Virus record (IMG/VR): IMGVR_UViG_3300014969_000016
Span: 1-64,000 of that record
DNA: 64,000 bases
Source of the DNA: a virus
Lineage: Duplodnaviria; Caudoviricetes
Reading direction: 5' to 3' (one strand)
Shown here piece after piece: positions 1 through 64,000 of this stretch. Position 1 is the stretch's first letter; every line of letters starts with the position of its first letter. The position numbers were made by a program, and so were the translations under genes. The notes under the pieces were generated by a model. It saw nothing but the letters and a program-made list of their open reading frames with translations. It searched no databases and was not told the origin of the DNA.

Positions 1-340
1 CCGACACGAACAGCCCCAGCAGGTCGGCCGACTCACCTTCCTCGGGCTTGGTGTTGAGCAGGCTGACCACCTTCTGGCCCAGGCGCTTGACGACGTACGT
101 CTCCTGGGCGTCGGCGTAGATCTCGTCCGTCGCGTCGGCGTCATCGGTGATGACTTCGAACCAGATCTCGTTCTTGGCCAACCAGTTGACCAGGTTGGCG
201 TCCGTCTCGGTCGGGGCGCTCTTGCCCTGGACGACGAACCAGAACTGGTCGTCGCCCGCCCTTGTCCACAGATCCTTGAGCGTCTCGGTGAGTTCCTTGC
301 GGGACATCTCCCCATCACCGAGGACTACGTGCATTGCCAC
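1..340 (-). CDS. Hypothetical protein, truncated by the window edge
   Basis: Manual translation: GTG at 340 preceded by AAGGAG; reads (M)AMHVVLGDGEMSRKELTETLKDLW... and stays open to position 1. Confidence 0.7.
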   Translation of the reverse strand, partial: MAMHVVLGDGEMSRKELTETLKDLWTRAGDDQFWFVVQGKSAPTETDANLVNWLAKNEIWFEVITDDADATDEIYADAQETYVVKRLGQKVVSLLNTKPEEGESADLLGLFVS

Positions 341-353
341 AGCAGATTCTCCT

Positions 354-620
354 TCATCGTTGGTTTCCTCGTTGCGAACGCAAGGCCGCAAACCTAATCG
401 AGTCGGTGGTGACTAGCAACAGGTCTGCGATGAGCATGACGAGCATCGCAGCCGCTCCCCAGCCCAAGCCGTACCACCAGTGATCGTAATCGATGAGCGC
501 CTGACCACCGACCCCCAGGCCGAATGGAAGCAGCTTCCAGAACCATTCAGGCCCATCTAGCAGGCCTTGCGCCACACTCCAGACACCCCACACAGCCATT
601 ATCACGATGGTGTACTCCAT
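354..620 (-). CDS. Small membrane protein (possible holin)
   Basis: ATG at 620 (MEYTIVIMAVWGVW...); 2-3 hydrophobic segments and a basic C-terminus; follows the tail genes. Confidence 0.55.
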   Translation of the reverse strand: MEYTIVIMAVWGVWSVAQGLLDGPEWFWKLLPFGLGVGGQALIDYDHWWYGLGWGAAAMLVMLIADLLLVTTDSIRFAALRSQRGNQR

Positions 621-633
621 GTGCGGAGGCAGG

Positions 634-2256
634 TTAGCCGAGCAAGACCCCCGGTGAGGTGACCGTGTGGACGGCGTTGTCTGGCTGCAGGATGGGAACG
701 TAGGTGAGCACCACGTTGGCAGCCGTGTGGGTATTGGTGGCGTTGGCCGGAACCAGAGGCGTGTTGGGGACAGCAACTATGACAACAGCGCCACCAGTAT
801 GAGCGTGGGTGGCGCTCTGGACGATGAGTGCAGGCTGGATCGTGACGTGACTGGCCGAGTGAGCGTGCAGGCTGTTGCTGGCGATGATGCCCCAGGGGTT
901 GAGGATGCCCTGGAGGTCGTTGATCGGGTCCAACCGGTAACTCAACACGCCGGTCCTGGTCGGGACCGGGAGCCTCAGGTCGTTGGGATACAGCACGTCC
1001 ATGTGGGGAGTCACGACGGTGCCTGCGGGCACCCACTCGTAGCAGATCCCCTGCTTGGCCATCACCTCATCCGTGATGAGAGTCGTGTCGGAGATCTGGC
1101 GGGCGAACATCCGACCGAACACGGCCTGCTTGTGGTTGTACCAGAAGCTGTAGCTGGCACCCTGACGCACCTCGCCGCCGTACCAGGTGAAGTCCTCGCG
1201 AGCGCCGTAGTCGGTGTCACCGTCGAAGTACGGCCAGTCCTTGAGGTAGCCCTTCTCGCAGAGCACTTGGTCGATGGTGATATCACCGCCGTCGCACTCG
1301 ATACGCAGCAGCGCCTGATACGTCTGTACGGGGGTGCGGCATACAGCGATATGGACGAACGTGTTGGGGTCAAGCTGCCATGTCTCCTTGCCCCAATCCA
1401 CCGCCGCCTCTTCGAAGTCATCGTCCCACCAGACGAGGCCGACCTTGACGTTGCCGACGCCACGGGCCATGAACTGGATCGTCCAGCGCTCCTCGCGCAT
1501 GGTGGGGAACAGGTTGGACTCGGCCACCACGATGCCTCCGTACTGGAAGCGACCGGCGAAACGTCCAGCGGCGATGGGTGGGTTGGTAAGGGGCACACGG
1601 GAAGCCGTGCCGTTGGTCGTCCAGTAGCCGGTCGGCGGGCTGGCCAGTTCGAAGCTGGGGTTGGCGATCATGTTGGCCCGCTGTGGGTACAGCCAGACGT
1701 GCTGGGTGTGGGATGGTTCGAACGCTGGTGGCCCGAGCGACAGCAGCAGCGGCCCCTCGGAGATCGTGACGATGGTGCCCCCCGCCTGTGGAGCATCGGC
1801 CCAGTTGAACATCCAGCGGTTGGACACCGCCCCGAGCGTGGAGTCAGGTGACGCGGTGATGGCGTCGCCGTTCTGGACGACTCGCATCTCACCAGCGAAC
1901 GGTGTGTTGGTGACGAAGATCAGCGTGTTGTCGGGCCGCAGGAACGCTGCCGCCTTGACCTCACTGGGAGCCAGGTTGTTGAAGGGGAACGACGAGAACA
2001 CCACGTAGTTGCTCTTGCCCTCGTCACGCACACCAACCGTGATCGTGTTGGCCAACGGTGGGCCTCCGGTGGTCACCGGGATCCACCCCGGCGTGGCCAG
2101 CAGTTGCGTCACCGTTGTCATACCGATGTACCGGCTGTCGTTGTCTTCGAAGTTGGGAGCCTCTCGGAACAGCACCAGCTTGACCACCGAGCCATTGATG
2201 ATCCCCGGCGACGCCGACAGAGCGGTGATGAACGCAGTGGAGAAGAATGCTGTCAT
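634..2256 (-). CDS. Minor tail/baseplate-associated protein with carbohydrate-binding-like domain and C-terminal His repeats
   Basis: Start MTAFFS at 2256 overlaps the upstream stop (ATGA); contains NMIANPSFE and YFDGD motifs typical of phage tail proteins. Confidence 0.65.
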   Translation of the reverse strand: MTAFFSTAFITALSASPGIINGSVVKLVLFREAPNFEDNDSRYIGMTTVTQLLATPGWIPVTTGGPPLANTITVGVRDEGKSNYVVFSSFPFNNLAPSEVKAAAFLRPDNTLIFVTNTPFAGEMRVVQNGDAITASPDSTLGAVSNRWMFNWADAPQAGGTIVTISEGPLLLSLGPPAFEPSHTQHVWLYPQRANMIANPSFELASPPTGYWTTNGTASRVPLTNPPIAAGRFAGRFQYGGIVVAESNLFPTMREERWTIQFMARGVGNVKVGLVWWDDDFEEAAVDWGKETWQLDPNTFVHIAVCRTPVQTYQALLRIECDGGDITIDQVLCEKGYLKDWPYFDGDTDYGAREDFTWYGGEVRQGASYSFWYNHKQAVFGRMFARQISDTTLITDEVMAKQGICYEWVPAGTVVTPHMDVLYPNDLRLPVPTRTGVLSYRLDPINDLQGILNPWGIIASNSLHAHSASHVTIQPALIVQSATHAHTGGAVVIVAVPNTPLVPANATNTHTAANVVLTYVPILQPDNAVHTVTSPGVLLG

Positions 2257-4601
2257 GGCTGCACCTGTTGTGGGCCTGCGGAGGGCGGTGTGCCCAGAAC
2301 GTAACCCTTGAAGGGCACGGACGGATCGTCGGACCCGAGCAGTTCCCCGGCATCGCCAACGGTGAGGTACTGGTCGGGCGGCGTCACGGCGACGGCCTTG
2401 CCCGCACGGTCCAGCACGTAGGTCGATGCCCCGGAGATGTCGATCCACTTCGACACGGCCCCACCACCTGACGGTCGGCCGGTGAAGAAGATGACCGGCG
2501 TCATGTACACCGCCCCAGTCGGTGCGGTTCCCTGGACAACGACGCTGTACCAACCAGAGCCGACAGCGGCGACCGGGCTGATGCCGGTGGCCTTGGAAAG
2601 GTAGTCGGTGGCCTGACCACCAGCGCCGTACCACAGCAGGTAGCAGTTGACCGCCGCCGCTGGTGTCTCCTGGGCGACCTGCACAGTGAAACCGTAGGAG
2701 GTGCCAGGCTCCACCGGGATACCCGAGTACAGCGGTATCACAGCATCCTGCAGGGTCCATGTCCCTCCAGCGTTGACCGTGTAGTGCGGCCCGTTGCCAC
2801 AGACCAGCGCCAGGTTCGTCGTCTCGGTGGCCTTCGGGGTGACCACTCTCATCGTGCCCCGTCCGATATTGGCTCCCGTGTAGCTGCCGCCGTAGGACAG
2901 AGCCGCCGTTGTGGTGTTGAGGTCAGAGTCCAACAGGTCGGTCGCATCCGCCAGGTAGCCCCACGACCCGGTGCCGGTGTAGAAGTCGGAGTCGTCGGGC
3001 AGGAGCATGATGTTGGTGCCCATGGAGATGTCGCACAGCCACTTCGTCCCGGCTTCGATCACGTGCTGGAGAGCAGGAATCGTCCCCCTCTGCTGTAACA
3101 ACAGTGGGAGGGCGGCGAGGATCCCTCGGTACCGGACATCACCACTGCCCGTCCGGTAGGGGACACCGAAGTTCTGGCCCACTCCCTTGAGCAGAGCCAT
3201 CGGAGACTTGTCCACGTGGTACGTCTGCTGCCACTGCTCCACGTACTCGCGGGTCAGGTCAAGTTCCGAGCCGAAGATGTCGAACAGCTTGCGCAGTGGG
3301 CCGGTTCCCTCCTTGATGTTGGAGTCGGTGTACCGGTAGAAGGGCGGGATGGTGTTCCACAAGTGCTCGTTGTGGCCGTAGTTGCGAGGGATCAGCACCT
3401 GGCCGGTCATACCCACGATCCAGTCGAGCTTCGTCGTGCGGAAGAAGAGTGTGTAGTAGTAGAACTGCCCCGGCTGCAGGGGCTTGTCGTACACGACCGG
3501 TGGAGGCACGTTGATCGTGGCCGGGATGATCTCGGTCATCGCCGTGTCGGTGGCGATGGTCCACGTCCTGGCCCGAGGGTCGATCCACGTGGTGCCGGTG
3601 CCGGGGTAATCCTCGGAGTCGTAGCGCCACTGCACCTGGAGGCCCACCGGCTGCGACAGGTCACGGAACTCCACCCAGGCGATGTTGCCCTCCCACTGGG
3701 TGCTGCCCACACCATCTGAACGTGCGCCGATGGACAGGCGTGAGGTGGTGGCGTTGAAGGTGTCGGCTATCGGCGCACCGGCCACCGTGATTCGGGTGCC
3801 CTCGGTCCAGGTGGTGCCGTCGTCCACTGAGGTGATCGCCACGACGTAGGGAGAAGCGTCGTCCTTGGTGAAGCGCACACCGATACAGACCAGGTCACCG
3901 CTCGTCTTGGGCAGGGCGTCCAGTTCCGCCTTGGTGGCGAGGATCGCTGGTGTGGCCCAGCCGTCAGCGGCGCCGTCGAGCGACCACTGGATCTTCAACG
4001 AGCCGTCGATGTCCAGGTACACGACCCACGAACGACCACCAGCCACGGGCTGCCACACCGCCGCCAGGTACTGCACGTGCGAGGCGGCGAGGATGCTGAC
4101 GCAGCCCGAGATCTCCGTGTTGTTGATGATGCGCTGGATCGGGGTGGACCAGGCATACCCCAGTTTGGGGGAGATGACAGCGGGAGTCTCCGGCGTCGAG
4201 AAGTCGGGACGCCCAGCCCGGAACACCGTCTGGCCGTCGTTGACCGTGGCCGGGTAGCCGAAGCCAGACCGAACCAGCGCGACCTCGGCCCACTCTTCTT
4301 TGACGGTGATCGGCCAGCCCCAGGCGATCTCTGCGATCCCGATGGCTGTGGTCTGACGGGTGCCGTCCGGTAGCTCGTAGGAGACTTCACTGTGACCGGC
4401 CCAGCGAGTGGTGAGGTACGCCTTGTTGGTGGCCTCATCGAAGGACTCGGTGGTGGTCGGGTAGCGCAACGCTGTCTGTTGCAGCGTCTGCACCGTCGAT
4501 CCACGGACGTAGTCGCCGCCAGCAATGATGCCGTAGGCCTGGCGCTGGGTCTGGAAGGCAGGATCGTCGGTGCCGTCTGGCCACCATGGGTCGTCACTCA
4601 C
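2253..4601 (-). CDS. Baseplate wedge / phage tail protein (P2 gpI-like) with inserted lectin-like domain
   Basis: LWNTIPPFY...LRKLFDIFG...LLKGVGQNFG...RGTIPALQ pattern; directly after baseplate J. Confidence 0.7.
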   Translation of the reverse strand: MSDDPWWPDGTDDPAFQTQRQAYGIIAGGDYVRGSTVQTLQQTALRYPTTTESFDEATNKAYLTTRWAGHSEVSYELPDGTRQTTAIGIAEIAWGWPITVKEEWAEVALVRSGFGYPATVNDGQTVFRAGRPDFSTPETPAVISPKLGYAWSTPIQRIINNTEISGCVSILAASHVQYLAAVWQPVAGGRSWVVYLDIDGSLKIQWSLDGAADGWATPAILATKAELDALPKTSGDLVCIGVRFTKDDASPYVVAITSVDDGTTWTEGTRITVAGAPIADTFNATTSRLSIGARSDGVGSTQWEGNIAWVEFRDLSQPVGLQVQWRYDSEDYPGTGTTWIDPRARTWTIATDTAMTEIIPATINVPPPVVYDKPLQPGQFYYYTLFFRTTKLDWIVGMTGQVLIPRNYGHNEHLWNTIPPFYRYTDSNIKEGTGPLRKLFDIFGSELDLTREYVEQWQQTYHVDKSPMALLKGVGQNFGVPYRTGSGDVRYRGILAALPLLLQQRGTIPALQHVIEAGTKWLCDISMGTNIMLLPDDSDFYTGTGSWGYLADATDLLDSDLNTTTAALSYGGSYTGANIGRGTMRVVTPKATETTNLALVCGNGPHYTVNAGGTWTLQDAVIPLYSGIPVEPGTSYGFTVQVAQETPAAAVNCYLLWYGAGGQATDYLSKATGISPVAAVGSGWYSVVVQGTAPTGAVYMTPVIFFTGRPSGGGAVSKWIDISGASTYVLDRAGKAVAVTPPDQYLTVGDAGELLGSDDPSVPFKGYVLGTPPSAGPQQVQP

Positions 4602-4851
4602 CGGTCACCTCCTTCATGATGTCGTCGGTCGGCACCAGGGCGAGCACCCCGGCGACGGCGGCGGCGACACCCGACACGGCCGAGAAGACCAACGCCAGCA
4701 TCGACACGTGCGACACGAACTCCACCTTGTCCAGCCACTCCAGCTTGATCGCCAAGATCCAGATGACGAGGGAGGCGACCAGCATCACGCCGTTGACGAC
4801 GATGCTGGTGATGGCGATGGGCAGAGCGAGCCGCCTGATCAACGGGATCAT
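4594..4851 (-). CDS. Small two-TM membrane protein
   Basis: ATG at 4851 overlaps the baseplate J stop (ATGA); two long hydrophobic stretches. Confidence 0.6.
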   Translation of the reverse strand: MIPLIRRLALPIAITSIVVNGVMLVASLVIWILAIKLEWLDKVEFVSHVSMLALVFSAVSGVAAAVAGVLALVPTDDIMKEVTGE

Positions 4852-7151
4852 GTTCCGGGGACACCACCCGTCGCCCACACCCACAACCCATCGTGGGTGC
4901 GCTTCTCTTCGGTCCAGTCGGTCGGGTAGTTGACCTCTTCCTCTACGACCTCGGTCGGTTCGATGCGTGGGATCAGCAACGGTGGGGTGTCGATGTCGAT
5001 CACCTCTCCCGTTGAGATATCAGTGGCCGGGTGGATGATGGAGATGGTCACCCGGTTGTCGTTGCCCGGAGTCGTGGTGCTTGGCGTAATCGTGGGCGTG
5101 GTGCCGGTGAGCAGTGCAGTATTGACCGTTACCTGGCTTACGTTGCCGTAACCGGTGTATGTCAACGTCTGCGCAGCCGTAGCAATGGTCGCTGTACCGG
5201 TTACTACGACCACACCTCCTGGGATGACAGCGTTGATCGCCGTCTGGATGGCGGCTGCTGCAGCGTTGTAGGCGATGGTGCCGGTGGTCAGGTTAGTACC
5301 GGCGACGTTAAGAGTCAGCGTGAAGGTGCCGCCCGAGATCGTGCCACCGGGGGTGAGCACCTGAACTTCGTTGACGATGGTCGTCCACTTGGGTGAAGAA
5401 GTCTTGACGACGCTGTACTGCCACCAGGTGGTGTTGTTGGTAGGCGCAGCAGTGATCACCAGCACCATCTGTGAGGCGGGATCGGCAACCTGACGGAGCA
5501 CGATGGTGTCACCGATCACCACCGTTGACAGGGCGACAGTCTTATTCTCCAGGTCAGCGTCAGTGGCCGAGATGGCCATCGTCGTCGGAGCGGTGGCGTT
5601 GTTGAAGCGGAACCGACGTACGGCCGGGTCGGCCATGGTCAACGTGGGATCAAGCATCCATGTCTCGGTGAGGACATAGTTGGTGACACCCGAGCCGGTG
5701 ACGGGAGCGAAGCCGTCCGGTGGCTCATCGGTGGAAAGCCAACGAACCTCGGCCCACTCGACACCCTGGATCGCCAGCGCCGCCCGGTAGATCCGCCCGA
5801 TGGACACCCGCCACCCGAAGTCCACCCGGTCGAAGGCGAGCACCTGGCGGATGACGGACTCGACCTGTAGGCGCACCGTCGTCTGGTTGTAGCCATCGAC
5901 CACGTGGACCTGCACCCGGATGAAGATGTCCAGCCACAGCGCAGCGACATCGGTCGGCTCTGCGTAGACCGTCGAGCCGACGATGATCTTGTCCTTCATG
6001 TAGTCCTCGACGGTGGCACACAGCTTGCCCATGTACCCGGCGTCGCCCTGACCACCAGTCGGCGCGATGGTCACATGCACCGCCGTGTAGATCGTCCCGT
6101 GGGCAACCGACTTGGCGACGCCCGCTACTTGCATCGCCAAGTCGGCGTAGTCGTTGAGAGTAATCGCACGGCTCTTGATCCGTGAGGCTGCACGGGGGAT
6201 GGAGAAGCGCATGGCGTCGATGCCCTCGGGGTCGGTCCCCCCTACTGGTGAGGCCGGGTTGCGCACCGAGACACCCCACAGATCGATGTTGGGTGCCGTC
6301 GCCGCCGAGATGGTGTTGAGCTTCCCAGCCGGGACGCTGTTGGCTGCGGCACCCCTACCGAAGCGGTAGGACACGTACATCGTCGCTCCGACTGGCGGAA
6401 TGCGGCCAGCAGAGTTGTCCCCGAACACGACGTGGGTGGTGTCGTTGTCATCCATGAAGGTGGTGAACACGGCCTGCGTGGGACGAGCCAGTGATAGGTC
6501 GGTTACGAAGGTCCACGGCAGCGTCTGGCCTGCTTCGTCCGAGCGGATGCTCACCGTGTTGAAGACCACACCCTTGTCCCGGATGAGGAACTCGGCGTTG
6601 GGGATGCCCAAGCTGACGCCCAGCACGATGTCGGTGACCAAGACGCCCTCGGTGGCCGTGATCGGGATGTCCTTGTCACCGGGGTTGAGGGTCAGCGCCT
6701 GGTCAGTTTCGAAGATGACGATGTTCGAAGAGTTGTCCGTCTCGTTGTACACCCGCACGTACTGCGGCAGGGCGACCGACTTCTCGGCGTTGGAGTCGAG
6801 CGAGAACATCAGCAGCACGCTGGCGGCTGACTGTCCGATAGGCCGGTATCCCAACATGTCAGCGATGTAGAGGATCGACTGCCTGCGCACGGCCGTGCCC
6901 AGGAACGCCTCGCTGGCGGTGCGGTCGATGTAGAAGTGCATCACGTCGCCCATGTAGGCGAACAACTCCAGCAGCAGGGTGCCGAAGTCGGAGGCCTCCC
7001 CGGCCGTCTCCCACTCGGGCATCAGCCCCTTGGCCAGGCCGATCAGTTGCGCACGGATGGCGGTGAAGTCGCGGCTGGTGTAGTCGAGCACCACCCTGGA
7101 ACGGAAGGCGTCCTCGTTGTCGAGGGAGACGAGGATCCCGGTGTCGCTCAT
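4848..7151 (-). CDS. Baseplate J/gp47-like wedge protein
   Basis: DYTSRDF...SDFGTLLLELFAYMGD...EAFLGTA; FGDNSAGRIP; GGTDPE...RAITLNDY. Confidence 0.9.
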   Translation of the reverse strand: MSDTGILVSLDNEDAFRSRVVLDYTSRDFTAIRAQLIGLAKGLMPEWETAGEASDFGTLLLELFAYMGDVMHFYIDRTASEAFLGTAVRRQSILYIADMLGYRPIGQSAASVLLMFSLDSNAEKSVALPQYVRVYNETDNSSNIVIFETDQALTLNPGDKDIPITATEGVLVTDIVLGVSLGIPNAEFLIRDKGVVFNTVSIRSDEAGQTLPWTFVTDLSLARPTQAVFTTFMDDNDTTHVVFGDNSAGRIPPVGATMYVSYRFGRGAAANSVPAGKLNTISAATAPNIDLWGVSVRNPASPVGGTDPEGIDAMRFSIPRAASRIKSRAITLNDYADLAMQVAGVAKSVAHGTIYTAVHVTIAPTGGQGDAGYMGKLCATVEDYMKDKIIVGSTVYAEPTDVAALWLDIFIRVQVHVVDGYNQTTVRLQVESVIRQVLAFDRVDFGWRVSIGRIYRAALAIQGVEWAEVRWLSTDEPPDGFAPVTGSGVTNYVLTETWMLDPTLTMADPAVRRFRFNNATAPTTMAISATDADLENKTVALSTVVIGDTIVLRQVADPASQMVLVITAAPTNNTTWWQYSVVKTSSPKWTTIVNEVQVLTPGGTISGGTFTLTLNVAGTNLTTGTIAYNAAAAAIQTAINAVIPGGVVVVTGTATIATAAQTLTYTGYGNVSQVTVNTALLTGTTPTITPSTTTPGNDNRVTISIIHPATDISTGEVIDIDTPPLLIPRIEPTEVVEEEVNYPTDWTEEKRTHDGLWVWATGGVPGT

Positions 7152-7561
7152 ACTGTGTCTACTCCTTGAATCCCACGATTGATCTGCCGACGCAGGAACT
7201 CGGACGAGATCGGCACTGAGAGATTGACATCGGTTCCGTACAGGGAAGGTCGGTATGTTATGTCAACAACGACGAGGCCAGGATCGCCTTCACGGATGTT
7301 TATCGACCGCACGATGGCCCGCAGGACCAGTTGCTCCAGAGCCTGCCTGATCCGAGCGGCGGCGTCCTTCATCACCAACTCGTCGGACGGATCGAACAGT
7401 GCCGCCTGGATGTCGCAGCCGTAGCGAGGGCGCATCACCCGCTCGCCCTGGTTGGTCATCAAGGCATCGATGACCTGACCACGGACGAGGTCTTCGTACG
7501 ACCGGTTCTCTTCGATCTTGCCGTTCAGGGAGAGGTTGAAGGGGTAACGAAGCGCTCTCAC
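7148..7561 (-). CDS. Baseplate wedge gp25/GPW-like protein
   Basis: LMTNQGERVMRPRYGC motif; GTG start overlaps the upstream stop. Confidence 0.85.
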   Translation of the reverse strand: MRALRYPFNLSLNGKIEENRSYEDLVRGQVIDALMTNQGERVMRPRYGCDIQAALFDPSDELVMKDAAARIRQALEQLVLRAIVRSINIREGDPGLVVVDITYRPSLYGTDVNLSVPISSEFLRRQINRGIQGVDTV

Positions 7562-8736
7562 ACCACGCTCCGCAACCGGGAGTCGTTCCACGACGAGATC
7601 CATTGACCATCTTGGAGCGAGAGAGTTGGGTAGGGCGATCCTTGGGCCTGCCAGAAGGACTTGTACGTGTTCCGGCTGATCTCGGTATCGGATCCAGGAC
7701 GGACGAGACGCAGGTTGGTCTGGTACTGCGACGAGTCCATCTTGTGCTGCACCACCTGCACCACCCAGCGCCCGTCGTACTTGGTGCGCAGCGAGGTTGC
7801 GTTAGTGGTGACGACATCGACGCACATCCCCGGATAGATGTCGGCGTCACCCCATATCCGTGCGTCGGCCCGCTGCTTCCAGTCGGACAGGCGTGACTTG
7901 GCCGACTCGGTGTAGATCCGGGCCTCCTCGGCGTCTCGGATCACAGCGGTGGTGATGAACTTGTACTCCTTGAACTGACCGATCTCCTTGGCCACCTGCA
8001 CGTCACCGTTGTCGGTGAAGTAGGCAACCTGGCCACCCATCGACTGGGGCACCTCGTCGGACTTCTCGGAGGGTGTGAACTCGATGAGGTGGCGGTCGTC
8101 ATTGAGCAAGGTGTCCTCGCTCTTGTCCTTCGAAACGAGCCGGGTGTACGCCCCCTGCTCTCGCATCAGGACAGCCGGGTCGTAACACAACAGCACACCC
8201 TGGCGGTTGAACAGGGACCAGCCGATGCGCTTGACAACCTTGACGGCCTGCTCCCAGTTCGTCTCCTCGGTCTGCGCGATGGACTCCCATAGGTGGGTAT
8301 CAGGGTGACTGTAGAAACCAAGGCCGCCGTAGGCCGCCAGCACCTCCACCACGGACGGGATCGTCCGCTTGAGCCAGAACCGTGGGCTGCCCTTCTGCAT
8401 CGGCTGGGTCGCCCCCAGGATCTGCAGCGAGAAGGTGAGGTTGCCCTTGCCCGACTGGTCGATGGTGACGCCGACGATGTAGCCGCAGAACAGTTCCGTC
8501 CGTGGCGCCTGGCCGAAGTAGAAGCTGATCGCTGAGTCGAGCATCCCCTCGGTGTCGGTGAGCGTTGACGACGAGCACGACAGCAGCGCCATGTCGTGGG
8601 CATGGTCGCCCATGACTACGGTCGCTTCCTTGACGGTGATTTCGAACTCGGATCCGTTGAGCCGGGGGTGGAAGATCGGCACCCGGCCGCGGGTGGATCG
8701 ATACGTCGGTTTGGAACTGACATCGGTCATGCTCAT
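7558..8736 (-). CDS. Baseplate hub (late control D / gp27-like)
   Basis: Position; QTEETNWE and GDADIYPG...YDGRWVVQVVQH motifs. Confidence 0.7.
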   Translation of the reverse strand: MSMTDVSSKPTYRSTRGRVPIFHPRLNGSEFEITVKEATVVMGDHAHDMALLSCSSSTLTDTEGMLDSAISFYFGQAPRTELFCGYIVGVTIDQSGKGNLTFSLQILGATQPMQKGSPRFWLKRTIPSVVEVLAAYGGLGFYSHPDTHLWESIAQTEETNWEQAVKVVKRIGWSLFNRQGVLLCYDPAVLMREQGAYTRLVSKDKSEDTLLNDDRHLIEFTPSEKSDEVPQSMGGQVAYFTDNGDVQVAKEIGQFKEYKFITTAVIRDAEEARIYTESAKSRLSDWKQRADARIWGDADIYPGMCVDVVTTNATSLRTKYDGRWVVQVVQHKMDSSQYQTNLRLVRPGSDTEISRNTYKSFWQAQGSPYPTLSLQDGQWISSWNDSRLRSVV

Positions 8737-9062
8737 GACGGGATCCTCAGGTAGTCACCCATCATCAGGTCAAGCGGGTACCAGATCTTGGGGTTGACTT
8801 CAGCGACTTCCCACCACCGTGTTGAGTCATCAAGGAATTTGTAGGCGAGGAAGGGGAAGTGCTCCTCGGCCTTGGCGTAGTACTCAGCCTGAGGTGGTGA
8901 TGGCAACAAGATGTTGAGGAGATACGTAGCGTCGGCCGACGACTGCACGAAGCGCAGGTTGCCCTCCACATCCTCCAGGATGGGATGGCCGTACTGGTCG
9001 TAGAAGTGCTTCAACACCGAGTGAGTCTCGGCCTCTTCGTAGCGGGAACCCTTGGGGATCAT
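8733..9062 (-). CDS. Tail protein X / LysM-like baseplate protein
   Basis: LAYKFLDDSTRWWEVAEVNP...GDYLRIP. Confidence 0.75.
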   Translation of the reverse strand: MIPKGSRYEEAETHSVLKHFYDQYGHPILEDVEGNLRFVQSSADATYLLNILLPSPPQAEYYAKAEEHFPFLAYKFLDDSTRWWEVAEVNPKIWYPLDLMMGDYLRIPS

Positions 9063-10555
9063 GCGTCCCTCGCAGCATTCGATTGCGGATTGTTCTGCGC
9101 GTTGTAGTTCATGTCGCCACCAACGGGCATCGGGCGCACGCAGAAGTAGGGACTGGAAGGCATGGAGGCATCACGCAGGCCGACCTGGACACCGCTGCGG
9201 GGGTGGGAGCTAGCCGCTTCGAAGCACTTGATCCCGTTTCCGGAGAAGGAGTCGAAGAAGCGGATGTGTCCGGGCTTGATGATGATGTCGCCGTACTGCA
9301 GGTCGGAGGAGTTGATCCTCTGCACGTTCTTGTAGTTGTTGGACTCCCAGTGGCTGATGATGGCGTGCGTACCTGGGTATCCACTCCCGAAGATCTGATC
9401 AGAGATACCGATGGCGTGGTACGCCGCTTCCACCAGACCCGAGCAGTCGGCCGACGTGGGAAGGTTGTACCTGGCCGCACCAGTGTCTGCACCGCTGTAG
9501 CGGGTCTGTCCTTCGACCACGTGGGCCTTGGCCCAGTTGAGCGCCTGCGCCCTGACGTTGGCACCAGCGGTGTTGGCGATGCCAGCTTGGGTGGCGTACG
9601 CCGCGTCCTGGTTTTCGGGGTCGGCGGCGGCGTTGATCACCAGTTCGTTGACGGTGAGGAACGACTCTCGGTCCTTGAACTCGGAGAAGGGGATCGCCGC
9701 CTCGGCCTGGAACTCCTCGGCCTTGTACTCGGTCATGTCCTTGACCGGCCCCAGGTACACGGCACGCATCGTCAACTGGATCCTCATCCGGACGGGTGTC
9801 ATCCGGTGGGTGAACTTCTCGAAGGTCACACGGGCATTCAGCGGACGGCCCTGCACCGTCAGTTGCGGTGAGAACACGACCGTGATGTCACGGGGGTTGA
9901 CCATCATCACGCCGTTGTCCGGTATTGTGTTAGCAGGAGCGCTGGCGGGGTCGGGGAAGACGTTGCGAACCACCATGTCGAAGAACTGGTAGTCCACGAA
10001 GACACCGGGGTGGTTGGGGTCGGCTGCTTCTTCCTGGCGGTCGAAGAACAGTTCGAAGGAGAAGTCCAGGATGCTGGGCGGGGCCACCAGGTTGCCCGAC
10101 TGGTACACGGTGTTGAACGGGTCCAGCGCACCCTGGTCCAGGTACGACACGTAGTCCCTGGAGATGATCTCCGGGTTGTACATGAAGTAGAGCCGAGCCT
10201 CGGACATGGGCTTGCCCGTCTCACGCTGTGCTCTGCGGATGTACCCCCGCAAGATCCGTGCCGGGTAGTGGACACCTCCCACACTGGAGTCGGTCAGGGC
10301 CAGCGATGGGTGCAGCCGACCGGCCGCACCGCTGGCGAATGGCGGGTTGGATCGGTTCCCGGTGACGATGTCGCCTGATTGAAACCACTCATAGGCGAAG
10401 TTCTGCTGCAGTTGATCCTGGGTCATCCCAGTACCCGGCATGAACGCTGTAGGGATGTCGGCACGGTTGTAGGCCGGTGCTGTCGTCCACCCGTACGGCT
10501 TGGTGGCCAGGCCGGAAGGTCGGAAGGCGTTCTTGATGTTGTACTGGTACGCCAT
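9059..10555 (-). CDS. Tail tube initiator-like protein fused to a C-terminal NlpC/P60 peptidase
   Basis: N-terminal FMYNPE...FSFELFFDR; C-terminal ADCSGLV...GDIIIKPGHI catalytic Cys/His motif. Confidence 0.75.
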   Translation of the reverse strand: MAYQYNIKNAFRPSGLATKPYGWTTAPAYNRADIPTAFMPGTGMTQDQLQQNFAYEWFQSGDIVTGNRSNPPFASGAAGRLHPSLALTDSSVGGVHYPARILRGYIRRAQRETGKPMSEARLYFMYNPEIISRDYVSYLDQGALDPFNTVYQSGNLVAPPSILDFSFELFFDRQEEAADPNHPGVFVDYQFFDMVVRNVFPDPASAPANTIPDNGVMMVNPRDITVVFSPQLTVQGRPLNARVTFEKFTHRMTPVRMRIQLTMRAVYLGPVKDMTEYKAEEFQAEAAIPFSEFKDRESFLTVNELVINAAADPENQDAAYATQAGIANTAGANVRAQALNWAKAHVVEGQTRYSGADTGAARYNLPTSADCSGLVEAAYHAIGISDQIFGSGYPGTHAIISHWESNNYKNVQRINSSDLQYGDIIIKPGHIRFFDSFSGNGIKCFEAASSHPRSGVQVGLRDASMPSSPYFCVRPMPVGGDMNYNAQNNPQSNAARDA

Positions 10556-13500
10556 CAGTTGTTCCTCAGCATCCGGGTGCGCATCTCGTCCTCAAGGTGG
10601 TCAGCGATCATCGTCACGGTGCGGCGCATGTCGATGCCGCCCTGTTGGCCGCTGTTGCCGCCGCTGATCTGGAACGTGTTGTTGAACACCAGCGAGTTGC
10701 TGTTCGTGTGTTGGTCCACCGCCGACGAGTAGTAGTGGGCCGACGATCCGGTATCACCCAGGGTGAAGGGCCGTGTCTCTTGTGATACCGGTGTAATCTC
10801 CGCTCCGTAGTCGAGATCGCCCAGTCCTGCCTGGGCAACGAGCTTCGCCGCCCTGGTCTGATCGGTGCTTTCGAAGGGGCTGGCGAACCCGCCGTGGATG
10901 CTGTGAGTCCTGTTGTCGGTGTTGTCGGAGTTGGCCCAACCAGGACGGAGGGGCAAGCCCCAGTAAGCGCTCTGCTTGCTGAAGTTCCACGTCATGAAGT
11001 TGCCCGAGTCGTGGTAGATGTCATAGGCGACGTTGGCGTTCTTCTGGATGTCCAGCAGATCATTAGCGGAGTAGCCCATGGAGGCGATCCGGTCCCTGTG
11101 GGCCTTCCTGTTGATCTGCATCAACCCCTTGTCTTCGCCGTTGGGGTTCGCAGCATCAGGCCTCCACGATGACTCACGACCGGCGATACCGGTGGCCTTC
11201 ACCAAGGCGTCTCCCGTGAACCCAGCGTTGTGTAAGGCACGGGCTGCCTGCATACCTGCTGCATCGGTACCGGCCGAACCACCGCTACTGATGGCACCAT
11301 TAGGAAGCGTCGCACCGTAGGGGGTAGTGGTGGTGGGGTCGTAAGCGCCCGCAGACCCAAAGGGGTTCAGACCACTGCCTGCGTTCTGCCGGTACCACTC
11401 GGTGGAGCCGTAGGCAGGAGACGAGATCACACTGGTGTTGGCTTGCCCGCCTGTTGAGATACCGTGAGTCCTGGAGTAGTTGAGGAACTTCTCGTAGACG
11501 TTGATCGGTGCCAGACCGGCAGCGTTCGTGGCGGCAGTCGCGTCGTCACTGACAATCGCACCCTGCATCATGTTCAGCAGCGTGGTGACGAGGCCAGCAA
11601 TGGCCGGGATCTGCTCATCCGGACCACGACCAGCGATCATCGTCTTCAGGTCTTTGCCGATGTCGAACACGCCCAGGAAGTCCTTGGCGAACTCCTCCAG
11701 GAAGTCTCCGATACCCGACTCAGGATCGCCCATGCCGACGTGCCACGGCTCGCCCATGTTGGCACCGGAGTGCAGGCCGAACTTGGAGGCGTTGGCCTGG
11801 ATCCATCCGTACTCGCTGGACGGGCCGAGGTCGGCTGCCATCCCACGGGTGTGCGCCGAGGGCTTGCCCGACACCTTGCCGACACCACGCTTCTTGAGCC
11901 GCTGCTGCATGGCGTTGTCACGCAGACCGGAGTTGACCTTCAGCCTGGGGTTGGCAGCCAGCATGTCGCCAACCTTGCGGCGCATGTCCGGATGCAGACC
12001 GGCTACCCCTGTACCACCGGTATCGGTGTACATGTCACCAATGTCTCCGGTGGGGAAGTCGTCGGTGGTAGCGATGTCCTGGGCAAGCTGTTGCCACTCA
12101 GTGGCCTGCGTACTGACATTGGGATCTTGGTGCGCTATCGCATAGTTCAGCGACGCCGCCTTCTCGCTGTCAGACAGGTCATGTTTTGCTACCTCTGCCA
12201 GCATCCACCTCCGCAAGCTGTCCGGACCACCAGCGCCCGCCTCCTGCGGAGTTTGTGCGTTCGGTACGTTAATGTTGCTGGTCGAAGGGGGCGGGTTCGG
12301 CATGATGCCGCCGCCAGGTTGGCTGGGATCCAATACATCAGCCGTTATGTCAGTGCCACCACCGAACAGCCCGCCGTAGCCCAGTACTCCACCAGCCAGC
12401 GCCCCACCGGTACCGGAGCGCTCCAAGAACTGCATCATCAACTGCTCGACGGTGTCGGGCAGGAACTGCATGAAGTTGAGGTTGCCGCTGCCCATCGCGC
12501 CGGGGAGCAGTTGGGTGAGGAAGTCCGAGAACGTCTGGTTGAACCACTGGTTGGCCTGCTCCTTGTTGGAGTAGGCACCTGACATCAGGCTGGCCAGGTC
12601 GAACTGGCCCGTTGTCATAGCAGTGGTCGCCTGGAGGCGGTTCCACAGCACGTCGTTCTGCGGCTGGATCTCGATCTTGGCGTCGGTGGTCTTCTTGGTG
12701 CCTGCCGTCTTCTTGAGGGCGTAGCTCCACCAGTACTCGCGCATCTCCTGGGGCACGCCGTTCAGTTCGAACCAGGCGTCGATGTTCGATCCGGGGAAGT
12801 ACTGGGCCAGCAACTCGCCGTGGCTGAAGCCCTGGCCTCCGGTGCCACCGGTACGCAGACCCTCCAACCAGCGCATGACGGACTCGGCCCACTCGGACAG
12901 TGACTTCTGGCCACCGCCCTGCTTGATCATGCCGAAGGCGCCACCCGTGGTCATCTGAGCTTGCTGCTGGGCCTTGGTGTTGGAGGCAAACCCACCTATG
13001 GTCCCGGCGATCTGCGCCACCGGGGTACCAGGCGTGATCATCTGCGCTTCGCGCACGCCTGCGAAGAAGCCCGCAGCACGGGGAGCGTTGCCCTCTTCGG
13101 TGCCCTGCCAGTTGTACTGCGCTCCGTAGCCGGAAGATCCTGAGTAGAGCGAGAGCAGGTCCGAGATGGTTCCCTGGATCTTGCCGGGGATGTCGGCCAT
13201 CTGGCTGAGGATCCCGTTCGCCCCACCCATCTCGGTGTTGGTGGCGAAGGCCTGACGGCTCATCGCCGCACTGGATGTCAGCGCCGTCTGGCGGTTCGTC
13301 TCCAACTGGGAGCGCATGAAGCGCAACGGGAACATCGCCAGGTTCTTCAGGAAACTGTCGGTGGCCTCTTCGGTCGTGCCACCGAGGCCGACCATGGAGC
13401 CGGTGAGATCGACACCGACAGGAGGCACACCACCGCCACCGCCGCCACCTCCACCGCCCCCTCCACCTCCTGGTGGTGGGTTGTTGGGGTTGTTGCCGCC

Positions 13501-13893
13501 GCCTAGCGCGATCTGTGGACCGGCCGCAGCGATAGCCGCCGAGGCCGAAGCGGTGGCGGCGGCAGCCCATCCCGAACCACCGCCGCCGCCACCGCCACCG
13601 CCACCGTGTACTCCACCGAGAGCACCTGATACACCGGTAACAGCGGATGTCGCAGCAGAAGCGCTCTGCGCGATTTCTGCGAACATCGTGTTGATCGGGT
13701 TGGTGAGCATGTACTTGCTCGACCCGAGGGTGCGCAGTGCTGCGGTCAGCCCACCGAGTGCGCTGGTGACCTCGTTGATCTGTCCTGCCGCCGAGGACAG
13801 CCCCGGCAGGTCCATGTGGACAGCAGAAGAGACGGCCGGGACCAGAGATCTCCCTGCCGCAGGCGGTTCATGCCCTGGGGTGTCATCAGACAC
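10555..13893 (-). CDS. Tape measure protein with M15-like peptidase and lytic transglycosylase domains
   Basis: Follows the chaperone; SGLRD...SAHTRGMAADL...EPWH (M15/D,D-peptidase-like); RESSWRPDAAN...GLMQIN (SLT). Confidence 0.8.
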   Translation of the reverse strand: MSDDTPGHEPPAAGRSLVPAVSSAVHMDLPGLSSAAGQINEVTSALGGLTAALRTLGSSKYMLTNPINTMFAEIAQSASAATSAVTGVSGALGGVHGGGGGGGGGGSGWAAAATASASAAIAAAGPQIALGGGNNPNNPPPGGGGGGGGGGGGGGVPPVGVDLTGSMVGLGGTTEEATDSFLKNLAMFPLRFMRSQLETNRQTALTSSAAMSRQAFATNTEMGGANGILSQMADIPGKIQGTISDLLSLYSGSSGYGAQYNWQGTEEGNAPRAAGFFAGVREAQMITPGTPVAQIAGTIGGFASNTKAQQQAQMTTGGAFGMIKQGGGQKSLSEWAESVMRWLEGLRTGGTGGQGFSHGELLAQYFPGSNIDAWFELNGVPQEMREYWWSYALKKTAGTKKTTDAKIEIQPQNDVLWNRLQATTAMTTGQFDLASLMSGAYSNKEQANQWFNQTFSDFLTQLLPGAMGSGNLNFMQFLPDTVEQLMMQFLERSGTGGALAGGVLGYGGLFGGGTDITADVLDPSQPGGGIMPNPPPSTSNINVPNAQTPQEAGAGGPDSLRRWMLAEVAKHDLSDSEKAASLNYAIAHQDPNVSTQATEWQQLAQDIATTDDFPTGDIGDMYTDTGGTGVAGLHPDMRRKVGDMLAANPRLKVNSGLRDNAMQQRLKKRGVGKVSGKPSAHTRGMAADLGPSSEYGWIQANASKFGLHSGANMGEPWHVGMGDPESGIGDFLEEFAKDFLGVFDIGKDLKTMIAGRGPDEQIPAIAGLVTTLLNMMQGAIVSDDATAATNAAGLAPINVYEKFLNYSRTHGISTGGQANTSVISSPAYGSTEWYRQNAGSGLNPFGSAGAYDPTTTTPYGATLPNGAISSGGSAGTDAAGMQAARALHNAGFTGDALVKATGIAGRESSWRPDAANPNGEDKGLMQINRKAHRDRIASMGYSANDLLDIQKNANVAYDIYHDSGNFMTWNFSKQSAYWGLPLRPGWANSDNTDNRTHSIHGGFASPFESTDQTRAAKLVAQAGLGDLDYGAEITPVSQETRPFTLGDTGSSAHYYSSAVDQHTNSNSLVFNNTFQISGGNSGQQGGIDMRRTVTMIADHLEDEMRTRMLRNN

Positions 13894-14035
13894 GCCGCTT
13901 CTCCATCTTCCAGTTGCCCATCTTCAGCCAGTACTTGCGTTCGCGTGCGTTCAACCCACGGACCTCGTTCAGGGTCCAGCCTGGGTAGAACGTTGAGATA
14001 ACGTCGTAGTTGAGGTACAAGCTCTGTATGTCAGG
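13886..14035 (-). CDS. Tail assembly chaperone C-terminal extension (gpT-like), probably reached by +1 frameshift
   Basis: Short frame DIQSLYLNYDVISTFYPGWTLNEVRGLNARERKYWLKMGNWKMEKRRV* fills the gap between chaperone and tape measure; not in the ORF track. Confidence 0.7.
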   Translation of the reverse strand, partial: PDIQSLYLNYDVISTFYPGWTLNEVRGLNARERKYWLKMGNWKMEKRRV

Positions 14036-14867
14036 GGCGAAAGATGTCCCCCCAGCCGAGGTTCAGGAGTTGTTCGGCCTGGCACACAGCGCACGTGGTG
14101 GTCACCCCCAAGTCAATAGACGGCTGCCGACTGACGAGGTCAGCCAGCAGGGCGCTCCGATCCTTCATGGAGAGCGAGCGGGCAAACCCCATGGGGTCGG
14201 CCACCATCCCTCCGTTGAGCTTGGTGATCACCCGAGACAGGATGATCGTGTTCTGCTCAGCGACCGTGGCGCCCTTGCGCCCGAACGCCTCGCGTTGGTC
14301 TTCACCTGTCACCAACCTGACGACGAGGTCGGCCCCCTTGACCGTCCGGTAGTCGAACACGTCGAGGGACTTGGCCGGGTCGATCTCCTTCGGCTTGAAG
14401 TCCTCGGTCAGCAGCAGTTCGACATCCTGGCGCTCCCGGCACATCGAACAGGTGAACGAGATCGTCTTGGACTCCCCGAACGTCGCGGTGACGATGCCCA
14501 AGAAGAGTTGCTCGCGCTCTCCGATCAGCAGCATCCGCAACCAGGTCTGCCGTTCCGGGATCGGCAGCGACTGGATGTCGAAGTCATCGATGCTGACGGT
14601 GCCGAGGGCGATGACCTGATCGAACAGGTCGTTGCCGTCCTTGGTCCGAGCGAGTACCTCCTCGTCGGATCCGTTCAACTCCCGGAAGGAGGCTTGCTTC
14701 TTGAAGGTTCCGCTCACGTACAGGCCACGGGGAAGGATGATCGTGGTATCCGGTGCCTCTGGAATGAGAGGCACCGGACCCGCGATGGCGTCCTTGGCGG
14801 CTGCGAGCTTCGACTGCTTGTCTTGGACTAGTTGTTCAGACGTGAAGAGGTCATCAACGTCGGTCAC
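14031..14867 (-). CDS. Tail assembly chaperone / baseplate hub assembly protein
   Basis: Between tube and tape measure; RELNGSDEE, two CxxC motifs, ends DIFRP. Confidence 0.75.
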   Translation of the reverse strand: MTDVDDLFTSEQLVQDKQSKLAAAKDAIAGPVPLIPEAPDTTIILPRGLYVSGTFKKQASFRELNGSDEEVLARTKDGNDLFDQVIALGTVSIDDFDIQSLPIPERQTWLRMLLIGEREQLFLGIVTATFGESKTISFTCSMCRERQDVELLLTEDFKPKEIDPAKSLDVFDYRTVKGADLVVRLVTGEDQREAFGRKGATVAEQNTIILSRVITKLNGGMVADPMGFARSLSMKDRSALLADLVSRQPSIDLGVTTTCAVCQAEQLLNLGWGDIFRP

Positions 14868-14897
14868 GATTCATACTCCAGTATCACAATTGGTTGG

Positions 14898-15509
14898 TCA
14901 GAAGCCCTGCGGGCGGGCCACACCGCTGCGCAGGTTGGCAGCGTCGTCGTTGCCGAAGAACACGTCGAAGCCTTCGTGGTGGACCGTCATCTGGTGGATC
15001 AGCACCGAGTTGTCCATGGCATTGAGGCCGTTGAACCCGACGCTGGCAGCCCAGCAGTTGTAGAAGGCGAAGGCGAGCACCGACCCCGAGGTGTCCTTGG
15101 TCGAACCAGAGGCTGGCCCGTCCGTCACCGGGTGGTCGAGGATGCGCACCGCCATGTCGAAGCGGAACTCCTCCCCGAAGCCGATGGTCCCCTGGCCCCA
15201 CTGGACCGAGAACATCTGCTTGGCGAGATTCCACATACCTGGCTTTGTATAGAAGACTCCCGCACTCATAGTGAGGGGGGCGAAATCTGTCTGTCCGGGG
15301 AGCTTGTGTGGGTTGGTATTCCAGCCGCCTTCGCGGTATGGAACCATCTCCGTGTTCATGGAGATCCCCTCCACCGTCATGAAGCCCATCTCTGCGATCT
15401 GCGTCATCATCGCTGCTGACGAGTGGAAGAGTTGGACTTGATACTTGAAGTTGCGGACGGGATCGGCACGAAGTCGAGTCCGTTCCGCAATGCTTGGCAC
15501 TGTGGGCAT
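14898..15509 (-). CDS. Tail tube protein (T4 gp19-like)
   Basis: DPVRNFKY...GF...YREGG...HKLPG...FYNCW...HEGF. Confidence 0.9.
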   Translation of the reverse strand: MPTVPSIAERTRLRADPVRNFKYQVQLFHSSAAMMTQIAEMGFMTVEGISMNTEMVPYREGGWNTNPHKLPGQTDFAPLTMSAGVFYTKPGMWNLAKQMFSVQWGQGTIGFGEEFRFDMAVRILDHPVTDGPASGSTKDTSGSVLAFAFYNCWAASVGFNGLNAMDNSVLIHQMTVHHEGFDVFFGNDDAANLRSGVARPQGF

Positions 15510-15526
15510 GTGTTACTCCTTCCTGC

Positions 15527-17407
15527 CTACGCTGCCGGGACGACTTCGGACGAGAACGTGCCGCGGTCGTACTGGGTGATCCGGATGATCACGAATTCGG
15601 CGGGGTACTGCAGAGCGACCCCGACCTCCATGCGGACTTCGCCAGCGGCGATGACTGATGGAGAGTTGATGGTGTCGTCACAACGGATGTAGTACGCCTC
15701 GTTGGTGTTGGCCCCCTTGAGGCCACCGGCCTCCCACAACGGACGGAGGATGCGATCCGCCGCCATCGTCAGGCTGCTCCACAGGCGCTGGTCGTTGTTC
15801 TCGAAGACCGCGAACTGGGTCGTGCGGCGCAGGACTTCCTTGATGTAGATCAAGGTGCGGCGGGCGCTGATGTAGCGGTCCACCCCGTAGGTCTTGCGAG
15901 TCCGTGCGCCCATCACGCAGATGCCCGCTCCCACCACGGAGCGGATGACGTTGACGTTCTGGCTGTTGAGGTCGCCCAGTTCGGTGTCGGTGAACTTGGT
16001 CTGCACGCCGACAGCGTTGGAGATCGTGGCGATGACACCAGCCGGGGCGCGGAACACGCCGACCGTTGCATCGACACGGGCATGGACGCCCATCACCGCA
16101 CCACCCGGTGGGATGGCCACCACGTCGCCCATCCGCTGGGGATGGGGGATCAGGATCCACGGGCCGTACGACGCCGAGTAGCTATCACCCGTGTTGGTCG
16201 CCAGGGTGGTCGCAATCGTCGTCTTGTAGCCCGCCGAGGTCTGGTTGGGGATCCGGGGCGGGGCCGAGTCGTTGACCACGAACACGTCCTGGCGGTCGGT
16301 GAACACCGTCGAAGGCACGGTGGCCGACACGTAGGTGGTGGCCGTCTGATCGCTGTTGATCTTGGCGATGTCGTTGTGATAGCCGACGATGTTGACCGTG
16401 ACCGGGCCTTCGATCTTGACCACTTGCGAGGTGGCCGAGGTCAGTGCCGAGGCGTCCGGGATGCCGGGATCGATGCCACCAGTCAGGGCGACGGCCGTCG
16501 AGGTGGCAACGGGTTGTCCCTGGATGTCGTTGGAGTCGGTGATCCGGATGTACTGGGAGCCAGACGCCGGGTCGTTGATCACCGTGTCCACACGCCGAGT
16601 GCCGGGGATCTCACCCTTGATCGTCAGCCCCGAGAACGTCTCGACCACTTCGTCGTAGCCCTCGGAGTTGGTGATGATGACCTGCAGGGCGAACACGTTG
16701 TCGGCGTTGGGTGCAACGCCCACCGTGGACTGCGTGGCCAGGTTGTACTTGATCCGGTTGCCCCAGGTACCAGCCGACAGGGCGTTGATCTTGAAGGCTG
16801 CCAACGGGGACTCGGCAGCGTCACCACCGTTGACGGTGATCGTCGCCTTCGTTCCCTGCTGACCGACCACGGTCGGAGCAGCACGGATCACCCAGCAGGC
16901 GCGCCCGCCAGACTGGAAGTACGAGTAGACGCTGAAAGGCAGGTATGACTGCACCTTCGTGATCGGCGGGATCGGTGCGCCGGTACCGGCGAACTTGCCC
17001 GCCACCCACACACCAGCCGCAGTGTGCGGCGTGAAGTTGGCGAACGAACCGTCCGTCAGGGTGACGTACTGACCGGCCGTGAACGCAGCCCCGGAGTACG
17101 GGGTGGCGTACTTGCCGTCGCCGTACGTGGCGTTGGCCTTGATCGCGGCGAGGTTGGCCGGGATCGGAGCGGTCAGTCGTGCGGTGACATCGTTGGGGTC
17201 GATGGCAGCGGGTGGGGTGATTGGAGAGAACCCACCGAAGATCGTCACGTAGTCAGACCACGAATCGATTCGTTGGGGGTCGTTGATCGGACCCTTCTCG
17301 GCAACCCCGACGAAGCAGGCGACGGTGAACGTCGATGCCGTGTCGGATGGGCTGACCAGCAGGCTCTCTTCCAGGTATACGCCTGGCCGTCTGTAGGTGA
17401 TGGGCAT
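15527..17407 (-). CDS. Contractile tail sheath protein
   Basis: RPGVYLEE, GVFRAPAG, GARTRK...RYISARR, FAVFENNDQRLW, PAEFVIIRI. Confidence 0.95.
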   Translation of the reverse strand: MPITYRRPGVYLEESLLVSPSDTASTFTVACFVGVAEKGPINDPQRIDSWSDYVTIFGGFSPITPPAAIDPNDVTARLTAPIPANLAAIKANATYGDGKYATPYSGAAFTAGQYVTLTDGSFANFTPHTAAGVWVAGKFAGTGAPIPPITKVQSYLPFSVYSYFQSGGRACWVIRAAPTVVGQQGTKATITVNGGDAAESPLAAFKINALSAGTWGNRIKYNLATQSTVGVAPNADNVFALQVIITNSEGYDEVVETFSGLTIKGEIPGTRRVDTVINDPASGSQYIRITDSNDIQGQPVATSTAVALTGGIDPGIPDASALTSATSQVVKIEGPVTVNIVGYHNDIAKINSDQTATTYVSATVPSTVFTDRQDVFVVNDSAPPRIPNQTSAGYKTTIATTLATNTGDSYSASYGPWILIPHPQRMGDVVAIPPGGAVMGVHARVDATVGVFRAPAGVIATISNAVGVQTKFTDTELGDLNSQNVNVIRSVVGAGICVMGARTRKTYGVDRYISARRTLIYIKEVLRRTTQFAVFENNDQRLWSSLTMAADRILRPLWEAGGLKGANTNEAYYIRCDDTINSPSVIAAGEVRMEVGVALQYPAEFVIIRITQYDRGTFSSEVVPAA

Positions 17408-17478
17408 GTCGCTCCTTCTGCGATACGTGATGACGACAGAGTGCGACGACGAGTGCTACGAGCCAGGCGGCAGTATCC

Positions 17479-18276
17479 CTAGATTGGTTGGGGGACTTCT
17501 TCCCCTTCGTGGACGATGTGGAAGTACTCGCCCTGGGCATCACGCTGTGATTGCGTGAACGTCTCCAGAGGAGTCGAGTGACCCTTGATGATGGTGTTGT
17601 AGTACTGATCGAACATGTCCCGATCCACCACCGGGATGAGCACCCGGAGAGCCTTGTAGGCCCAGGAGTCGAGGATGCGATCCTGCGGGATCTCGGCCAT
17701 CATCTGGATCGTGTACACCTTGCGGAAGATCCGCTTGGTCCCCGACTCCGTTGTCTCGGAGAGATCTGAGGCGGCGGCTTGCACGAACTCCGTGCGCCGC
17801 CACGTCTCGTCCATCGGGTTCCAGATCCAGAAGGGGCGCACCGGGAAGACATCGGTGCGGAAGATCGACTGCAGGTAGCGGTCGTGCAGAGCGCTGCGGG
17901 CATGCACGGCAACCTGATACATGAGTTTGAACGGCAGGTAGTTGCGGATGTTCCAGTTCTGCGTGGCCCACCCACCAGGCGGTTCTGGTAACTCCGGAGC
18001 GACTGACGGCCGATAGGGCTGCGTCTCGATGTGGTCACTGTGGAACAGGTCGAAGGCCGGTTCGGCCTCCAGCAGGTCGATGGTGAAGAAGGGGTACTTG
18101 ATCTGGCGCTCGCCCTCGGGCCAGCGGAACCACACGCCCACGTCGATGGAGGAGCCGGGGTCACGGCCGGGAACGGTGATGCCGGTCAGGTACTTCTTGA
18201 GCGCCTCGTCCTCCGAGAGCAGGAAGCCCTGGTGGGTGATGATGTCCGGTTCGTCACGGAACGGCCTGATCGCCAT
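17479..18276 (-). CDS. Probable tail terminator/completion protein
   Basis: Immediately upstream of the sheath; EDEALKKYL...YPFFTIDL. Confidence 0.6.
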   Translation of the reverse strand: MAIRPFRDEPDIITHQGFLLSEDEALKKYLTGITVPGRDPGSSIDVGVWFRWPEGERQIKYPFFTIDLLEAEPAFDLFHSDHIETQPYRPSVAPELPEPPGGWATQNWNIRNYLPFKLMYQVAVHARSALHDRYLQSIFRTDVFPVRPFWIWNPMDETWRRTEFVQAAASDLSETTESGTKRIFRKVYTIQMMAEIPQDRILDSWAYKALRVLIPVVDRDMFDQYYNTIIKGHSTPLETFTQSQRDAQGEYFHIVHEGEEVPQPI

Positions 18277-18686
18277 CAGGTGACCTTCGTCAGCTTGGGA
18301 CCACCGACATTCATCTGCGGCCCGTAGACGCTGTCCATGTGGTCTTGCATGGAGCGCGAGGCGTCCTCGGTAGCTGACGACAGGTCACGAAGAATGGGGT
18401 GCGGCGGGCGCTCAGCGTCGCCGTACTCCAGGATCGATGCCTCGGAGGCGAACACGGGATCCTGCACTCCGATGACGAGATGACCGTCCTGGGACCACAA
18501 CGTGATGTTGTCGGCCATGGAGGTCCAGTCCTCGTCGGCCCGAGCCGTATCGACCACCCTCTGGTGGAACACCTGGGCGGCGTTCTCAGCGGCTTCGATA
18601 GAGGTGACCATGAGTCCTTCGACGTAGCGCTGGACGGCGTCCACCCATCCAGCGGCGATCTCGATAGACGCCACACCGGCTCCCAT
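18276..18686 (-). CDS. Probable neck/tail-completion protein
   Basis: Position; LEYG...PPHPILR motif resembling HK97 gp10-like proteins. Confidence 0.5.
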   Translation of the reverse strand: MGAGVASIEIAAGWVDAVQRYVEGLMVTSIEAAENAAQVFHQRVVDTARADEDWTSMADNITLWSQDGHLVIGVQDPVFASEASILEYGDAERPPHPILRDLSSATEDASRSMQDHMDSVYGPQMNVGGPKLTKVT

Positions 18687-18736
18687 GGTCTAGTCAGTTG
18701 AGACACCGACCCGCTTGGCCGCTGTCGATAGCGAGG

Positions 18737-18994
18737 TTACTGCAGTGACCGGATGAAGGCGAGTAATGCCGACACCTTCTCTGCGGTATGGGCATCCATG
18801 GTCACGGTGTAGCCGGTGGGGTGCCCCGTCTCGTTGGTCGTCTCCGGACCCTGGACGAAGACCGAGGTGTCGATCTCGCTGGCCTGGGTGATGATCTCTT
18901 CCAGGATGGAGGTGTTCACCGCCAGGCGTGAAGTGAGGTTGGCAACGTCGATGCCGATGGACTGGATAGCCCGTGCTCCGATGGGGTCGATCAT
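18737..18994 (-). CDS. Hypothetical protein
   Basis: ORF fills the gap; CATAAT lies 6 nt before the ATG. Confidence 0.55.
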   Translation of the reverse strand: MIDPIGARAIQSIGIDVANLTSRLAVNTSILEEIITQASEIDTSVFVQGPETTNETGHPTGYTVTMDAHTAEKVSALLAFIRSLQ

Positions 18995-19006
18995 CGGGCG
19001 ATTATG

Positions 19007-19888
19007 TCACCAGTACCCGTTGGCTATCGCCGCCACCGTGTGCGCCTGCTGATAGTTGTACGTCTCGTAGCCGTTGACGGTGATCGTGCCAGTGGCCCGG
19101 TAGTTACTAGTGGCGGGACCGCTGGCCCAGCCGGTGCCCCGGCAGATCATCCCGGTGATGCCGCCGTTGCCCCAGTAGTCGGCCACGTCCACCGTGGTGT
19201 CAATCGACTGCACCAGCCAGGAGAACCGCTCGTTCTGACCTGAGTTGGAGAGGCGGTAGATCTCCCGGTTGTTGTAGGGAGACAGGGCCGAAGTGAAACC
19301 GGCGTATGCCGAGATCTGGTAGCGCACCGTCTGGACCGCCCGGTTGGTGGGCACGGCGTAGCCGACGAGGGCATCCTTGTAGCCGTTGACCGAAACGGCC
19401 GTGGAGAACGGGCGGGTGTCAGTCTCGGTGGTGTAGGTGGTGACGGCGTCCTTGCCCATCTTGATCTGGAGCGGGCCGCTCCACCCACTGGAGAGGCCCG
19501 ATGCCGAGATGGCTCGCACGTAGACCCGGTAGGCCGTGTTCTGCACGACCTCGGTGAAGTCGGCCGAAGGGGACACCGTGTCCTGCCTCGTCGCGACCCT
19601 GGCGGTGTCGTTGGAGTTGTTGATGGCGACCTCGTAGGTCGATACCGCAGCACCACCAGCCCCCGCCGCCCACTTGAAGCTCACCGCATCGTGGGTGGCC
19701 CAGGCGTTGACCGCCAGGTTGATCGGGTTGGCTGGGTTGCCGAGGTAGCCGGTGTCGATCCACGAACCGGCCCAGCCGATCTTCATCGTGGACGGAGACA
19801 CCCATGCCCCACCCCAGCCGATCTTGAGCTTGCCCTCGGGGAAGGCCCGCCACGTGCCGTCCGTGTGACGGAGCTTGACCGTCGCCAT
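19007..19888 (-). CDS. Virion protein with fibronectin type III-like domain
   Basis: Start MATVKL (TGATG overlap); PANPINL...KW...YEV...YRVYVRAISASGLSSGWS. Confidence 0.65.
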   Translation of the reverse strand: MATVKLRHTDGTWRAFPEGKLKIGWGGAWVSPSTMKIGWAGSWIDTGYLGNPANPINLAVNAWATHDAVSFKWAAGAGGAAVSTYEVAINNSNDTARVATRQDTVSPSADFTEVVQNTAYRVYVRAISASGLSSGWSGPLQIKMGKDAVTTYTTETDTRPFSTAVSVNGYKDALVGYAVPTNRAVQTVRYQISAYAGFTSALSPYNNREIYRLSNSGQNERFSWLVQSIDTTVDVADYWGNGGITGMICRGTGWASGPATSNYRATGTITVNGYETYNYQQAHTVAAIANGYW

Positions 19889-20859
19889 CAGGGGGACACC
19901 CAAATGGTCCCGTTGGGATAGTCGGCTGCCGAGATTGCTGCGGAGGTGTAGACGACGGGACCGCCATACCCGAGTACGGCGGTGTTGTCGTCGTTGTAGA
20001 ACTGGATCGCCCGCTCGTTCATCACCCTCGGCGTCGAATAGAAGTCGTGGTAGGTGGCCACCGACTGGATGGACGTGTCGAGCACGTGGATGTAGGACGC
20101 GCCGAGGGTGCCGGTGCCGGGATCGCGCTTCCTCATGATCGATCCGTTGGTGTTGCCGTAGAAGTAGCCCCACGACACCACGTAGCCAGAAGCGGCCGAC
20201 GTGTAGTTGCCAGGGAAGTCCACACCGTTGATGGACGATCCGACGCCACCGGTCAGGGCGCCGGATGCAGCGATGGTGGCGGCGCTGACCGAGGTGGCGG
20301 TGAGCGTGCCGACCGCCAACGTCTTGCCAGTGGCTGTGAGCACGGTGCCCGAGCCGGTCAGCGTCAGGCTGGGGGCGGTGATCGGGGAGTCCGAGACGAG
20401 ATCGGTCGTGGTGGTGGTCAACAAGACAGCCTTGGTGCCGGTCTTGATGGTCACTCCGGTATCGGCCACCGTGAGCGTGCCGCCGTTGATGGCGAACGAC
20501 GTGTCGGTGGACATACCGGTGGCCGAGAACGTCAGACCCTTGCCACCGGCAGCCGAGTGGCCCAGCTTCACCGCTGTGGTGGTGTCGGTGATGGCGTCGA
20601 GGTTGACCGGTGACGCCTTGTAGGCCTTCCAGGTGCCGGTCTTGGAGCGATACTCCAGGAGATCGGTGGTGTTGTTGTAGATGAACTGGCCGACCTGGGG
20701 CGTCAGAATCTTGGCGTCACGCTGGGCAGCGGTGGCGAAGCGCAGGATCGTGCGGTCCTGGATCCAGTCGGTATCGACCTCACGCCAGTTGTGCTTGTAG
20801 TCCTTCCAGTCGGCAACGCCGTACGGTGCCTCTGGCGGAAGGGGATCGACAATGGTCAT
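19888..20859 (-). CDS. Fibre-like virion protein
   Basis: Thr/Gly-rich, RFATAAQRDA motif, C-terminal GTIWV. Confidence 0.55.
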   Translation of the reverse strand: MTIVDPLPPEAPYGVADWKDYKHNWREVDTDWIQDRTILRFATAAQRDAKILTPQVGQFIYNNTTDLLEYRSKTGTWKAYKASPVNLDAITDTTTAVKLGHSAAGGKGLTFSATGMSTDTSFAINGGTLTVADTGVTIKTGTKAVLLTTTTTDLVSDSPITAPSLTLTGSGTVLTATGKTLAVGTLTATSVSAATIAASGALTGGVGSSINGVDFPGNYTSAASGYVVSWGYFYGNTNGSIMRKRDPGTGTLGASYIHVLDTSIQSVATYHDFYSTPRVMNERAIQFYNDDNTAVLGYGGPVVYTSAAISAADYPNGTIWVSP

Positions 20860-20868
20860 GGGGGACTC

Positions 20869-21324
20869 CTAGATCACCAGAATCACGATGAAGGCCACGT
20901 TGGCCTTGGCGTTGGGGAGTGTGCCGGTACCGGAGATCCAGGAGATCGGCACCGTGGCGTCGGAAGCACCGATGGTCGCAGAGCCGGTCACGTTGAAGCG
21001 ATGAATGGCGGAAACGTTGTCCCAGTCGTTGATGCGGATCTGGCAACCAACACTGAGCATGCGGAAGACTTGGGTGCGGTCGGCCCCATCGTTGTCCAGC
21101 AGACGGAAGACAGCGCTGTGGGCGAGCGAGAGGTTGGCGTTGTCGAAGCGCACCTGGTTGCCGGTGGGCGGCGGTGCGGCGTTGGAGTACTGCCAGGAGT
21201 AGCTGTTGAAGAGGTACTCGGGCTTGTCTTCCACGACGGTGAGGCGAGCGTCGAGCGTGGCCAGGTAGGCGTTGAGATCGTCACCCCAGTCCTGCATCCC
21301 GATCACGGGTGGTGTGTTACTCAT
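20869..21324 (-). CDS. Hypothetical virion protein
   Basis: PVIGMQDWGDDLNAYL N-terminus; GGAGG RBS. Confidence 0.55.
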   Translation of the reverse strand: MSNTPPVIGMQDWGDDLNAYLATLDARLTVVEDKPEYLFNSYSWQYSNAAPPPTGNQVRFDNANLSLAHSAVFRLLDNDGADRTQVFRMLSVGCQIRINDWDNVSAIHRFNVTGSATIGASDATVPISWISGTGTLPNAKANVAFIVILVI

Positions 21325-21326
21325 CT

Positions 21327-21905
21327 CTAACCTCCGTATGGGCCTTCACCGTAGTGGCCGCTGCCGTAGCCAGTTTCTGGAATCGGCAGTGGCACCGTCA
21401 TCACCGACCCTGGACCGAAGTCGAACTGCATGTCGTCGGCCGGGTACGTCTCGATACCGGTGATGCCGATGATCACATCTTCGCCCTTGGCCCGCCCTCG
21501 GATCTGGAAGGCGCTGACTTCCCAGTAGCGGTTGTCGTAGTAGAAGAGGTCGTGTGCCCGGTCTTCCCGCCAGATCTCGGACGGTGATGCGTCAGTGATC
21601 CGGTTGCCGTGAGCCTCGGTGACCGAAACCCCAGCCTCGTAGAGATCGCGAGCAGACACGGCCAGACGAATGCGCAGAGTTGGGCGGCGACCTTCCGGGG
21701 CGTAGTCCTCGGTGGCTTCTGACTGATCGACCCACAGGACGGGGATCCGAAGACCCGGTTGATAACGTCGGTACCCCTCGTCGTAGACGTTGTCATACTC
21801 TGAGTTGGTGCCGTCGAACTTGTAGTAGATGATCGCTTCACCGATGTCCTCCTGGTAGCGACCGAAGTGCTTCCAGATCTCACGGACCTCACGTCGAACG
21901 TCCAT
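21327..21905 (-). CDS. Probable head closure (stopper) protein
   Basis: Position in the neck module; YDNVYDEG...DLFYYDNRYWEV. Confidence 0.55.
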   Translation of the reverse strand: MDVRREVREIWKHFGRYQEDIGEAIIYYKFDGTNSEYDNVYDEGYRRYQPGLRIPVLWVDQSEATEDYAPEGRRPTLRIRLAVSARDLYEAGVSVTEAHGNRITDASPSEIWREDRAHDLFYYDNRYWEVSAFQIRGRAKGEDVIIGITGIETYPADDMQFDFGPGSVMTVPLPIPETGYGSGHYGEGPYGG

Positions 21906-22270
21906 CAGATGTGCTTCTCCCAGTTGGGATGAGCCTTCTTGGCGAGCTTGATGCGGTCGGGCGTGATCGACTCCGGCGTGTACTTAGCTCCCTCACTGCC
22001 GAACTCGTCGTGGTGGACCGGCAACCCGCTGACATCGATACGCCAGCGGTCGTAGCCATAGTGCGTGGCGTCGTGCATGCTGGAGCCGTACTCGGAGTAG
22101 CCGTGCGGCGACATGTACACGCCAGACGGCATGGTTCGGGCGTTCTCGGCGTAACCCATCGTCCCCGGAGATCGGGCGAGCAACCCCCGCCCTCGGATGG
22201 AGTCACGGCTTCTGACCGGTGCTTCGTGGTAGAGGAACTGCTTGCCGTTAACGGCTTCATGGGCGGGCAT
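21905..22270 (-). CDS. ADP-ribosyltransferase-fold protein (Tpt1/KptA-like motifs)
   Basis: LYHEAP...SIRGRGL...GVYMS...WRIDVSGL...YTPESITPDRI resembles the His...S-I-x-x-x-G-L...V-Y-L-S pattern of NAD-binding ART folds. Confidence 0.55.
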   Translation of the reverse strand: MPAHEAVNGKQFLYHEAPVRSRDSIRGRGLLARSPGTMGYAENARTMPSGVYMSPHGYSEYGSSMHDATHYGYDRWRIDVSGLPVHHDEFGSEGAKYTPESITPDRIKLAKKAHPNWEKHI

Positions 22271-22599
22271 CAGGACTTCCTCCGTGGCAACTTGCCGCCA
22301 ACAGAGCGCGCCCAAGCATCACCGGAGTCAGTCCGATCAGCGCTGTGAGCAGGCTTGACGATGTGAGGATTCTCAGCAGCCAGTCGATGGCCCTCGTTCC
22401 ATAGAGCCGTACCAATGCCTTGACGAGGCTCCATGGCCTGGATGAAGTGGATGCCCTTGTGGCTCCACGACATGTGGCCGATCTCGGTGTCACCCTTGAC
22501 CGCCGCCAGTCGGTGTTGGTCGAAGGAGATACCAGACTCGGACGGCGGGTAGTGCTTGTACTGGAACTGCACGTCGGAAAGCTTCTCATGGGCTGGCAT
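22270..22599 (-). CDS. GNAT-family acetyltransferase-like protein
   Basis: RQGIGTALW acetyl-CoA-binding motif; TDSGDAWA. Confidence 0.65.
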   Translation of the reverse strand: MPAHEKLSDVQFQYKHYPPSESGISFDQHRLAAVKGDTEIGHMSWSHKGIHFIQAMEPRQGIGTALWNEGHRLAAENPHIVKPAHSADRTDSGDAWARSVGGKLPRRKS

Positions 22600-23447
22600 C
22601 ACGCACCGCTAGTACCAAGAGTCGTCCAGCCGATCTCACGCCACCCCGGATACCTGCGGTACATATCCGCTGGTGTGAGCGCCTCGGTCACATCGATGAC
22701 ATCGACGCTGTCCCCCCCTGGGCCTTCCATCACACCGTCCGGGATGGGGGGCAGCAGGCGCTTGGGCCAACGTGGATCGTCGGCCTCACGGTCCCGATAC
22801 AGGGGTACGAGCCTGTTAGTCAGGTATGCCACTCGACGCAGCTTGAACTGCTCCAGCGCACCCAGGCCGATGTTCAGAGCCGCCGCCCGCTCGTTGTACT
22901 GGCCCTGCCAGTAGTTGAGCATCTGCAGCACCTGCTGGAAACGCTGGCGGGCCGGGATGTACATGCCCTCCGGTGTTGACACATCGATGTCCATGGAGAA
23001 CTCCAGGCACAACGACCACAACGCCCGCACCACCGCCGACATGGCGGTGACCTCCACGTAGACGCCTTCCAGATCGTCAACGTCGCCGGTCGTGTTGTAC
23101 AACACCTCTTCGGCTGCCGAGCCAGCATGGAGGGCAAGCTCGCTGTCGCTGAACCAGGTGTAGTAGTAGCCCGACACCAACACCCGCTTGTTCAGGGCCG
23201 AGGTGTCGGTGAGCTTGAGCAGGCCGTTGCGGTCATCCAGATCCCAGTCCGTGGTCGGCGTGGAGATGATGTCGGTGGACGGCGGTGGCTCCGGGGTGCC
23301 CAGGAAGACCTGGAGCGAGGCGGGCGAGATCATCGGGTGGGGCAACCTGATGGTCAGCACGTTCATCGGCCCCTGTTCGACTTCGAAGTACTTGGGGAAG
23401 TCGCGCAGGTAGGTGCGGGCGGTTCCGGCGATGCTGGCTACTGACAT
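22599..23447 (-). CDS. Probable head-tail adaptor
   Basis: Position; DIDVSTPEGMYIPARQRFQQ. Confidence 0.55.
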   Translation of the reverse strand: MSVASIAGTARTYLRDFPKYFEVEQGPMNVLTIRLPHPMISPASLQVFLGTPEPPPSTDIISTPTTDWDLDDRNGLLKLTDTSALNKRVLVSGYYYTWFSDSELALHAGSAAEEVLYNTTGDVDDLEGVYVEVTAMSAVVRALWSLCLEFSMDIDVSTPEGMYIPARQRFQQVLQMLNYWQGQYNERAAALNIGLGALEQFKLRRVAYLTNRLVPLYRDREADDPRWPKRLLPPIPDGVMEGPGGDSVDVIDVTEALTPADMYRRYPGWREIGWTTLGTSGA

Positions 23448-23448
23448 G

Positions 23449-23880
23449 TCACAACCTCATCCAGAGTCGGGTCGATGCCGAGACGCCATCGGGGAGAGGG
23501 TCATCAGGTTCACCGGGGCGCACCACCAAAGTGCCGGTGTTGTCCAGGCGCAACGGCCCATCGGCCTCGTTGGTGTCGAACCAGGCGATCAGGTTGGGAT
23601 CGCCGTCGCCACGGTCCTGCACCAGCACCATCTGGTAGTCGGTGTCACCGGGCACCACCTGGAAGAAGGCCGGGTAGCCGACGCAGGCGCCGCCCTCCAG
23701 TACGGCACGGCCCTGGATCTCGGTGCGGGCAACCTCTGTCCCGTCGAGGTCGGACAGTTTCTTCTGCAGGACATCCAGGGAGGAGTCCTTCCGCAGGACG
23801 CCGAGGATCGAATGGACCTGCCAATTGAACTTGCCAGCCGCCAGCAAGTCAACGACCTGCGAGTACTTGCTGTTGGCCAT
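23449..23880 (-). CDS. Hypothetical virion protein
   Basis: GGAGG RBS then MANSKY...; LIAWFDT motif. Confidence 0.55.
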   Translation of the reverse strand: MANSKYSQVVDLLAAGKFNWQVHSILGVLRKDSSLDVLQKKLSDLDGTEVARTEIQGRAVLEGGACVGYPAFFQVVPGDTDYQMVLVQDRGDGDPNLIAWFDTNEADGPLRLDNTGTLVVRPGEPDDPLPDGVSASTRLWMRL

Positions 23881-26800
23881 CTGATACCTCCGTATCAAGA
23901 GTAGATGATGAGGGCCATACCAGGGCCGAACCGCAGTAGATCCTGCTCACTGGCGTGCCGCCCAGGTAGACGGCCAAAGCCTGGTTGAGAACGACGATGC
24001 CCCGCATGTCCACCTCGGGCGAGGTGATCAGGTGCGATGTCGCCTGGACGAGGAGGAAGGCCACCCCGGTGAGGATGAGATTGCTGGTGGCGGTGTGACC
24101 GTGCTGGGCCGAGTCGATGGCCAGGAACTGGTCCTGGGTCAGCCCGACGTTGGTCGAGGTGACAGCGTGGAGGCTCGCAGCAACGACCAGTGATGACCCA
24201 CCGGACAGTGACGGGATGTTGTCGGCGGTGTGGGCGTGGGTGGAGAAGGCAACGACGAGGACGTGCTGCTGTGTCAGCGTGACGTTGTCGGAGGTGACGG
24301 CATGGACCGCATCGGCAACCACCACGCTGAAGGTCTGGACGAGCGTTGGGCTGTCGGAGGTGAGGGCGTGAGCAGCCGCCTGCACGAACAGGTCGGCTAC
24401 CGGCGAGACATTGCTCGCCGTGTGGATGTGGTAGCCGTCGCTGACGATCAGCGACGGCGTGATGATCAGGTTGTCGGCAGCGTGGGCATGGGTGGCGCTG
24501 GCCACCACCATTGACACGCCGAGCGGGGTGACGTTGTCTGCGCTGTGGGCGTGGGCGGCGTCCTGGACCGCCATTGACACACCGAGCGGCGCAACGTTGT
24601 CTGCTGTGTGGGCGTGGAACCCCGGCTGGACGATGAGCAAGGGGACGCCCGACAGCGACACGTCCTGGGCTTCATGCAGGTTGGTGGCGTTATCGACCAA
24701 CAGCCCTGGCGTGATGATGACATCGGGAGAGGTAACAGCGTGCGCTGCGCTCTGGACCGCTGGGTCCACTCCGATGACGGGGCTTACCGAGGTATGGGCA
24801 TGTACCGCAGAGGCAACGACGAGGTCCGGTACCGGATACAGCACCGGAGCATCAGCGAGGTGGACATGTGCCGCCGACTGGACCGCCAGGTCAACGACGA
24901 GATCGACATTGCCCGAGATGTGGACGTGGTTGGCGCTCTGGACAACGAGCACCACGTCGAGAGCGACATTGTCGGCGGTATGAAGATGAGCACCCGCCGC
25001 CACCACCAGGTTGGGGACCGGGTACAGCGGAGCAACGTTGTCAGCCGTGTGAGCGTGAGCAGCGCTATCGACGGCGATGTTGTGGGCCTGGGTGAGATCG
25101 ACATTGCCAGCGCTGTGTAGATGGAGGGCGTTCTGGAGGGCCAGATCACCCTGCATCTGCAGGGTGGGAGCATCAGCCGTGTGCTGGTGTGTTGCACCCT
25201 GCACCACCATGTCCACGCCGAGAGGAGCGACGTTGGCAGCAGTGTGGTCGTGAACCGCCGACTGAACGACGAGGACGACATCGATGGCGACGTTGGCTGC
25301 CGTGTGGAGATGAACAGCGTCAGCAGGAGCCAGGACGACGTAGTTGAGGACAACATTGTCAGCGGTATGAACATGGACGCCGTCCACAACGGCGAGGCTG
25401 GAGCCGCCAGCAATGGCAACGTTGTCTGCCGTGTGCGCGTGTGTGGCGCTTTGAACGACGAGGCTGCTGTTCTCGACCAGCTTCGTGTCGGGGATGATGG
25501 AGGCCGGGTTGCTCAGTGTCCATGTACGACCGCGAGCATCGGTCCAACCAGCGCCACCGGCATACTCGGCAACGTCCATCCGCCACTGGACAGCCCCTGC
25601 GTTGGGGTTGGTGCCCGAGCGCATCTCGACCCAGTAGAACGAACCCTTGGGGGTGTTGTACGGAGCGTTGAACGACTGGGTCGGGCCGATGGTGATCGGG
25701 TAGTTCGTCACCCACGGTGTGTACGGGCCGTAGCCGTCATCGAAGTACGCAGCCGCCGTCCAGGTGACACCATCCACGGACCAGTACAGGTGCATGGTGT
25801 AATTCGGCGTCAGTGTGACAACGAACGCCCAGTACGGAACTGTGGGCGTCAGATTTGAGTCCCAGGTACCAGTGTTGATGACATCGTTGCCGCTGTAGAC
25901 GGGGTCACCGATGGTGAACCATGGCAGGGTCCGGTTGTTAGCTGGATCGACTCGCAGGTTCGCCATGAACGTGAACGGGCCGTAGTCGTTCCACCAGTCA
26001 CCGACACCAGCCGATGCGCTTTGGTAGGCGAGGTAGACATCCCGGAGGTTGGTGACCTTGGCCACGATGGTGAACGCTGGCGATGACAGCGGCCCTGGGT
26101 TTGGTGTCGTGATCTTCCCGAGCAGTGGTTCGTGGTATGGACCCGCCACTGGTGTGATGGTGTGATACCCGGAGTTGACCAGGAGCGTCGGCACCTGCAC
26201 CAACACCACTGGGCCGGTGGTGTGCAGGTTGGTCGCAGACTGGACGACAAGATCGACACCGAGCGCAACGTTCGCCGCCGTGTGAACGTGTACCGCATCC
26301 TGGGTGACGAGGTTGATGCTGGGAACGACGAGAACGGCGTTGTCTGCGGCCTGTGCGTGACTCGCGCTCTGGACAGCCAGGTCAACGACAAGCGGAACAT
26401 CGACAATGCCGCCACCACCAACCGGGGTGATGGTGGCGTAGAACGTGACAACCTGAGTGTCGGTACCACCGGACGGTGACCACACCGACGACAGGCCCGT
26501 TGAGTTGTCGTTGGACAGCGCTGGTCCACCAGGACCGGCGCCGTAGCGGAATCCCCAGGTGGGACTGCCGACCTCGTTGTACTTAATCGCCGCTCCGTAA
26601 CGGACCCCGGCCGTCAGGGCAATCGAACAGGGCTTGGTGATCCAGCCACTGGAGGCTGGCATGGTCATGGGGACAATCGCCCCGATCCGGTTCGTCGGGT
26701 TACCCGTACCGCCGTCGATTTGGTAGATCGCCATCGACGGGTCACCGATGACGGTGTCGTCGTGGTAGATGGACATCGACGTGACCACGTCGCCAGCCGA

Positions 26801-29542
26801 GGCGACGTAGGTGAGGCTGGGGTGGATGAAGCACTGGCTGGCGTAACTGACCAACGCTGAAGCGGGGTTGGCGGCGATGGCGGTGATGCCTGCGTTGATG
26901 GGCGCTGCGCCACTGCCGTAGCCCGAGGTGACGGCGTGGGCGCCGTTGTCCACGACCAGGGTCGTGCTGGTGATGTAGGTGATGGTGACGTTGTCTGATA
27001 CCGATGTATGGGACGCCGCTGCTACGACGAGGCTGACACCTACAGCAACGTTGTCGGCAACGTGAGCGTGCGTCGCCGCCTGGACTGCTATGTCAACACC
27101 GACAGCGATGTTGGCCGCTGTGTGAGCATGCAGAGCGTCAGCCACCACCAAGTTGGTGACCGTGATCTGCGTGAGGACCGTGTTGTCGGCAACGTGAGCG
27201 TGAGCGGCGTCCTGGACGACGAGGACGGTTGGAACGAACTGAGTGATCGTGATGTTGTCGGCCGCGTGAGCGTGAGCGGCATCCTGTACGAAGAGGTCGA
27301 TGGGCGGTGTCGTGACGAGGTTGACGGTCGGCGTGACCGTGTAGGTCATGCTCGCCGTCGAATCGTTGCGGACCACCCGGAAGCGCAGTACATCGCCACC
27401 AGCGAGGTTGGCGGCGATCAGCTTCACCGAGTACAGGATCTCGGTGAAGTTGTTCGCGGCCCAGCCGATGTTCTGGACGTGGCCCAGTTCGGACACTTTG
27501 CCTGGCACGAACGTGCCCGTGCCACCAGTGAGCCGGTTGGTAGTAGCTTGACCCTCGGTCAGGTTGGGGTTGTCATACGGGAGCACAGGAGTCGTCGTGT
27601 AGATCGCGTGCATCGTGTCTACGCTGGCGTTCCCCGTCCAGTAGGGAGTCACTCCGTCGTCCCAGGTGTTGCAGAAGTTGCCCGGTCCTGGTGAAGAACC
27701 CGTGACGGTGTCTTGCACGGAGAGATTCAACGTGTTGGCGGCGGTTGTCCCCGACGGTGCCCGGAAACAAGCCTGATACGCCGTGGCAGCGTTGAGTTTG
27801 ACCGTCCCGTCGAAGATGAACTCGTACCACGTCGGGGTGGTAGTGAGTGTTGTGATATCAATAGAGGTCGTTGAGACTGCCAGCGGCACGGTGTTGCTGC
27901 TGAACTCGTTGCCATAGACGTGGCACACAACTTGGCCGGTAGGGGTACCGGTCTTCGACAAGTGGAATGCAGCCTTGGTGATGTACTCCCCGTTGCCGAT
28001 GAAGTACTGACCGATAACGCGTACCCCCGTGGGGGTGGTACCCAGATAACACGGCTTGTTCCCGGTCCTGTACGTCTCTGGCCACGACTGCAAGAGGGAC
28101 GACGTGGGCGTCGCTACCGAGACGGTGGAGACATCGAAAATCTGGTCGTTCGCCAGAGCAGACCAGCCGGTGGTGTGTTGAGTGGCGTTTCCGCCGTGTG
28201 CCCCGGTGGTGTCCTGCGAGCACGCGAGAGTGTTGCTGGCGTCCGTGCCTGTCACCGACGTGAAGACCTCAACGACATACGGCGTTCCGTTGACGAGGGT
28301 GTACGTCGGGTCGAAGTCGAAGTAGACCCAGGAGAAGGCTGTGGAGATGGCCGAACAGGAGAGGACTGTCGTAGCGTTCGCCAGCGGTGTTCCCGTTCCG
28401 ACACTGCTGGTCCCGTACGTGCCGCTATGGGCGTACAGGCGGGCCGACACGGTGCCGGGAGCAGTCCCGATCCGCTTCAACCACATCCCGACTCTCGACA
28501 GATTCTGGCCGTTACCGAGGAACGACTGCCCCCTGCCGATGGTCGTGAAGTTGATCTGGGCATCGACGCCTGCATTGGTTTCGGAGTACCAGTCGCACCG
28601 CTGTGCTACCGAAGCGGCGACGACAGATGTCCAGGCACCGTTGGCGTTGCGCTCCCATTGGAGTCGGTAGTCATCAGTGGCCGGAACGGTCTGGGAGTTC
28701 GTGGACTGCAACCGCACCCGGATCATCCCGTAGCCGTCGCCAGTAGAGGGGTTGGCAGTGAGAGCGGTGTCCTGGGCGGCGAGAGCGGCGGCACCGGACT
28801 CAGTACCGGCCTCGTCGTAGAGACGGTACGCCGCTTGTGCGATAGTAGGTTCGGGGATCGGCTGGAGGACCGCACAGATGGAGCCGTTGCCAGCCGTCAT
28901 CGCCCCGGCGTTGAGATACGTCTCATGTGTGCCGGTGGACAGCTTGTACTGGAAACCGCCGAAGTTGTTGGTGGCGGCGCTGCCGCCTGTGGACCCCACG
29001 CTATGGGGGACCGCTGGAGTCCACCCGTTGCAGCCAAACGGGACAGCAGCAGAGTTTGACCCGAACATGAAGCCGAGGGCGAGGTCATTAGTAGACGGCA
29101 CAGTGCCACTGGTGGAACCGGACGCTTGTGTGATCGTTGTCGAGTAGGCGGTCCCAACTGTGTTACGGAGAATGGCCTGCGTTCCCGAGAACTCCGTGAA
29201 CAGGATCGCCTTCTGTGTCACCGACGAGTCAAGGGTGACGGTGTAGGCGGCAGCCGACCAGTTGACGGTCGTCTGGATGCACCACATCTCACCTGAGGAG
29301 AAGGCACCAGCCGAGGTGGAGGTAGAGCGGGCTGCTCCGAGGAACAGCCAGTTGTTCGTCTCCCCGGCCATCTTGGTGATGGACGAGACGATGGGTTTGG
29401 AGGCCGTGGTGAAGTTGTCGAACAGGACGCAGGCAACGATCACGTTGCCCGCCGTCGTGGCACCCGTCGTCGTCAGGGCCAGCGTTGTACCGGCCGTCTT
29501 GTTGGAGGTGTTGCCCAGGTTCTGAACGAATGCTGGGATCAC
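23849..29542 (-). CDS. Giant (1897 aa) fibre/adhesin-like virion protein with His-rich repeats
   Basis: Long ORF with dozens of [LV]-V-V-x-x-A-x-H-x-H-x-A-D-N-V repeats and several beta-rich globular domains. Confidence 0.75.
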   Translation of the reverse strand: MIPAFVQNLGNTSNKTAGTTLALTTTGATTAGNVIVACVLFDNFTTASKPIVSSITKMAGETNNWLFLGAARSTSTSAGAFSSGEMWCIQTTVNWSAAAYTVTLDSSVTQKAILFTEFSGTQAILRNTVGTAYSTTITQASGSTSGTVPSTNDLALGFMFGSNSAAVPFGCNGWTPAVPHSVGSTGGSAATNNFGGFQYKLSTGTHETYLNAGAMTAGNGSICAVLQPIPEPTIAQAAYRLYDEAGTESGAAALAAQDTALTANPSTGDGYGMIRVRLQSTNSQTVPATDDYRLQWERNANGAWTSVVAASVAQRCDWYSETNAGVDAQINFTTIGRGQSFLGNGQNLSRVGMWLKRIGTAPGTVSARLYAHSGTYGTSSVGTGTPLANATTVLSCSAISTAFSWVYFDFDPTYTLVNGTPYVVEVFTSVTGTDASNTLACSQDTTGAHGGNATQHTTGWSALANDQIFDVSTVSVATPTSSLLQSWPETYRTGNKPCYLGTTPTGVRVIGQYFIGNGEYITKAAFHLSKTGTPTGQVVCHVYGNEFSSNTVPLAVSTTSIDITTLTTTPTWYEFIFDGTVKLNAATAYQACFRAPSGTTAANTLNLSVQDTVTGSSPGPGNFCNTWDDGVTPYWTGNASVDTMHAIYTTTPVLPYDNPNLTEGQATTNRLTGGTGTFVPGKVSELGHVQNIGWAANNFTEILYSVKLIAANLAGGDVLRFRVVRNDSTASMTYTVTPTVNLVTTPPIDLFVQDAAHAHAADNITITQFVPTVLVVQDAAHAHVADNTVLTQITVTNLVVADALHAHTAANIAVGVDIAVQAATHAHVADNVAVGVSLVVAAASHTSVSDNVTITYITSTTLVVDNGAHAVTSGYGSGAAPINAGITAIAANPASALVSYASQCFIHPSLTYVASAGDVVTSMSIYHDDTVIGDPSMAIYQIDGGTGNPTNRIGAIVPMTMPASSGWITKPCSIALTAGVRYGAAIKYNEVGSPTWGFRYGAGPGGPALSNDNSTGLSSVWSPSGGTDTQVVTFYATITPVGGGGIVDVPLVVDLAVQSASHAQAADNAVLVVPSINLVTQDAVHVHTAANVALGVDLVVQSATNLHTTGPVVLVQVPTLLVNSGYHTITPVAGPYHEPLLGKITTPNPGPLSSPAFTIVAKVTNLRDVYLAYQSASAGVGDWWNDYGPFTFMANLRVDPANNRTLPWFTIGDPVYSGNDVINTGTWDSNLTPTVPYWAFVVTLTPNYTMHLYWSVDGVTWTAAAYFDDGYGPYTPWVTNYPITIGPTQSFNAPYNTPKGSFYWVEMRSGTNPNAGAVQWRMDVAEYAGGAGWTDARGRTWTLSNPASIIPDTKLVENSSLVVQSATHAHTADNVAIAGGSSLAVVDGVHVHTADNVVLNYVVLAPADAVHLHTAANVAIDVVLVVQSAVHDHTAANVAPLGVDMVVQGATHQHTADAPTLQMQGDLALQNALHLHSAGNVDLTQAHNIAVDSAAHAHTADNVAPLYPVPNLVVAAGAHLHTADNVALDVVLVVQSANHVHISGNVDLVVDLAVQSAAHVHLADAPVLYPVPDLVVASAVHAHTSVSPVIGVDPAVQSAAHAVTSPDVIITPGLLVDNATNLHEAQDVSLSGVPLLIVQPGFHAHTADNVAPLGVSMAVQDAAHAHSADNVTPLGVSMVVASATHAHAADNLIITPSLIVSDGYHIHTASNVSPVADLFVQAAAHALTSDSPTLVQTFSVVVADAVHAVTSDNVTLTQQHVLVVAFSTHAHTADNIPSLSGGSSLVVAASLHAVTSTNVGLTQDQFLAIDSAQHGHTATSNLILTGVAFLLVQATSHLITSPEVDMRGIVVLNQALAVYLGGTPVSRIYCGSALVWPSSSTLDTEVSDGQQQVLAGR

Positions 29543-29557
29543 GGGGTTACCCCGCGA

Positions 29558-29674
29558 CTATTCGTCGTCGGTGAAGTCCGAGTCGGCACCGATGGTGCCG
29601 TCGTCAACCTCCAGAGTGGTGGCACCAGGCTCTTCCTTCTCGCCCTCCTCGGGGGGAGGTGCGTCGTCGCTCAC
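29558..29674 (-). CDS. Small acidic peptide
   Basis: GTG overlaps the upstream stop; (M)SDDAPPPEEGEKEE...FTDDE. Confidence 0.4.
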   Translation of the reverse strand: MSDDAPPPEEGEKEEPGATTLEVDDGTIGADSDFTDDE

Positions 29675-30036
29675 GTGGGTGCCGCGATCTCGACCTTCCA
29701 GGCCGGGATGTTCACCGTGTTGCCCGAGGTCAGCGCCTGGCTGGTGCAGGTGGTGACGTACTGCATCACCGAGGCGTTGTCGTGCAGGACGATGTGCGTC
29801 GCCGTGCCCGATGCCGAGATGCTGACACCGGACTTGGCTGCCATCGTGACCTTGCGGCCCGATGTATCGCCAGCGGCGATGGTGAAGTCGCCCGGAGCCA
29901 TGGTGGCCTCGGCCAACCTGGCGGCGGCGATGGCTGCGTAGTTCGCCGGTTGCGACGAGCACACCGCCATCCTGATTGCGTTGTCGATCACGCCGAGTGC
30001 CGCGTCGAGAACGCTGTTGTCTACTGCTTTGGCCAT
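29671..30036 (-). CDS. Small virion structural protein
   Basis: AAGGAG RBS; SASGTATH...QALTSGNTVNIPAW. Confidence 0.6.
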   Translation of the reverse strand: MAKAVDNSVLDAALGVIDNAIRMAVCSSQPANYAAIAAARLAEATMAPGDFTIAAGDTSGRKVTMAAKSGVSISASGTATHIVLHDNASVMQYVTTCTSQALTSGNTVNIPAWKVEIAAPT

Positions 30037-30046
30037 TGGTATCTCC

Positions 30047-30265
30047 TTACGGCACTATCACATAGAGAGTGTTTGGGTCGGGATTGGTGAGGGCGTCGTA
30101 CTGAGCCTGTGTCATCGACACCCATTTTGCATCTTGGCCGGGTGCTCCTGGTGGACCCGGAGGTCCGGGGACGCCAGGCAAGCCGTGGGGAGCAGTGACG
30201 CTGACCCCATTGCTGTTACCGGTGTAGACGGTGACCTGACGGCCGGGAACGGCGATGACGGTCAT
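30047..30265 (-). CDS. Short collagen-like fibre protein
   Basis: Gly-X-Y repeats plus a TQAQYDAL...DPNTLYVI tail-fibre motif. Confidence 0.65.
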   Translation of the reverse strand: MTVIAVPGRQVTVYTGNSNGVSVTAPHGLPGVPGPPGPPGAPGQDAKWVSMTQAQYDALTNPDPNTLYVIVP

Positions 30266-30993
30266 GGCACACGACCGTTGGGTCCGTACACACCAGTGGG
30301 TGTGACAATGACTGCCGTGTTGGAGGGCAGGGCATAGGGCGGTATCGGCAGCGAGTCAGTCGAGGTAACCCTGGGCACGATGTAGAAGTAGCCGTACAGC
30401 CAGGTCTTCACCTGGTCGGTGGGTGGCCAGTTCTCGTCGTGGATGTCTGGTCCAGGCGGTGGGTCGGTCAGGGTCGGGCCGTCGTAGGGGCTGACCGAGT
30501 GGAGATCCCAGGAGTACACGCCCGTGTAGCGGTTGCGCTGCCGGGGCAGGATCACTGATACCAGGGTCTGGTTGATGGTGTCCGGTGGGATGGGCGGAAT
30601 CAGTTCCGTCGTGACCACGAAGTCGTGGGTGGACAGGGCGTAGTACCGGTGGTACATCCGGGCCTGGGCCTTCCACTCCCAGGTGGACATGTCGAGCGTG
30701 GGGTCGGCGGCGTTGACGAAGTACAGCGGCACGACCACGTCATCGCCCTGGTACATGTGCAGATCCAGCCGATCCGGGTACGACTTCCAGTCTTCGTCGC
30801 TGGTGCTAGCACCGACGGCGGCCACGCCGGAGCCGACGGACCCGCCGGAAATCACCGAAGGCGGTAAGAAGGGTATGACCTGTTGATACACCGGTTCAGG
30901 TGGCATCTCGGAGGCCTCCAGGAGTAGAGAAGTGCTGGTAGCGATCCTGGACTTGGTGTCCTGACCGAACCGGGAACCGACGTACGCGCCCAT
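30262..30993 (-). CDS. Hypothetical virion protein
   Basis: DLHMYQGDD...YSWDL...TWLYG motifs; TGATG coupling. Confidence 0.55.
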   Translation of the reverse strand: MGAYVGSRFGQDTKSRIATSTSLLLEASEMPPEPVYQQVIPFLPPSVISGGSVGSGVAAVGASTSDEDWKSYPDRLDLHMYQGDDVVVPLYFVNAADPTLDMSTWEWKAQARMYHRYYALSTHDFVVTTELIPPIPPDTINQTLVSVILPRQRNRYTGVYSWDLHSVSPYDGPTLTDPPPGPDIHDENWPPTDQVKTWLYGYFYIVPRVTSTDSLPIPPYALPSNTAVIVTPTGVYGPNGRVP

Positions 30994-32561
30994 CAGGATC
31001 GGATGTAGGTGTAGATGGACAGGTTCATCGGCGTGATGTCGAAGGCGCTTCCGGCCCCCTGGTAGTCCTCGTTCGTACCGTGGTTGTGGCCAGCGATGGA
31101 GCCGGTGACGGTGTGGGTGTGGTCGCCGTCCTCATCGATCACGTGGGCGTGGTCCGAACCGTTCTCCAGAACATCGACCTCACCGATGGCGGGCATCGTC
31201 CACTGCGCCTTCTCGACTGAGTACGTGTGGTTGCGGTCGTTGAAGAGGGCATCGATCTTGTTGCGACCACCCCAGGCCACGGCGATGACCGGAGCCGGGG
31301 AGCCGAAGTTGTCCATGCCCTCATGCACGTGGGGGTGCTCGTTGACCCAGTGGATGTGCTTGCCGCTCTTGGCCATGCCGTGGATGTGCCCACCAGAACG
31401 GGAGATGCCGATGCCTGACGACAGCGCCTGGGCACCGATGGCGTCGGTGGTCACGTTGTGCTTGTGCTTGGGCATGTTCGACACCGTCAGCGTCACCTTG
31501 TTGTCTGTGCTGCCAGCGTCGGTGAACACCGGAACGTTCCACTTGGTGGTGAACGCCTTGCCCTCAGCGTTGGGCAACTTCATCGTGCGGTTGGGAGCGG
31601 TTCCCGAGCGCAGTCCCGCCAACCCCGTGAGGGTGAACAGGGTGGGGTACTGCGACTCGGTGATCGTTTGGCCCTGCAGGGGAACCCAGCCCAACGGGGT
31701 CATCACGGATGGAGGCTCCACGCTGGAGATCACAGAGCCGGTAGGCACCGCCCCCTCCAGGGTGGCGATCTCCTTCCAGCCGTTGTTCGTGCGGAGCCAG
31801 AGCTTGCCTGCGGCGTCTTGGAACAAGGTGCCGCTGTCGGCGGTGGACGGCAGCGGAGTCGCCCCGAACTGCAGGTTGGAGCCGGTGACCTGACCCGTGG
31901 CCGTGATCGGCCCGCCAGCAGTGACCGAGTTGCCCGCAGCGATGTCCTCATCAACGGCGAGGTACTTGATGATCCGCACCGTGTAGGCAGCCGAGCGGAA
32001 CAGGCTGGCGTCGCCCTTCCAGGTGAGCACGCCGCCGCCGTTCATCATGAACTCGTCGCCCGTGCCGTTGCGGTTCTGCACCAGCGGGTCGCCCACCGGG
32101 ATCTTGGTCAGCAGGGAGCGCGAGACGAACTTGCGCTTGTCCACCACGTTGTCGGATAGATTCGCCGTGCCGGTGGGGGCGTACACCGCCGCCAGCACGG
32201 TGACGTTGGTCGGCGGGTCCGGGAACACCGGATCAACCGCTGGCGTCCCGCCGATACGGACCAGGGAGCCGCCGTCGTCCACGGCAACGAGGTCGAAGCG
32301 GTCCTGGGATCCACCGACGCCGACGTTGACCGTCTGACCAGACGAGACGATGACGAGCTTGCCGTTGACGATGGCCAGGCCACCGAGCGAGCACTGGGCC
32401 GTCGATCCAGTGACGGTGATGAGACAGCCTTCGATCACGCCCCAGCGGGCGTGGGCCATCGTGTTGAAGTCGATCCGATCTGGCTCAGACATCCGGGGGT
32501 TCGTGACATCCGCCGCATTGGGGATGAGGAACCCGTCATGGGTCAGTGATGGCCGAGTCAT
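30993..32561 (-). CDS. Tail fibre with tail-collar domain and HxH motifs
   Basis: VPTGSV...GW...GQ...QYPTLF...LPN collar motif; MPKHKH, HIH, HTH, HNH. Confidence 0.75.
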   Translation of the reverse strand: MTRPSLTHDGFLIPNAADVTNPRMSEPDRIDFNTMAHARWGVIEGCLITVTGSTAQCSLGGLAIVNGKLVIVSSGQTVNVGVGGSQDRFDLVAVDDGGSLVRIGGTPAVDPVFPDPPTNVTVLAAVYAPTGTANLSDNVVDKRKFVSRSLLTKIPVGDPLVQNRNGTGDEFMMNGGGVLTWKGDASLFRSAAYTVRIIKYLAVDEDIAAGNSVTAGGPITATGQVTGSNLQFGATPLPSTADSGTLFQDAAGKLWLRTNNGWKEIATLEGAVPTGSVISSVEPPSVMTPLGWVPLQGQTITESQYPTLFTLTGLAGLRSGTAPNRTMKLPNAEGKAFTTKWNVPVFTDAGSTDNKVTLTVSNMPKHKHNVTTDAIGAQALSSGIGISRSGGHIHGMAKSGKHIHWVNEHPHVHEGMDNFGSPAPVIAVAWGGRNKIDALFNDRNHTYSVEKAQWTMPAIGEVDVLENGSDHAHVIDEDGDHTHTVTGSIAGHNHGTNEDYQGAGSAFDITPMNLSIYTYIRS

Positions 32562-32573
32562 TGTCGGCTGCTC

Positions 32574-32906
32574 CTATCCGCGATGGTGGATGTACCCCAG
32601 GTTGTTGAGATAACGAGCGATCTCGACAGGGATGCGGTACCGCTTGCCCGCCTCCAGGCGGTACGTGTAGTGCGGGTTCCCGTACGTGAACTCTTCGATG
32701 GTTTCGGCCATCCGGATCTCCACGTATCCCTTGCTGTCCACAGCAGAGGTCGGCCTGTCCTCCAGCGGTTCGACTTCGATCTCACGATGCCGGGGCTGGT
32801 TGGTCTGAAACCCGAGGTCTGACGGACGGGTGACCTCGCTCAGGGCGGGGTCCATGTCCGGATCGATCTCGACTTCGGCCTCTTGCTGCTGTCTCGTCGT
32901 TGCCAC
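32574..32906 (-). CDS. Hypothetical head-associated protein
   Basis: AAGGAG RBS; downstream of the capsid genes. Confidence 0.55.
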   Translation of the reverse strand: MATTRQQQEAEVEIDPDMDPALSEVTRPSDLGFQTNQPRHREIEVEPLEDRPTSAVDSKGYVEIRMAETIEEFTYGNPHYTYRLEAGKRYRIPVEIARYLNNLGYIHHRG

Positions 32907-32946
32907 GATGGTGTTCTCCTTGATATCCCGGTATGAGATTACGTGA

Positions 32947-33891
32947 TCAGGCCGAAGCGAGATCCTCTAGCTGTGCGATCAGCGTGGACCGGTTCTTGCC
33001 CGCTTCCTCGGCGGCGATCAGGTCTTCGACTTGGTCGGGGTTGGCCTCGGCGTACTCCACGACATCGGCCACCGAGTAGTCGGCCGGGTCGTAGGGCACC
33101 TGGGAGTCCAGCCACGACAGCAGGGATGAACGGGCCTTGCCCGCCAACTCGGCGTCGTAGATGGCTCCGGCCTCGTCGGGGTGTTCAGCGACGAACTCCT
33201 GCACCTCGGCCACGCTGTGGGCAGCCGGGTCGTAGCCGACAGCGATGTCGTCGGATGACTCATTTCCACCTTCTCTTCCTGCTGACAACAGGCCAGCCGA
33301 GGGGCCGGTGCCCGTCGCCACCGGAACGGTGACGGTGTAAACGCCAGCGGCCGGGTACTGCGCCGAATCCGACGTGACCGTGCCTCCCGACGCCGCCGAC
33401 GTGACATCGGCTCCTGTGCAGGGGAAGGTGAACGTGGTGCCCGAGGGCGTGCTGGCGATGGTGAACGTCCCGTTGAAGGGAGCGACCATGCCGGTGATGA
33501 CCACCGACTGGCCGACCTTGAAGCCGTGCGTGGCTGACGTAGTGAGGGTGGCGACGTTGGATGCCAGCGCCTTGTTCGACACGGTGCGTGGCACATTGGT
33601 GACAGTCAGCGTGGCCGTCTTGGTGGGCTGGGTCGGCCGGGTGGGATCACCGAAGGTGGTGCCGACAGCGGCGTAGGTGACCTCGGTCGGATCAGCCTTC
33701 ACCTGTGGCGTGGGAGTGCCGTCAGGCGGGAAGGCCCAGGAGAAGTCCTGGTCGGGTCGGGTGGTGCTCTGGTCGAGCTTGTAGTCCCACTTCAGCCCAT
33801 TGGTCGAGTTGACCGTGGCCATGACTGGCCCGGACTCCTGAACGCCTCGCGATCCCCAGGTGTTGGGTCCGTGGACGGCAACGATGCTCAT
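32947..33891 (-). CDS. Head decoration-like protein
   Basis: Follows the MCP; beta-rich domain (HGFKVGQSVVITG) and two YDP...V.EV..E.AGK.RS.L repeats. Confidence 0.55.
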   Translation of the reverse strand: MSIVAVHGPNTWGSRGVQESGPVMATVNSTNGLKWDYKLDQSTTRPDQDFSWAFPPDGTPTPQVKADPTEVTYAAVGTTFGDPTRPTQPTKTATLTVTNVPRTVSNKALASNVATLTTSATHGFKVGQSVVITGMVAPFNGTFTIASTPSGTTFTFPCTGADVTSAASGGTVTSDSAQYPAAGVYTVTVPVATGTGPSAGLLSAGREGGNESSDDIAVGYDPAAHSVAEVQEFVAEHPDEAGAIYDAELAGKARSSLLSWLDSQVPYDPADYSVADVVEYAEANPDQVEDLIAAEEAGKNRSTLIAQLEDLASA

Positions 33892-33913
33892 GTGATACCT
33901 CCGTATCGACAGC

Positions 33914-33943
33914 GTGGGAGAGGGGTTTGACCCCCTCTCCCAC
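33914..33943 (-). terminator. Stem-loop downstream of the major capsid gene
   Basis: 12-bp GTGGGAGAGGGG/CCCCTCTCCCAC inverted repeat. Confidence 0.55.
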
Positions 33944-33959
33944 TCACGCTGCGTTGGGC

Positions 33960-35303
33960 CTAGTTGGTGATGATCTTGACGACCGACGAGTCGGTGATGA
34001 CTCCCCAGCCCCAGATGCTGTACCAGGCCAGAGCGTGCTCACGACCGAAGTCGAGCACGCCGCCGTCACGGAGTTCGACCGGCAGCGAGATGGCGTGGCC
34101 GAAGGCGTTGTCGCCCAGCATGATCGCCTCGTAGATGCCGTTCGACGGACCCCACGGCTCGCCCCAGCCAGGCAGCGCCGTCTCACCTGTGGGCAAGTCG
34201 TCCAGCGCAGCCGGGTCAGCGATATCGGGGTAGGGCGACGGGTCGGCAGCACCTTGAATGTCGCCACCGGTCACGCCGAGGGCGTTGCCACGCCAGTCCG
34301 GGTTGAACGGGTTGACCGAGGTGAGGTTCCCACCAGGGAGTTGTGGCCACAGGTCGGTGGCATCCACCGTGCCAGCGAGCGGGCTGGACACCTGCGTCGT
34401 CTCGATGAAGACCACGTCGTCCAGTCGGCCGACCTCTCCGAGCATGAAGTTGCCCGGTGCGGCATACTTGGTTACCTCGATCCATTCCGGAGTATCGCGC
34501 AGGCGACGACTCTGGTGTGGATGGATGAAACACACGTATGTTTCACCGAGGCGGGGGACGTTCTTGGTGGCCAGCACCTCGACGGCGTCCTTCACCGAGT
34601 ACGGCGTGAGCCAGAAGTTGTCGTCCAGCGCCGGGGTGCCCGCAGAGGTCGTGACCTGGGCGAGGCCGGTGGCGGGGGTGCCGCCCTCGTACACGCCGTA
34701 GCCGACGTTGATGGCGGTCGGCTTGGCGTAGCCGAAGACCACCGACGTGGAGCGGGAGAGCGTCTGGCGAGCCTGGGAGTCCATGTACAGCGCCATGTTC
34801 CGGCCGAGCAGCCGGGACGACGACGCCATGATGTCATCGAAGCTGGCATTCAGCAGGAGTTCGGATACGGCGACGGCGAAGCCTTGCTCCTGCACCGTGA
34901 TCGCGTACTGGTTCGCCGTGATCGCGTGGGTCTTCATCCGCACGCCTTCGATCAGCGGACCCGAGGGCATCGGGAGATTGTTGTATCGCATGAAGTTCAC
35001 GGTCAATCCCGGCATCGTGCCGAGTTCCGTCTTCTTTACTGCGAATTGTTCGAACCGGAGTACCGGCATCGACTGGAACAGGATCTCCTTCGACCAGATC
35101 GTCTGGATCGCTGGACCCAGCATTGTCGATCCGGTCGCCACTGATCCCGAGTAGCCGACCGCCGTGTTGTCGAGGGTTGCCGTTCCACGATAGCCAACCG
35201 GCATGTCGTAGTTGGAGTATGGGCCTCCGGTCGCGAGCCTCGTTGTACCGGCGATACCGGATACGACAGGAAGTTCGCCACCGAGGCTGCCACCTGCTGG
35301 CAT
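33960..35303 (-). CDS. Major capsid protein (N4-gp56-like family)
   Basis: WSKEILFQSMPVLRFEQFA, IHPHQ...LR, GEVGRLDDVVFIETT, DFGREHALAWY. Confidence 0.9.
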   Translation of the reverse strand: MPAGGSLGGELPVVSGIAGTTRLATGGPYSNYDMPVGYRGTATLDNTAVGYSGSVATGSTMLGPAIQTIWSKEILFQSMPVLRFEQFAVKKTELGTMPGLTVNFMRYNNLPMPSGPLIEGVRMKTHAITANQYAITVQEQGFAVAVSELLLNASFDDIMASSSRLLGRNMALYMDSQARQTLSRSTSVVFGYAKPTAINVGYGVYEGGTPATGLAQVTTSAGTPALDDNFWLTPYSVKDAVEVLATKNVPRLGETYVCFIHPHQSRRLRDTPEWIEVTKYAAPGNFMLGEVGRLDDVVFIETTQVSSPLAGTVDATDLWPQLPGGNLTSVNPFNPDWRGNALGVTGGDIQGAADPSPYPDIADPAALDDLPTGETALPGWGEPWGPSNGIYEAIMLGDNAFGHAISLPVELRDGGVLDFGREHALAWYSIWGWGVITDSSVVKIITN

Positions 35304-35371
35304 GGTGATCTCCTTCTGGAGCGTGGGGACGACGGGCGCCCCCTATGTGGGGTGATGTGTTACCCGTGTGA

Positions 35372-36193
35372 TCAGCCCAGTCGGCGTGACTGGCTGGTCG
35401 CCTGAAGGAGTTGATTCCTGTACTTCTTGTACGTTTCCATGTCCATGCCACGAATGTCTTCGGGCGTCAACGATTCATACGACGGCAATTGCTCCATTGG
35501 ACCAACAGGTGGGGCCGTGGGTGCGGCCCCTCTCGGTGCGAACGGAACCTGCGGTGGTTCCACGGCTGCGAAGTTGGCGAGGACAGAAGCTGTGCGCTCC
35601 TTCATCACCTCGATTGAGTGGTCGATCTCCTCGGGGGTGGCCCCTTGGATGAAGTCACGAAGTTCAGGAAGGATGTCGTTCGCTTCCTGAGCGATCCGGT
35701 CACGACGGTACAACTCGGCCTCTTGTAGCTGGCGCTCCTTCGCGAACACCTCACGGTCGGCGTTGTACCGCCCCTCCAGAGTGGCCAGTTGGCTGTTCCA
35801 CTCCTGCTCCCGCTTCTCCAGAAGCTCCCGAACGCCAAGTTCGGTTTCCTCCTGGGCCTTCTGCGCGTTGGCTGCCTCCTGGGCAAGCCGTTCACGTTCG
35901 GCCTTCTCGGCCTCACGCTCTTGGCGCAACTGCTTGAGTTGCTCCGACATTTCCTCCAACCGGGGATAGAGCTTGTCCTTCTCCTGCTTGCGGGCGTTCT
36001 CCACGTCTTCGTCGGTCCACCGGTAGGCGGGCCGCTCTTCGGGAGGCGGCTGTTGGCGGGAGGGTGTGGGCTGGCTCACGGCCTGATCAGGCCGGGTCTG
36101 CTGGTAATCGACGGCGTAGCGCGGCTGAGCCGGATCGACGCCGACGAGTAGTCCCTGACCCGTCTCTGAGATGTTCCCCTGCGTGTTCGACAT
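35372..36193 (-). CDS. Capsid scaffolding protein
   Basis: Between portal and MCP; coiled-coil, EKDKLY motif. Confidence 0.8.
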   Translation of the reverse strand: MSNTQGNISETGQGLLVGVDPAQPRYAVDYQQTRPDQAVSQPTPSRQQPPPEERPAYRWTDEDVENARKQEKDKLYPRLEEMSEQLKQLRQEREAEKAERERLAQEAANAQKAQEETELGVRELLEKREQEWNSQLATLEGRYNADREVFAKERQLQEAELYRRDRIAQEANDILPELRDFIQGATPEEIDHSIEVMKERTASVLANFAAVEPPQVPFAPRGAAPTAPPVGPMEQLPSYESLTPEDIRGMDMETYKKYRNQLLQATSQSRRLG

Positions 36194-36290
36194 GTGTTCC
36201 CTCGGGTTGTCCCTGTGTTTCAGTTGGTATTTCTAGCACGGATGCCGCTGATATACGAGTATCTCATCGCTAAGGGACGTATCAGCGTCA

Positions 36291-37949
36291 TCACGTCTGG
36301 TCATCCGACTCAAAGTCGGCTAGCTGTGGCGGCATGCCGCCGTACGCCAGGAACTGAAGCTCCTGGGCGATCTCGGGGTTGATCGGTGGCTGGGCGATCT
36401 GTGGGTTGCCCTCGGCATCGGCCCCCATCATCGGTGTGCCATCGGGCATCATGCCGGTAGCAGCCATGTTGAAGGCGGCGATCTGGTTCTGGACGAGGGT
36501 GAGGGCGCCCGCCTCCTTGGCATCCTCCATGACCTCTTCGAAGATCTCCCTGATCTTCTGGTCGGGGAACTGTGTGCCCAGGTCACGCAGGGCGCCACGC
36601 CTGGATTCAAGCTGCATCGCCATCAGCGCCTGGATCTCGTTGATCTTGAGCAGCCGGTCGATGGGCATCGGGCTGGGCCAGTCCACGTACGTGCGGTAGC
36701 TGACCGCCAACGTCGGGTCCAGTTGCTGCATCTGGTCGGCCTTGAGGTACGTGGAGGACCGCACCGGGTCGTACATCGTCAACTCGGGGGCGAAGACGAA
36801 GGCGTGGCGGATGATCAACTCGTTGACCCGTTCGAACAGCCGGGTGTAGTTGACCTTCTTGCGGTCGTGCTTCAGCATCAGCGGCTGGTACTGGATCGAC
36901 AACGCCACGCCCGACGTGTTGGAGATCGGCTGCATCGTGCCGAGAGCAGTCGCTGGTACCCCGGTTAGCTCATGCATCGCCTGCTTCAGCAACTCCATGT
37001 AGCCCAGTGGCCCAGTGAAGTTGGTCTGTAGCTCCAACTGCTGGATCTTGGCGTCCTTGTTGGTGACGGCCCACACCTTGCGCGGACCCTTCTCCAGGTT
37101 CGACGCCTTGGCTCCTGTTATGACAGTGACCGGGCTGGCGTGGTAGTTGATGATGTCCGAGATCTCCGTGGCCTTCTCGTTGTACTCACGGTTCAGCGGG
37201 ATGATGTCGATGATGTCTGCCAGACCCCATGGGCTGGAGGCCACTGTGATATTGGGGCAGAAGGCGACTGCTATCTCACCAATCGGGTTGGGCCGAGAGT
37301 CGATCATCTCGTCGTTGATGTACTCTTCGATCATGTCCTCCGTCATCAACTCGACGTAGGTCATGACCTGGCGTGTTCCGTCGCTGGCGGTCCCGAAGAA
37401 CTTGTACTTGGTCTTGAACCGGATCATGCGGGAGCGGTCGTGCGGATGCCACTCCGGGAAGCAGAAGGCCGGGTTGATAGGAAGGATCCTGATGCGGCCC
37501 TCTTGCGGGACACCGGCCGGGTCAACGTATGGTGGCTCGTATGCCACCTTCACGAAGCAGTCGCCGCTCACCGAGCCAAGCTGCGCTAGCTCCATCAACA
37601 CCTGTTGCTTGTTGTTATGAACTTCCCACACTTCCTTGAGCGTGTAGGGCGTGATCGCAGCGGTCGCTTCCGGGCTGTAGAAGTTGACGCCCTTGGTGAA
37701 GGAGAAGTTGACCAGGTAGTCGGAGAAGGCCTTGACCCAGTTGAAGGTGAGTTGTGGCTCCCCGATCTCGCGCTTGTACGCCCAGTGGTGCCCGAGGTAC
37801 CACGCCCAGTTCGACGCGTAGCGGTTCATACGTGGGCCGTGGACTTCGAACTCCTCGTCGGCAAGCTCCACAAGCCCCAGCGGTGATATCGCAACGGTGA
37901 GGTCAGATGCCGCCGCCCGATAGCTGGGTGCGTTGAAGGCGACGGTCAT
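36291..37949 (-). CDS. Portal protein
   Basis: 552 aa; GSVSGDCFVKV, WGLADI, MHELTGVP...SNTSGVAL. Confidence 0.9.
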   Translation of the reverse strand: MTVAFNAPSYRAAASDLTVAISPLGLVELADEEFEVHGPRMNRYASNWAWYLGHHWAYKREIGEPQLTFNWVKAFSDYLVNFSFTKGVNFYSPEATAAITPYTLKEVWEVHNNKQQVLMELAQLGSVSGDCFVKVAYEPPYVDPAGVPQEGRIRILPINPAFCFPEWHPHDRSRMIRFKTKYKFFGTASDGTRQVMTYVELMTEDMIEEYINDEMIDSRPNPIGEIAVAFCPNITVASSPWGLADIIDIIPLNREYNEKATEISDIINYHASPVTVITGAKASNLEKGPRKVWAVTNKDAKIQQLELQTNFTGPLGYMELLKQAMHELTGVPATALGTMQPISNTSGVALSIQYQPLMLKHDRKKVNYTRLFERVNELIIRHAFVFAPELTMYDPVRSSTYLKADQMQQLDPTLAVSYRTYVDWPSPMPIDRLLKINEIQALMAMQLESRRGALRDLGTQFPDQKIREIFEEVMEDAKEAGALTLVQNQIAAFNMAATGMMPDGTPMMGADAEGNPQIAQPPINPEIAQELQFLAYGGMPPQLADFESDDQT

Positions 37950-38122
37950 ACACGCCTACCGTACTGGCTATCCCAGTGGGGTTGCTGTTGCTGCTGCTGA
38001 GTCATGTAGGCGTCGTTCTCGTCGCGCTCTTGGCGGCTGGTCGTCACCTTGCCGCCCTGGTGCCGGTGCCCGTAGTCAGCAGGGTTGAACAGTTGCGGGT
38101 GAAGGTGGTCGGTTGCTGCCAT
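37946..38122 (-). CDS. Small protein with N-terminal MAATDHLHPQLF tag
   Basis: Manual translation (58 aa); start and stop both overlap the neighbouring genes. Confidence 0.65.
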   Translation of the reverse strand: MAATDHLHPQLFNPADYGHRHQGGKVTTSRQERDENDAYMTQQQQQQPHWDSQYGRRV

Positions 38123-38502
38123 CAGGGGAACGACGGAAATCTGTTGGTGGTCACGGGCTGCTGAGGTTCCGGGGTGCTGCGCTTGGTGTAGTCCCGGTAC
38201 TGCACCGGGACATAGCTGCGGGGATTGGCGGTGTATGCCGCCATGATGCGATGGTGCCCGGAGACGATCTTCTGCTCGCCGCCTTCGTGGATCCCGAGCG
38301 TCACCGGGTACTCGACACCACGCTTGGCCACGTCGGCAGCCAGACCGTCAGCGGCGTTGTCCTTGCGCTTGGAAGTCCACATCTGGTCGTGTGACTTCCA
38401 CCCGGCCGGGTGGCTGGGATCAACATCGGCCGATCTGTAGTCCTGCAGTAGCTCCCGTGCTGTCATGAACAGCTTGCCCTGGAGGTGATCGGTGGCAGCC
38501 AT
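38122..38502 (-). CDS. ParB/sulfiredoxin-like N-terminal domain protein
   Basis: LAADVAKRGVEYPV...IVSGHHRIMAA. Confidence 0.7.
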   Translation of the reverse strand: MAATDHLQGKLFMTARELLQDYRSADVDPSHPAGWKSHDQMWTSKRKDNAADGLAADVAKRGVEYPVTLGIHEGGEQKIVSGHHRIMAAYTANPRSYVPVQYRDYTKRSTPEPQQPVTTNRFPSFP

Positions 38503-39344
38503 CAGAACAGGGTTCCCTGGTTCGGATCGTGCCTGGACTCCTGGTGGCCAGCGTGGAACTCTTCGGTGCGATCACGTGGGTGCAGTTCGGACAGCAGCGG
38601 TTCGTGGGCACTCTCGGTGATGGCCCCCCACTTCTCCAGGCCCGCCGCCGCACCGATCCGGTTCACATCCTTCTCACCGAAGTCGATGGCCTCGCCCAGG
38701 CTCATGCTCGACCTCAGCAAGTCCCACTTGGGGGTGTAGCCGATGTGCCTGCCGGTCTGCTGGTTCTCAATGGCGTGGACGTTGTCGAACATCGTCTGCT
38801 GAACGTGGGGCAGGATGGCCTGCTCGTCATCCAGCCGTCGAAACTCCGGGGTGCCGTGGACAGCATGGTGGACCAGATCGACGTAGTTGTTGTTGCCACG
38901 TGATTCGATGGTCGGCTCCCGGCCGGTGGGTTCATACTCATGTACGCCAGCCGGGGCGACGGCATGGTCACGCACCGTGGCTCCAGGCCGCAGACGCACC
39001 TCGGCCTCCATGTCCAGCCCCCACTGTGACTTGCCTGTCTTGAACTTGCCCTCTGAGTCCGTGTAATGCGAGCGGATGTTGCCGCCCTTCCACTCGCCCT
39101 CGGTGATGACCTGATCGCGAGACACGGTGGCCCGGTGGACGAAGCGGTCGTCGCCAGATCCACCAAGGCCGGTGTAGTGCGAGACGTTCTCGTCGGTTGA
39201 CCAGTGGATACCGAGCGAACCGCCAGGGTCACCCTTCTGCATGCGGTAGACCGTCATGCTCTCGGGCGGATTCTTGGCCATCTCCTTGAACTGCTCCTTG
39301 CGGAGGTTGCTGGCCCGGTACTCCTCGTCGGACATGCGCTCCAT
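38502..39344 (-). CDS. ADP-ribosyltransferase-like protein (R-S-E type motifs)
   Basis: TVYR...IHWSTD...EAEVRL pattern. Confidence 0.55.
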   Translation of the reverse strand: MERMSDEEYRASNLRKEQFKEMAKNPPESMTVYRMQKGDPGGSLGIHWSTDENVSHYTGLGGSGDDRFVHRATVSRDQVITEGEWKGGNIRSHYTDSEGKFKTGKSQWGLDMEAEVRLRPGATVRDHAVAPAGVHEYEPTGREPTIESRGNNNYVDLVHHAVHGTPEFRRLDDEQAILPHVQQTMFDNVHAIENQQTGRHIGYTPKWDLLRSSMSLGEAIDFGEKDVNRIGAAAGLEKWGAITESAHEPLLSELHPRDRTEEFHAGHQESRHDPNQGTLF

Positions 39345-39562
39345 CAGAACGTCGGCTTTGAGTAGGGCGACTTCATACGCATGTAGCTGCGGTACTGGTT
39401 CTTCTGCGGATTGCGCTGGTAGAACGCCGGGAACTGCTTGCTGGACATGGGCGGGAACGGATCGTTGACCGGGCGTGTGTCATGTTTCGCAGCGGCCAGC
39501 GTGACGTGATGACGCGACGCCTGGCGGCGGGGGCGACTCTCCCCCCGATACTCACTAGCCAC
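39344..39562 (-). CDS. Small basic hypothetical protein
   Basis: GTG start overlapping the upstream gene; stop overlaps the next ATG. Confidence 0.5.
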   Translation of the reverse strand: MASEYRGESRPRRQASRHHVTLAAAKHDTRPVNDPFPPMSSKQFPAFYQRNPQKNQYRSYMRMKSPYSKPTF

Positions 39563-39845
39563 GGAACCCCGGAGCGCCCTTGACGTGATAGCCCCGGCCG
39601 CTCTCGTTCTTCTCCAGCGCCGGTCCCTTGCCGAAGTCACCTCCACCACCAGGGCGGTACGAACCAACCACCCGTCCTGTTGACCACTTGCCGGAACTTT
39701 CCGTGGTGACGCCAGTACCAGGCTCATCGAACAACATGTCTTGGGAGATAAGGCCAGATAGCTGCGTGCTCTTGCCCACCTTCCGCTTGGGGTGGTTGGC
39801 CTTGTCCGGGGCCAACCTGCCATCGTCTCGGTGTCCACTAGCCAT
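39555..39845 (-). CDS. Hypothetical protein
   Basis: GGAGG RBS, 96 aa. Confidence 0.6.
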   Translation of the reverse strand: MASGHRDDGRLAPDKANHPKRKVGKSTQLSGLISQDMLFDEPGTGVTTESSGKWSTGRVVGSYRPGGGGDFGKGPALEKNESGRGYHVKGAPGFRG

Positions 39846-39860
39846 TGTGATACCTCCGTA

Positions 39861-40151
39861 TCAGCCCTTCCAGGTTCCGCTGCGGCGCTCGTTCTCGCTG
39901 GCGGGTCCGTGGTGCGTGTAGCCCTGGCTGAGGTAGTCGCCGCCCTCGTTGTAGCGACTGACGTACTGGCGCCGGGTAGCGACGCCGCCCACGTCCACGA
40001 CGGAGTTGTCGAACACCTCGCGATGCACCTTGCGGTCAGGGTTGTCAGCCTGGTTCGCCGCCAGCCGCCGACCGGACGACGACATCTTGTACTGGTGGGC
40101 CGGTGTTGACCGTTCCTTCTTGATGGCAGCGACCTGCTCAGCGCGCTTCAC
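39861..40151 (-). CDS. Hypothetical protein
   Basis: Translationally coupled ORF. Confidence 0.6.
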   Translation of the reverse strand: MKRAEQVAAIKKERSTPAHQYKMSSSGRRLAANQADNPDRKVHREVFDNSVVDVGGVATRRQYVSRYNEGGDYLSQGYTHHGPASENERRSGTWKG

Positions 40152-40303
40152 TTCTTCTTCGCTTCCTTCTTCAGGACGCCGCTGGCCTTCTTGATGGCCT
40201 TGCCCTCGGAGTCACCGGACTTCTCGGCCGACTCACGCACGTGCTCCCACTGACGGGACTTCTTGGCGGTGTTGGCCTTCTTGGTGTGTTCGGATGCGGG
40301 CAT
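40148..40303 (-). CDS. Small Lys-rich protein
   Basis: MPASEHTKKANT...RQWEHV; GGAGG RBS. Confidence 0.6.
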   Translation of the reverse strand: MPASEHTKKANTAKKSRQWEHVRESAEKSGDSEGKAIKKASGVLKKEAKKK

Positions 40304-40404
40304 CAGATCCTCCCTCGCAGTAGCAAGATGACGAGCAGGATGATCAGGATCAGCAGGATGACGCCCCCGCCGATGTAGAGGCCACCAGCAAGTAGGGGAA
40401 ACAT
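40303..40404 (-). CDS. 33-aa single-pass membrane peptide
   Basis: Manual translation MFPLLAGGLYIGGGVILLILIILLVILLLRGRI; TGATG overlaps at both ends. Confidence 0.6.
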   Translation of the reverse strand: MFPLLAGGLYIGGGVILLILIILLVILLLRGRI

Positions 40405-40622
40405 CAGCCACCTCTCCTTCGGTCACGTTCACGGTCGTAGGCATCGGGGTCTTCGTTCATGGCGATGCCTTCGAAGTTGGGCTTGACCTTGTTCCACTTC
40501 GGGTCGGGTGGCCCGTACTCCGGGTAGCTGGCCATCGAACGGGAGAGGGCGTCGAACTCCGGCCCCCGAAAGCGTTCACGGTGAACCTGACGGTTGGGGT
40601 CGTTCTCTCTACGGTCAGCCAT
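40404..40622 (-). CDS. Hypothetical protein
   Basis: GAGG RBS; coupled ORF. Confidence 0.6.
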   Translation of the reverse strand: MADRRENDPNRQVHRERFRGPEFDALSRSMASYPEYGPPDPKWNKVKPNFEGIAMNEDPDAYDRERDRRRGG

Positions 40623-40632
40623 CGATACCTCT

Positions 40633-40950
40633 CTATGCCACGGTGCTCTGGTGGCGGTTCATGATCTGGCCCACCGGCCCGTAGCTGTTGGTGTAGCGGG
40701 GCTGGTTGTCCTGCGTGAACGCCACCACCGGGTCCGTCATGCGCTGAGGCATCTGGATCGACAGGTTGCCATGCATGCGGGCGGTGGCGTCCTGGGCGCT
40801 CATCCCGGCGTCGCGCATGCGCTCCCAGTTGCCCTGGATGACCGGCCCTGCGTCACGGCTGCTGATACCACCGTCAGTGCTGGGATGGACGATGCCGATG
40901 GAACTGGGCCGACGTGCAGGACTCATGGCGGTGTTGATACCTCTGGCCAT
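40633..40950 (-). CDS. Hypothetical protein
   Basis: Coupled ORF, 105 aa. Confidence 0.55.
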   Translation of the reverse strand: MARGINTAMSPARRPSSIGIVHPSTDGGISSRDAGPVIQGNWERMRDAGMSAQDATARMHGNLSIQMPQRMTDPVVAFTQDNQPRYTNSYGPVGQIMNRHQSTVA

Positions 40951-41108
40951 CAGCGGGTGCTTTCTCTCCCACCCTTGGAGCGCTTGGCCTCACGGGTCTT
41001 GGCCGTGTCCTTCACACTCTTCGGAGCAGCATGGCGGGGTGCTTCCTTCTTGCCCTTGCCGAAGCTTCCCTTGTCCTTGCTGTCGGTGTGCTGGGCCTTC
41101 TCGGTCAT
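40950..41108 (-). CDS. Small Lys-rich protein
   Basis: MTEKAQH... start overlaps the upstream stop. Confidence 0.5.
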   Translation of the reverse strand: MTEKAQHTDSKDKGSFGKGKKEAPRHAAPKSVKDTAKTREAKRSKGGRESTR

Positions 41109-41296
41109 GTCCAGTCCCCCTTGGTCTGTCGGTTGGCCACGTTCCACTGTGAACGCTGCAGGTTGCCGTTGGCAACGACGGGCCTCTTGTCCGTGACGAT
41201 GCCCGATTGGTTGGTAGCCCGAGATGTCGGGTTGAGAGGTGTCTTCTTGGCCACCCTCTTGGACAAGGGTGCCTGGCGCTGTGGTCCGACAGGCAT
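41105..41296 (-). CDS. Hypothetical protein
   Basis: MPVGPQ... TGATG coupling. Confidence 0.5.
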   Translation of the reverse strand: MPVGPQRQAPLSKRVAKKTPLNPTSRATNQSGIVTDKRPVVANGNLQRSQWNVANRQTKGDWT

Positions 41297-43389
41297 CACC
41301 GAGCGAACCTTGGGTTCTGTGCGTAGATCGCATCGTTGCGCTTGCTGCGCTGGCGCAACTCCACCGAGGCGGCAGCGCGAGAGGGACGGCGCTTCGTATC
41401 GGGTCGCTCCGTGGCATCCCACGATGCGATGTTGGGGGCCGGTGCTCCACCCCTCGCCGCCGAGATGTGGGCAGCCGCCTCGGATTGCTCCGTGGCCACC
41501 CGTGATGCCGACTGGGCCATGCGCCCACGCAGTTCGATGGAGGCAGCATGCTCGTTGGCATGATCGGCGGGCGTCTTGGTTGGGAACAGCGGGCCTTGGC
41601 CAGCCTTCGGGTCGGCCTTGGCCGGTAGCGCCCGCCAGTTGCTGGCGTAGCGGGTGGCCTCCCCGGTATCGACATCGAACAGCGGAACGTTCTCGCCTGG
41701 CTTGGGCGTCTGGCCAGCAGGAGCATTGGGCCGACCGGCAGCTTGAGCAGCGATGTGCGCCTCGCGCTTCTTCAGGTCGGGATCCTTGTCCATGTCCATG
41801 CGGTAGGAAGTCCATGACCCGCCCTGGACGGCAACGGCCGGAACACCAGCGCCAACGTTGCGCCCAGCGGCCCGTGCCCGGTCGGTGACGATGCCTGCAG
41901 CCCGGTTGTTGACCTCGTTGGACATGGCATGCAACGCCTCTTCCTTGGTGAGCTTGCGCTCACCCTTGGGAGTAGGCATGTACTTGTCACCACTACCGAT
42001 GTTCATGACGTGCTCGTCAGAGCCGAGCAGCTTGGCCACCAAACTTGGTGAGCGAGCACTCTGGCCGACTTCCTTGCCCTCCACATCACGGGGCAAGGCC
42101 AATGACTGGGCCATCGCCCAGGTGTCCTGGGCCGTCGTGCCCTCATGGAGCTTCATCCCCGCATCGATCCTGGCGTTATCCCGTGCCGACTGCTCCGGGA
42201 AGAACTGCTCAGCGGCCACGGACGGACGATGCGGCACGTCGGGCTGGTGACCGGTGTTCAAGATGCCCTGGGTGACGTGCGCCTTGCCGTAGGGATCGGC
42301 TTCGTACTCGGGGCCGAAGATCGTGGGCTGTTCGAAGTACGGGTGATTCTCGGGTATCGATTCGTGGACCCTGCGATTGAACTCGGACACGTCGTTGGCG
42401 TCGGGGGCATCCTCACCCATCGATGCCAGGCCAGCGCCGAGCAGGCTCTGGTGGGTGTAGGTGGGCACCTTGCCGGTTGGCCCTTGATCGGCCTGGGTCT
42501 TCTGGCCCCGGATCATCTCGGTGCCGGTGGCGACCTCGGTGCCGCCCTTGGCGATGCCTCCGAGATCGACGTTGCCCGTCAGGTGGTCCCGGTGACGGGC
42601 GAGCATCGCCACCTGCTTCGGAGTGAAGTCACTGAAGTTGCGATTCTGGCCGGGAGCCATGTCGAGGTCTTCCATCGCCTGACCATGGGACTTGCGAACA
42701 TCAGGATCGGCGTTCTTGGGCAGCTTGGCCATCGTCAAGGACCGATCACCACGCCCGTGCTGGCCGTAGGAGATGGCCGTTGCCGCCGCTCGTTCCGACA
42801 CCGGGTCGTTCTGCGGACTCATCGACGTGGAGCCGACAACGGTCTGGCGTGTATCGGCGCCCGTTACTTCGGCCACCTTGGCCAGTTCGCCGCCATGACT
42901 CTGGTACCAGTCACCACCCGCAGGGATCACCGTGCCCCTGCCCTCCTTGACGTGGGCGACCGAGGCCAGGGCCGATGCGGACAGCGACGACGGGCCGAGA
43001 TCAGCATCGGTCACGCCGATGTTCCCGGACAGGGTGCGCTGCCCAGCCCGTGCGTAGTTGTCAGCCACACGCGCCGCAGCAACGTCCATCGTCACCGGGG
43101 TGGGGCTGTTGGTGAGGAGCGACGCTGCCGTGGTCATCTGCGCCGCACGGCGCTTCTCCTTGCCGATGTTGTCTACGTCGCCGCCCTTGGCCCCCGCAAC
43201 ACGCGCTGTTGCGTTGGCGGCGGCATTCGCCGCCATCGTGTGGGGGTTGGAGGCGATGTTCGTGAAGGCTGCCTCAGCCCGCGCCTTGCCCTCGGGAGAG
43301 AAGTCGGCCATCGTCGGCGGGCGACCGGTCGTCTCTCGGGGATGCAGCGGCGGTTGACCGTTGGCTTCGTCTCGACTCGTTCGGCCCAT
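41296..43389 (-). CDS. Large hypothetical protein, possibly a divergent HhH-glycosylase-like phage domain
   Basis: GGDWY...SMSPQN...KVPTY...QDTWA...PAVAVQGGSW motif series. Confidence 0.6.
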   Translation of the reverse strand: MGRTSRDEANGQPPLHPRETTGRPPTMADFSPEGKARAEAAFTNIASNPHTMAANAAANATARVAGAKGGDVDNIGKEKRRAAQMTTAASLLTNSPTPVTMDVAAARVADNYARAGQRTLSGNIGVTDADLGPSSLSASALASVAHVKEGRGTVIPAGGDWYQSHGGELAKVAEVTGADTRQTVVGSTSMSPQNDPVSERAAATAISYGQHGRGDRSLTMAKLPKNADPDVRKSHGQAMEDLDMAPGQNRNFSDFTPKQVAMLARHRDHLTGNVDLGGIAKGGTEVATGTEMIRGQKTQADQGPTGKVPTYTHQSLLGAGLASMGEDAPDANDVSEFNRRVHESIPENHPYFEQPTIFGPEYEADPYGKAHVTQGILNTGHQPDVPHRPSVAAEQFFPEQSARDNARIDAGMKLHEGTTAQDTWAMAQSLALPRDVEGKEVGQSARSPSLVAKLLGSDEHVMNIGSGDKYMPTPKGERKLTKEEALHAMSNEVNNRAAGIVTDRARAAGRNVGAGVPAVAVQGGSWTSYRMDMDKDPDLKKREAHIAAQAAGRPNAPAGQTPKPGENVPLFDVDTGEATRYASNWRALPAKADPKAGQGPLFPTKTPADHANEHAASIELRGRMAQSASRVATEQSEAAAHISAARGGAPAPNIASWDATERPDTKRRPSRAAASVELRQRSKRNDAIYAQNPRFAR

Positions 43390-43703
43390 CAGCCCTTCCT
43401 TCCCCGTGGATCCCGCCACCCCTTGGAGATGGCCTTGGCCCGCCTGGCCTCCAACACGTCGGGCCGGAACGGCTGGAGTGCTGGCGGCATCGCGAACTTG
43501 TTGAGATACTTGCGGTGTACCTCTTTCAACACGTTCGGATCGGCGTTGATCATCTCGTAGCCGCTGTTGACCTCGGCAGACGGCTTGACCAGGTACTTCT
43601 GGATGTTGGAGACAGGGCGTCCCGCCGTGGCAGGGCCAAGTGCTCCAGAAGCTGCTCTAGCGCCTTTCGACCCGGCCGCGCCCACTGAGATGGGCTTGGC
43701 CAT
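43389..43703 (-). CDS. Hypothetical protein
   Basis: Coupled ORF, 104 aa. Confidence 0.55.
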   Translation of the reverse strand: MAKPISVGAAGSKGARAASGALGPATAGRPVSNIQKYLVKPSAEVNSGYEMINADPNVLKEVHRKYLNKFAMPPALQPFRPDVLEARRAKAISKGWRDPRGRKG

Positions 43704-43709
43704 GGTGGG

Positions 43710-44072
43710 TCAGTCGCTGACTTGGGCGGGGTTGAGGCGACGGATGCGTGCCTCGCTCCCCACTTCGCGTTCGAAGCTGGCCGGTCCCTGACCGATGGAA
43801 GCGCCGATCACGAAGTCGTTCAGCATGGTGGGGGCTTCGATCCAGGTGGCGCTGCCGACATGGGCACGCTCACGCATCGTCTCGGCCTCGCCCTTCCAGA
43901 CGGTGTACGGACGCTGACGAGCGTCGCCACCGGGATCGCCGTAGGCGCCCTGGCCGAAGTCGTTGGGAACGTCGGTGTCCGTGGCAACGCCCTCTTCGAA
44001 GCGGAGTGGACCACGTCGAGCGTTGTTCACTGCCATGACGTGCTCATAGCCGCTCGCAGGTGCGTAGCTCAT
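43710..44072 (-). CDS. Hypothetical protein (head module)
   Basis: AAGGAGG RBS; LRFEEGVATDTDVP...ERAHVGSATWIEAP. Confidence 0.7.
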   Translation of the reverse strand: MSYAPASGYEHVMAVNNARRGPLRFEEGVATDTDVPNDFGQGAYGDPGGDARQRPYTVWKGEAETMRERAHVGSATWIEAPTMLNDFVIGASIGQGPASFEREVGSEARIRRLNPAQVSD

Positions 44073-44199
44073 TGATTGCCTCCTTAGGCCGGTATCACCC
44101 GAGCATAGACCAGGCAAACCTCTGTATCGAGGTTTCCTGGAGCGCTCTGAGGAGTCCCCGCCAAAGTGTAAAGCCGAATCTTGTGACGTTCGTCACAAG

Positions 44200-45822
44200 T
44201 CATCCCCGGCGAGTGAAGAACGGCGAGTCCATCTGCTCTACGACGGGGACGGCATCGTCCATCGTGCAGGCCGCAGCCAGGGCCAGGCTGTCCACGTAGT
44301 CCTCATGAGCCTCACGCTCGTCGGGGGCTTCTACCAGGAGGTATTGGCCCTTCATCACCTTCTCCACGTCCACCATCTGCTGACGGAAGCGTCGCCACAC
44401 CCTGGTGCGCCGTGCCTTGGAGTGGCCGGGGTAGATCAGCATCTGGCGTTGTATCAACTGGATGAGGTGCTTCCAGCGGTCGGCCTGGTTCTTGGCATCG
44501 GACGGGTACGGCCGAACTTCGGCCCGCGATCCGATCAGTCGGGCCATGCGGTCGGCAACGGCGCTGCCCATGCCCTGGGCATCGACGCCAACGTGGGAGA
44601 TCCAGTACGGCTCAAGGAAGTCGAGAATTTCGAAGTACTGCTCCTCCCAGGCTGTGTTGTGGATCTCCAGCCAGTTGAGGATGCGGTGCTCCCGGTACCC
44701 GGCCGGGTCGGGGAAGTCCCAGTCCACCCAACACACGGTGACGACGGTGGAGTCCTTCACACGGGCCGGGTCGATGCCCACCACGCAGGGAGAACGGTGC
44801 CATGCCTTGACTAAGCCCATCGACTTGTCAGCAAGGGCGTCCAGGTCGTCCTCGGTGATGAGCATGCCTCGCTCAAGCATCCACTTGAGCCGGTATGACA
44901 TCTGGAACTCTTCGGAGTCCTCCCCGAGACGGAGCTTCTCCTTGTCGATGAACTTCTTGTAGAACGGGTTGTACCGGGAGACGACTCGGTCGTCGTACTC
45001 AAAGTGGTTGGCCCGCTTACCCCGCTGACGGCGCTTGTTGAGGTTGATGGCCTTGTAGAAGTCACCCTTGTGATACCCAGGGGTGCCGATCTTGACCATC
45101 GTGCCGCCCGTGGCCGCGAGCATGGGGTGGATCGACTTGCGGATGACCTGCTCGTCGGCGTCCTGGCACTCGTCCACCACGATGATGTGATACGTGGAGC
45201 CTTCGATCTTGGCCCGAGGGTTGGCGGTCTGGCGTCTGCAGTAGGAGCCGTTGGAGAGTCGCACGACCTTGGACTTGCCATCGACCTTCTCATCGATCTC
45301 CGGGTCGGACAGGATCGATACCGCCCTATCGGAGGTCAGTCTCGACACGATGCGTGAGAACACCAGGTCAGACTGGTCATCGACCGGTGCGAACAGCCCG
45401 ATCCACACGCCGTCCTTGAACCGCTCCAGCAGCGGGTAGGTCTTGGCCAGGATGGGCAGCAGGATCATGCAACCCGACAGGGTGACGGCCACGACCTCGC
45501 TCTTGCCTGACTGGCGGGCCATCAGCCCGGTGATCTCTTCGGCATCCCCCAGAATCAGACTTTCGATCACCCGGTAAGACATCGTGCGCTGGTACGGCCG
45601 CAGTTCGTGGCCCCACAGTTCCTCGCAGAAGATGATGGTGCGCCGGATCAACTGATCCAGGAAGTTGGCCATCTCCGGGTCGAGGTCATCGATGGTGTCC
45701 GAGTCCTGATCTTCCAGGAGGGTGGCTTCCTCAGCCGCCTCTTCGGCAGCGAGTTCGGCCTCTTCCTCATCGGTGAGGTCGTAGCCCAGGTCCGTGATCA
45801 GATCAGAGATACCTACGACCAT
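44200..45822 (-). CDS. terL: Terminase large subunit
   Basis: Walker A ARQSGKS, Walker B IIVVDE, nuclease motifs GIDPAR and DYVDS; exact start uncertain. Confidence 0.93.
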   Translation of the reverse strand: MVVGISDLITDLGYDLTDEEEAELAAEEAAEEATLLEDQDSDTIDDLDPEMANFLDQLIRRTIIFCEELWGHELRPYQRTMSYRVIESLILGDAEEITGLMARQSGKSEVVAVTLSGCMILLPILAKTYPLLERFKDGVWIGLFAPVDDQSDLVFSRIVSRLTSDRAVSILSDPEIDEKVDGKSKVVRLSNGSYCRRQTANPRAKIEGSTYHIIVVDECQDADEQVIRKSIHPMLAATGGTMVKIGTPGYHKGDFYKAINLNKRRQRGKRANHFEYDDRVVSRYNPFYKKFIDKEKLRLGEDSEEFQMSYRLKWMLERGMLITEDDLDALADKSMGLVKAWHRSPCVVGIDPARVKDSTVVTVCWVDWDFPDPAGYREHRILNWLEIHNTAWEEQYFEILDFLEPYWISHVGVDAQGMGSAVADRMARLIGSRAEVRPYPSDAKNQADRWKHLIQLIQRQMLIYPGHSKARRTRVWRRFRQQMVDVEKVMKGQYLLVEAPDEREAHEDYVDSLALAAACTMDDAVPVVEQMDSPFFTRRG

Positions 45823-45832
45823 ACACGGGTAA

Positions 45833-45862
45833 ACCAAAGGCCACCCGAAGGTGGCCTTTGGT
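45833..45862 (-). terminator. Intrinsic terminator-like hairpin upstream of terL
   Basis: 13-bp perfect stem with cUUCGg loop on the minus strand, followed by a short T run. Confidence 0.65.
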
Positions 45863-45920
45863 CCCACTTACCGAAACAGGATCACTCCAAGCTTCGCTGC
45901 TGATCAGTGTAGCAGATGAC

Positions 45921-46199
45921 TCAACGTTTCCGACCCCTTGCGGGCTGTTTTCGGGGGATCGTACGCTTGCGGGGTTCGGTGGCCTGGTCGGCCTCCAGCG
46001 CCCGCTTGGCATCCTGGAACGACAGCAACGTGCGTCTGACCAAACGCTGGTACGGCTCCAGCCACATGGTGTGGCGAGTCTTCGCCTCCAGTATCTCAAC
46101 AAGCCAGTTGTACGACCCGGAGTCCAGGTAGACCGTGTAGATCGGCCCATCTTCCAGGTGTTCTATGGCGACGAGGCGCTTTTCCCTAGCTGTCGGCAC
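45921..46199 (-). CDS. Hypothetical protein
   Basis: ORF in a tightly packed minus-strand run. Confidence 0.5.
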   Translation of the reverse strand: MPTAREKRLVAIEHLEDGPIYTVYLDSGSYNWLVEILEAKTRHTMWLEPYQRLVRRTLLSFQDAKRALEADQATEPRKRTIPRKQPARGRKR

Positions 46200-46449
46200 G
46201 CGCCATCTTGCGCCGGTTGGCGTAGTACTCGTCGTTGATCTTCACGCAGGCATCCCCCAGGCAGCCCTTCTGGCGGCGGTAGAGGGAGGCGTGAGGGCAC
46301 TCGGCCGAATCGCTGTCAGGGTCCACTCCGCAGACGTGCTCTTCTGACACAACGATGGGCAGCGACTTACGGCCAGGGCGCTCCCGCAACAGGAGTTCCA
46401 CCTGGGCCTCCACACGGGCCAGCCGTGTATTCAGGTTCTCTTTCGACAT
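46186..46449 (-). CDS. Hypothetical Cys-containing protein
   Basis: C...C.H..Y...GC...C pattern. Confidence 0.55.
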   Translation of the reverse strand: MSKENLNTRLARVEAQVELLLRERPGRKSLPIVVSEEHVCGVDPDSDSAECPHASLYRRQKGCLGDACVKINDEYYANRRKMARADS

Positions 46450-46453
46450 TGTC

Positions 46454-46783
46454 TCATCCCAAGGGGGTGTTGAGGTCCGGGTTCACGTGGATCTGCCAAA
46501 CGACGCCGCCCGGAGCGATGCCCATCATGGAACCGGTGCCATCCGGCTCACGGACCTGCCACGTGACCTTGTCCCGTGATTCGGAAGCATCACGGAAGCT
46601 TTCGATCAAGTCAAGCGCGTCGCCAGCGGATTCGGCGTCGGTGGAGCGAACGGTCTGCATGTCGCCCATCGCTCCCTTGCGCAGTTCGATGGTGTAGTGC
46701 TTGTACACAGGCCACTCCAGGTGTAGTTCTTGCTGCTCGTACTCGGTGTCCCCGAAGTAGAGCTTGGTGGGTTGTTTGGTCAT
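46454..46783 (-). CDS. Hypothetical protein
   Basis: TATCCT 6 nt before the ATG (leaderless). Confidence 0.6.
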   Translation of the reverse strand: MTKQPTKLYFGDTEYEQQELHLEWPVYKHYTIELRKGAMGDMQTVRSTDAESAGDALDLIESFRDASESRDKVTWQVREPDGTGSMMGIAPGGVVWQIHVNPDLNTPLG

Positions 46784-46807
46784 AAGTCAAGGATACCGGT
46801 TCTTTGC

Positions 46808-47047
46808 CTAGTTCTCAACCCGGTCCTGTAACACCTGTACGGCGTCAAGGGCTTGGCGGATCTGGACTTCCATCTCCTGCAGCAGCCAAGCCGGGTCCAG
46901 TTCCTTGTGTGTGATACCACGAAACAGTTCCGCCGTCCTGCTGAGGGATGTCTCCAGCGCTAGCTCCAGATCCGGGGTCGGTAACCGTCCCAGCTTGGAA
47001 GTCCCACTGGATCGTGGCCGTGGCCCCGTCGCCTTGCGTCTCAGCAT
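46808..47047 (-). CDS. Hypothetical protein
   Basis: 79-aa ORF with a helical C-terminus. Confidence 0.5.
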   Translation of the reverse strand: MLRRKATGPRPRSSGTSKLGRLPTPDLELALETSLSRTAELFRGITHKELDPAWLLQEMEVQIRQALDAVQVLQDRVEN

Positions 47048-47287
47048 TCGTAGGTGTCCACTTCCCGATTTCCGTGGGCCGGTAGGAGAGGCCGAGGTGC
47101 AGAGCCTCTCGACGGTACCTGAACAGGCCCACGTGGAGCCAATGGTGTTGTGATACCCGTATACGGACTCCGTACGTGGACGCCCGGAACGGGATGCTGT
47201 CCTCCACCACCCAGGAGCCGGTGAGGAGCGCTCGATCCTGCGGATCCTCTTCGAAGGCCCAATACAGCGGTATGCCTCTGACTCTGA

Positions 47288-47656
47288 TCATGTGCGCAGG
47301 CGGGAGCCGATGCCCTTGCGCTTCTCGTTGGAGGGGAAGTCCTCTTCGCCCTCCATCTTGCGGTAGACCTTGCCGTTCAGGCTGGAGTTGACGTGCTTGC
47401 CCTTGCTGGCCACACGGGCAAACGCCCGGTAGCCCTCGTAGTCCACGTTCTCGTAGATATGGCCTGGCCCCTTGCCGTTGGTCCACTGCACCTGCAGTTG
47501 GCGCTGGAGGTGGTCGAAGCGGAAGCGGCTCACCCGTGTGGAGCGAGGGGTTTCGATCCACGGGCCGAGGTCGTGCTGGACGCCGATCTCGACGCCTGCG
47601 TAGACATCCTCGGCCAGGGTGGGTGGCTTCTCTGGTCCCGCCGTCTTCCTGGGCAT
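47288..47656 (-). CDS. KTSC-domain protein
   Basis: STRVSRFRFD...LQVQW.NG...YENV...F....SKGKHVN. Confidence 0.75.
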   Translation of the reverse strand: MPRKTAGPEKPPTLAEDVYAGVEIGVQHDLGPWIETPRSTRVSRFRFDHLQRQLQVQWTNGKGPGHIYENVDYEGYRAFARVASKGKHVNSSLNGKVYRKMEGEEDFPSNEKRKGIGSRLRT

Positions 47657-47695
47657 GAGATTAGACTAGCAAAGATTCGGTAACCTGGTATCACC

Positions 47696-47983
47696 ATGAG
47701 CTTCGACATAGACGAACCCATCCTCTGCCACACCTTCGGCGTGGGCATGACGGTGGACGATGACAACCCGGCCATCTTCATCGTGATGGGTGAGAGTGAA
47801 GACGCTCCACCCACCCACGGGGTACTGATGACGGCCGAAGGCTTCGCTGACTTCATGAAGCGCTGTCTGGCGCTCGCCATGGAGGTCGCGTCCATCAACC
47901 GGGAACTGGACGGGCTGGAAGGCGCCGCCCGCCACGCTCGCTTGGAAGCGATCCAGGGGCGCTACTCTGCTGGCCTGAACTGA
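47696..47983 (+). CDS. Hypothetical protein (plus strand)
   Basis: Divergent from the KTSC gene and followed by a hairpin. Confidence 0.6.
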   Translation: MSFDIDEPILCHTFGVGMTVDDDNPAIFIVMGESEDAPPTHGVLMTAEGFADFMKRCLALAMEVASINRELDGLEGAARHARLEAIQGRYSAGLN

Positions 47984-47988
47984 GTGGG

Positions 47989-48020
47989 TGGAGGGGCCGG
48001 GGTGCGATCCGGCCCCTCCA
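47989..48020. terminator. Hairpin between convergent genes
   Basis: TGGAGGGGCCGG/CCGGCCCCTCCA 12-bp stem. Confidence 0.6.
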
Positions 48021-48081
48021 ACAATCACACAAGGGCGTGATGGCCAGCCTGGGTGATGATCACCCAGGGTAACACAACGGA

Positions 48082-50079
48082 TCAGAGCGTGGGTGGCAAC
48101 TGCGGGGGTGGCCCCACCGGGATGGGTTCGAACGGCGTACCCGGAGGCACGACCGGCGCACCTGGCGGGAACGGCCCGTTGGGGTTGGCGCAAGCCGCCG
48201 ACTCCGGTGGGTAGGTCACGAACGCCGTGGCGGTCGGGTTGACCGTGTACTCCAGGTTGATGCCCTCTCGCAGGAACTCATCGCTGGGGTCACGGATCCA
48301 GAAGCCGTCAGCGTTCAGGATCCAACCCGGCACGTCGGCAATCGACCCATCGGCGTTGATCACGCTGCCTGGGTAGAGCACGTCGGCCGTGGTCCCCGGC
48401 GTATAGACGAGCGGGAGCGTTCCCACCACGTTGCCGTTGATGTCCCGCATCGTCAGCGTCCCAGTCTGGCCCGCCAGCGACGGGAACTGGTTCAGGAACT
48501 GGATCCTGATGACCGGAACCTCGGCCACGCAAACCGACGCCGCTGCTCCGAATTGGAATGTCTCAGGGAGCGTCGTGGTAGTCGTCGTGGATGGGGATGA
48601 CGTAGTCGTCGTCCCCGGCTGGGTAGTCGTGGTGCTCCCGCTCACGGTGGTCGAGGTGCTCGGCAAGGAGCTTGAGCTTGTCGATGTAGTCGATGGACTC
48701 GTCGTTGTCGAGGTCGTGGACGATGTCGTGGACGGAGCGGTCGTCGTAGTCGTGCTTGGCGCTGTCGTCGTACTCGCCGTCGTCGTCGTGGTCGTCGGGG
48801 CGGCTGTCGTGGTCGTGGTGCTTGATGTCGTCACCCCCGTCGTCGTGGTCTGCTGGGGGAGGGTAGTGGTAGTCGATGTGCTCGTCGTTGGCGCCACCGT
48901 TGTCGAAGTCGTCGTAGACGAGGTTGTAGGCGACGTAGTGGAGGTCGTCGTGGACGGCGCGGAAGTCGTAGTGGTCGAGGATGTCGTAGTTGTACCCGGC
49001 GTCGTGGTGGTGGTAGTCGTCTCGGCCACGCAGCCCTCGGGGAACGCCAGCGGGCCAGCGGTGGCCGTCTCGGCCCCCAACGTGTACGTGATCAGGGCGA
49101 TGTCACCCGCTCCGGTCGGCCACGGGACGTTGGTCGTCCCTCCTGAGTTGAAGATCAGGGGGACCGAACCTCCGGTCGAGAAGCTCAGGGTGCCGGTCTG
49201 GCCAGCCAGGTCGGGGCGCAGGCCAAACGTGATGGTGATCACGGCTTGGCCGTTTACGCACGCTGGTACGGCGGGGACGGCGAACAGGCTGATGCGGGGG
49301 ATCGTCGTCGTGGTGGTCGTACCCGGCTGCGTCGTGGTCGTCGTGGTAGTAGGGGCGACCGAAGAGGTGGTGGTAGATGAGGTCGAGCTTGATGTCGTCG
49401 TTGTACCCCCAGTGTCGGGCGGGGGACACTCGTCCACGTCAGGCTCGTCCTGACCCACGTCGTAGGCCAGCGAGTAGCTGCGGCCCTGGGAGTCGTTGAA
49501 GTAGTTGCCGGGTTCGCGTCCGGGCTTGTAGTCCACGCTGATCGGGTTGTTGCCGGTCTGCAGGCGCTCGTCCACGCCAGGCGTGCCGACGTACTTGCAG
49601 ACGAAGACCTTCTTGCCCTCGGTCGTCGTCGTGACGCCGCCGCTGGTGGTCGTGGTGGCGCCACCGGCCGTGGTGGTCGTCGCCCCACCTGAGGTGGTGG
49701 TCGTGGTGCCCTCGTCGTCACCCTGGGGCTGGGTGGTCGTCGTGGAGGCGTGAGTGGTCGTGGTGTAGTGGGCGTGGGTCGTGGTCGGCTCGTTGTCACC
49801 GCCACCTACTGGGAGCAGGTTCTCGTCAGGCTGCTCCACAACCCGCTGCTCCTGGTTGTCGGCCTCCTGGTCGTCGGCAGCCTGCTCCTGAGCTTCCGGC
49901 TCCGGGTCGTCGGCCTGCTCTTGGTCGTCGGCCTGTTGCTCCTGGTCGTCCTGTTGCTGGACGGCGAGGGTCGTGCCCGTCGTTGTGGTGACATCATCGT
50001 CGGCCTGGAGTGATACTGCCGGAACTGCAGCCACCACCCCGGTCAACACAGCGATTGCGGCCGCTACCCGGAGTTTCAT
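48082..50079 (-). CDS. Secreted Thr-rich mucin-like protein
   Basis: Signal peptide MKLRVAAAIAVL...; poly-Thr linkers separating Cys-containing domains; ends LPPTL. Confidence 0.75.
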   Translation of the reverse strand: MKLRVAAAIAVLTGVVAAVPAVSLQADDDVTTTTGTTLAVQQQDDQEQQADDQEQADDPEPEAQEQAADDQEADNQEQRVVEQPDENLLPVGGGDNEPTTTHAHYTTTTHASTTTTQPQGDDEGTTTTTSGGATTTTAGGATTTTSGGVTTTTEGKKVFVCKYVGTPGVDERLQTGNNPISVDYKPGREPGNYFNDSQGRSYSLAYDVGQDEPDVDECPPPDTGGTTTTSSSTSSTTTSSVAPTTTTTTTQPGTTTTTTIPRISLFAVPAVPACVNGQAVITITFGLRPDLAGQTGTLSFSTGGSVPLIFNSGGTTNVPWPTGAGDIALITYTLGAETATAGPLAFPEGCVAETTTTTTTPGTTTTSSTTTTSAPSTTTSTTSPTTSSTTTSTTVAPTTSTSTTTTLPQQTTTTGVTTSSTTTTTAAPTTTTTTASTTTAPSTTTTTAPSTTSSTTSTTTSPSTTSTSSSSLPSTSTTVSGSTTTTQPGTTTTSSPSTTTTTTLPETFQFGAAASVCVAEVPVIRIQFLNQFPSLAGQTGTLTMRDINGNVVGTLPLVYTPGTTADVLYPGSVINADGSIADVPGWILNADGFWIRDPSDEFLREGINLEYTVNPTATAFVTYPPESAACANPNGPFPPGAPVVPPGTPFEPIPVGPPPQLPPTL

Positions 50080-50146
50080 GGGCAGGATGTTACCCCACTA
50101 AGGGGGGTTCAAACAGAGGTAAGAGAAGGGGTAAGATGCCGCCCCT

Positions 50147-50350
50147 ATGGACACAGCAAACATCAAGACCCAGTTGCAGCAGTTCGGCCAGGAACTCAAG
50201 ACCGAGATCCAGAGCGCCAACGTCGGTGAGGATGTCAAGCAGCAACTCGCCACCAAGATCGACCAGAAGCTGGACGAACTCGGCGCCCGCATCGGCGGCG
50301 ACCAGTCCCAGGGCCAGACGCAGTCGGCCGCTTCCCAGCCGGGAGTCTGA
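50147..50350 (+). CDS. Small helical hypothetical protein
   Basis: Divergent plus-strand ORF with TAAGAT upstream. Confidence 0.6.
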   Translation: MDTANIKTQLQQFGQELKTEIQSANVGEDVKQQLATKIDQKLDELGARIGGDQSQGQTQSAASQPGV

Positions 50351-50370
50351 CGGATCGCTCCGTCGCCGGG

Positions 50371-50535
50371 TCAGAGTTGACGCTCGGTCCCCGGCGACGG
50401 AGTTTCTGGCAGGGGCACGACCTCTGCCTTCTTGTGCTTCTTCTTCAAGTGAGCTTCAAGTAGGGCTACGCCATCGTTGTCGGCGGGAACGGTGTAGCCG
50501 CACGTGGTGCAGACGAACTCGTAGCCCTTGGTCAT
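50371..50535 (-). CDS. C2H2 zinc-finger micro-protein
   Basis: Manual translation MTKGYEFVCTTCG...LEAHLKKKH...ERQL*. Confidence 0.6.
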   Translation of the reverse strand: MTKGYEFVCTTCGYTVPADNDGVALLEAHLKKKHKKAEVVPLPETPSPGTERQL

Positions 50536-50608
50536 GGAGCGGGCGACGGGAATCGAACCCGTGTTTCGACCTTGGCAAGGTCGTGTACTACCTCTGTACG
50601 ACGCCCGC
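50535..50608 (-). tRNA. tRNA-Gly (anticodon GCC), CCA encoded
   Basis: GCGGGCG acceptor stem, CGACC-TTGCCAA-GGTCG anticodon arm, GGTTCGATTCC T-arm, TCCA end. Confidence 0.92.
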
Positions 50609-50976
50609 TAGCGCCCCGAGGCTCCCTTCTTGAACGCCTTCGTGGCCGTCTTGTTGGTGATCACCCTGGGATTGCGCACTACCGGCTTGGCTGCCGTCTT
50701 CTTGGCTGCCCGCTTGATCGGACGCTTCTTCACCGGCTGCAGGTTGGCCCGGTAGACGAGGGCCGACACCTGGGCCAACTGTTGTCTCAACATCTCGTTC
50801 TGCACGCGCAGATCGTTGACGAACTTGAGACGCTCGTAGAAGTGGGGGCTGGTCAGGACGGTGAGGATCACCCGTCCTGCTGTGTCAACGACGACGGCCT
50901 TGTGCGCTTCCGGGACACCGTGGAAGTCAACGATCTCTCGGATCATCCCCAGTAGTTCGTCACCGTCCGTCGTCAT
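50608..50976 (-). CDS. Hypothetical protein with Lys/Ala-rich histone-like tail
   Basis: KRAAKKTAAKP C-terminus. Confidence 0.6.
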   Translation of the reverse strand: MTTDGDELLGMIREIVDFHGVPEAHKAVVVDTAGRVILTVLTSPHFYERLKFVNDLRVQNEMLRQQLAQVSALVYRANLQPVKKRPIKRAAKKTAAKPVVRNPRVITNKTATKAFKKGASGR

Positions 50977-50979
50977 CGG

Positions 50980-51180
50980 CTACTCCAGGTCTACGGCATC
51001 CGGGCTGAACCACTGGCTGCCGGTACCACCCATCACCAGTGGGTCATCGAACTGTATCTTGACCGTGAGCCAGGGCTTGATCGGCCCTGGGTCTTGTAGC
51101 TGAGCGATGAAGCCCGGTAGCACCTTGTCGGCCACCGTCACCGTGACTCGGTCGCCTGGCTGGTAGAAGTGTTGTGTCAT
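50980..51180 (-). CDS. Small SH3/KOW-like hypothetical protein
   Basis: YQPGDRVTV; TATACT 6 nt before the ATG. Confidence 0.55.
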   Translation of the reverse strand: MTQHFYQPGDRVTVTVADKVLPGFIAQLQDPGPIKPWLTVKIQFDDPLVMGGTGSQWFSPDAVDLE

Positions 51181-51205
51181 GTAGCTAGTATACCTTATTG
51201 ATGTG

Positions 51206-51430
51206 TTATTCGGGCGGTTCGTCCAGGAACACAATCTGCGTCTTGCCGTCGTGCCCGTGTACATGCCTTACAGAGTCCATCCCCCTGTCGTAGTGGACGA
51301 CGGACGACGGCCACTGGCTCGTCCAGTGGAGCACGACGACGCCGTCGCTGAACTCAACTCCTTCGGCCACGGTACCAGTCCCTGATACCCCTGTTATGTC
51401 AACCGTCCGCTCCAGTATGAACCTTCTCAT
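51206..51430 (-). CDS. Hypothetical protein
   Basis: DITGVSGTGTVAEGVEFSDG...HGHDGKT; overlaps the upstream stop. Confidence 0.7.
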   Translation of the reverse strand: MRRFILERTVDITGVSGTGTVAEGVEFSDGVVVLHWTSQWPSSVVHYDRGMDSVRHVHGHDGKTQIVFLDEPPE

Positions 51431-51792
51431 TCCTCAACGTCTCCAACAACTGCCTCGTCTTCAACACCTTGGTAGGGATCGCCGCCTTCTGGTTCTTCGG
51501 TTCCGGCACCTTGGGCATCCTCTTCGGTGGCTTGTAGTTGGCTGTCCGTGGGTTGATCGACCTCGACATCTCTGAGCACCTCGGTGAGTGGGCGGGGACG
51601 GATATCCGGTGTCGTCGGTTCGATGCGGATCGTCCAGTGAGACAACGGGTGGTCCCGCCAGACGAAATCGATGTCACGGAAGACGACGCCACGGAACTGG
51701 TGGTTCTCTCGGAACATGGCCAGGTCATGGAGATCGTGCAGCACCTGCTGCAGTTCTTCCATCACCACTTGGTAGGACAGTGAACGACTCAT
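51427..51792 (-). CDS. Hypothetical protein
   Basis: TACTCT 6 nt before the ATG. Confidence 0.55.
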   Translation of the reverse strand: MSRSLSYQVVMEELQQVLHDLHDLAMFRENHQFRGVVFRDIDFVWRDHPLSHWTIRIEPTTPDIRPRPLTEVLRDVEVDQPTDSQLQATEEDAQGAGTEEPEGGDPYQGVEDEAVVGDVEE

Positions 51793-51810
51793 GGCCTGAG
51801 AGTACGTGGG

Positions 51811-52014
51811 TTACACCCAGTCGTCGGGGATCGGCGCTATGTCCCAGCGCCGTGCCTCGTCCTTGAAGACAGCCGCCATGCCCCGGAGCACTTCACGTTG
51901 GGTCATGCAGTCGGCCTGTGTTATGTCAATAGGAGCATTCCACTCCGGGGACACCTTGTCTGGCTCGTCGGGACGGCTGGCCAGGCGGCTCAGCAAGTCT
52001 TTGTTGTCAGCCAT
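51811..52014 (-). CDS. Hypothetical protein
   Basis: AAGGAG RBS. Confidence 0.55.
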   Translation of the reverse strand: MADNKDLLSRLASRPDEPDKVSPEWNAPIDITQADCMTQREVLRGMAAVFKDEARRWDIAPIPDDWV

Positions 52015-52297
52015 CACGCTCCTTCAAGTGGCTCACGTCATACCCGGCTTCGGCCTCGTCGGCTAACGCCTGTATCTCGGCATCGGTGAGCACCTTGCCG
52101 GTCTTGGTGCGGTACGTCAGCTTCTCCAGAACCTGAGTCTGCTTGCCCATGATCTCGGCGTGCGTGTCCATCCGGAGTTGGGCATTCTCATGCCACTCGG
52201 TGTGCGTCTCCTGATCGATCTCGGCCACCAACGCAGCGCACACGCCGCAGCGGGTGAACAGCCACTTGTCCATGCGGTAGGCGTCGAAGTACCTCAT
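52007..52297 (-). CDS. Hypothetical zinc-binding protein
   Basis: CGVC...HTEWH. Confidence 0.55.
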   Translation of the reverse strand: MRYFDAYRMDKWLFTRCGVCAALVAEIDQETHTEWHENAQLRMDTHAEIMGKQTQVLEKLTYRTKTGKVLTDAEIQALADEAEAGYDVSHLKERDG

Positions 52298-52692
52298 TGG
52301 CCCATCTCGTCGTAGTCGGGGTGATCTGGTCCCCAGCGTCGGCCGAGGTAGGCGTCGCACTCGGCCTTCAACTCCATCACGTACTCGGCTTCTTCCCTGG
52401 AGCCGACCTCGAACTCGGTCACCTCCAAGATCGAGTTGAGGTACCCACGGCTCACCCGCTGATGGGTCGTGGCGGTGAACGATCCGCTCGACGCCGACGT
52501 GGTGAGCGTGTAGGCGGTGCGCTCGATGTGGTCGGCCAGCAGTTGGGCGATGAGGGCGATGTCAGCGACGAGGTCACCAGCCCACGGGGCCGTTTCCCAG
52601 GCCATCCGCGTCCGATCCTCCAACTCGCCCGCCTTGGCCCGGAGCAACCTGACGGCCCGCTCCGGGGTCAGCTTCTCATCGGGCGATGTCAT
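52294..52692 (-). CDS. Hypothetical protein
   Basis: GGAGG RBS; coupled ORF. Confidence 0.55.
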   Translation of the reverse strand: MTSPDEKLTPERAVRLLRAKAGELEDRTRMAWETAPWAGDLVADIALIAQLLADHIERTAYTLTTSASSGSFTATTHQRVSRGYLNSILEVTEFEVGSREEAEYVMELKAECDAYLGRRWGPDHPDYDEMGQ

Positions 52693-52918
52693 TGGCCCTC
52701 CTTCCGCACCACACGCAGTAGCGGTGCTCTGGCTTCATGCACTGGTCGTCTTCGATCTGGTGGCCGTAGTGGTTGCAGAAGATGGCGTTGACGGCCTCTT
52801 CGACCAGGCTGTGAATCCAGTCGTCGCTGCCGTCCTCGGGGTACCCGTATTCCTCATCGATCACCGTGTCGGTGAGGAAGTTCTGGACGGCTTTGGTCCA
52901 CTTCGGGCGTTCACTCAC
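52676..52918 (-). CDS. Hypothetical Cys/His protein
   Basis: C...GH...C....H..CVWC. Confidence 0.55.
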   Translation of the reverse strand: MSERPKWTKAVQNFLTDTVIDEEYGYPEDGSDDWIHSLVEEAVNAIFCNHYGHQIEDDQCMKPEHRYCVWCGRRANDIAR

Positions 52919-53117
52919 TGTGGTTCGCCTTCCAGTCGAGTAGGACCAACACGGCCGACGCCAGTTCGTGGACCGAACAAGGATGGCGGGTGTAGTGACA
53001 GTAGGCGCAGCGGTCGTAGCCGTTGTCCTCCTGGTTGGCCGGGGTGTGGAGATCGCGCTCGCTCTCGGCGTACTGGCGCATCTCGTCGTCGGTGTACTCG
53101 GCGTTGTTGACGATCAT
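52911..53117 (-). CDS. Hypothetical zinc-binding protein
   Basis: CAYCHYTRHPC. Confidence 0.5.
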   Translation of the reverse strand: MIVNNAEYTDDEMRQYAESERDLHTPANQEDNGYDRCAYCHYTRHPCSVHELASAVLVLLDWKANHSE

Positions 53118-53205
53118 CTCGTCATCACCTTGACCAGGACGCCCAGCCAGATGATCGCCGCGATCACCAGCACCGTCGCCACGGCGGCACGCACTGCTGG
53201 ATCGG

Positions 53206-53553
53206 TCATGCCCTCGCCCCTCGGTAACGAGCCGCCACCCGCTGCACGTCAGGGTGCTGAGCAAGGTCGTGCCCAATGATGTTCTCCCACCCGACAACCA
53301 TGCGGCTGAGCACGTCCATGAGATCGTCGGCCAGCGCCATCTCCTGAGCCAGCCGGGACGGCGGCTTGGGCGGCTTTGGTGGATGCTTCACCCAGTTGTC
53401 CTGCAACGGCCTTCCCATCGCCAGGAATGTGCGCCCCGTGTGCTCATGCACGGTGGTACCGCCATTGGCGGTGACACACAGTTCTCCCACTTCTGCCTCA
53501 CACCGGGGACACACGACGGTGAGGGGGTCAGAGAAGTTGGGATTGTTCCTCAT
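53206..53553 (-). CDS. Zinc-finger domain protein
   Basis: VCPRCEAEVGELC...HTGR; TATAGT 6 nt before the ATG. Confidence 0.6.
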   Translation of the reverse strand: MRNNPNFSDPLTVVCPRCEAEVGELCVTANGGTTVHEHTGRTFLAMGRPLQDNWVKHPPKPPKPPSRLAQEMALADDLMDVLSRMVVGWENIIGHDLAQHPDVQRVAARYRGARA

Positions 53554-53581
53554 GGAGCAACTATACCGTATCTTTGCAGTA

Positions 53582-53827
53582 TCACACTACCAGGGCGGCT
53601 TTTCCTGCCTCGTTGATCTTCCACACCCGGCATTCGCCCAGGGCGCCCTCCCAATGGACCTCCATGTCCACCAGGCGGCGCCTGACCAGGCTCTCCAGGG
53701 TCTTGCGGGTCAGGCTGGGGCTGCACCACACCCACTTGGCTTCGTACTGCCACGGCCCCTTGTCCTGGAGCATCTTCAACACCGTGCGCTGGTTGTTGCC
53801 CAGGCCCAGCAACGACCTGTGTGTCAT
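53582..53827 (-). CDS. Small winged-helix-like protein
   Basis: NQRTVLKML...TLESLVRRRLV...INEAGKAAL. Confidence 0.55.
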   Translation of the reverse strand: MTHRSLLGLGNNQRTVLKMLQDKGPWQYEAKWVWCSPSLTRKTLESLVRRRLVDMEVHWEGALGECRVWKINEAGKAALVV

Positions 53828-53973
53828 GTCGGTTCTTCGGGTATGACGGTGCGATGCATGCGCTCTGGATCTTCCTGTTGCTGTTGGCGTTGGTGGTGCT
53901 CGCCGTGGGATCGGCGCTGACCGGTAGGTGGCTGATCCAGCATGCCGTCGAACCGTACAAGGATCCGAACGCG

Positions 53974-54120
53974 CTAGTCGTCGCTGTAGTCCTCCGGGTC
54001 TGACTTGCCGCCCTGCTCCAGCCACGACCCGATGCCAAAGGCAAGTATCAGAAGTATCAGCATGAGGCCCGCCGTGGCTAGGAAGTCCACCCACGGGTTC
54101 ATCACGATGAAGTCTGGCAT
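53974..54120 (-). CDS. Small membrane protein
   Basis: GGAGGG RBS, single TM. Confidence 0.5.
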   Translation of the reverse strand: MPDFIVMNPWVDFLATAGLMLILLILAFGIGSWLEQGGKSDPEDYSDD

Positions 54121-54247
54121 CACCCCTCCCCCTATCGGTTGCTCTTCCAGACCGACCAGACGCACACCCCCAGCAGGATGACGGCCAGCACATTGAAGGC
54201 GGCGGCAAGGAGGGTCTTGGAGTTGTCGCTCACCCGCCGAGTATCTC

Positions 54248-54754
54248 TCACCGGGTGATGGCGCGCATCGCCCTTCCGGCCGTGACCGCCTGCTGCACGG
54301 TCTGCGTGCTGACGATGGAGTCGGCCCACACCAGATGGCACAGCCCCTTGCGGTCAGTGCCGATGAAGAACCGGCGCCCCGAGTTGAGCCAGGAGCGGGA
54401 GGTCTTGACCAGGCGGATCTGGTAATGCTTGATGGCGCCCCAGCGTGTGCGCACGTAGGCGATGTGGCCGGGGATCAGCTTGTCCTCGGCCGGGTCGGCC
54501 ACCTTGGGCCACTGCTCGCGCTGGGCACGGGCCTCCACGATGACGGCCTTGGCCCTGGCCCGCTCGGTAGTTGGGCGGGGCGCCGGTCGCTGACGAGATT
54601 GTTGCGGTCGCGTCTTGGGGATCAGCTTGGTCCGGGGCATCTCTTCGGTCAGCAGCCCGTGGATCATCGTCTCGTCCTCTTCCGTCAGTACGAAAGGACG
54701 AGCGACCACCCGCTCGTAGTAGCTGTTCCCCACCAGGGGGTCGCCAGGGATCAC
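54248..54754 (-). CDS. Hypothetical protein
   Basis: GTGA coupling to the upstream gene. Confidence 0.5.
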   Translation of the reverse strand: MIPGDPLVGNSYYERVVARPFVLTEEDETMIHGLLTEEMPRTKLIPKTRPQQSRQRPAPRPTTERARAKAVIVEARAQREQWPKVADPAEDKLIPGHIAYVRTRWGAIKHYQIRLVKTSRSWLNSGRRFFIGTDRKGLCHLVWADSIVSTQTVQQAVTAGRAMRAITR

Positions 54755-55173
54755 GCCGTCATCTCCAGGTCGGGCAGTTGCATCAGCACCCGGCGATGCA
54801 GCGGCGTCGAGATCGCCGCAGGCACGTGCGGCCAGTGACGGCTGATGACCAGCAGCGGATCCTTGGTCCCCCACTTGGCCAGGCCGTAGCGCACCAGCCG
54901 GTGGCAAGCCGCCAGCATGTCCTCGACGGTGATGCCCATCTGACCGGCCCAGCGCTCGGCGTCGAACGTGATCTTGTGGTCGGTGGTCAACAGCAGGTCG
55001 ATCTTGCGGGCCAGCAGGATCGCTGCCGGTCCCAGGTAGGGCAGCCATTCCTTCTCGACGTACTCGGAGCGGATCCGCTCGGTGTCGGGGCCGGGGCTGT
55101 CGTCGTCCTCGGTGGTCACCATGAACTTCTTCGGCGTACGCGGCTCCACCAGGTCAAGGGTGTCCAGGGTCAT
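54751..55173 (-). CDS. Winged-helix-like protein (DnaB/DnaD N-terminal-like, tentative)
   Basis: YVEKEWLPYLGPAAILLARKI...LAACHRLVRYGLA; AAGGAG RBS. Confidence 0.5.
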   Translation of the reverse strand: MTLDTLDLVEPRTPKKFMVTTEDDDSPGPDTERIRSEYVEKEWLPYLGPAAILLARKIDLLLTTDHKITFDAERWAGQMGITVEDMLAACHRLVRYGLAKWGTKDPLLVISRHWPHVPAAISTPLHRRVLMQLPDLEMTA

Positions 55174-55352
55174 GACGCTCCTTCCATGCATTGGGGGCTG
55201 TACGGTATCACAACGTCCCTTAGCGACAAAGGCTTCACCAGGAGACGGCCACGAACCACCACACCAGCGCCGTGGCGATGACCAGGCAGATGATGGCGCA
55301 GATCACCGCCACCACCGTGATGCAGCCATCGAACACCGACACAGCCTTCACT

Positions 55353-56006
55353 TTAGGGGGCCGTGTAGTAGCCATAGACCATCCTCCATCCCCGGCCGTC
55401 GTCGGTGCTGACATGCCGGGAGACGCTGGTGTCCCAGGTGTCGTACAACACGCCATCCACCATGGCGGTGTAGGCCTTGCTGATCTTCAACACCAACGAG
55501 CCGCCCGGTAACTCATCCGGACGGACATGGACCGTCTCCACCTGGCCGATACCGGCCGTCGCCGTCCACACGAACCCCTTCGACTCGGCGTAGGCCGATA
55601 CCACATCGTTGTGGGGCATGTGATCGGGCTTGCAGTGACGCGTCCCGTCCCGATACAGACGTTTGAGAGCGTTCGACTTACCAGCAAGCGCCCAGTCCCG
55701 TATCGCATCGCAGATCTCACGGTATGTCTGGTGATACTCGGCGCCCGTTGGGTGCGGCCCGTACTGCGCTATCGCGAAGCTGCGCACCACACAGGTGCCG
55801 TGGAACTCGGTCACCCGTGTGTCACCGGACTCCCGTCGCCCGCCGTCACTCACCACGAAGAAGTCTTCGGGCACCGGGACGAACTTGTAGGCCTTGCCCG
55901 TCCCTTCGTGGAGCCGGTAGCCGTAGCCCTCCAGGATCTCCCGTTGGCGCCTCGCCAACTCTTCGGCTTCACGCTGGGCATCGAACCCAGCCATCTTGAC
56001 GTTCAT
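55353..56006 (-). CDS. Hypothetical protein
   Basis: GTCVVRSFAIA...DGVLYDTWD...VYGYY; extended -10 TGCTAGACT 6 nt before the ATG. Confidence 0.7.
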   Translation of the reverse strand: MNVKMAGFDAQREAEELARRQREILEGYGYRLHEGTGKAYKFVPVPEDFFVVSDGGRRESGDTRVTEFHGTCVVRSFAIAQYGPHPTGAEYHQTYREICDAIRDWALAGKSNALKRLYRDGTRHCKPDHMPHNDVVSAYAESKGFVWTATAGIGQVETVHVRPDELPGGSLVLKISKAYTAMVDGVLYDTWDTSVSRHVSTDDGRGWRMVYGYYTAP

Positions 56007-56042
56007 GACGCCAGTCTAGCACGCAAAGGTACGGAACCTTAA

Positions 56043-56234
56043 CTATTCCTTCCAGATCAACAGCCAGCGGCCACGCACGTACTCGGGCTGCACCCACTTG
56101 ACGTGGAAGCTCACGGCAAAGCCCTCATCCCAGGGGGGCGGCTCCATCACCGTCTCCACGGGGAACGCCGCCTTACCACTCAGCGCCAGCACCACACCAT
56201 CGTGCGGCCCACCGAACCATTCGGCTTCGATCAC
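56043..56234 (-). CDS. Hypothetical protein
   Basis: WFGGPHDG motif; GTGA coupling. Confidence 0.55.
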   Translation of the reverse strand: MIEAEWFGGPHDGVVLALSGKAAFPVETVMEPPPWDEGFAVSFHVKWVQPEYVRGRWLLIWKE

Positions 56235-56461
56235 GGCTGGCACTCCAGTTCGTGGTTGGCCAGCCCGTTCTCGGTACGACACTGCTTGCCGCACCAAACA
56301 CAGGTCAGGGCCATTCGGCGCTCGGCGGCAACGATCTCTGCCTCACGGCGTTCGGCATACCCCGGCTTGGCCATGTCCCTGAGCATCTTCATGGGCGACT
56401 TGCGCGTCGCCTCAATCGCCGCCTCGCGCCGTACCCGCCGAACCTCGTCGTCCTCACTCAT
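56231..56461 (-). CDS. Zinc-finger micro-protein
   Basis: CVWCGK...LANHELEC. Confidence 0.6.
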   Translation of the reverse strand: MSEDDEVRRVRREAAIEATRKSPMKMLRDMAKPGYAERREAEIVAAERRMALTCVWCGKQCRTENGLANHELECQP

Positions 56462-56705
56462 CAACACACTCCCACTTGTCGTGCTCGGCAAGCTCGGCCG
56501 GGGTAGAGAATGTCACATCACAGTACGGGCACGTCAACAGCCCCTCGTTCTCCAGCCACTGCAGGTAGAACCGGCGCTGGGCCTCACGCACCCCAGGCGA
56601 GTTGGCCAAACTCCCCGTTTGAGCGGCCTCCAACATGCTGCGCCACACATCAACGGCAACCTCTACAGAGTCTTCCTCGTCACCCTCACCCTCATCTTCC
56701 GCCAT
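56454..56705 (-). CDS. Zinc-finger micro-protein
   Basis: CPYCDVTFSTPAELAEHDKWEC. Confidence 0.6.
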   Translation of the reverse strand: MAEDEGEGDEEDSVEVAVDVWRSMLEAAQTGSLANSPGVREAQRRFYLQWLENEGLLTCPYCDVTFSTPAELAEHDKWECVDE

Positions 56706-57704
56706 CCCGGCAACGTACTAGCAACTTTGTCCCTTAGCGACATGAAGGGGATCAAGGGGATCTGAGTTACCGCGGCAGCGGTAGACCGGCCCCCGGAACT
56801 TCCCATACACCGGTTACAACAGGTAACAGCACTCCATACCACAGTTACGTACATCCAGCCAGTGCAAACTCTCAAACCACTCACAAACACTCCCAAACCG
56901 GCTGTTAAGCACTACGAGTTGACAGCACTACCCGAAAAGTGACGTTTCCGTTTGTATTTTCACCCTCAGCACGCTGGGGGTATGGTTTAGCCACTGTTGT
57001 CACAATGCGTATTCTAGCAACTCGCTGCACTACTCAGAGGGAGTTTAGGGCTTAAACCTACCCATGGGTGCTACAAAGCCCCTGGTGGGCCTTTGATCTT
57101 AATGTGGCGGGCGTAGCCCGCCATAGTATCAATTGGCCGCCGCTGTGCGGCGCCCATTTACTAGCAACTGCATGGCTGCGCAGCAGCCATACAGTCATGC
57201 GAGTTGCTAGTCCAATGGCCTTTAGGCCATTGGAGTTGACAGTATCGCACAGTTAGGCGGCCATGTCGCTATGCGACAATGAGCCATACAGGTGTATGTA
57301 CACGACATCGAGCATGCGATACGTGCATGCCGATAGGCATGACCGTAGGGTGAGCAGGCATTGCGGTACGTGCTCTAGTTACTAGCGCACGTGCTAGAGG
57401 GTGTGCGTTAGTACCTACCTGGTGCTATGGCATGCTCTAAGAGGTTGCTAGGGCCGCCGATTGGTGCGCCCCCTGGGGGCACTGATGGCACTGGTGACAC
57501 TGGTGAGCGTGACCAGGGCCGCGGTTGGGGCGCCCATACAGCGGTATGCGTGTGGACAGCTACGATGCCCTGAGACATGCCTGTGTGCCCGTAGAGCCAC
57601 GCAGTTGCTAGTAGGGTACGCTGATACCACAGGGGGCGTTTGCGTCGCTCTCAGAGGCGTACAGAGGCCTCTCAGGGAAACGCCCTGCTAGCAACCGGTG
57701 AACG

Positions 57705-57735
57705 CAAACAGCCCCAGGGGGTTACCCTGGGGCTG
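57705..57735 (-). terminator. Intrinsic terminator after the helicase gene
   Basis: CAGCCCCAGGG/CCCTGGGGCTG stem followed by TTTGCGTT on the minus strand. Confidence 0.65.
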
Positions 57736-57752
57736 CGTGAGGGGGGGATGGC

Positions 57753-59468
57753 TCAGGGCCGATACTGAGCCTGGGCCGATGGGTACCAGGCCTGCAGCAG
57801 GCTCTCAGTCAGCGTGTCCTCATCGATGGTCACCGGCCGACCGGCGTTCACCGCATCGCATATGGCGCTCTTCTCCTGCAGCACACCGAACAGGTGGCCG
57901 TCGATGGTCGGGGTGCCATCCTCCTGGCAGGCCTGGAGGATGTGCCAGGTGATGGCCTCGCCATCGATGGCCCGCTGCATGCTGATGCTGTCGGTGCGCA
58001 GGATGCGGTCCATGGCCTGTTTGAAGTCTCCCGCCGACCAGGGAAGCTGGGCGAACACCGCATCAGCCGCAGCCGTGAGGGTGACCCCGACCCCGGCCGC
58101 ACCGATCTGTGCCAGGCAGACCATCGTGTCGCTGTCCTGGTTCTGGAAGTCATTGATGGTCGTCATGCGACGGTCGCCCGTGACCTTGCCATTGATGGTG
58201 CAGTAGCGGATGCCCTTGCTACCCAGGGCCACGCCGATGGTTTCCCAGGCTCGCGTGTGGTGGTAGAACACAACGACCTTGCGGCCCTGATCGACCAGTT
58301 GCTGCACGTAGTCCACGGTGGCGTGCGCCTTGGCGTTGCCCGCCTCCTGCCACAGTGCGAACATGCGCTGGGCCGCTTCCATCTTCGCCTTTGCGAAGTA
58401 GGCCTTCGGACCCTCATTGCGCATGACGGTGCCCAGGAAGTCATTGGCCAGTTCGTTGTACCGGCGCAGCATGCCATTCAGGGCGATGGGGACGACGACG
58501 ATACCGCTGTTCGGCAGCAGGTCGCCCAGGTCGCTCTTCTCCCGGCGCACGTACACCGTGCTGCGCAGGTTGGAGTGAAGCTCGGCCGCACGTGTGAAGT
58601 CAGTACCGAACACGGTGAACTTGCGGCCCTTGGCCCACTTCTCCACGGGGGCGCAGTAGCGCCAGAGGAATCCGGATCCCTTGTGCGCACCAGGTGTGAG
58701 GGCCAGCAGCAGGTTCTCGCCACCCAGGTAGCTCAGTGGCACCATCGATTCGACCACGCGGTTGGTGAGCAACGTGCCAGTCATACCGACCAGGGGCGTG
58801 CCCTGGGCGCGCAGCGCCTCACCCAGCGCCATCATGACCTTGGCCCGACCGGTGGTCGCCTTGCCATTGCTGCCCTTGTCACGGTGGATCTCGTCACGCA
58901 CCACAATCTTGGCGGCGCGGATGAAAGCGTTCGCCTCCAGCCGAGTCTTCTCATGGCCATCGCGGTCGGTGTAGGTCACGGTGCGCGTGGTCCACGCCTG
59001 CATGGTCTGAGAGTGGTCGCTGATCCAGTACACGTCAGCGATGGGGAGGCTCGCGAAGTCAGCCTTGATGCCCTTGATGTGGTGAAAGCGCAGGCCGGGG
59101 AAGGCGGCTTTCATGTCACCCATGTATCCGGCCTGGGTGACGGGCGGGGCGAAGACCACGCCGTAGCCACCGTTGGCGATGCGCTCAGCGATCAGGGCCA
59201 GGGCGACGCGAGTCTTGCCCATGCCCATGTCATCACCGATGACGGCGCAGCCGAACGATGCGAGGGCGTGATTGGCCGCGACGCGTGCAGCGGTCTGATG
59301 CGGCAACTCAGGTGCGAGCAGTCCGGGGGGCGGCGGGGCGATGGCAGTCAGGGCGCTGGACAGATCGAACATGACCGGATCCAGGCCGGTGGCCAGGGCC
59401 GCTGGCGTCGGTGCGACCACGGGAACGGCTTGCGCCGCCTGCGTGATCGATGAGGGAAACAGTGACAT
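57753..59468 (-). CDS. SNF2-like SF2 helicase/translocase
   Basis: DDMGMGKT, DEIH, MTGT, KVVVF, GVGVTLTAA, QAMDRILR; GGAG RBS before MSLFP. Confidence 0.88.
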   Translation of the reverse strand: MSLFPSSITQAAQAVPVVAPTPAALATGLDPVMFDLSSALTAIAPPPPGLLAPELPHQTAARVAANHALASFGCAVIGDDMGMGKTRVALALIAERIANGGYGVVFAPPVTQAGYMGDMKAAFPGLRFHHIKGIKADFASLPIADVYWISDHSQTMQAWTTRTVTYTDRDGHEKTRLEANAFIRAAKIVVRDEIHRDKGSNGKATTGRAKVMMALGEALRAQGTPLVGMTGTLLTNRVVESMVPLSYLGGENLLLALTPGAHKGSGFLWRYCAPVEKWAKGRKFTVFGTDFTRAAELHSNLRSTVYVRREKSDLGDLLPNSGIVVVPIALNGMLRRYNELANDFLGTVMRNEGPKAYFAKAKMEAAQRMFALWQEAGNAKAHATVDYVQQLVDQGRKVVVFYHHTRAWETIGVALGSKGIRYCTINGKVTGDRRMTTINDFQNQDSDTMVCLAQIGAAGVGVTLTAAADAVFAQLPWSAGDFKQAMDRILRTDSISMQRAIDGEAITWHILQACQEDGTPTIDGHLFGVLQEKSAICDAVNAGRPVTIDEDTLTESLLQAWYPSAQAQYRP

Positions 59469-59503
59469 GGTGATAGCTCCGGGATACGGGAAGTGGGAAA
59501 GGT

Positions 59504-59551
59504 CAGTGTACAGCCTGCACCCTGGTATCACAACGTGCTGTGATACCAGGG
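59504..59551 (-). promoter_or_regulatory. Cassette promoter module 1
   Basis: TTGTGA-N17-TACACT with a CCCTGGTATCACA/TGTGATACCAGGG inverted repeat. Confidence 0.75.
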
Positions 59552-59573
59552 TACCAGGGTACGAGCGGCAGGC

Positions 59574-60443
59574 TCAGCCCCAGGGCAGGCCGTTCTTCTT
59601 GGCGCACACCGGCCCGTAGCCCACGGCCACCGAACGGTTGTCGCCCTCATCGGTCAACTCCAGGTTGCAGAAGCAGCAGTGGTGCGTGGCCCAGCCCAGG
59701 CCAGCAGCCTCAGCGGCCGTGGCGGGGCGCCCGTTGCGCACCATGGCCATGCCACCCTTGACGTAGTCCCAGGACAGCTTCTCACCGGCAACCGGCGCAG
59801 CGATCAGGCGCATGGCGTACTGGTTGCCCGACGTGCGGCCCGTGCGGATCAGCCAGAAGGATGACCAGTCGCCCTCAGGGCCGACCACGTACAGCCCGTT
59901 GGCCAGGGGCGTGCGAGGCGCACCCTTGGCAGCGACCATGCGGCCTGCAGCCTCACGCTGGCGCTCGGTGAGCGTGCGACCAGCATCAGCCTGGCCCACC
60001 AGGCTCGCAGCGAACTCACGGTTGCGAGGCGACGCAGCCGCATCGTCAGCGATGGCTCGCAGCGCTTCGACCAGGTCGTCCTTCGGCGTGACAGCCTTGG
60101 CGATCAGGTTGCGGGCGGCGAACAGGTTGATCAGCATGGCGTAGGCGACGTTCTCGTCGGCCGTGCCAGCGATGACCTGGCCCAGGACGCTCATGTCCAC
60201 GGTGGCCAGGGGATCGGATGCGAACGTGTGACCAGCGGCCAGCGCATCGATGCTGCGCACCGTGCCAGCGACCTGGGCGGCGATGGTGGGGGCGCACGTG
60301 GGGCAGATCGCGATCCACTTGCCAGAGGCATTGACGGCGGCGTAGCCGTGGCCCACTCGCGTGGCGTCCTTGCAGAAGAGGCACTGGCCATCGCGCTTGG
60401 TGGCGATGACTCGGCTGAATCGGGCGAGGCCTGGAGTGTTCAT
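59574..60443 (-). CDS. Zinc-binding protein with C-terminal DUF6011-like motif
   Basis: CLFC...CPTC N-terminus; CCFCNLELTD...SVAVGYGPVCA C-terminus. Confidence 0.7.
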   Translation of the reverse strand: MNTPGLARFSRVIATKRDGQCLFCKDATRVGHGYAAVNASGKWIAICPTCAPTIAAQVAGTVRSIDALAAGHTFASDPLATVDMSVLGQVIAGTADENVAYAMLINLFAARNLIAKAVTPKDDLVEALRAIADDAAASPRNREFAASLVGQADAGRTLTERQREAAGRMVAAKGAPRTPLANGLYVVGPEGDWSSFWLIRTGRTSGNQYAMRLIAAPVAGEKLSWDYVKGGMAMVRNGRPATAAEAAGLGWATHHCCFCNLELTDEGDNRSVAVGYGPVCAKKNGLPWG

Positions 60444-60492
60444 GGGAGTGATCCGATCTCCGCACGGTGGCGGGGTGAAGTGGTGACAGGGA

Positions 60493-60553
60493 TCATGATA
60501 GGGCGCATACCCTGGTATCACAACACGGCGTTGCTAGAAACTCGGGAATCTTT
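60493..60553 (-). promoter_or_regulatory. Cassette promoter module 2
   Basis: AAAGATTC...TTGTGA-N17-TATCAT. Confidence 0.7.
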
Positions 60554-60652
60554 CAGGGCATCCCTGACGACATAACGCGGAGCAGCCCTGATCCCGTCCC
60601 ACCCGGATGCGGTAGCTCGGTGGCCTCGCGGCCCCGCTCGGAGTGGGCGCCC

Positions 60653-60925
60653 TCAGCAGGCGTCGTAGACCACGCCCGTGCCGTTGCACTCGGAGCAGAT
60701 GTCCACCTCAGCGAGCATCGCCTTGGCGACGGGGCTGGCCAGGCCAGAGCCTGAGGTGAGCGCCCAGCAGGCGGTGCTCACGGCATCGGAGAATCGGCTG
60801 CCGGTGCAGTTCATGATGTAGTGCGCCTCTTGCGAAACGACGGGGCGCAACTCATCGGCAAGACCGGAGTTCACGAAGATCAACTCGGCCCTGGGGTTGC
60901 CCAGCGTGGTGGTGGTGGTGGTCAT
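60653..60925 (-). CDS. Hypothetical leaderless early protein
   Basis: ATG 6 nt after TACACT; C-terminal CSECNGTG. Confidence 0.6.
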   Translation of the reverse strand: MTTTTTTLGNPRAELIFVNSGLADELRPVVSQEAHYIMNCTGSRFSDAVSTACWALTSGSGLASPVAKAMLAEVDICSECNGTGVVYDAC

Positions 60926-60930
60926 GGGAT

Positions 60931-60990
60931 CAGTGTACAGGCGATACGTGGGTATCACAACACACTGTTGTGATACCCACGCAGATTTCT
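60931..60990 (-). promoter_or_regulatory. Cassette promoter module 3
   Basis: AGAAATC...TTGTGA-N17-TACACT; GTGGGTATCACAACA/TGTTGTGATACCCAC inverted repeat. Confidence 0.8.
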
Positions 60991-61331
60991 CAGACCTGCG
61001 TGCAGCCCTCCGCAGCCGCAGCCGCAGCGATCTCGTCACGCAGGCGGCGCATGCGCACCGCACGGGCGTCCTGCTCGGCGCGAGCGATGGGCGTGTTGCG
61101 GAACGCAGCCAGCAGGCCGTCGTTGCCACGGTTGTGGGCCATGATGATGACAGTCTTGTTGGGACCAGTCGTGACATTGATGCTGGCGAACCCGCTGCAC
61201 AGGTTGCCGGTGGCGCTGTTCACAGCATCCACGGTGCGGGCGATGGTGTAGCCCAGCGCGAGCATGTCACCGATCTCGGTGGCTGCCCACGTCTCGGTGG
61301 CGTAGTCGGTGGTGAGGGTGAGGGTGTACAT
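60990..61331 (-). CDS. Hypothetical early protein
   Basis: MYTLTLTT...; stop abuts module 3. Confidence 0.6.
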   Translation of the reverse strand: MYTLTLTTDYATETWAATEIGDMLALGYTIARTVDAVNSATGNLCSGFASINVTTGPNKTVIIMAHNRGNDGLLAAFRNTPIARAEQDARAVRMRRLRDEIAAAAAAEGCTQV

Positions 61332-61356
61332 GGTGGTGAGTCCTGTCGGTCGGTGG

Positions 61357-61411
61357 TGATACCAGTGTATCGGGCGCACCGTGTTGTCACAACACGGTGC
61401 GCCTGATTTCT
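61357..61411 (-). promoter_or_regulatory. Cassette promoter module 4
   Basis: TTGTGA-N17-TACACT within the palindrome GGCGCACCGTGTTGT-C-ACAACACGGTGCGCC. Confidence 0.8.
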
Positions 61412-61413
61412 GA

Positions 61414-61710
61414 TCAGACCAGCGTGGCGCCCTTGCGGGCGGCGAACCGGCCGAACGCTGCGAGCATGCCCTCGCGGCCGATGTCCTTCGACATGCGGGC
61501 GACAGCCTTGTACGTGCTGCGCTTACGGTCGTACGAGCCGCCCGGATGGTTCGGGAACGATGATGCTGCCAGGACGGTGCCGTCGCTGCGCAGCACGTAG
61601 AACGTGCGGACGATGCCGCCGACGCCCTGCAGGCCGTCGTTGTCCTCGGCCGTGTAGTCGCTGGTTGCCTCGGCAAGCTTGACTGCGCCGCGGGCTGAAA
61701 TCTTGGCCAT
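61414..61710 (-). CDS. Hypothetical early protein
   Basis: AAGGAG RBS; YVLRSDGTVL. Confidence 0.65.
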   Translation of the reverse strand: MAKISARGAVKLAEATSDYTAEDNDGLQGVGGIVRTFYVLRSDGTVLAASSFPNHPGGSYDRKRSTYKAVARMSKDIGREGMLAAFGRFAARKGATLV

Positions 61711-61734
61711 GGTGGTGGCTCCTTCGGTAGGTGG

Positions 61735-61790
61735 TGTGATACCAGTGTACAGGCATACACTGGTATCACAACACGGTGAGCAGGATTTCT
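61735..61790 (-). promoter_or_regulatory. Cassette promoter module 5
   Basis: TTGTGA-N16-TACACT; TGTGATACCAGTGTA/TACACTGGTATCACA inverted repeat. Confidence 0.8.
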
Positions 61791-61801
61791 TGGTGTCTCG
61801 T

Positions 61802-62056
61802 TCAGATGCTCCCGTCCATGTCGATACGGGCGACGATGGCGTCGGCCCGTGCGTACAGGGCGTCCACGTCGTCTTCGTCCAGGTACAGGCCAGCCTGCTC
61901 GGCAGCGTCGCTCAGCAGGGCGTACACAGCCTCCTGCATGGGCACCCACTCGTTGGCGCTGGCATCGCCAACGCTCAGGCCGTCCTCCAGGAAGGCGGCG
62001 CGGATCTGCTCGTTCGTGATCCGGATGCGGTTGATGGCGTCGTTGCCCACGTTCAT
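61802..62056 (-). CDS. Acidic hypothetical early protein
   Basis: 84 aa, Asp/Glu-rich; ATGA coupling. Confidence 0.6.
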   Translation of the reverse strand: MNVGNDAINRIRITNEQIRAAFLEDGLSVGDASANEWVPMQEAVYALLSDAAEQAGLYLDEDDVDALYARADAIVARIDMDGSI

Positions 62057-62220
62057 GACGTGACCTCGACGGTCCAGCCGTCACGGGCGACCATCTCGTC
62101 GTAGTTGCGGAGGATGTACATGGTGGCCCATGCGATGAGCGCCTTGTCGGTGCGCTCCACGGTGGAGTCCATCTCCAGCGGCTCGGAAAGCTGCGGGTGG
62201 CTCAGGCGGTAGGTGATCAT
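62053..62220 (-). CDS. Hypothetical early protein
   Basis: Manual translation MITYRLSHPQLSEPL...EVTS*; GGAG RBS. Confidence 0.6.
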   Translation of the reverse strand: MITYRLSHPQLSEPLEMDSTVERTDKALIAWATMYILRNYDEMVARDGWTVEVTS

Positions 62221-62314
62221 GGTGGTTCTCCCGGTAAGTGGTGGGTGGTGGGTGGCTCCCCGCCCGCAGGCGGGGAGCCGGTGCCCGAGTCTCAGGTCGG
62301 TGCCGCCTCTGTCG

Positions 62315-62372
62315 TGTGATACCAGTGTATCGAGCGCAGCGTGGTATCACAACACGCTGCGCCCGAATCTTT
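62315..62372 (-). promoter_or_regulatory. Cassette promoter module 6
   Basis: TTGTGA-N17-TACACT; GCGCAGCGTG/CACGCTGCGC arms. Confidence 0.8.
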
Positions 62373-62587
62373 CAGGCGGTCACCCAGGGGGCGACGGCCC
62401 ACACCAGGTCGGTGGTGCGCATGAACAGCCCGTTGGGGTACAGGTCGGTCAGCACGGTGACGGTGCCAGGCGTGTCGTGGAATTCGAAGCCGGTCACCAC
62501 GTGGGGGATGTCGCTGGAATCAACGAACTCCTGGCCCACGCACAGGTGCGCAACCTCGCGGCGGATGTAAGTGGCTTGTGCGGTCAT
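62372..62587 (-). CDS. Hypothetical leaderless early protein
   Basis: ATG 6 nt after TACACT. Confidence 0.6.
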   Translation of the reverse strand: MTAQATYIRREVAHLCVGQEFVDSSDIPHVVTGFEFHDTPGTVTVLTDLYPNGLFMRTTDLVWAVAPWVTA

Positions 62588-62591
62588 GGTG

Positions 62592-62641
62592 TCAGTGTAC
62601 AGGGTGGCGAGTGTTGTCACAACACGGTGACCAGGATTTCT
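62592..62641 (-). promoter_or_regulatory. Cassette promoter module 7
   Basis: TTGTGA-N17-TACACT; GTGTTGT-C-ACAACAC palindrome. Confidence 0.75.
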
Positions 62642-62679
62642 CCCGGCCACCGTGTGTCGTGCTCCCTACCACCAGGAGA

Positions 62680-62895
62680 TCAGCCAGCGGTGAACACAGG
62701 CCTGCTGGTGCGCAGTGAGGCCTGGAAGAGCAGGTCGTAGATGGCCGTGCGGGCGGCGAACGCCGACGCACCGCTGCGGCGCAGGTTGCGGTAGTGGAAC
62801 CGCAGGTACCAGGCCGTGTAGTTGTCCACGGTGATGGTGTTGGGCGCGTAGTCAGCGTTGCGCCGGAACTTGATGATTTCGCGGGTGATGGTCAT
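62680..62895 (-). CDS. Basic hypothetical early protein
   Basis: AGGAG RBS before MTITRE. Confidence 0.6.
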   Translation of the reverse strand: MTITREIIKFRRNADYAPNTITVDNYTAWYLRFHYRNLRRSGASAFAARTAIYDLLFQASLRTSRPVFTAG

Positions 62896-62926
62896 GGTTG
62901 GCTCCTGGCCGGTAAGTGGTGGTGGT

Positions 62927-62977
62927 GTCAGTGTACAGGGTGCGCCGTGTTGTGACAACACGGCGCACCAGGTTTCT
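62927..62977 (-). promoter_or_regulatory. Cassette promoter module 8
   Basis: TTGTCA-N17-TACACT within GGTGCGCCGTGTTGT-G-ACAACACGGCGCACC. Confidence 0.8.
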
Positions 62978-63165
62978 CAGGCCGTGGCCTGCGCCCCATC
63001 GATGAGGAAGGCCGTCAGGTCTGCGACCTGCGAGGGATCCAGGTCAACGACCTGGCCATCGGTGGTGTAGACCCACACGTGGCCCTCATCGGTGAACACG
63101 GCGCGAAGACTGTCGCCCGTGCCATCGGTGGCATTGAAGTTGGATACGAGTGCGTTCTGGAACAT
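62977..63165 (-). CDS. Acidic hypothetical early protein
   Basis: GGAG RBS before MFQNAL. Confidence 0.6.
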   Translation of the reverse strand: MFQNALVSNFNATDGTGDSLRAVFTDEGHVWVYTTDGQVVDLDPSQVADLTAFLIDGAQATA

Positions 63166-63184
63166 GGTGCTCTCCATTCGGTGG

Positions 63185-63241
63185 TGTGATACCAGGGTAC
63201 AGGATGCACCCTGGTATCACAACACGGTCGGGCTGATTTCT
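63185..63241 (-). promoter_or_regulatory. Cassette promoter module 9
   Basis: TTGTGA-N17-TACCCT; TGTGATACCAGGGT/ACCCTGGTATCACA inverted repeat. Confidence 0.8.
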
Positions 63242-63561
63242 CAGCGGGCGTTCACGGCGGCAACCGCCGCAGCGTGGCTGCCAGGGCACTCGCAACCGCC
63301 CATGGCGATCTGCAGGGCCGTGCAGGTGGGCAGGTGCCATTTGAACGACACCATCTGGCGGTCGATCTCCTGGGCGCCGTGCAGCAGGTTGGCTGCGAGC
63401 GTGCGAGCCTGCTCGGCGGTGAGGCGCAGGTCAGCCAGCACGCCGCCGTTGTCACGGTCGGTCACGCCGTCCTTCCACACCCGCACCATGACGGCGGGGC
63501 GCAGCTTGGCGTTCTGAACTTCGATCAGTTCGCCGTGGTCGGTGGCCTGGAGGGTTTGCAT
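63241..63561 (-). CDS. Hypothetical early protein
   Basis: GGGAG RBS; LTAEQARTLAANL motif and Cys/His tail. Confidence 0.65.
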   Translation of the reverse strand: MQTLQATDHGELIEVQNAKLRPAVMVRVWKDGVTDRDNGGVLADLRLTAEQARTLAANLLHGAQEIDRQMVSFKWHLPTCTALQIAMGGCECPGSHAAAVAAVNAR

Positions 63562-63595
63562 GTCGGTATCTCCCTGGTTCGGTCGGTGGTGTACC

Positions 63596-63628
63596 CCAGG
63601 ATACAGGAGTTGCTAGCAACCACAACCT
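63596..63628 (-). promoter_or_regulatory. Variant promoter module 10 with TTGCTAGCAA palindrome in the spacer
   Basis: TTGTGG-N16-TATCCT. Confidence 0.55.
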
Positions 63629-63652
63629 CGATACCCAGGTTTATACCTGTTT

Positions 63653-63673
63653 TTATCCACAGAGTTGTCCACA
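63653..63673 (+). promoter_or_regulatory. Two tandem DnaA boxes
   Basis: TTATCCACA (63653-63661) and TTGTCCACA (63665-63673) in non-coding DNA. Confidence 0.65.
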
Positions 63674-64000
63674 GGCTGTGGGCGCAGCCCCGCCCCTGGG
63701 CAGGGGAGCGGAGCGCGACCGGCCACGGCAAGGGAGGCGGATCCCCACGCCGTGACCGGCTACCCCAGGGGCGGCGGAACATCCCCCAGGGCAGTCGCCC
63801 GTAGGCGACGTGGATGAGTCTACACGCGTGGCGCCACCCGGCCCTGGGACACTGGATGCGATGCCCAGGGCCGGGTGACTCCCGCCCGTTGCCGGTGGGT
63901 GAGCGTAACACAACAGCAACGTGGCGAGTCAAGGCGCGAGCGTGCGTACGCGTGTTCGCCACCCGTGTAGGGGTGGGTAGGCGAGAGCGCCAGCGCTCTT

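Follow-up and report, generated by a model that had tools for sequence, protein, structure and literature searches.

Four otherwise unrelated proteins with a common 12-residue N-terminus are encoded in the window, i.e., the whole stretch of 64,000 nucleotides of viral DNA analysed here. The locus raises the question of whether this leader is a real tag and, if so, to what partner it would address the proteins that carry it.

Tagged genes and their surroundings

All four N-termini given in the preliminary description were found, each on the minus strand, and the genes were named A to D (Table 1). The consensus of the 12-residue tag was M-[PA]-A-[H/T/S]-[E/D]-x-[L/V/I]-x3-[Q/L]-F.

Table 1. Tagged genes of the window and the genes around them.
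Feature	Coordinates	Strand	Basis
A: tagged 121-aa protein, predicted Tpt1/KptA-like; start MPAHEAVNGKQF	21905..22270	-	Tpt1/KptA-like ADP-ribosyltransferase fold
B: tagged 109-aa minimal GNAT acetyltransferase; start MPAHEKLSDVQF	22270..22599	-	GNAT fold matches
C: tagged 126-aa ParB/Srx-like protein; start MAATDHLQGKLF	38122..38502	-	PHROG and profile matches
D: tagged 58-aa glutamine-rich protein; start MAATDHLHPQLF	37946..38122	-	sequence
Untagged 105-aa counterpart of cargo tagged in close relatives	40633..40950	-	BLASTP to L122 protein
282-aa neck-region structural gene, upstream side of the A/B insertion slot	22599..23447	-	homologue GiJojo gp74
192-aa neck-region gene, downstream side of the A/B insertion slot	21327..21905	-	homologue GiJojo gp75
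Portal protein, immediately downstream of C and D	36291..37949	-	Pfam SPP1_portal, E 7.7e-25

The ATG of each tagged gene overlaps the upstream stop codon (TGATG), and the 3' end of D overlaps the start of the portal gene, the product of which is approximately 56% identical to the portals of Streptomyces myophages. In GiJojo, gp74 abuts gp75 directly and nothing lies in the slot of A and B. The same slot is occupied by other tagged genes in other phages (L004 and L013), whose flanking genes are also homologous to the 192-aa gene.

Three strings in neighbouring genes had been proposed as related to the tag, and none of them was retained. NLRKEQF belongs to a 280-aa protein, putatively labelled ART, for which homology to the tagged 163-aa family was looked for and not found. 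MSSKQF lies inside a 72-aa frame, not at its start, and MPASEH at 40303 obtained a profile score of -6.4, against 28-31 for the four tags.

The tagged genes had also been placed, all of them, in the late head/neck operon. This is correct for the window and the high-GC relatives, where tagged genes occur as insertions with coupled translation at several independent points of the TerL-portal-neck operon, but not for G007, a complete relative. In G007, the tagged genes are gathered in two divergent operons at 36-43.5 kb, an island set apart from the structural genes by some 20 kb or more; the nearest gene of the structural module, i.e., TerL at ~11.4-13 kb, is about 23 kb from the island. The close relative G001, with a 90%-identical portal, has no tagged gene, so the tag is dispensable. 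By presence/absence across seven genomes, no G000 protein except B itself tracked the tag, and no receptor or companion gene was found. The large ORFs adjoining tagged genes in G000, G001, and G007 had no detectable relation to each other.

The motif at protein starts

The genome (115.7 kb, 98% complete) has 152 predicted proteins. Among their 11,476 pairs, six or more identical residues of the 11 at positions 2-12 were found only in A-B (6/11) and C-D (8/11). Internal 11-residue windows, used as control, gave no such pair, and shuffles gave a mean of 0.2. A strict regular expression, in a post hoc test, matched only A-D among all six-frame candidate starts of the genome. An independent set was composed of 82 loci fetched by portal or neck homology only, without reference to the tag, i.e., 794 kb with 1.59 million six-frame positions, of which 4.7% are start codons. 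Five matches to the pattern x[PA]Ax[DE]x[LV]xxx[QL]F (four distinct sequences) occurred in this set, each of them at an ATG or GTG start on the portal strand. With further scans the set grew to 61 tagged ORFs, 46-200 aa long, and the phages that carry them range from 40 to 67% GC. The link between the MPAHE and MAATDHL types of tag is weak within this genome alone; it was established by intermediate forms in other phages, i.e., MPAHEHVSFGQF, MAAHDHLHPQLF, and MAASDHLHPTLF. A homologue of D with MAATDHLQMQLF occurs in L002.

A pattern scan of 185,579 bacterial genomes gave at least 120 matches, nearly all at in-frame internal Met sites in unrelated proteins. They include NRPS condensation domains, HExxH peptidases, and antisense frames; among the matches listed, there was no prophage copy of the tag and no pointer to the host. 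B, C, and the Arr-like cargo described below had no homologue among GenBank phages, and A had a weak match only, in mycobacteriophage Tonenili. A literature search for the motif strings found no description of such a tag system. The tag exists, is strictly N-terminal, and is not a product of chance.

In 28 distinct tags, all four codons are used for Ala3, and Leu7 is encoded by CTC, CTG, CTT, CTA, and TTA. Synonymous sites are saturated and the replacements are conservative (E/D, L/V/I). Because the codons of the tag vary freely, selection acts on the peptide, and judging from this codon usage the tag is under purifying selection at the amino-acid level.

The freedom of the codons bears on another reading, in which the shared 5' end serves expression and not the protein, i.e., start selection without a Shine-Dalgarno sequence by coupled re-initiation or leaderless transcripts. 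Nearly all tagged genes start at TGATG/TAATG overlaps or at a GTG six nucleotides past a TANNNT hexamer, and many of them lack a Shine-Dalgarno sequence. This reading is nevertheless very improbable, since the third and even the first codon positions (TTA vs CTN) vary freely and it is the amino acid or its chemical class that is kept. Moreover, the conservation reaches residues 11-12, and the same overlaps occur in many untagged genes of this genome.

The similarity could also be without present function, left over from common descent or from recombination at the starts of genes, or it could be chance. The A-B likeness in this genome is only about five times the shuffle expectation, and close relatives dispense with the tag. 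However, the matches in independent DNA are all at start codons, the 61 tagged ORFs combine unrelated folds, a wide GC range, and saturated synonymous sites, and in the GNAT family of B the residues Q11 and F12 are at least 90% conserved with a consensus that reads MPAHE. This explanation is close to refuted.

Cargo of the tag

The tag heads at least 10 cargo kinds, several of them unknown kinds. The cargo includes GNAT, Tpt1/KptA-like ADP-ribosyltransferases (ART), Arr-like ART, and ParB/Srx-like proteins, and the tag is also on non-enzymatic proteins of 55-58 aa. GNAT and ART families contain members both with and without the MPAHE head, and headless paralogues are present alongside tagged ones. 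In one protein the order is tag, 27-residue linker, and domain. The untagged 105-aa protein of the window matched the tagged 151-aa protein of L122, which starts with MPAHENLHSGQF, in BLASTP (E 5e-15), and the alignment begins only past the leader. In some phages, four to seven tagged genes with different cargo stand in tandem, which is the pattern expected of a cargo-addressing signal. The size and charge of the cargo are unremarkable (median pI 6.4).

The AF2 model of A has a mean pLDDT of only 68; its pLDDT is below 50 over residues 1-9, and residues 12-18 form strand 1. In the model of B, pLDDT averages 55 over the first ten residues, and strand 1 begins at residue 10. Tag residues 1-9 are predicted in both models as a flexible extension before the first strand; only Q11-F12 run into it. 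The tag as a part of each cargo fold was considered and rejected, because it occurs on unrelated folds and has low confidence in these models. The earlier claim of a modular tag with interchangeable unrelated cargo is well supported, i.e., by the number of cargo kinds, their tagged and untagged versions, the linker protein, and the low-confidence extension in the two models.

The cargo labels of A and B in the preliminary description, ART and GNAT, were upheld, by Foldseek for the fold of A and by the fold and the Pfam match of a homologue for B; the ParB-like label of C is weakly supported. Protein A has 26 homologue clusters, with H15 and E60 invariant throughout and Y52 almost so. The best Foldseek matches of its model were KptA/Tpt1 (E 2.7e-4 to 1e-3, probability 1.0), followed by PARP, DarT, and Arr. 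By this model, A is predicted to have the ART fold of the H-Y-E clade, Tpt1/KptA-like, with H15/Y52/E60 as putative catalytic triad.

Protein B has 61 homologue clusters, most of them starting M[PA]AHE..QF. B itself has no Pfam match, but its homologue in L116 exceeds the Pfam cut-offs of Acetyltransf_10 and Acetyltransf_1. GNATs are marked by a Q/RxxGxG/A motif; in the family of B, R59 and G61 are invariant, and the top fold matches of the B model are all GNATs, with probability 0.99-1.0 but E about 1e-2.

Protein C, a paralogue of the genome ORF 83944-84417, has a PHROG ParB-like match (E 9e-4). Its family profile had ParB proteins as the best matches in the PDB, weakly (E 0.045-0.32), and Pfam ParB_N matched one of the 27 family members (E 0.003). 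GHHR is invariant in the family alignment; the motif conserved in ParB N-terminal domains is GxxR/HR. For D, Pfam and PHROG-type profile searches gave no family match. The Arr-like cargo is found in relatives and is absent from the window. Its 110-aa representative in L075 matched Pfam Arr-ms (E 4.9e-8, 33.5 bits vs a cut-off of 25), and the domain begins at residue 12, right after the tag.

Candidate partners and comparable systems

The leader is a real portable tag, because it occurs on four unrelated proteins and on at least ten other kinds of small enzymes in related phages. It probably addresses its cargo to one common partner, perhaps the virus particle. In the mechanism that we propose, the leader would be a portable 12-residue address, kept by selection on the peptide itself, that docks many unrelated small enzymes to the same partner. 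This partner would most likely be a component of the assembling virion, i.e., the scaffold, the inner capsid surface, or the portal. The tagged GNAT, ADP-ribosyltransferase, and ParB-like enzymes would be packaged in the head and reach the next host together with the DNA, and untagged paralogues of the same phages would remain in the cell that produces the particles. We infer partner binding, the virion nature of the partner, and cargo delivery; capsid targeting is only an analogy. The reading of the leader as a common address to a virion component, with packaged and delivered cargo, is tentative, at a little under an even chance.

The location of the G007 island, G001 without the tag, the unremarkable cargo charge, the unlike N-terminus of the major capsid protein, the prohead protease and MuF protein looked for and not found, and the absence of a gene that tracks the tag were counted against a virion address. 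The tagged genes occur in no cultured phage.

In a second reading the partner is in the host, and the leader would dock the enzymes to a conserved host machine (e.g., the sliding clamp DnaN, the ribosome, or RNA polymerase), so that they act at one cellular site during infection. The partner must be conserved over phages of 40-67% GC, which a universal host protein fits, and the G007 island is outside the structural operon. For the clamp, the likeness is a short, F-ending motif on a flexible terminus. Some tags, a minority, read QxxLF (QGKLF, QMQLF), the ParB-like family has Q[LF]xMF beside the tag, the 280-aa protein ends in QGTLF, and the phage genome is without a clamp of its own. However, the beta-clamp motif is QL[SD]LF, a pentapeptide with L or M at position 4 and F or L at its end, whereas most tags end in QF, i.e., Q precedes F in 21 of 28. 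The first Q of the motif is not conserved in the tags, in which S, N, H, or Q stands four residues before F with no preference. The distance from Met1 is fixed in tags, which is not a property of the clamp motif, and it is hard to see why the replisome would need GNAT, Arr-like, and unknown small proteins. A host machine as the partner is unlikely.

Slightly less probable still is a regulatory handle, i.e., a shared site for a phage inhibitor or chaperone, a degron, or an autoinhibitory cap, any of which would hold possibly toxic enzymes in check, or limit their lifetime, in the cell that produces the phage. The cargo is of toxin-like enzyme classes (ART, GNAT, ParB nuclease-like), the tag is flexible and exposed in the models, and tagged and headless paralogues coexist. 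However, no conserved companion gene was found across seven genomes, and the non-enzymatic 55-58-aa proteins are tagged too. Removal of Met would expose Pro or Ala, neither of which is destabilising under the bacterial N-end rule.

The counterparts of a virion address would be Alt and the internal proteins in T4, and DarB and DdrB in P1, although the sequence is unrelated and there is apparently no proteolytic removal. Short N-terminal capsid signals are described for T4 IPIII and P1 DarB; that of DarB has more than 9 but fewer than 30 residues and is enough for loading a reporter (PMC9024508). The T4 capsid targeting sequence is on IPI-III and Alt (Mullaney and Black 1996, as cited in PMC9024508). 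ART and ParB are cargo types for which packaging in the head is known, from T4 (Alt) and P1 (DdrB) respectively, and both occur as hub domains in the polyvalent proteins of phages (PMC5512222).

As in T4, a short N-terminal peptide is here on otherwise unrelated small proteins (hypervariable in T4) of accessory genes, with an ART in the cargo. Unlike T4, which has gp21 (S77), no known prohead protease was found here: the 98%-complete genome had no match to Pfam S77, S78, or ClpP at E up to 1. The host lineage also differs, judging from the Streptomyces-phage relatives. We know of no sequence resemblance between the tag and the T4 capsid targeting sequence. P1 shares the N-terminal signal and a ParB-domain protein; its cargo is one large protein with the helpers Hdf and DarA, whereas here many small cargos have one tag, and presence/absence over seven genomes identified no helper for them.

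MuF-fused polymorphic toxins and polyvalent proteins (PMC5512222, PMC3482391) have the same effector domains (ART, ParB/Srx, acetyltransferase-type) and genes beside portal or head genes. They are joined covalently to a MuF or portal domain, in contrast to the separate 50-200-aa effectors with a 12-residue leader found here. A MuF protein or other loading factor was looked for in the genome and not found. It is possible, and we hold it with somewhat less confidence than the address itself, that uncultivated myophages of a large clade, which is related to the BRock-like Streptomyces phages, load an interchangeable arsenal of small enzymes (GNAT, Tpt1-like and Arr-like ART, ParB/Srx-like proteins, and others) into the virion by a protease-independent 12-residue N-terminal address for co-injection. 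If true, such loading would be a split, tag-based counterpart of polyvalent proteins and MuF-fused toxins.

As an address, the leader would mark a previously unrecognised effector system, in which one short peptide is enough to predict, by sequence only, the accessory proteins of a whole phage clade that have the same destination. It would also turn dozens of small, so far unstudied enzymes, including minimal GNATs, Arr-like and Tpt1-like ADP-ribosyltransferases, and ParB-like proteins, into candidate host-takeover or anti-defence effectors. With the virion as the destination, this would be another natural tag-directed protein packaging after T4 and P1, apparently without proteolytic processing, and the tag could be used for loading foreign proteins into phage particles for protein delivery. 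With a host factor as the partner, a 12-residue motif kept over 40-67% GC would point to a conserved vulnerable host site.

Mimicry of the N-arm of the major capsid protein was rejected, because the tag profile gives a score of about 0 for the start of that protein, M[PA]xGxxLGGxLP. As a putative capsid address, the tag would be like the cargo-loading peptides of encapsulins, in which a short terminal peptide directs diverse enzymes inside an HK97-fold shell; those peptides are usually C-terminal and their consensus is different from the tag.

Late region and four tagged proteins

The phage sequence is a viral contig of metagenome origin (IMG/VR record) with a length of 115.7 kb and 98% completeness, and the window covers its first 64 kb. 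GC content of the window was 62.6%, and nearly all genes were on the minus strand. The portal was approximately 56% identical to those of the Streptomyces myophages BRock, GiJojo, Alone3, LuckySocke, and pSt2308. Genes were called by our own heuristic, i.e., third-position GC and start context, and the late-region features are listed in the table. The N-terminus of the major capsid protein was approximately 100 residues longer than in GiJojo (447 vs 340 aa), with the conserved start M[PA]xGxxLGGxLPxxSGITGTTR. The 697-aa ORF matched no Pfam family and had no detectable relatives in the complete related genomes G001 and G007. Two small ORFs of the same interval share a motif and appear to be paralogues.

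Features of the phage genome and related loci
Feature	Position	Strand	Remark
TerL	44200-45672	minus	Pfam Terminase_6C/6N
697-aa ORF	41296-43389	minus	between TerL and portal
120-aa ORF, approximately 10 small ORFs	between TerL and portal	minus	
Two small ORFs, TerL-portal interval	39861-40151 and 40404-40622		common motif, ADNPDRKVHREVF and ENDPNRQVHRERF
105-aa protein	40633-40950		
280-aa protein	38502-39344		C-terminal end ...DPNQGTLF
C (ParB-like, 126 aa)	38122-38502	minus	N-terminus MAATDHLQGKLF
D (glutamine-rich, 58 aa)	37946-38122	minus	N-terminus MAATDHLHPQLF
Portal	36291-37949	minus	
Scaffold	35372-36193	minus	
Major capsid protein	33960-35303	minus	
Collar-domain protein, large fibre protein, neck genes	beyond major capsid protein in late region	minus	
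B (GNAT, 109 aa)	22270-22599	minus	N-terminus MPAHEKLSDVQF
A (ART-like, 121 aa)	21905-22270	minus	N-terminus MPAHEAVNGKQF
626-aa ORF, sheath-like N-terminus	15527-17407	minus	likeness to annotated tail sheath of GiJojo
ParB-like family members with Q-[L/F]-x-M-F	window 38122-38502; genome 83944-84417; L013:6894; L027:791; L129:7418; L133:10906; L283 (several)		L-numbers, related phage loci

The shared N-termini of A, B, C, and D were all present exactly as in the preliminary description, and each start ATG overlaps the stop of the preceding gene (TGATG). Among 152 predicted genome proteins, A-B (6/11) and C-D (8/11) were the only pairs with at least six identical residues at positions 2-12; no such pair arose from internal windows, and the average for shuffles was 0.2. 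A profile built from the tag scored the four at 28-31 bits, which is descriptive only because all four were among its training sequences. The next best N-terminus, MPASEH (40303), noted beforehand as matching only the first half of the consensus, scored -6.4. Within this genome alone, the bridge between the MPAHE type (A and B) and the MAATDHL type (C and D) is thin. The two types are connected by intermediate forms from outside the genome, i.e., MPAHEHVSFGQF, MAAHDHLHPQLF, MAASDHLHPTLF, and MAAKDSLHPQQF.

Recurrence of the tag and selection on the peptide

An independent test set of 82 IMG/VR loci was assembled by searches restricted to two queries, the portal and the 282-aa neck protein (794 kb; 1.59 million six-frame positions, 4.7% of them ATG, GTG, or TTG). 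When the initial M of the consensus, M-[PA]-A-x-[DE]-x-[LV]-x3-[QL]-F, was replaced by any residue, five matches with four distinct sequences were found. All five were located at ATG or GTG codons in the orientation of the portal gene, and the ORFs that they open are 108-151 aa long. The probability that all four distinct matches fall on start codons by chance is approximately 5e-6. Similarity by chance or as a functionless relic is nearly excluded. By DNA-pattern scans of IMG/VR and JGI metagenomes, many further tagged ORFs were collected. The collection held 61 distinct ORFs (46-200 aa, median 121) from contigs of 40-67% GC, although some metagenome singletons among them may be chance matches.

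In 28 distinct tags, Ala3 was encoded by GCA, GCC, GCT, and GCG, and Leu7 by CTC, CTG, CTT, CTA, and TTA. The substitutions were conservative, i.e., E/D at position 5, L/V/I at 7, and Q/L at 11, whereas the invariance of F12 in this set was imposed by the search pattern. Between C and D, the first seven codons show four synonymous changes and no non-synonymous change. These codon comparisons indicate that selection acts on the tag peptide. Because codon use is free and C and D differ only synonymously there, an RNA-level signal for starts without Shine-Dalgarno sequences is unlikely. More generally, an expression signal is a highly improbable function of the tag, as the codons of the 28 tags vary synonymously while the amino acids are kept.

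Nearly all tagged genes start either at a stop-start overlap or at a GTG with a TANNNT hexamer six nucleotides upstream. In GTG-started genes (L119:3575, L135:12676, L125:630, and the 169-aa ORF of L128), TAAGAT, TAGGAT, or TATACT was found exactly six bases upstream. A TANNNT hexamer six bases before GTG is the geometry of leaderless transcripts, which are common in Actinobacteria. Such an arrangement is a hint that these genes have promoters of their own and that even the phages of 44% GC infect Actinobacteria.

Cargo folds, modularity, and gene arrays

The protein parts after the tag, i.e., the cargo, belong to different folds. B and 61 homologue clusters are minimal GNATs with an invariant RxxGxG/A motif; homologues exceed Pfam cut-offs, and the top fold matches were all GNATs. 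A and its 26 homologue clusters share an ART fold, for which Tpt1/KptA is the nearest match (E 2.7e-4), and H15 and E60 are invariant. The mean pLDDT of the AlphaFold2 model of A was only 68. A tagged 110-aa protein of L075 is an Arr-ms ADP-ribosyltransferase, and its Pfam domain begins at residue 12. C falls into a large family of phage proteins in which a GHHR motif is invariant; the resemblance of this family to ParB/Srx, and hence the ParB assignment, is weak. D and several further tagged proteins had no family match. When the cargo sequences from residue 15 onward were clustered by BLAST, 28 groups resulted, which correspond to at least 10 unrelated cargo kinds once remote homology and a small number of doubtful singletons are allowed for.

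On these differing folds, the tag behaves as a module. Most GNAT and ART family members start with M[PA]AHE, and a substantial minority have short unrelated residues immediately before the conserved QF. The window 105-aa protein is homologous to a tagged 151-aa protein starting with MPAHENLHSGQF in close relatives (portal 90% identical), and the alignment is confined to the part after the leader. In a 200-aa protein of L116, the tag is followed by a 27-residue Pro/Ala/Gly-rich linker and a ParB-like domain. The idea of a modular tag with interchangeable cargo is thus supported by the number of cargo kinds, the family members without the tag, and the tagged and untagged versions of one protein. 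In AlphaFold2 models made with family alignments, confidence was below 50 for residues 1-9 of A and averaged 55 for the first ten residues of B; strand 1 starts at residues 10-12. The leader proper is therefore approximately ten residues, with Q/L11-F12 as the junction with the cargo.

A further motif, Q-[L/F]-x-M-F, is conserved in the ParB-like family directly before the first strand (MF[MI]PAxEL), both in members that have the MPAHE head and in members that lack it, and is shortened and fused with the tag in C (QGKLF). It resembles the sliding-clamp motif QLxLF. A second short motif that may recur is D-x-x-Q-G-x-L-F. Besides the end of the 280-aa protein, G001 has a KTSC-domain protein with AATDARQGTLF near the N-terminus, and a 424-aa ORF starting with MAAHGLMDQGAADPRQGQLF.

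Low-GC contigs carry four to seven consecutive tagged genes, each with a different cargo (e.g., G006/L132, G007/L128, G008/L133, L129, L283, and L348). At 1.8-4.5 kb of G006, the order is GNAT, Arr-like, second Arr-like, a 163-aa protein of unknown kind, and GNAT, all five tagged; an ART-like gene without the tag and a 56-aa near-tag gene precede the last GNAT. A and B occupy a slot between two neck genes, whose GiJojo counterparts directly abut, and L004 and L013 have different tagged genes in this slot. The position immediately before the portal is taken by C and D in the window and by tagged genes in L003 and in L027, and tagged genes adjoin TerL in further relatives. The placement in the late head/neck operon holds for the window and the high-GC phages but not for G007 (97 kb, 99% complete, 44.6% GC, portal approximately 55% identical). 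There, structural genes lie on the minus strand at 81-97 kb and 0-13 kb, and the tagged genes, at 36-43.5 kb, are arranged as two divergent operons. No tagged gene was present in G001, which is the closest of the complete relatives.

The G007 island (36041-43546; loci L141-L142) comprises approximately 15 small genes. Among them are several that encode ART-like proteins (YHGS, YHAS, and FHGS) and three or four that encode GNATs; one gene each encodes a ParB-like protein and a zinc-ribbon protein of the FmdB type. Roughly half of the island genes carry the tag or a near-variant (MTRKHTHINEELF and MKPLNEYQF).

Possible destination of the tag and known relatives

One strongly conserved peptide, exposed and always at the N-terminus, recurs on many unrelated small enzymes, whose genes often stand in arrays. 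From this pattern we infer an addressing signal, and the tag is very probably a leader that binds a partner. The main rival to a virion partner is a host protein, which is unlikely. Its sliding-clamp version fits a few tags (QGKLF and QMQLF) and the Q[LF]xMF after the tag in the ParB-like family, but 21 of the 28 tags have QF at their end and do not fit it. A regulatory handle is also rather doubtful.

By analogy, the virion may tentatively be considered the address of the leader. It is favoured because, in this phage and its high-GC relatives, the tagged genes lie within the structural operon and are coupled to it, and because there are precedents in the packaging signal of T4 internal proteins and the P1 DarB signal, the latter of more than 9 and fewer than 30 residues (PMC9024508). 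ART and ParB domains also stand out among effectors packaged into heads, with T4 Alt and P1 DdrB as the classic cases, and they serve as hub domains in polyvalent proteins (PMC5512222). No MuF protein, prohead protease (S77, S78, or ClpP), or sliding clamp was found in the genome, and no gene tracked the presence of the tag across seven genomes. Mimicry of the tag by the capsid protein N-terminus was rejected, as there was no resemblance.

The system would be N-terminal cargo addressing as in other phages, but with many cargos and apparently without proteolytic processing. To our knowledge, the tag sequence is unrelated to known phage cargo-addressing signals. Pfam and PHROGs had no family for the tag or most of the cargo, and full-text literature searches found no description of the system. 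In 50,697 GenBank phage records, B, C, and the Arr-like cargo had no homologues, and A had one weak match without the tag, gp245 of mycobacteriophage Tonenili (cluster C). This distant homologue (L272:3899-4276) is encoded by the second gene after that for the major head protein, with a small zinc-finger gene between, and has a different N-terminal extension of 34 residues.

Follow-up and report, generated by a model that had tools for sequence, protein, structure and literature searches.

Promoter modules with overlapping hairpins, possibly ends of the upstream genes, in a hyperplastic array of small genes from an uncultured soil phage

What organises a run of small, mutually unrelated phage genes when nearly every one of them follows its own copy of a similar palindromic sequence? 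The question is raised by the last few kilobases of the window (the whole stretch of 64,000 nucleotides that was analysed), which comes from the 115.7-kb, 98%-complete genome of an uncultured, lytic-type soil phage of roughly 116 kb. The phage is high in G+C, belongs to a lineage unrelated to the T4-type phages and has as its nearest cultured relatives the BRock-like Streptomyces phages (portal 56% identical). The array forms the densest stretch of the leftward arm of a divergent, presumably early region, which occupies 57-73.5 kb on both strands and is centred near 70.0 kb. Here, I show that ten related intergenic modules of 64-150 bp, described in an earlier note and found again at the same positions, all lie on the minus strand between 59.47 and 63.66 kb, each ahead of a single gene except for the one that precedes the pair g7 and g6. 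Along that strand the features are:

63562-63660, minus strand: module P11, the promoter that opens the dense array; -35 TTGTGG at 63625-63620, -10 TATCCT at 63603-63598, 16-nt spacer with the palindrome GTTGCTAGCAAC; leader is the shared CACCACCGACC...GGAG; no long hairpin; identical in the close variant L041
63241-63561, minus strand: g11, 106 aa, no known family
63178-63240, minus strand: module P10; stop codon TGA, AGAAATC, -35 at 63222, -10 TACCCT; hairpin with 21-nt arms (2 mismatches, z -6.6), formed between the -35 and +1 regions
62977-63177, minus strand: g10, 62-66 aa, no known family
62896-62976, minus strand: module P9; -35 TTGTCA at 62958, -10 TACACT; perfect 14-bp hairpin centred on the -35 (z -4.5)
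62680-62895, minus strand: g9, 71 aa, no known family
62588-62679, minus strand: module P8; -35 at 62622, -10 TACACT followed by GACACC-ATG (leaderless); hairpin upstream, with GAAA (part of AGAAATC) in its loop
62372-62587, minus strand: g8, 71 aa, leaderless
62221-62371, minus strand: module P7; -35 at 62352, in the loop of a 10-14-bp hairpin; long leader with a 65-nt insertion that carries a perfect 10-bp GC hairpin (62254-62279) and is missing from L041
61802-62220, minus strand: coupled pair g7 (55 aa, 62053-62220) and g6 (84 aa, 61802-62056), 4-nt overlap
61711-61801, minus strand: module P5; -35 at 61771, spacer 16, -10 TACACT; hairpin with 19-nt arms (z -6.2), formed between the -35 and the +1 region; over 42 nt, shares 95% identity with a module of L003 that drives an unrelated gene
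61414-61710, minus strand: g5, 98 aa, no known family
61332-61413, minus strand: module P4; -35 at 61392; hairpin with 18-nt arms centred on the -35 (z -6.2)
60990-61331, minus strand: g4, 113 aa, no known family
60926-60989, minus strand: module P3; -35 at 60960, leaderless start TACACT-GATCCC-ATG; hairpin made by an inverted copy of the -35 region placed upstream (16-bp perfect arms, z -5.1)
60653-60925, minus strand: g3, 90 aa, leaderless; (ACC)n tract near the start, C-terminal CxxCxGxG motif
60556-60652, minus strand: non-coding element ahead of the DUF6011 promoter; variable GC hairpin, then near-invariant GCTACCGCA...GGGATCAGGG; conserved in the present genome (G), L001, L002, L014, L016 and L042-45, diverged in L015; no match in Rfam
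60444-60555, minus strand: module P2; -35 at 60523, -10 TATCAT; no hairpin; GTTTCTAGCAAC upstream
59574-60443, minus strand: g2, 289 aa, C-terminal DUF6011; conserved anchor gene of the region
59469-59573, minus strand: module P1, the SNF2 promoter; -35 at 59533; perfect 14-bp hairpin in which the -35 region pairs with its own inverted copy farther upstream
57753-59468, minus strand: g1, SNF2-type helicase, 571 aa (Helicase_C, phrog_62)
57709-57735, minus strand: 10-bp GC hairpin about 18 nt past the SNF2 stop, then TTTGCGTT; an ordinary end-of-unit hairpin, given for comparison

Nine of the elements were detected as repeats, with start-to-start spacings of 990, 437, 432, 379-380, 580-581, 270, 336 and 264 bp, and a tenth, about 400 bp beyond them, was read by eye. 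Nine of the ten match (A)GAAATC - 12 nt (or 22-23 nt) - CGTGTTGTGAYA - TACACTG with 16-17 nt between -35 and -10, the tenth (P11) being degenerate. The common form is TTGTGA-N16/17-TANNNT, TANNNT being retained in all -10 variants. With a two-block weight matrix the whole genome yields 19 sites, all between 57.0 and 73.5 kb, and five shuffles yield none; a looser promoter pattern finds 12 sites against 0-1 in shuffles. At three genes the ATG starts 6 nt past the -10, as in leaderless genes. Both blocks are conserved in relatives despite a core-gene DNA identity of 67-71%, while the motif was found neither in the BRock-like phages nor in 185,579 bacterial and archaeal species, each represented by a single genome. 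No sigma region-4 protein occurs in the genome. On their sequence, the promoters are probably of the host principal-sigma type, and they would be active early in infection.

Eight of the ten modules in the window fold strongly (z = -3.4 to -6.6 against shuffles), each of them being built differently, and the arms differ between copies yet remain complementary. The suggestion that constraint falls on symmetry or structure rather than on sequence is borne out by compensatory changes at seven orthologous SNF2 promoters, where pairing holds in 93.8% of cells and both sides have changed at 8 of the 16 stem pairs; this level of covariation was reached by 0 of 500 shuffles, and slid controls gave 0-4. 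The g8 hairpin, too, is built differently in G and in L014. The hairpin hence looks to be under selection, and its distribution follows the gene upstream: with open reading frames called heuristically, it is present at 24 of 26 promoters that have a co-directional gene ending no more than 75 nt upstream, against 3 of 17 that have none (Fisher p = 8e-7). Two promoters, at 66166 in G and at 9919 in L015, have a gene directly upstream and score below the hairpin cut-off, the latter retaining a 7-bp stem.

Perfect hairpins with stems of at least 10 bp number 23 in the genome (0 in a shuffle), and 8 of them lie inside modules. Several of those outside sit right after annotated gene ends and none has a strong T-run, so that the module hairpins resemble the ordinary end-of-gene hairpins of this phage. 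No T-run follows the module hairpins on the sense strand either, which makes efficient intrinsic termination doubtful. The link between hairpin and upstream gene fits a terminator or 3'-end hairpin that belongs to the upstream gene and overlaps the next promoter, and is at odds with an operator.

The arrangement that probably accounts for the array is a promoter and an upstream-gene hairpin merged in each cassette. Every module would combine four parts: (a) an A-rich element, set upstream of the -35 at a constant distance; (b) the promoter TTGTGA-N16/17-TANNNT, read by the principal sigma factor of the host; (c) a shared CACCACC...ACCG...GGAG leader or, alternatively, a leaderless start; and (d) a strong hairpin that lies across the promoter or ahead of it, so that only transcripts arriving from the upstream gene can form it, and that would serve this gene as terminator, attenuator or 3'-end protector. 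In that role, presumably at the RNA level, the hairpin would insulate each gene or gene pair as a transcription unit of its own. Spacers being so short, it would be made from promoter sequence, a fixed promoter being paired with a complementary copy put wherever room exists, and its register would therefore vary from copy to copy.

The modules may also act as short homology patches for gene turnover, without being required for it. Judged by comparison of sequences, the region from AAA_5-Ku to DUF6011-SNF2 is hyperplastic, with genes gained, lost and replaced: almost all genes between these conserved flanks differ in relatives, as the earlier note had anticipated, and the modules outlast them, being the best-conserved DNA there (80-95% identity). 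The same contrast would be expected if the modules were mainly crossover points for excising, inserting or swapping single-gene cassettes between co-infecting phages, and in T4-type phages promoter-early stem-loops (PeSLs) are documented to yield mini-circles. The case of g8, the sole gene of the dense array with homologues in relatives (L014, L015, L042 and others), points the same way. In L014 it is shared together with its promoter at 78% nucleotide identity, against about 70% for core genes, while the neighbours differ on both sides and homology stops at the g8 stop codon; on gene maps only, DUF7717 lies ahead of g8 in L014 and behind it in another relative.

Nevertheless, recombination at the modules, the other half of what had been proposed, is not supported. 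The sole sharp breakpoint that could be mapped between close relatives (G and L041) falls inside g8, near 62,480, with 0 differences in 1,348 bp followed by 55 in 894 bp. A single-gene indel, h2, is located between coupled genes, at a place that has no module in this genome. The islands shared with L014 and L015 (h3, h1, an 85-aa gene and g8) are collinear, as judged on relatives whose DNA was readable, and gene order is the same in six near-identical copies from several metagenomes and in one 97.5%-identical variant. Finally, the longest exact match between any two modules is 20 bp. A main role as crossover points is accordingly possible but unlikely.

That the modules are operators, at which a dimeric regulator of the phage or its host would bind the TGTGATAC / GTATCACA inverted repeats and switch all early promoters together, is improbable. 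The motif, a palindrome, extends over parts of the -35 and +1 regions; the window has 23 copies of TGTGATAC where 1.4 would be expected, and conservation of the -35 block reaches about 13 nt, which exceeds what a sigma factor alone should need. Precedents exist in the conserved inverted repeats of phiC31, the stoperators of L5 and the 17-bp repeats of Cluster O. Yet the gap between copies varies (3, 7, 9, 10 and 16 nt), as does their position relative to the promoter, covariation extends to bases outside the motif, and several hairpins do without it (e.g. GGCGCACC/GGTGCGCC and GCGCAGC/GCTGCGC). Where no gene lies upstream, promoters keep the -35 motif and lack the second copy. The half-sites proposed earlier are better described as the -35 region and its complementary copy, in a hairpin that tracks the upstream gene.

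A still smaller chance is left to an action in DNA, whereby the palindromes would extrude as cruciforms or single-strand hairpins and serve as supercoiling-sensitive promoters, as N4-like hairpin promoters, or as signals for replication or recombination. Most stems are perfect, the arms measuring 10-21 nt and the loops 3-9 nt, a geometry that favours extrusion, and RNA folding energies are about equal for sense and antisense, so that some action of this kind is conceivable. Against it, the register of the hairpin relative to -35 and -10 is not fixed, unlike in N4 promoters, the conserved parts are the linear -35 and -10 boxes, and the presence of the hairpin depends on the upstream gene. Also against it, arm mismatches in the best inverted repeats over all 35 promoters show a weak excess of sense-strand G.T (11) over A.C (5). 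A search of the genome gave no phage RNA polymerase, its control being uninformative for the T7 type.

Integron-type cassettes with attC hairpins, an analogy drawn in the earlier note and suggested only by the likeness of small unrelated genes parted by imperfectly conserved palindromes, are refuted for practical purposes, because the absence of a recombinase noted in the window extends, for tyrosine recombinases and integrases, to the 98%-complete genome, every cassette has its own promoter, and the palindromes consist of promoter sequence devoid of conserved attC core sites.

The comparison with T4-type phages was apt, their PeSLs being the closest known system. PeSLs are found in RB49/phi1, T4/PST and KVP40/nt-1 (Arbiol et al. 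2010, PMC2839356; Comeau et al. 2014, PMC4122927), and combine an A/T-rich element with a stem-loop whose stem varies in sequence, sigma70-type -35 and -10 boxes (spacer about 17) and a ribosome site. Like the present modules, they cluster in a hyperplastic region, among small genes that have no known relatives and differ between related phages. In the present array, however, the stem-loop is not a separate upstream element: it overlaps the promoter, one arm being the -35 or the stretch from -35 to +1, and at least four different registers occur. There are leaderless units, the stem lacks a T-run, the high-G+C lineage is unrelated, and the one mapped breakpoint lies outside the modules. The arrangement is akin to T4-type promoter/terminator cassettes, but with a hairpin made of the promoter's own sequence.

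As to the products, the nine small proteins share no similarity with one another and match no Pfam or PHROG family; they may take part in host takeover or anti-defence. Pfam and PHROG searches agree with the SNF2 helicase and DUF6011 assignments made earlier for the terminal genes.

Many small intergenic palindromes are also present in Cluster O mycobacteriophages, as dyad repeats of 17 bp (TGTTCGG-N3-CCGAACA) that are invariant in sequence and scattered through the entire genome (Cresawn et al. 2015, PMC4351075). Invariant arms indicate a protein site, whereas the arms described here vary, covary and are tied to early promoters. In Actinobacteria, hairpin-only ('I-shaped') terminators have been proposed, and whether such hairpins terminate is disputed. 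The present hairpins resemble them, and other gene ends of this phage, in being GC-rich stems past stop codons with no T-run, but differ in that they overlap a promoter.

All genes of the array region lie on the minus strand, and the spacers between them follow one order, namely the stop codon TGA, (A)GAAATC, a spacer, CGTGTTGTGAYA, 16-17 nt, and (C)TG-TACACT-G. The -35 hexamer TTGTGA is contained in CGTGTTGTGAYA, which follows (A)GAAATC at 12 nt or, in two copies, at 22-23 nt, about one helical turn longer. Eight of the ten modules (the minus-strand intergenic promoter units P1-P5 and P7-P11) have AGAAATC or AAGATTC ahead of their -35, and so has the promoter at 69908, which has no upstream gene; by its position, AGAAATC is a UP-like element. 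In P7, the A-rich element reads AAGATTC in the genome under study and AGAAACC in its close variant L041. Past the -10, the sequence continues as GGTATCACACC...CACCACC...ACCG...GGAG...ATG or, for the small array genes g3 and g8, directly with an ATG 6 nt downstream. All ten modules carry a predicted TTGTGA-N16/17-TANNNT promoter, with either a GGAG leader or a leaderless ATG. The tenth copy, before g11, is degenerate (TTGTGG-16-TATCCT), and its spacer contains GTTGCTAGCAAC. The -10 variants TACACT, TACCCT, TATCAT, TATCCT, TATACT, TACAAT and TATCGT all retain TANNNT.

A weight matrix finds 19 such sites genome-wide, all within 57.0-73.5 kb, and none in shuffles; a looser pattern adds the sites 66,895 and 68,506. 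Minus-strand sites span 69,908 to 59,533, and plus-strand sites are found at 70,154, 72,604 and 73,532. Together the sites form a single promoter class that serves a divergent early region, of which the array is the densest stretch, with one promoter per gene. The pattern is absent from the BRock-like Streptomyces phages, has no match in 185,579 species of bacteria and archaea (one genome each), and recurs in a single other contig of IMG/VR. The nine small array proteins show no similarity to one another, and neither they nor seven larger neighbour proteins belong to a Pfam or PHROG family. Leaderless starts are also seen elsewhere: at window position 53586 on the minus strand (GTGTGA-16-TATAGT, 6 nt, ATG), and at genome positions 70190 and 72639 on the plus strand, the latter two opening the genes for a 715-aa and a 154-aa protein in the rightward part of that divergent region.

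The module hairpins are real and selected. Folding of eight of the ten modules far exceeds that of shuffles (z from -3.4 to -6.6), and the way in which the hairpin is built differs among copies. P1, the promoter of the SNF2-type helicase gene, and P3 have an inverted copy of the -35 region placed upstream; in P4 and P9 the palindrome is centred on the -35, in P7 the -35 lies in the loop, and in P5 and P10 it pairs with the +1 region. P8 has a separate upstream stem whose GAAA loop derives from AGAAATC. The design of the g8 hairpin differs even between the study genome and the related locus L014. Since the register differs per copy, a single covariance model of the module was dropped, and orthologous promoters were compared instead. 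In an alignment of the SNF2 promoter from the study genome and six related loci, 93.8% of the stem cells are paired and 8 of 16 pairs are altered on both sides, a count of double changes attained by none of 500 shuffles; sliding the partner by 1-3 columns leaves 0-4 pairs of this doubly changed kind. In the related locus L015 the -35 itself has become TGTGTTAT in place of TGTGATAC, with a matching change in the upstream arm. The proposal of the earlier note that selection acts on structure, the arms varying yet remaining complementary, is thus borne out by the compensatory changes at half of the SNF2 stem pairs across the seven loci.

The presence of a hairpin depends on the gene upstream. Among 43 promoters of the study genome and its relatives, with a hairpin defined as an inverted repeat scoring at least 8, one is found at 24 of the 26 promoters having a co-directional ORF that ends no more than 75 nt upstream, and at 3 of the 17 lacking such an ORF (Fisher p = 8e-7). 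One of these three lies at a contig end, where an upstream ORF could not be visible. Promoters that come first in their unit (69,908 and 70,154 in the study genome, 3050 in L014, and 2267 in L003, another related locus) have the full -35 motif and the AGAAATC element, and no hairpin. It follows from this dependence, together with the hairpin-free first promoters, that the hairpin belongs to the preceding gene and AGAAATC to the promoter. The comparative evidence is clean in both respects: the seven orthologous promoters indicate that the hairpin itself is selected, and the upstream-gene association ties it to the gene before it. Genome-wide there are 23 perfect hairpins with a stem of at least 10 bp, against none in one shuffle; 8 of the 23 are within modules, and several of the others sit just past annotated gene ends, for instance after SNF2 and between the two genes of the following pair.

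Genome 67621-69840 (4621-6840 in the related contig L037), minus strand: AAA_5 ATPase (428 aa) and Ku (270 aa) genes, the conserved left anchor of the region

Between AAA_5 and Ku, a promoter comes immediately after a 16-bp hairpin; here the two elements stand apart, as in the classical arrangement.

In the best inverted repeats of all 35 promoters, arm mismatches on the sense strand are G.T in 11 cases versus A.C in 5, an excess that is no more than a hint of a hairpin at the RNA level. My reading of the hairpin is accordingly that of a putative terminator, attenuator or 3'-end-protecting stem in the read-through RNA of the upstream gene. It would overlap the following promoter for lack of room, the spacers measuring only 64-105 bp. 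The canonical intrinsic terminator does not fit: a GC-rich stem is present, but the T-run directly after it is missing. The perfect hairpins past other gene ends of the genome likewise lack a strong T-run, and the sense strand of the array has no terminator-like site, the only two matches being on the opposite strand. Action of the palindromes at the DNA level is an alternative that may still hold, for most stems are perfect palindromes and the folding energies of sense and antisense strands are similar.

The overlap could also be functional rather than merely compact, coupling upstream transcription to downstream initiation, although this appears improbable. As one arm of the hairpin is the -35 or +1 sequence of the next promoter, the read-through RNA would fold, or the palindrome in the DNA would extrude, exactly where the next polymerase has to bind, the coupling operating by hand-off or by mutual exclusion. 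If so, neighbouring single-gene units would have between them an inbuilt insulator or switch, which compensatory evolution maintains in every lineage.

The inverted repeats could instead be operators of the repressor/stoperator or conserved-inverted-repeat type, and the earlier note had suggested that half-sites of the motif possibly co-regulate the units. This fits poorly with arm sequences that differ between copies, with a gap between motif copies that ranges from 3 to 16 nt while their position relative to the promoter varies, with covariation that extends to bases outside the motif, and with a hairpin whose presence depends on the upstream gene. N4-type hairpin promoters, which a phage RNA polymerase recognises, are not matched either, as they would be expected to have a hairpin position fixed relative to the start site and such a polymerase, and here the register varies (the large proteins tested matched no RNA polymerase family, nor did the genome yield a T7-type enzyme, the latter search having an uninformative control).

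The virus record is 115,714 bp long, 98% complete and 63% G+C, and the window covers its first 64 kb. A DNA search found no match to the region in cultured phages; the SNF2 and Ku proteins have remote matches or none among these. The portal (56% identity) and the large terminase (48%) are most similar to those of the Streptomyces phages BRock, Alone3, LuckySocke, GiJojo and pSt2308, the genomes of which measure 112-116 kb. Near-identical copies of the phage come from several soil or rhizosphere metagenomes, and relatives carry an Rpf-type transglycosylase domain. Data sets containing the phage include SRR7975588, JGI 3300026088 and JGI 3300005841. The AAA_5 ATPase gene adjoins that of Ku in the phage genome, a pairing also known in Cluster O mycobacteriophages (PMC4351075). 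Judging from these sequence features, the host is probably an actinobacterium, given the kinship to Streptomyces phages, the Rpf domain in relatives, the AAA_5-Ku pair and the leaderless genes. No sigma factor was found in the phage genome.

In T4-type phages, promoter-early stem-loops (PeSLs) are intergenic units that combine an A/T-rich stretch with a terminator stem-loop, a sigma70-like early promoter and a ribosome site. They cluster in hyperplastic parts of the genome and have been shown to recombine with one another, mini-circles arising from recombination between neighbours (PMC2839356, PMC4122927). The modules share much of this design. They have an intergenic sigma70-like -35/-10 ahead of a start codon, with a ribosome site except at the leaderless genes, an A-rich element (AGAAATC/AAGATTC) upstream of the -35 in eight of ten copies, and a stem-loop of variable sequence that accompanies the promoter and is placed so that it could act on transcription from upstream; they are, moreover, concentrated in a hyperplastic region whose genes differ among relatives. 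The likeness to PeSLs drawn in the earlier note thus stands for architecture and distribution, but not for phage lineage, the hosts of PeSLs being T4-like myoviruses and the present phage being nearest to Streptomyces phages by portal and terminase. What is distinctive is the stem, which overlaps the promoter and is made from the promoter itself in changing registers, whereas the stem of a PeSL lies just upstream. The array is a real and well-supported feature, though not a genetic element of a novel type. With it, the promoter/stem-loop cassette design, known from coliphages and vibriophages of the T4 type, reaches a high-G+C lineage of uncultured soil phages with ties to the Streptomyces phages. 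A consensus for the promoter is now at hand, as are single-gene early units, presumably insulated, for functional screens such as those for toxicity or counter-defence.

The second analogy of the earlier note, with integron attC cassettes, fails. These are mostly promoterless and expressed from a common promoter, whereas each unit of the array has its own, and no IntI-type tyrosine recombinase is encoded: PF00589 finds nothing across the 115.7-kb genome (control positive in 14 of 14 genomes).

Relatives were traced through the SNF2 and DUF6011 proteins in IMG/VR, ENA, JGI and Logan. A metagenome scan yielded nothing with the DUF6011 protein and, with an alignment, only the known relative L015 and remote matches; one relative, a 115,772-bp ENA contig (sample ERZ25039591) read as a gene map, has a DUF6011 protein 77% identical. 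The AAA_5-Ku and DUF6011-SNF2 flanks are conserved in all relatives (in L014 and L015 their DNA is about 70% identical), and the 4-7 kb between them are almost entirely different. Shared islands are limited to the genes h3 and h1, one 85-aa gene and g8, which are collinear in L014 and L015, the rest of the genes being replaced. The best-conserved DNA between the flanks is that of the modules, which are 80-95% identical; a stretch of 42 nt in one of them matches, at 95%, a module of L003 that drives an unrelated gene. Between modules, the longest exact match is 20 bp. The study genome and L014 have g8 and its promoter in common (78% identity) with different neighbours on either side, the homology beginning in the module and stopping at the stop codon. 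Homologues of g8 also lie on contigs of 136 kb and 114.5 kb. A tblastx comparison of the arrays was noisy and added nothing to the tblastn and blastn results. Gene maps of two relatives suggest that the order of g8 and a DUF7717 gene is reversed between them. A two-gene difference between the loci L042 and L043 proved to be a gene-calling artefact, as they are 99.5% identical and collinear.

On the idea that cassettes turn over by recombination at the modules, the evidence is mixed: gene content does differ between relatives and the g8 homology begins in its module, but two events took place away from the modules of the study genome. L041, 97.5% identical to the study genome and with the same gene order, shows 0 differences in 1,348 bp and then 55 in 894 bp (6% divergence from 62,476 onward). 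The switch falls inside g8 (62372-62587), at least 110 bp from the nearest module, and this mosaic boundary indicates a recent homologous exchange ending inside g8. The gene h2, present in the study genome between coupled genes without a module, is missing in L015. Because gene flux here occurs without modules too, the need for them in gene shuffling is tempered. Among six near-identical copies, also of the same gene order, the sole differences are indels of the repeats (ACC)n and CCACCCA. These repeat units lie at window 60922, at the start of g3 (ACC), and at 62255, in the g7 leader (CCACCCA). In the same leader (62221-62371), 65 nt that include a perfect 10-bp GC hairpin at 62254-62279 are inserted relative to L041.

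Two further elements accompany the early promoters.

Window 60556-60652, minus strand: conserved non-coding element just upstream of the DUF6011 promoter
Window 63609-63620, 60530-60541, 57157-57168 and 57684-57695, and genome 68490 and 70118: palindrome TTGCTAGCAA

The element upstream of DUF6011 comprises CTCCGAG, a GC hairpin that differs per lineage, and a near-invariant ACGCAGCTACCGCACC..GGG..GGGACGGGATCAGGG, and is found in at least six related lineages despite a differing preceding gene. Its consensus fold is weak because the variable hairpin aligns poorly, and a search of Rfam gave nothing above noise; a small RNA and a binding site are both possible. The palindrome TTGCTAGCAA occurs four times in the window with one mismatch allowed, against 0.4 expected, and lies in the spacer of P11, upstream of P2 (in L014 and the related locus L001 too), and close to further early promoters. 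As an operator candidate it is stronger than TGTGATAC, of which the window has 23 copies where 1.4 are expected, 12 of these outside the array (e.g. at 33891 and 39846).

A precomputed Acb5 label on a 74-aa downstream protein was not reproduced. The C-terminus of g3 (60653-60925), CSECNGTGVVYDAC, has a CxxCxGxG motif of the kind seen in DnaJ-type zinc fingers. Between the dense array and the upstream operon, window 63661-64200 forms a stretch of about 550 bp with no called gene and many GC-rich inverted repeats; relatives have a gap of similar size, its sequence not conserved. Finally, two late genes begin GATAC-GGAG-GTATC-ACA-ATG, a small inverted repeat that would put the ribosome site in the loop.
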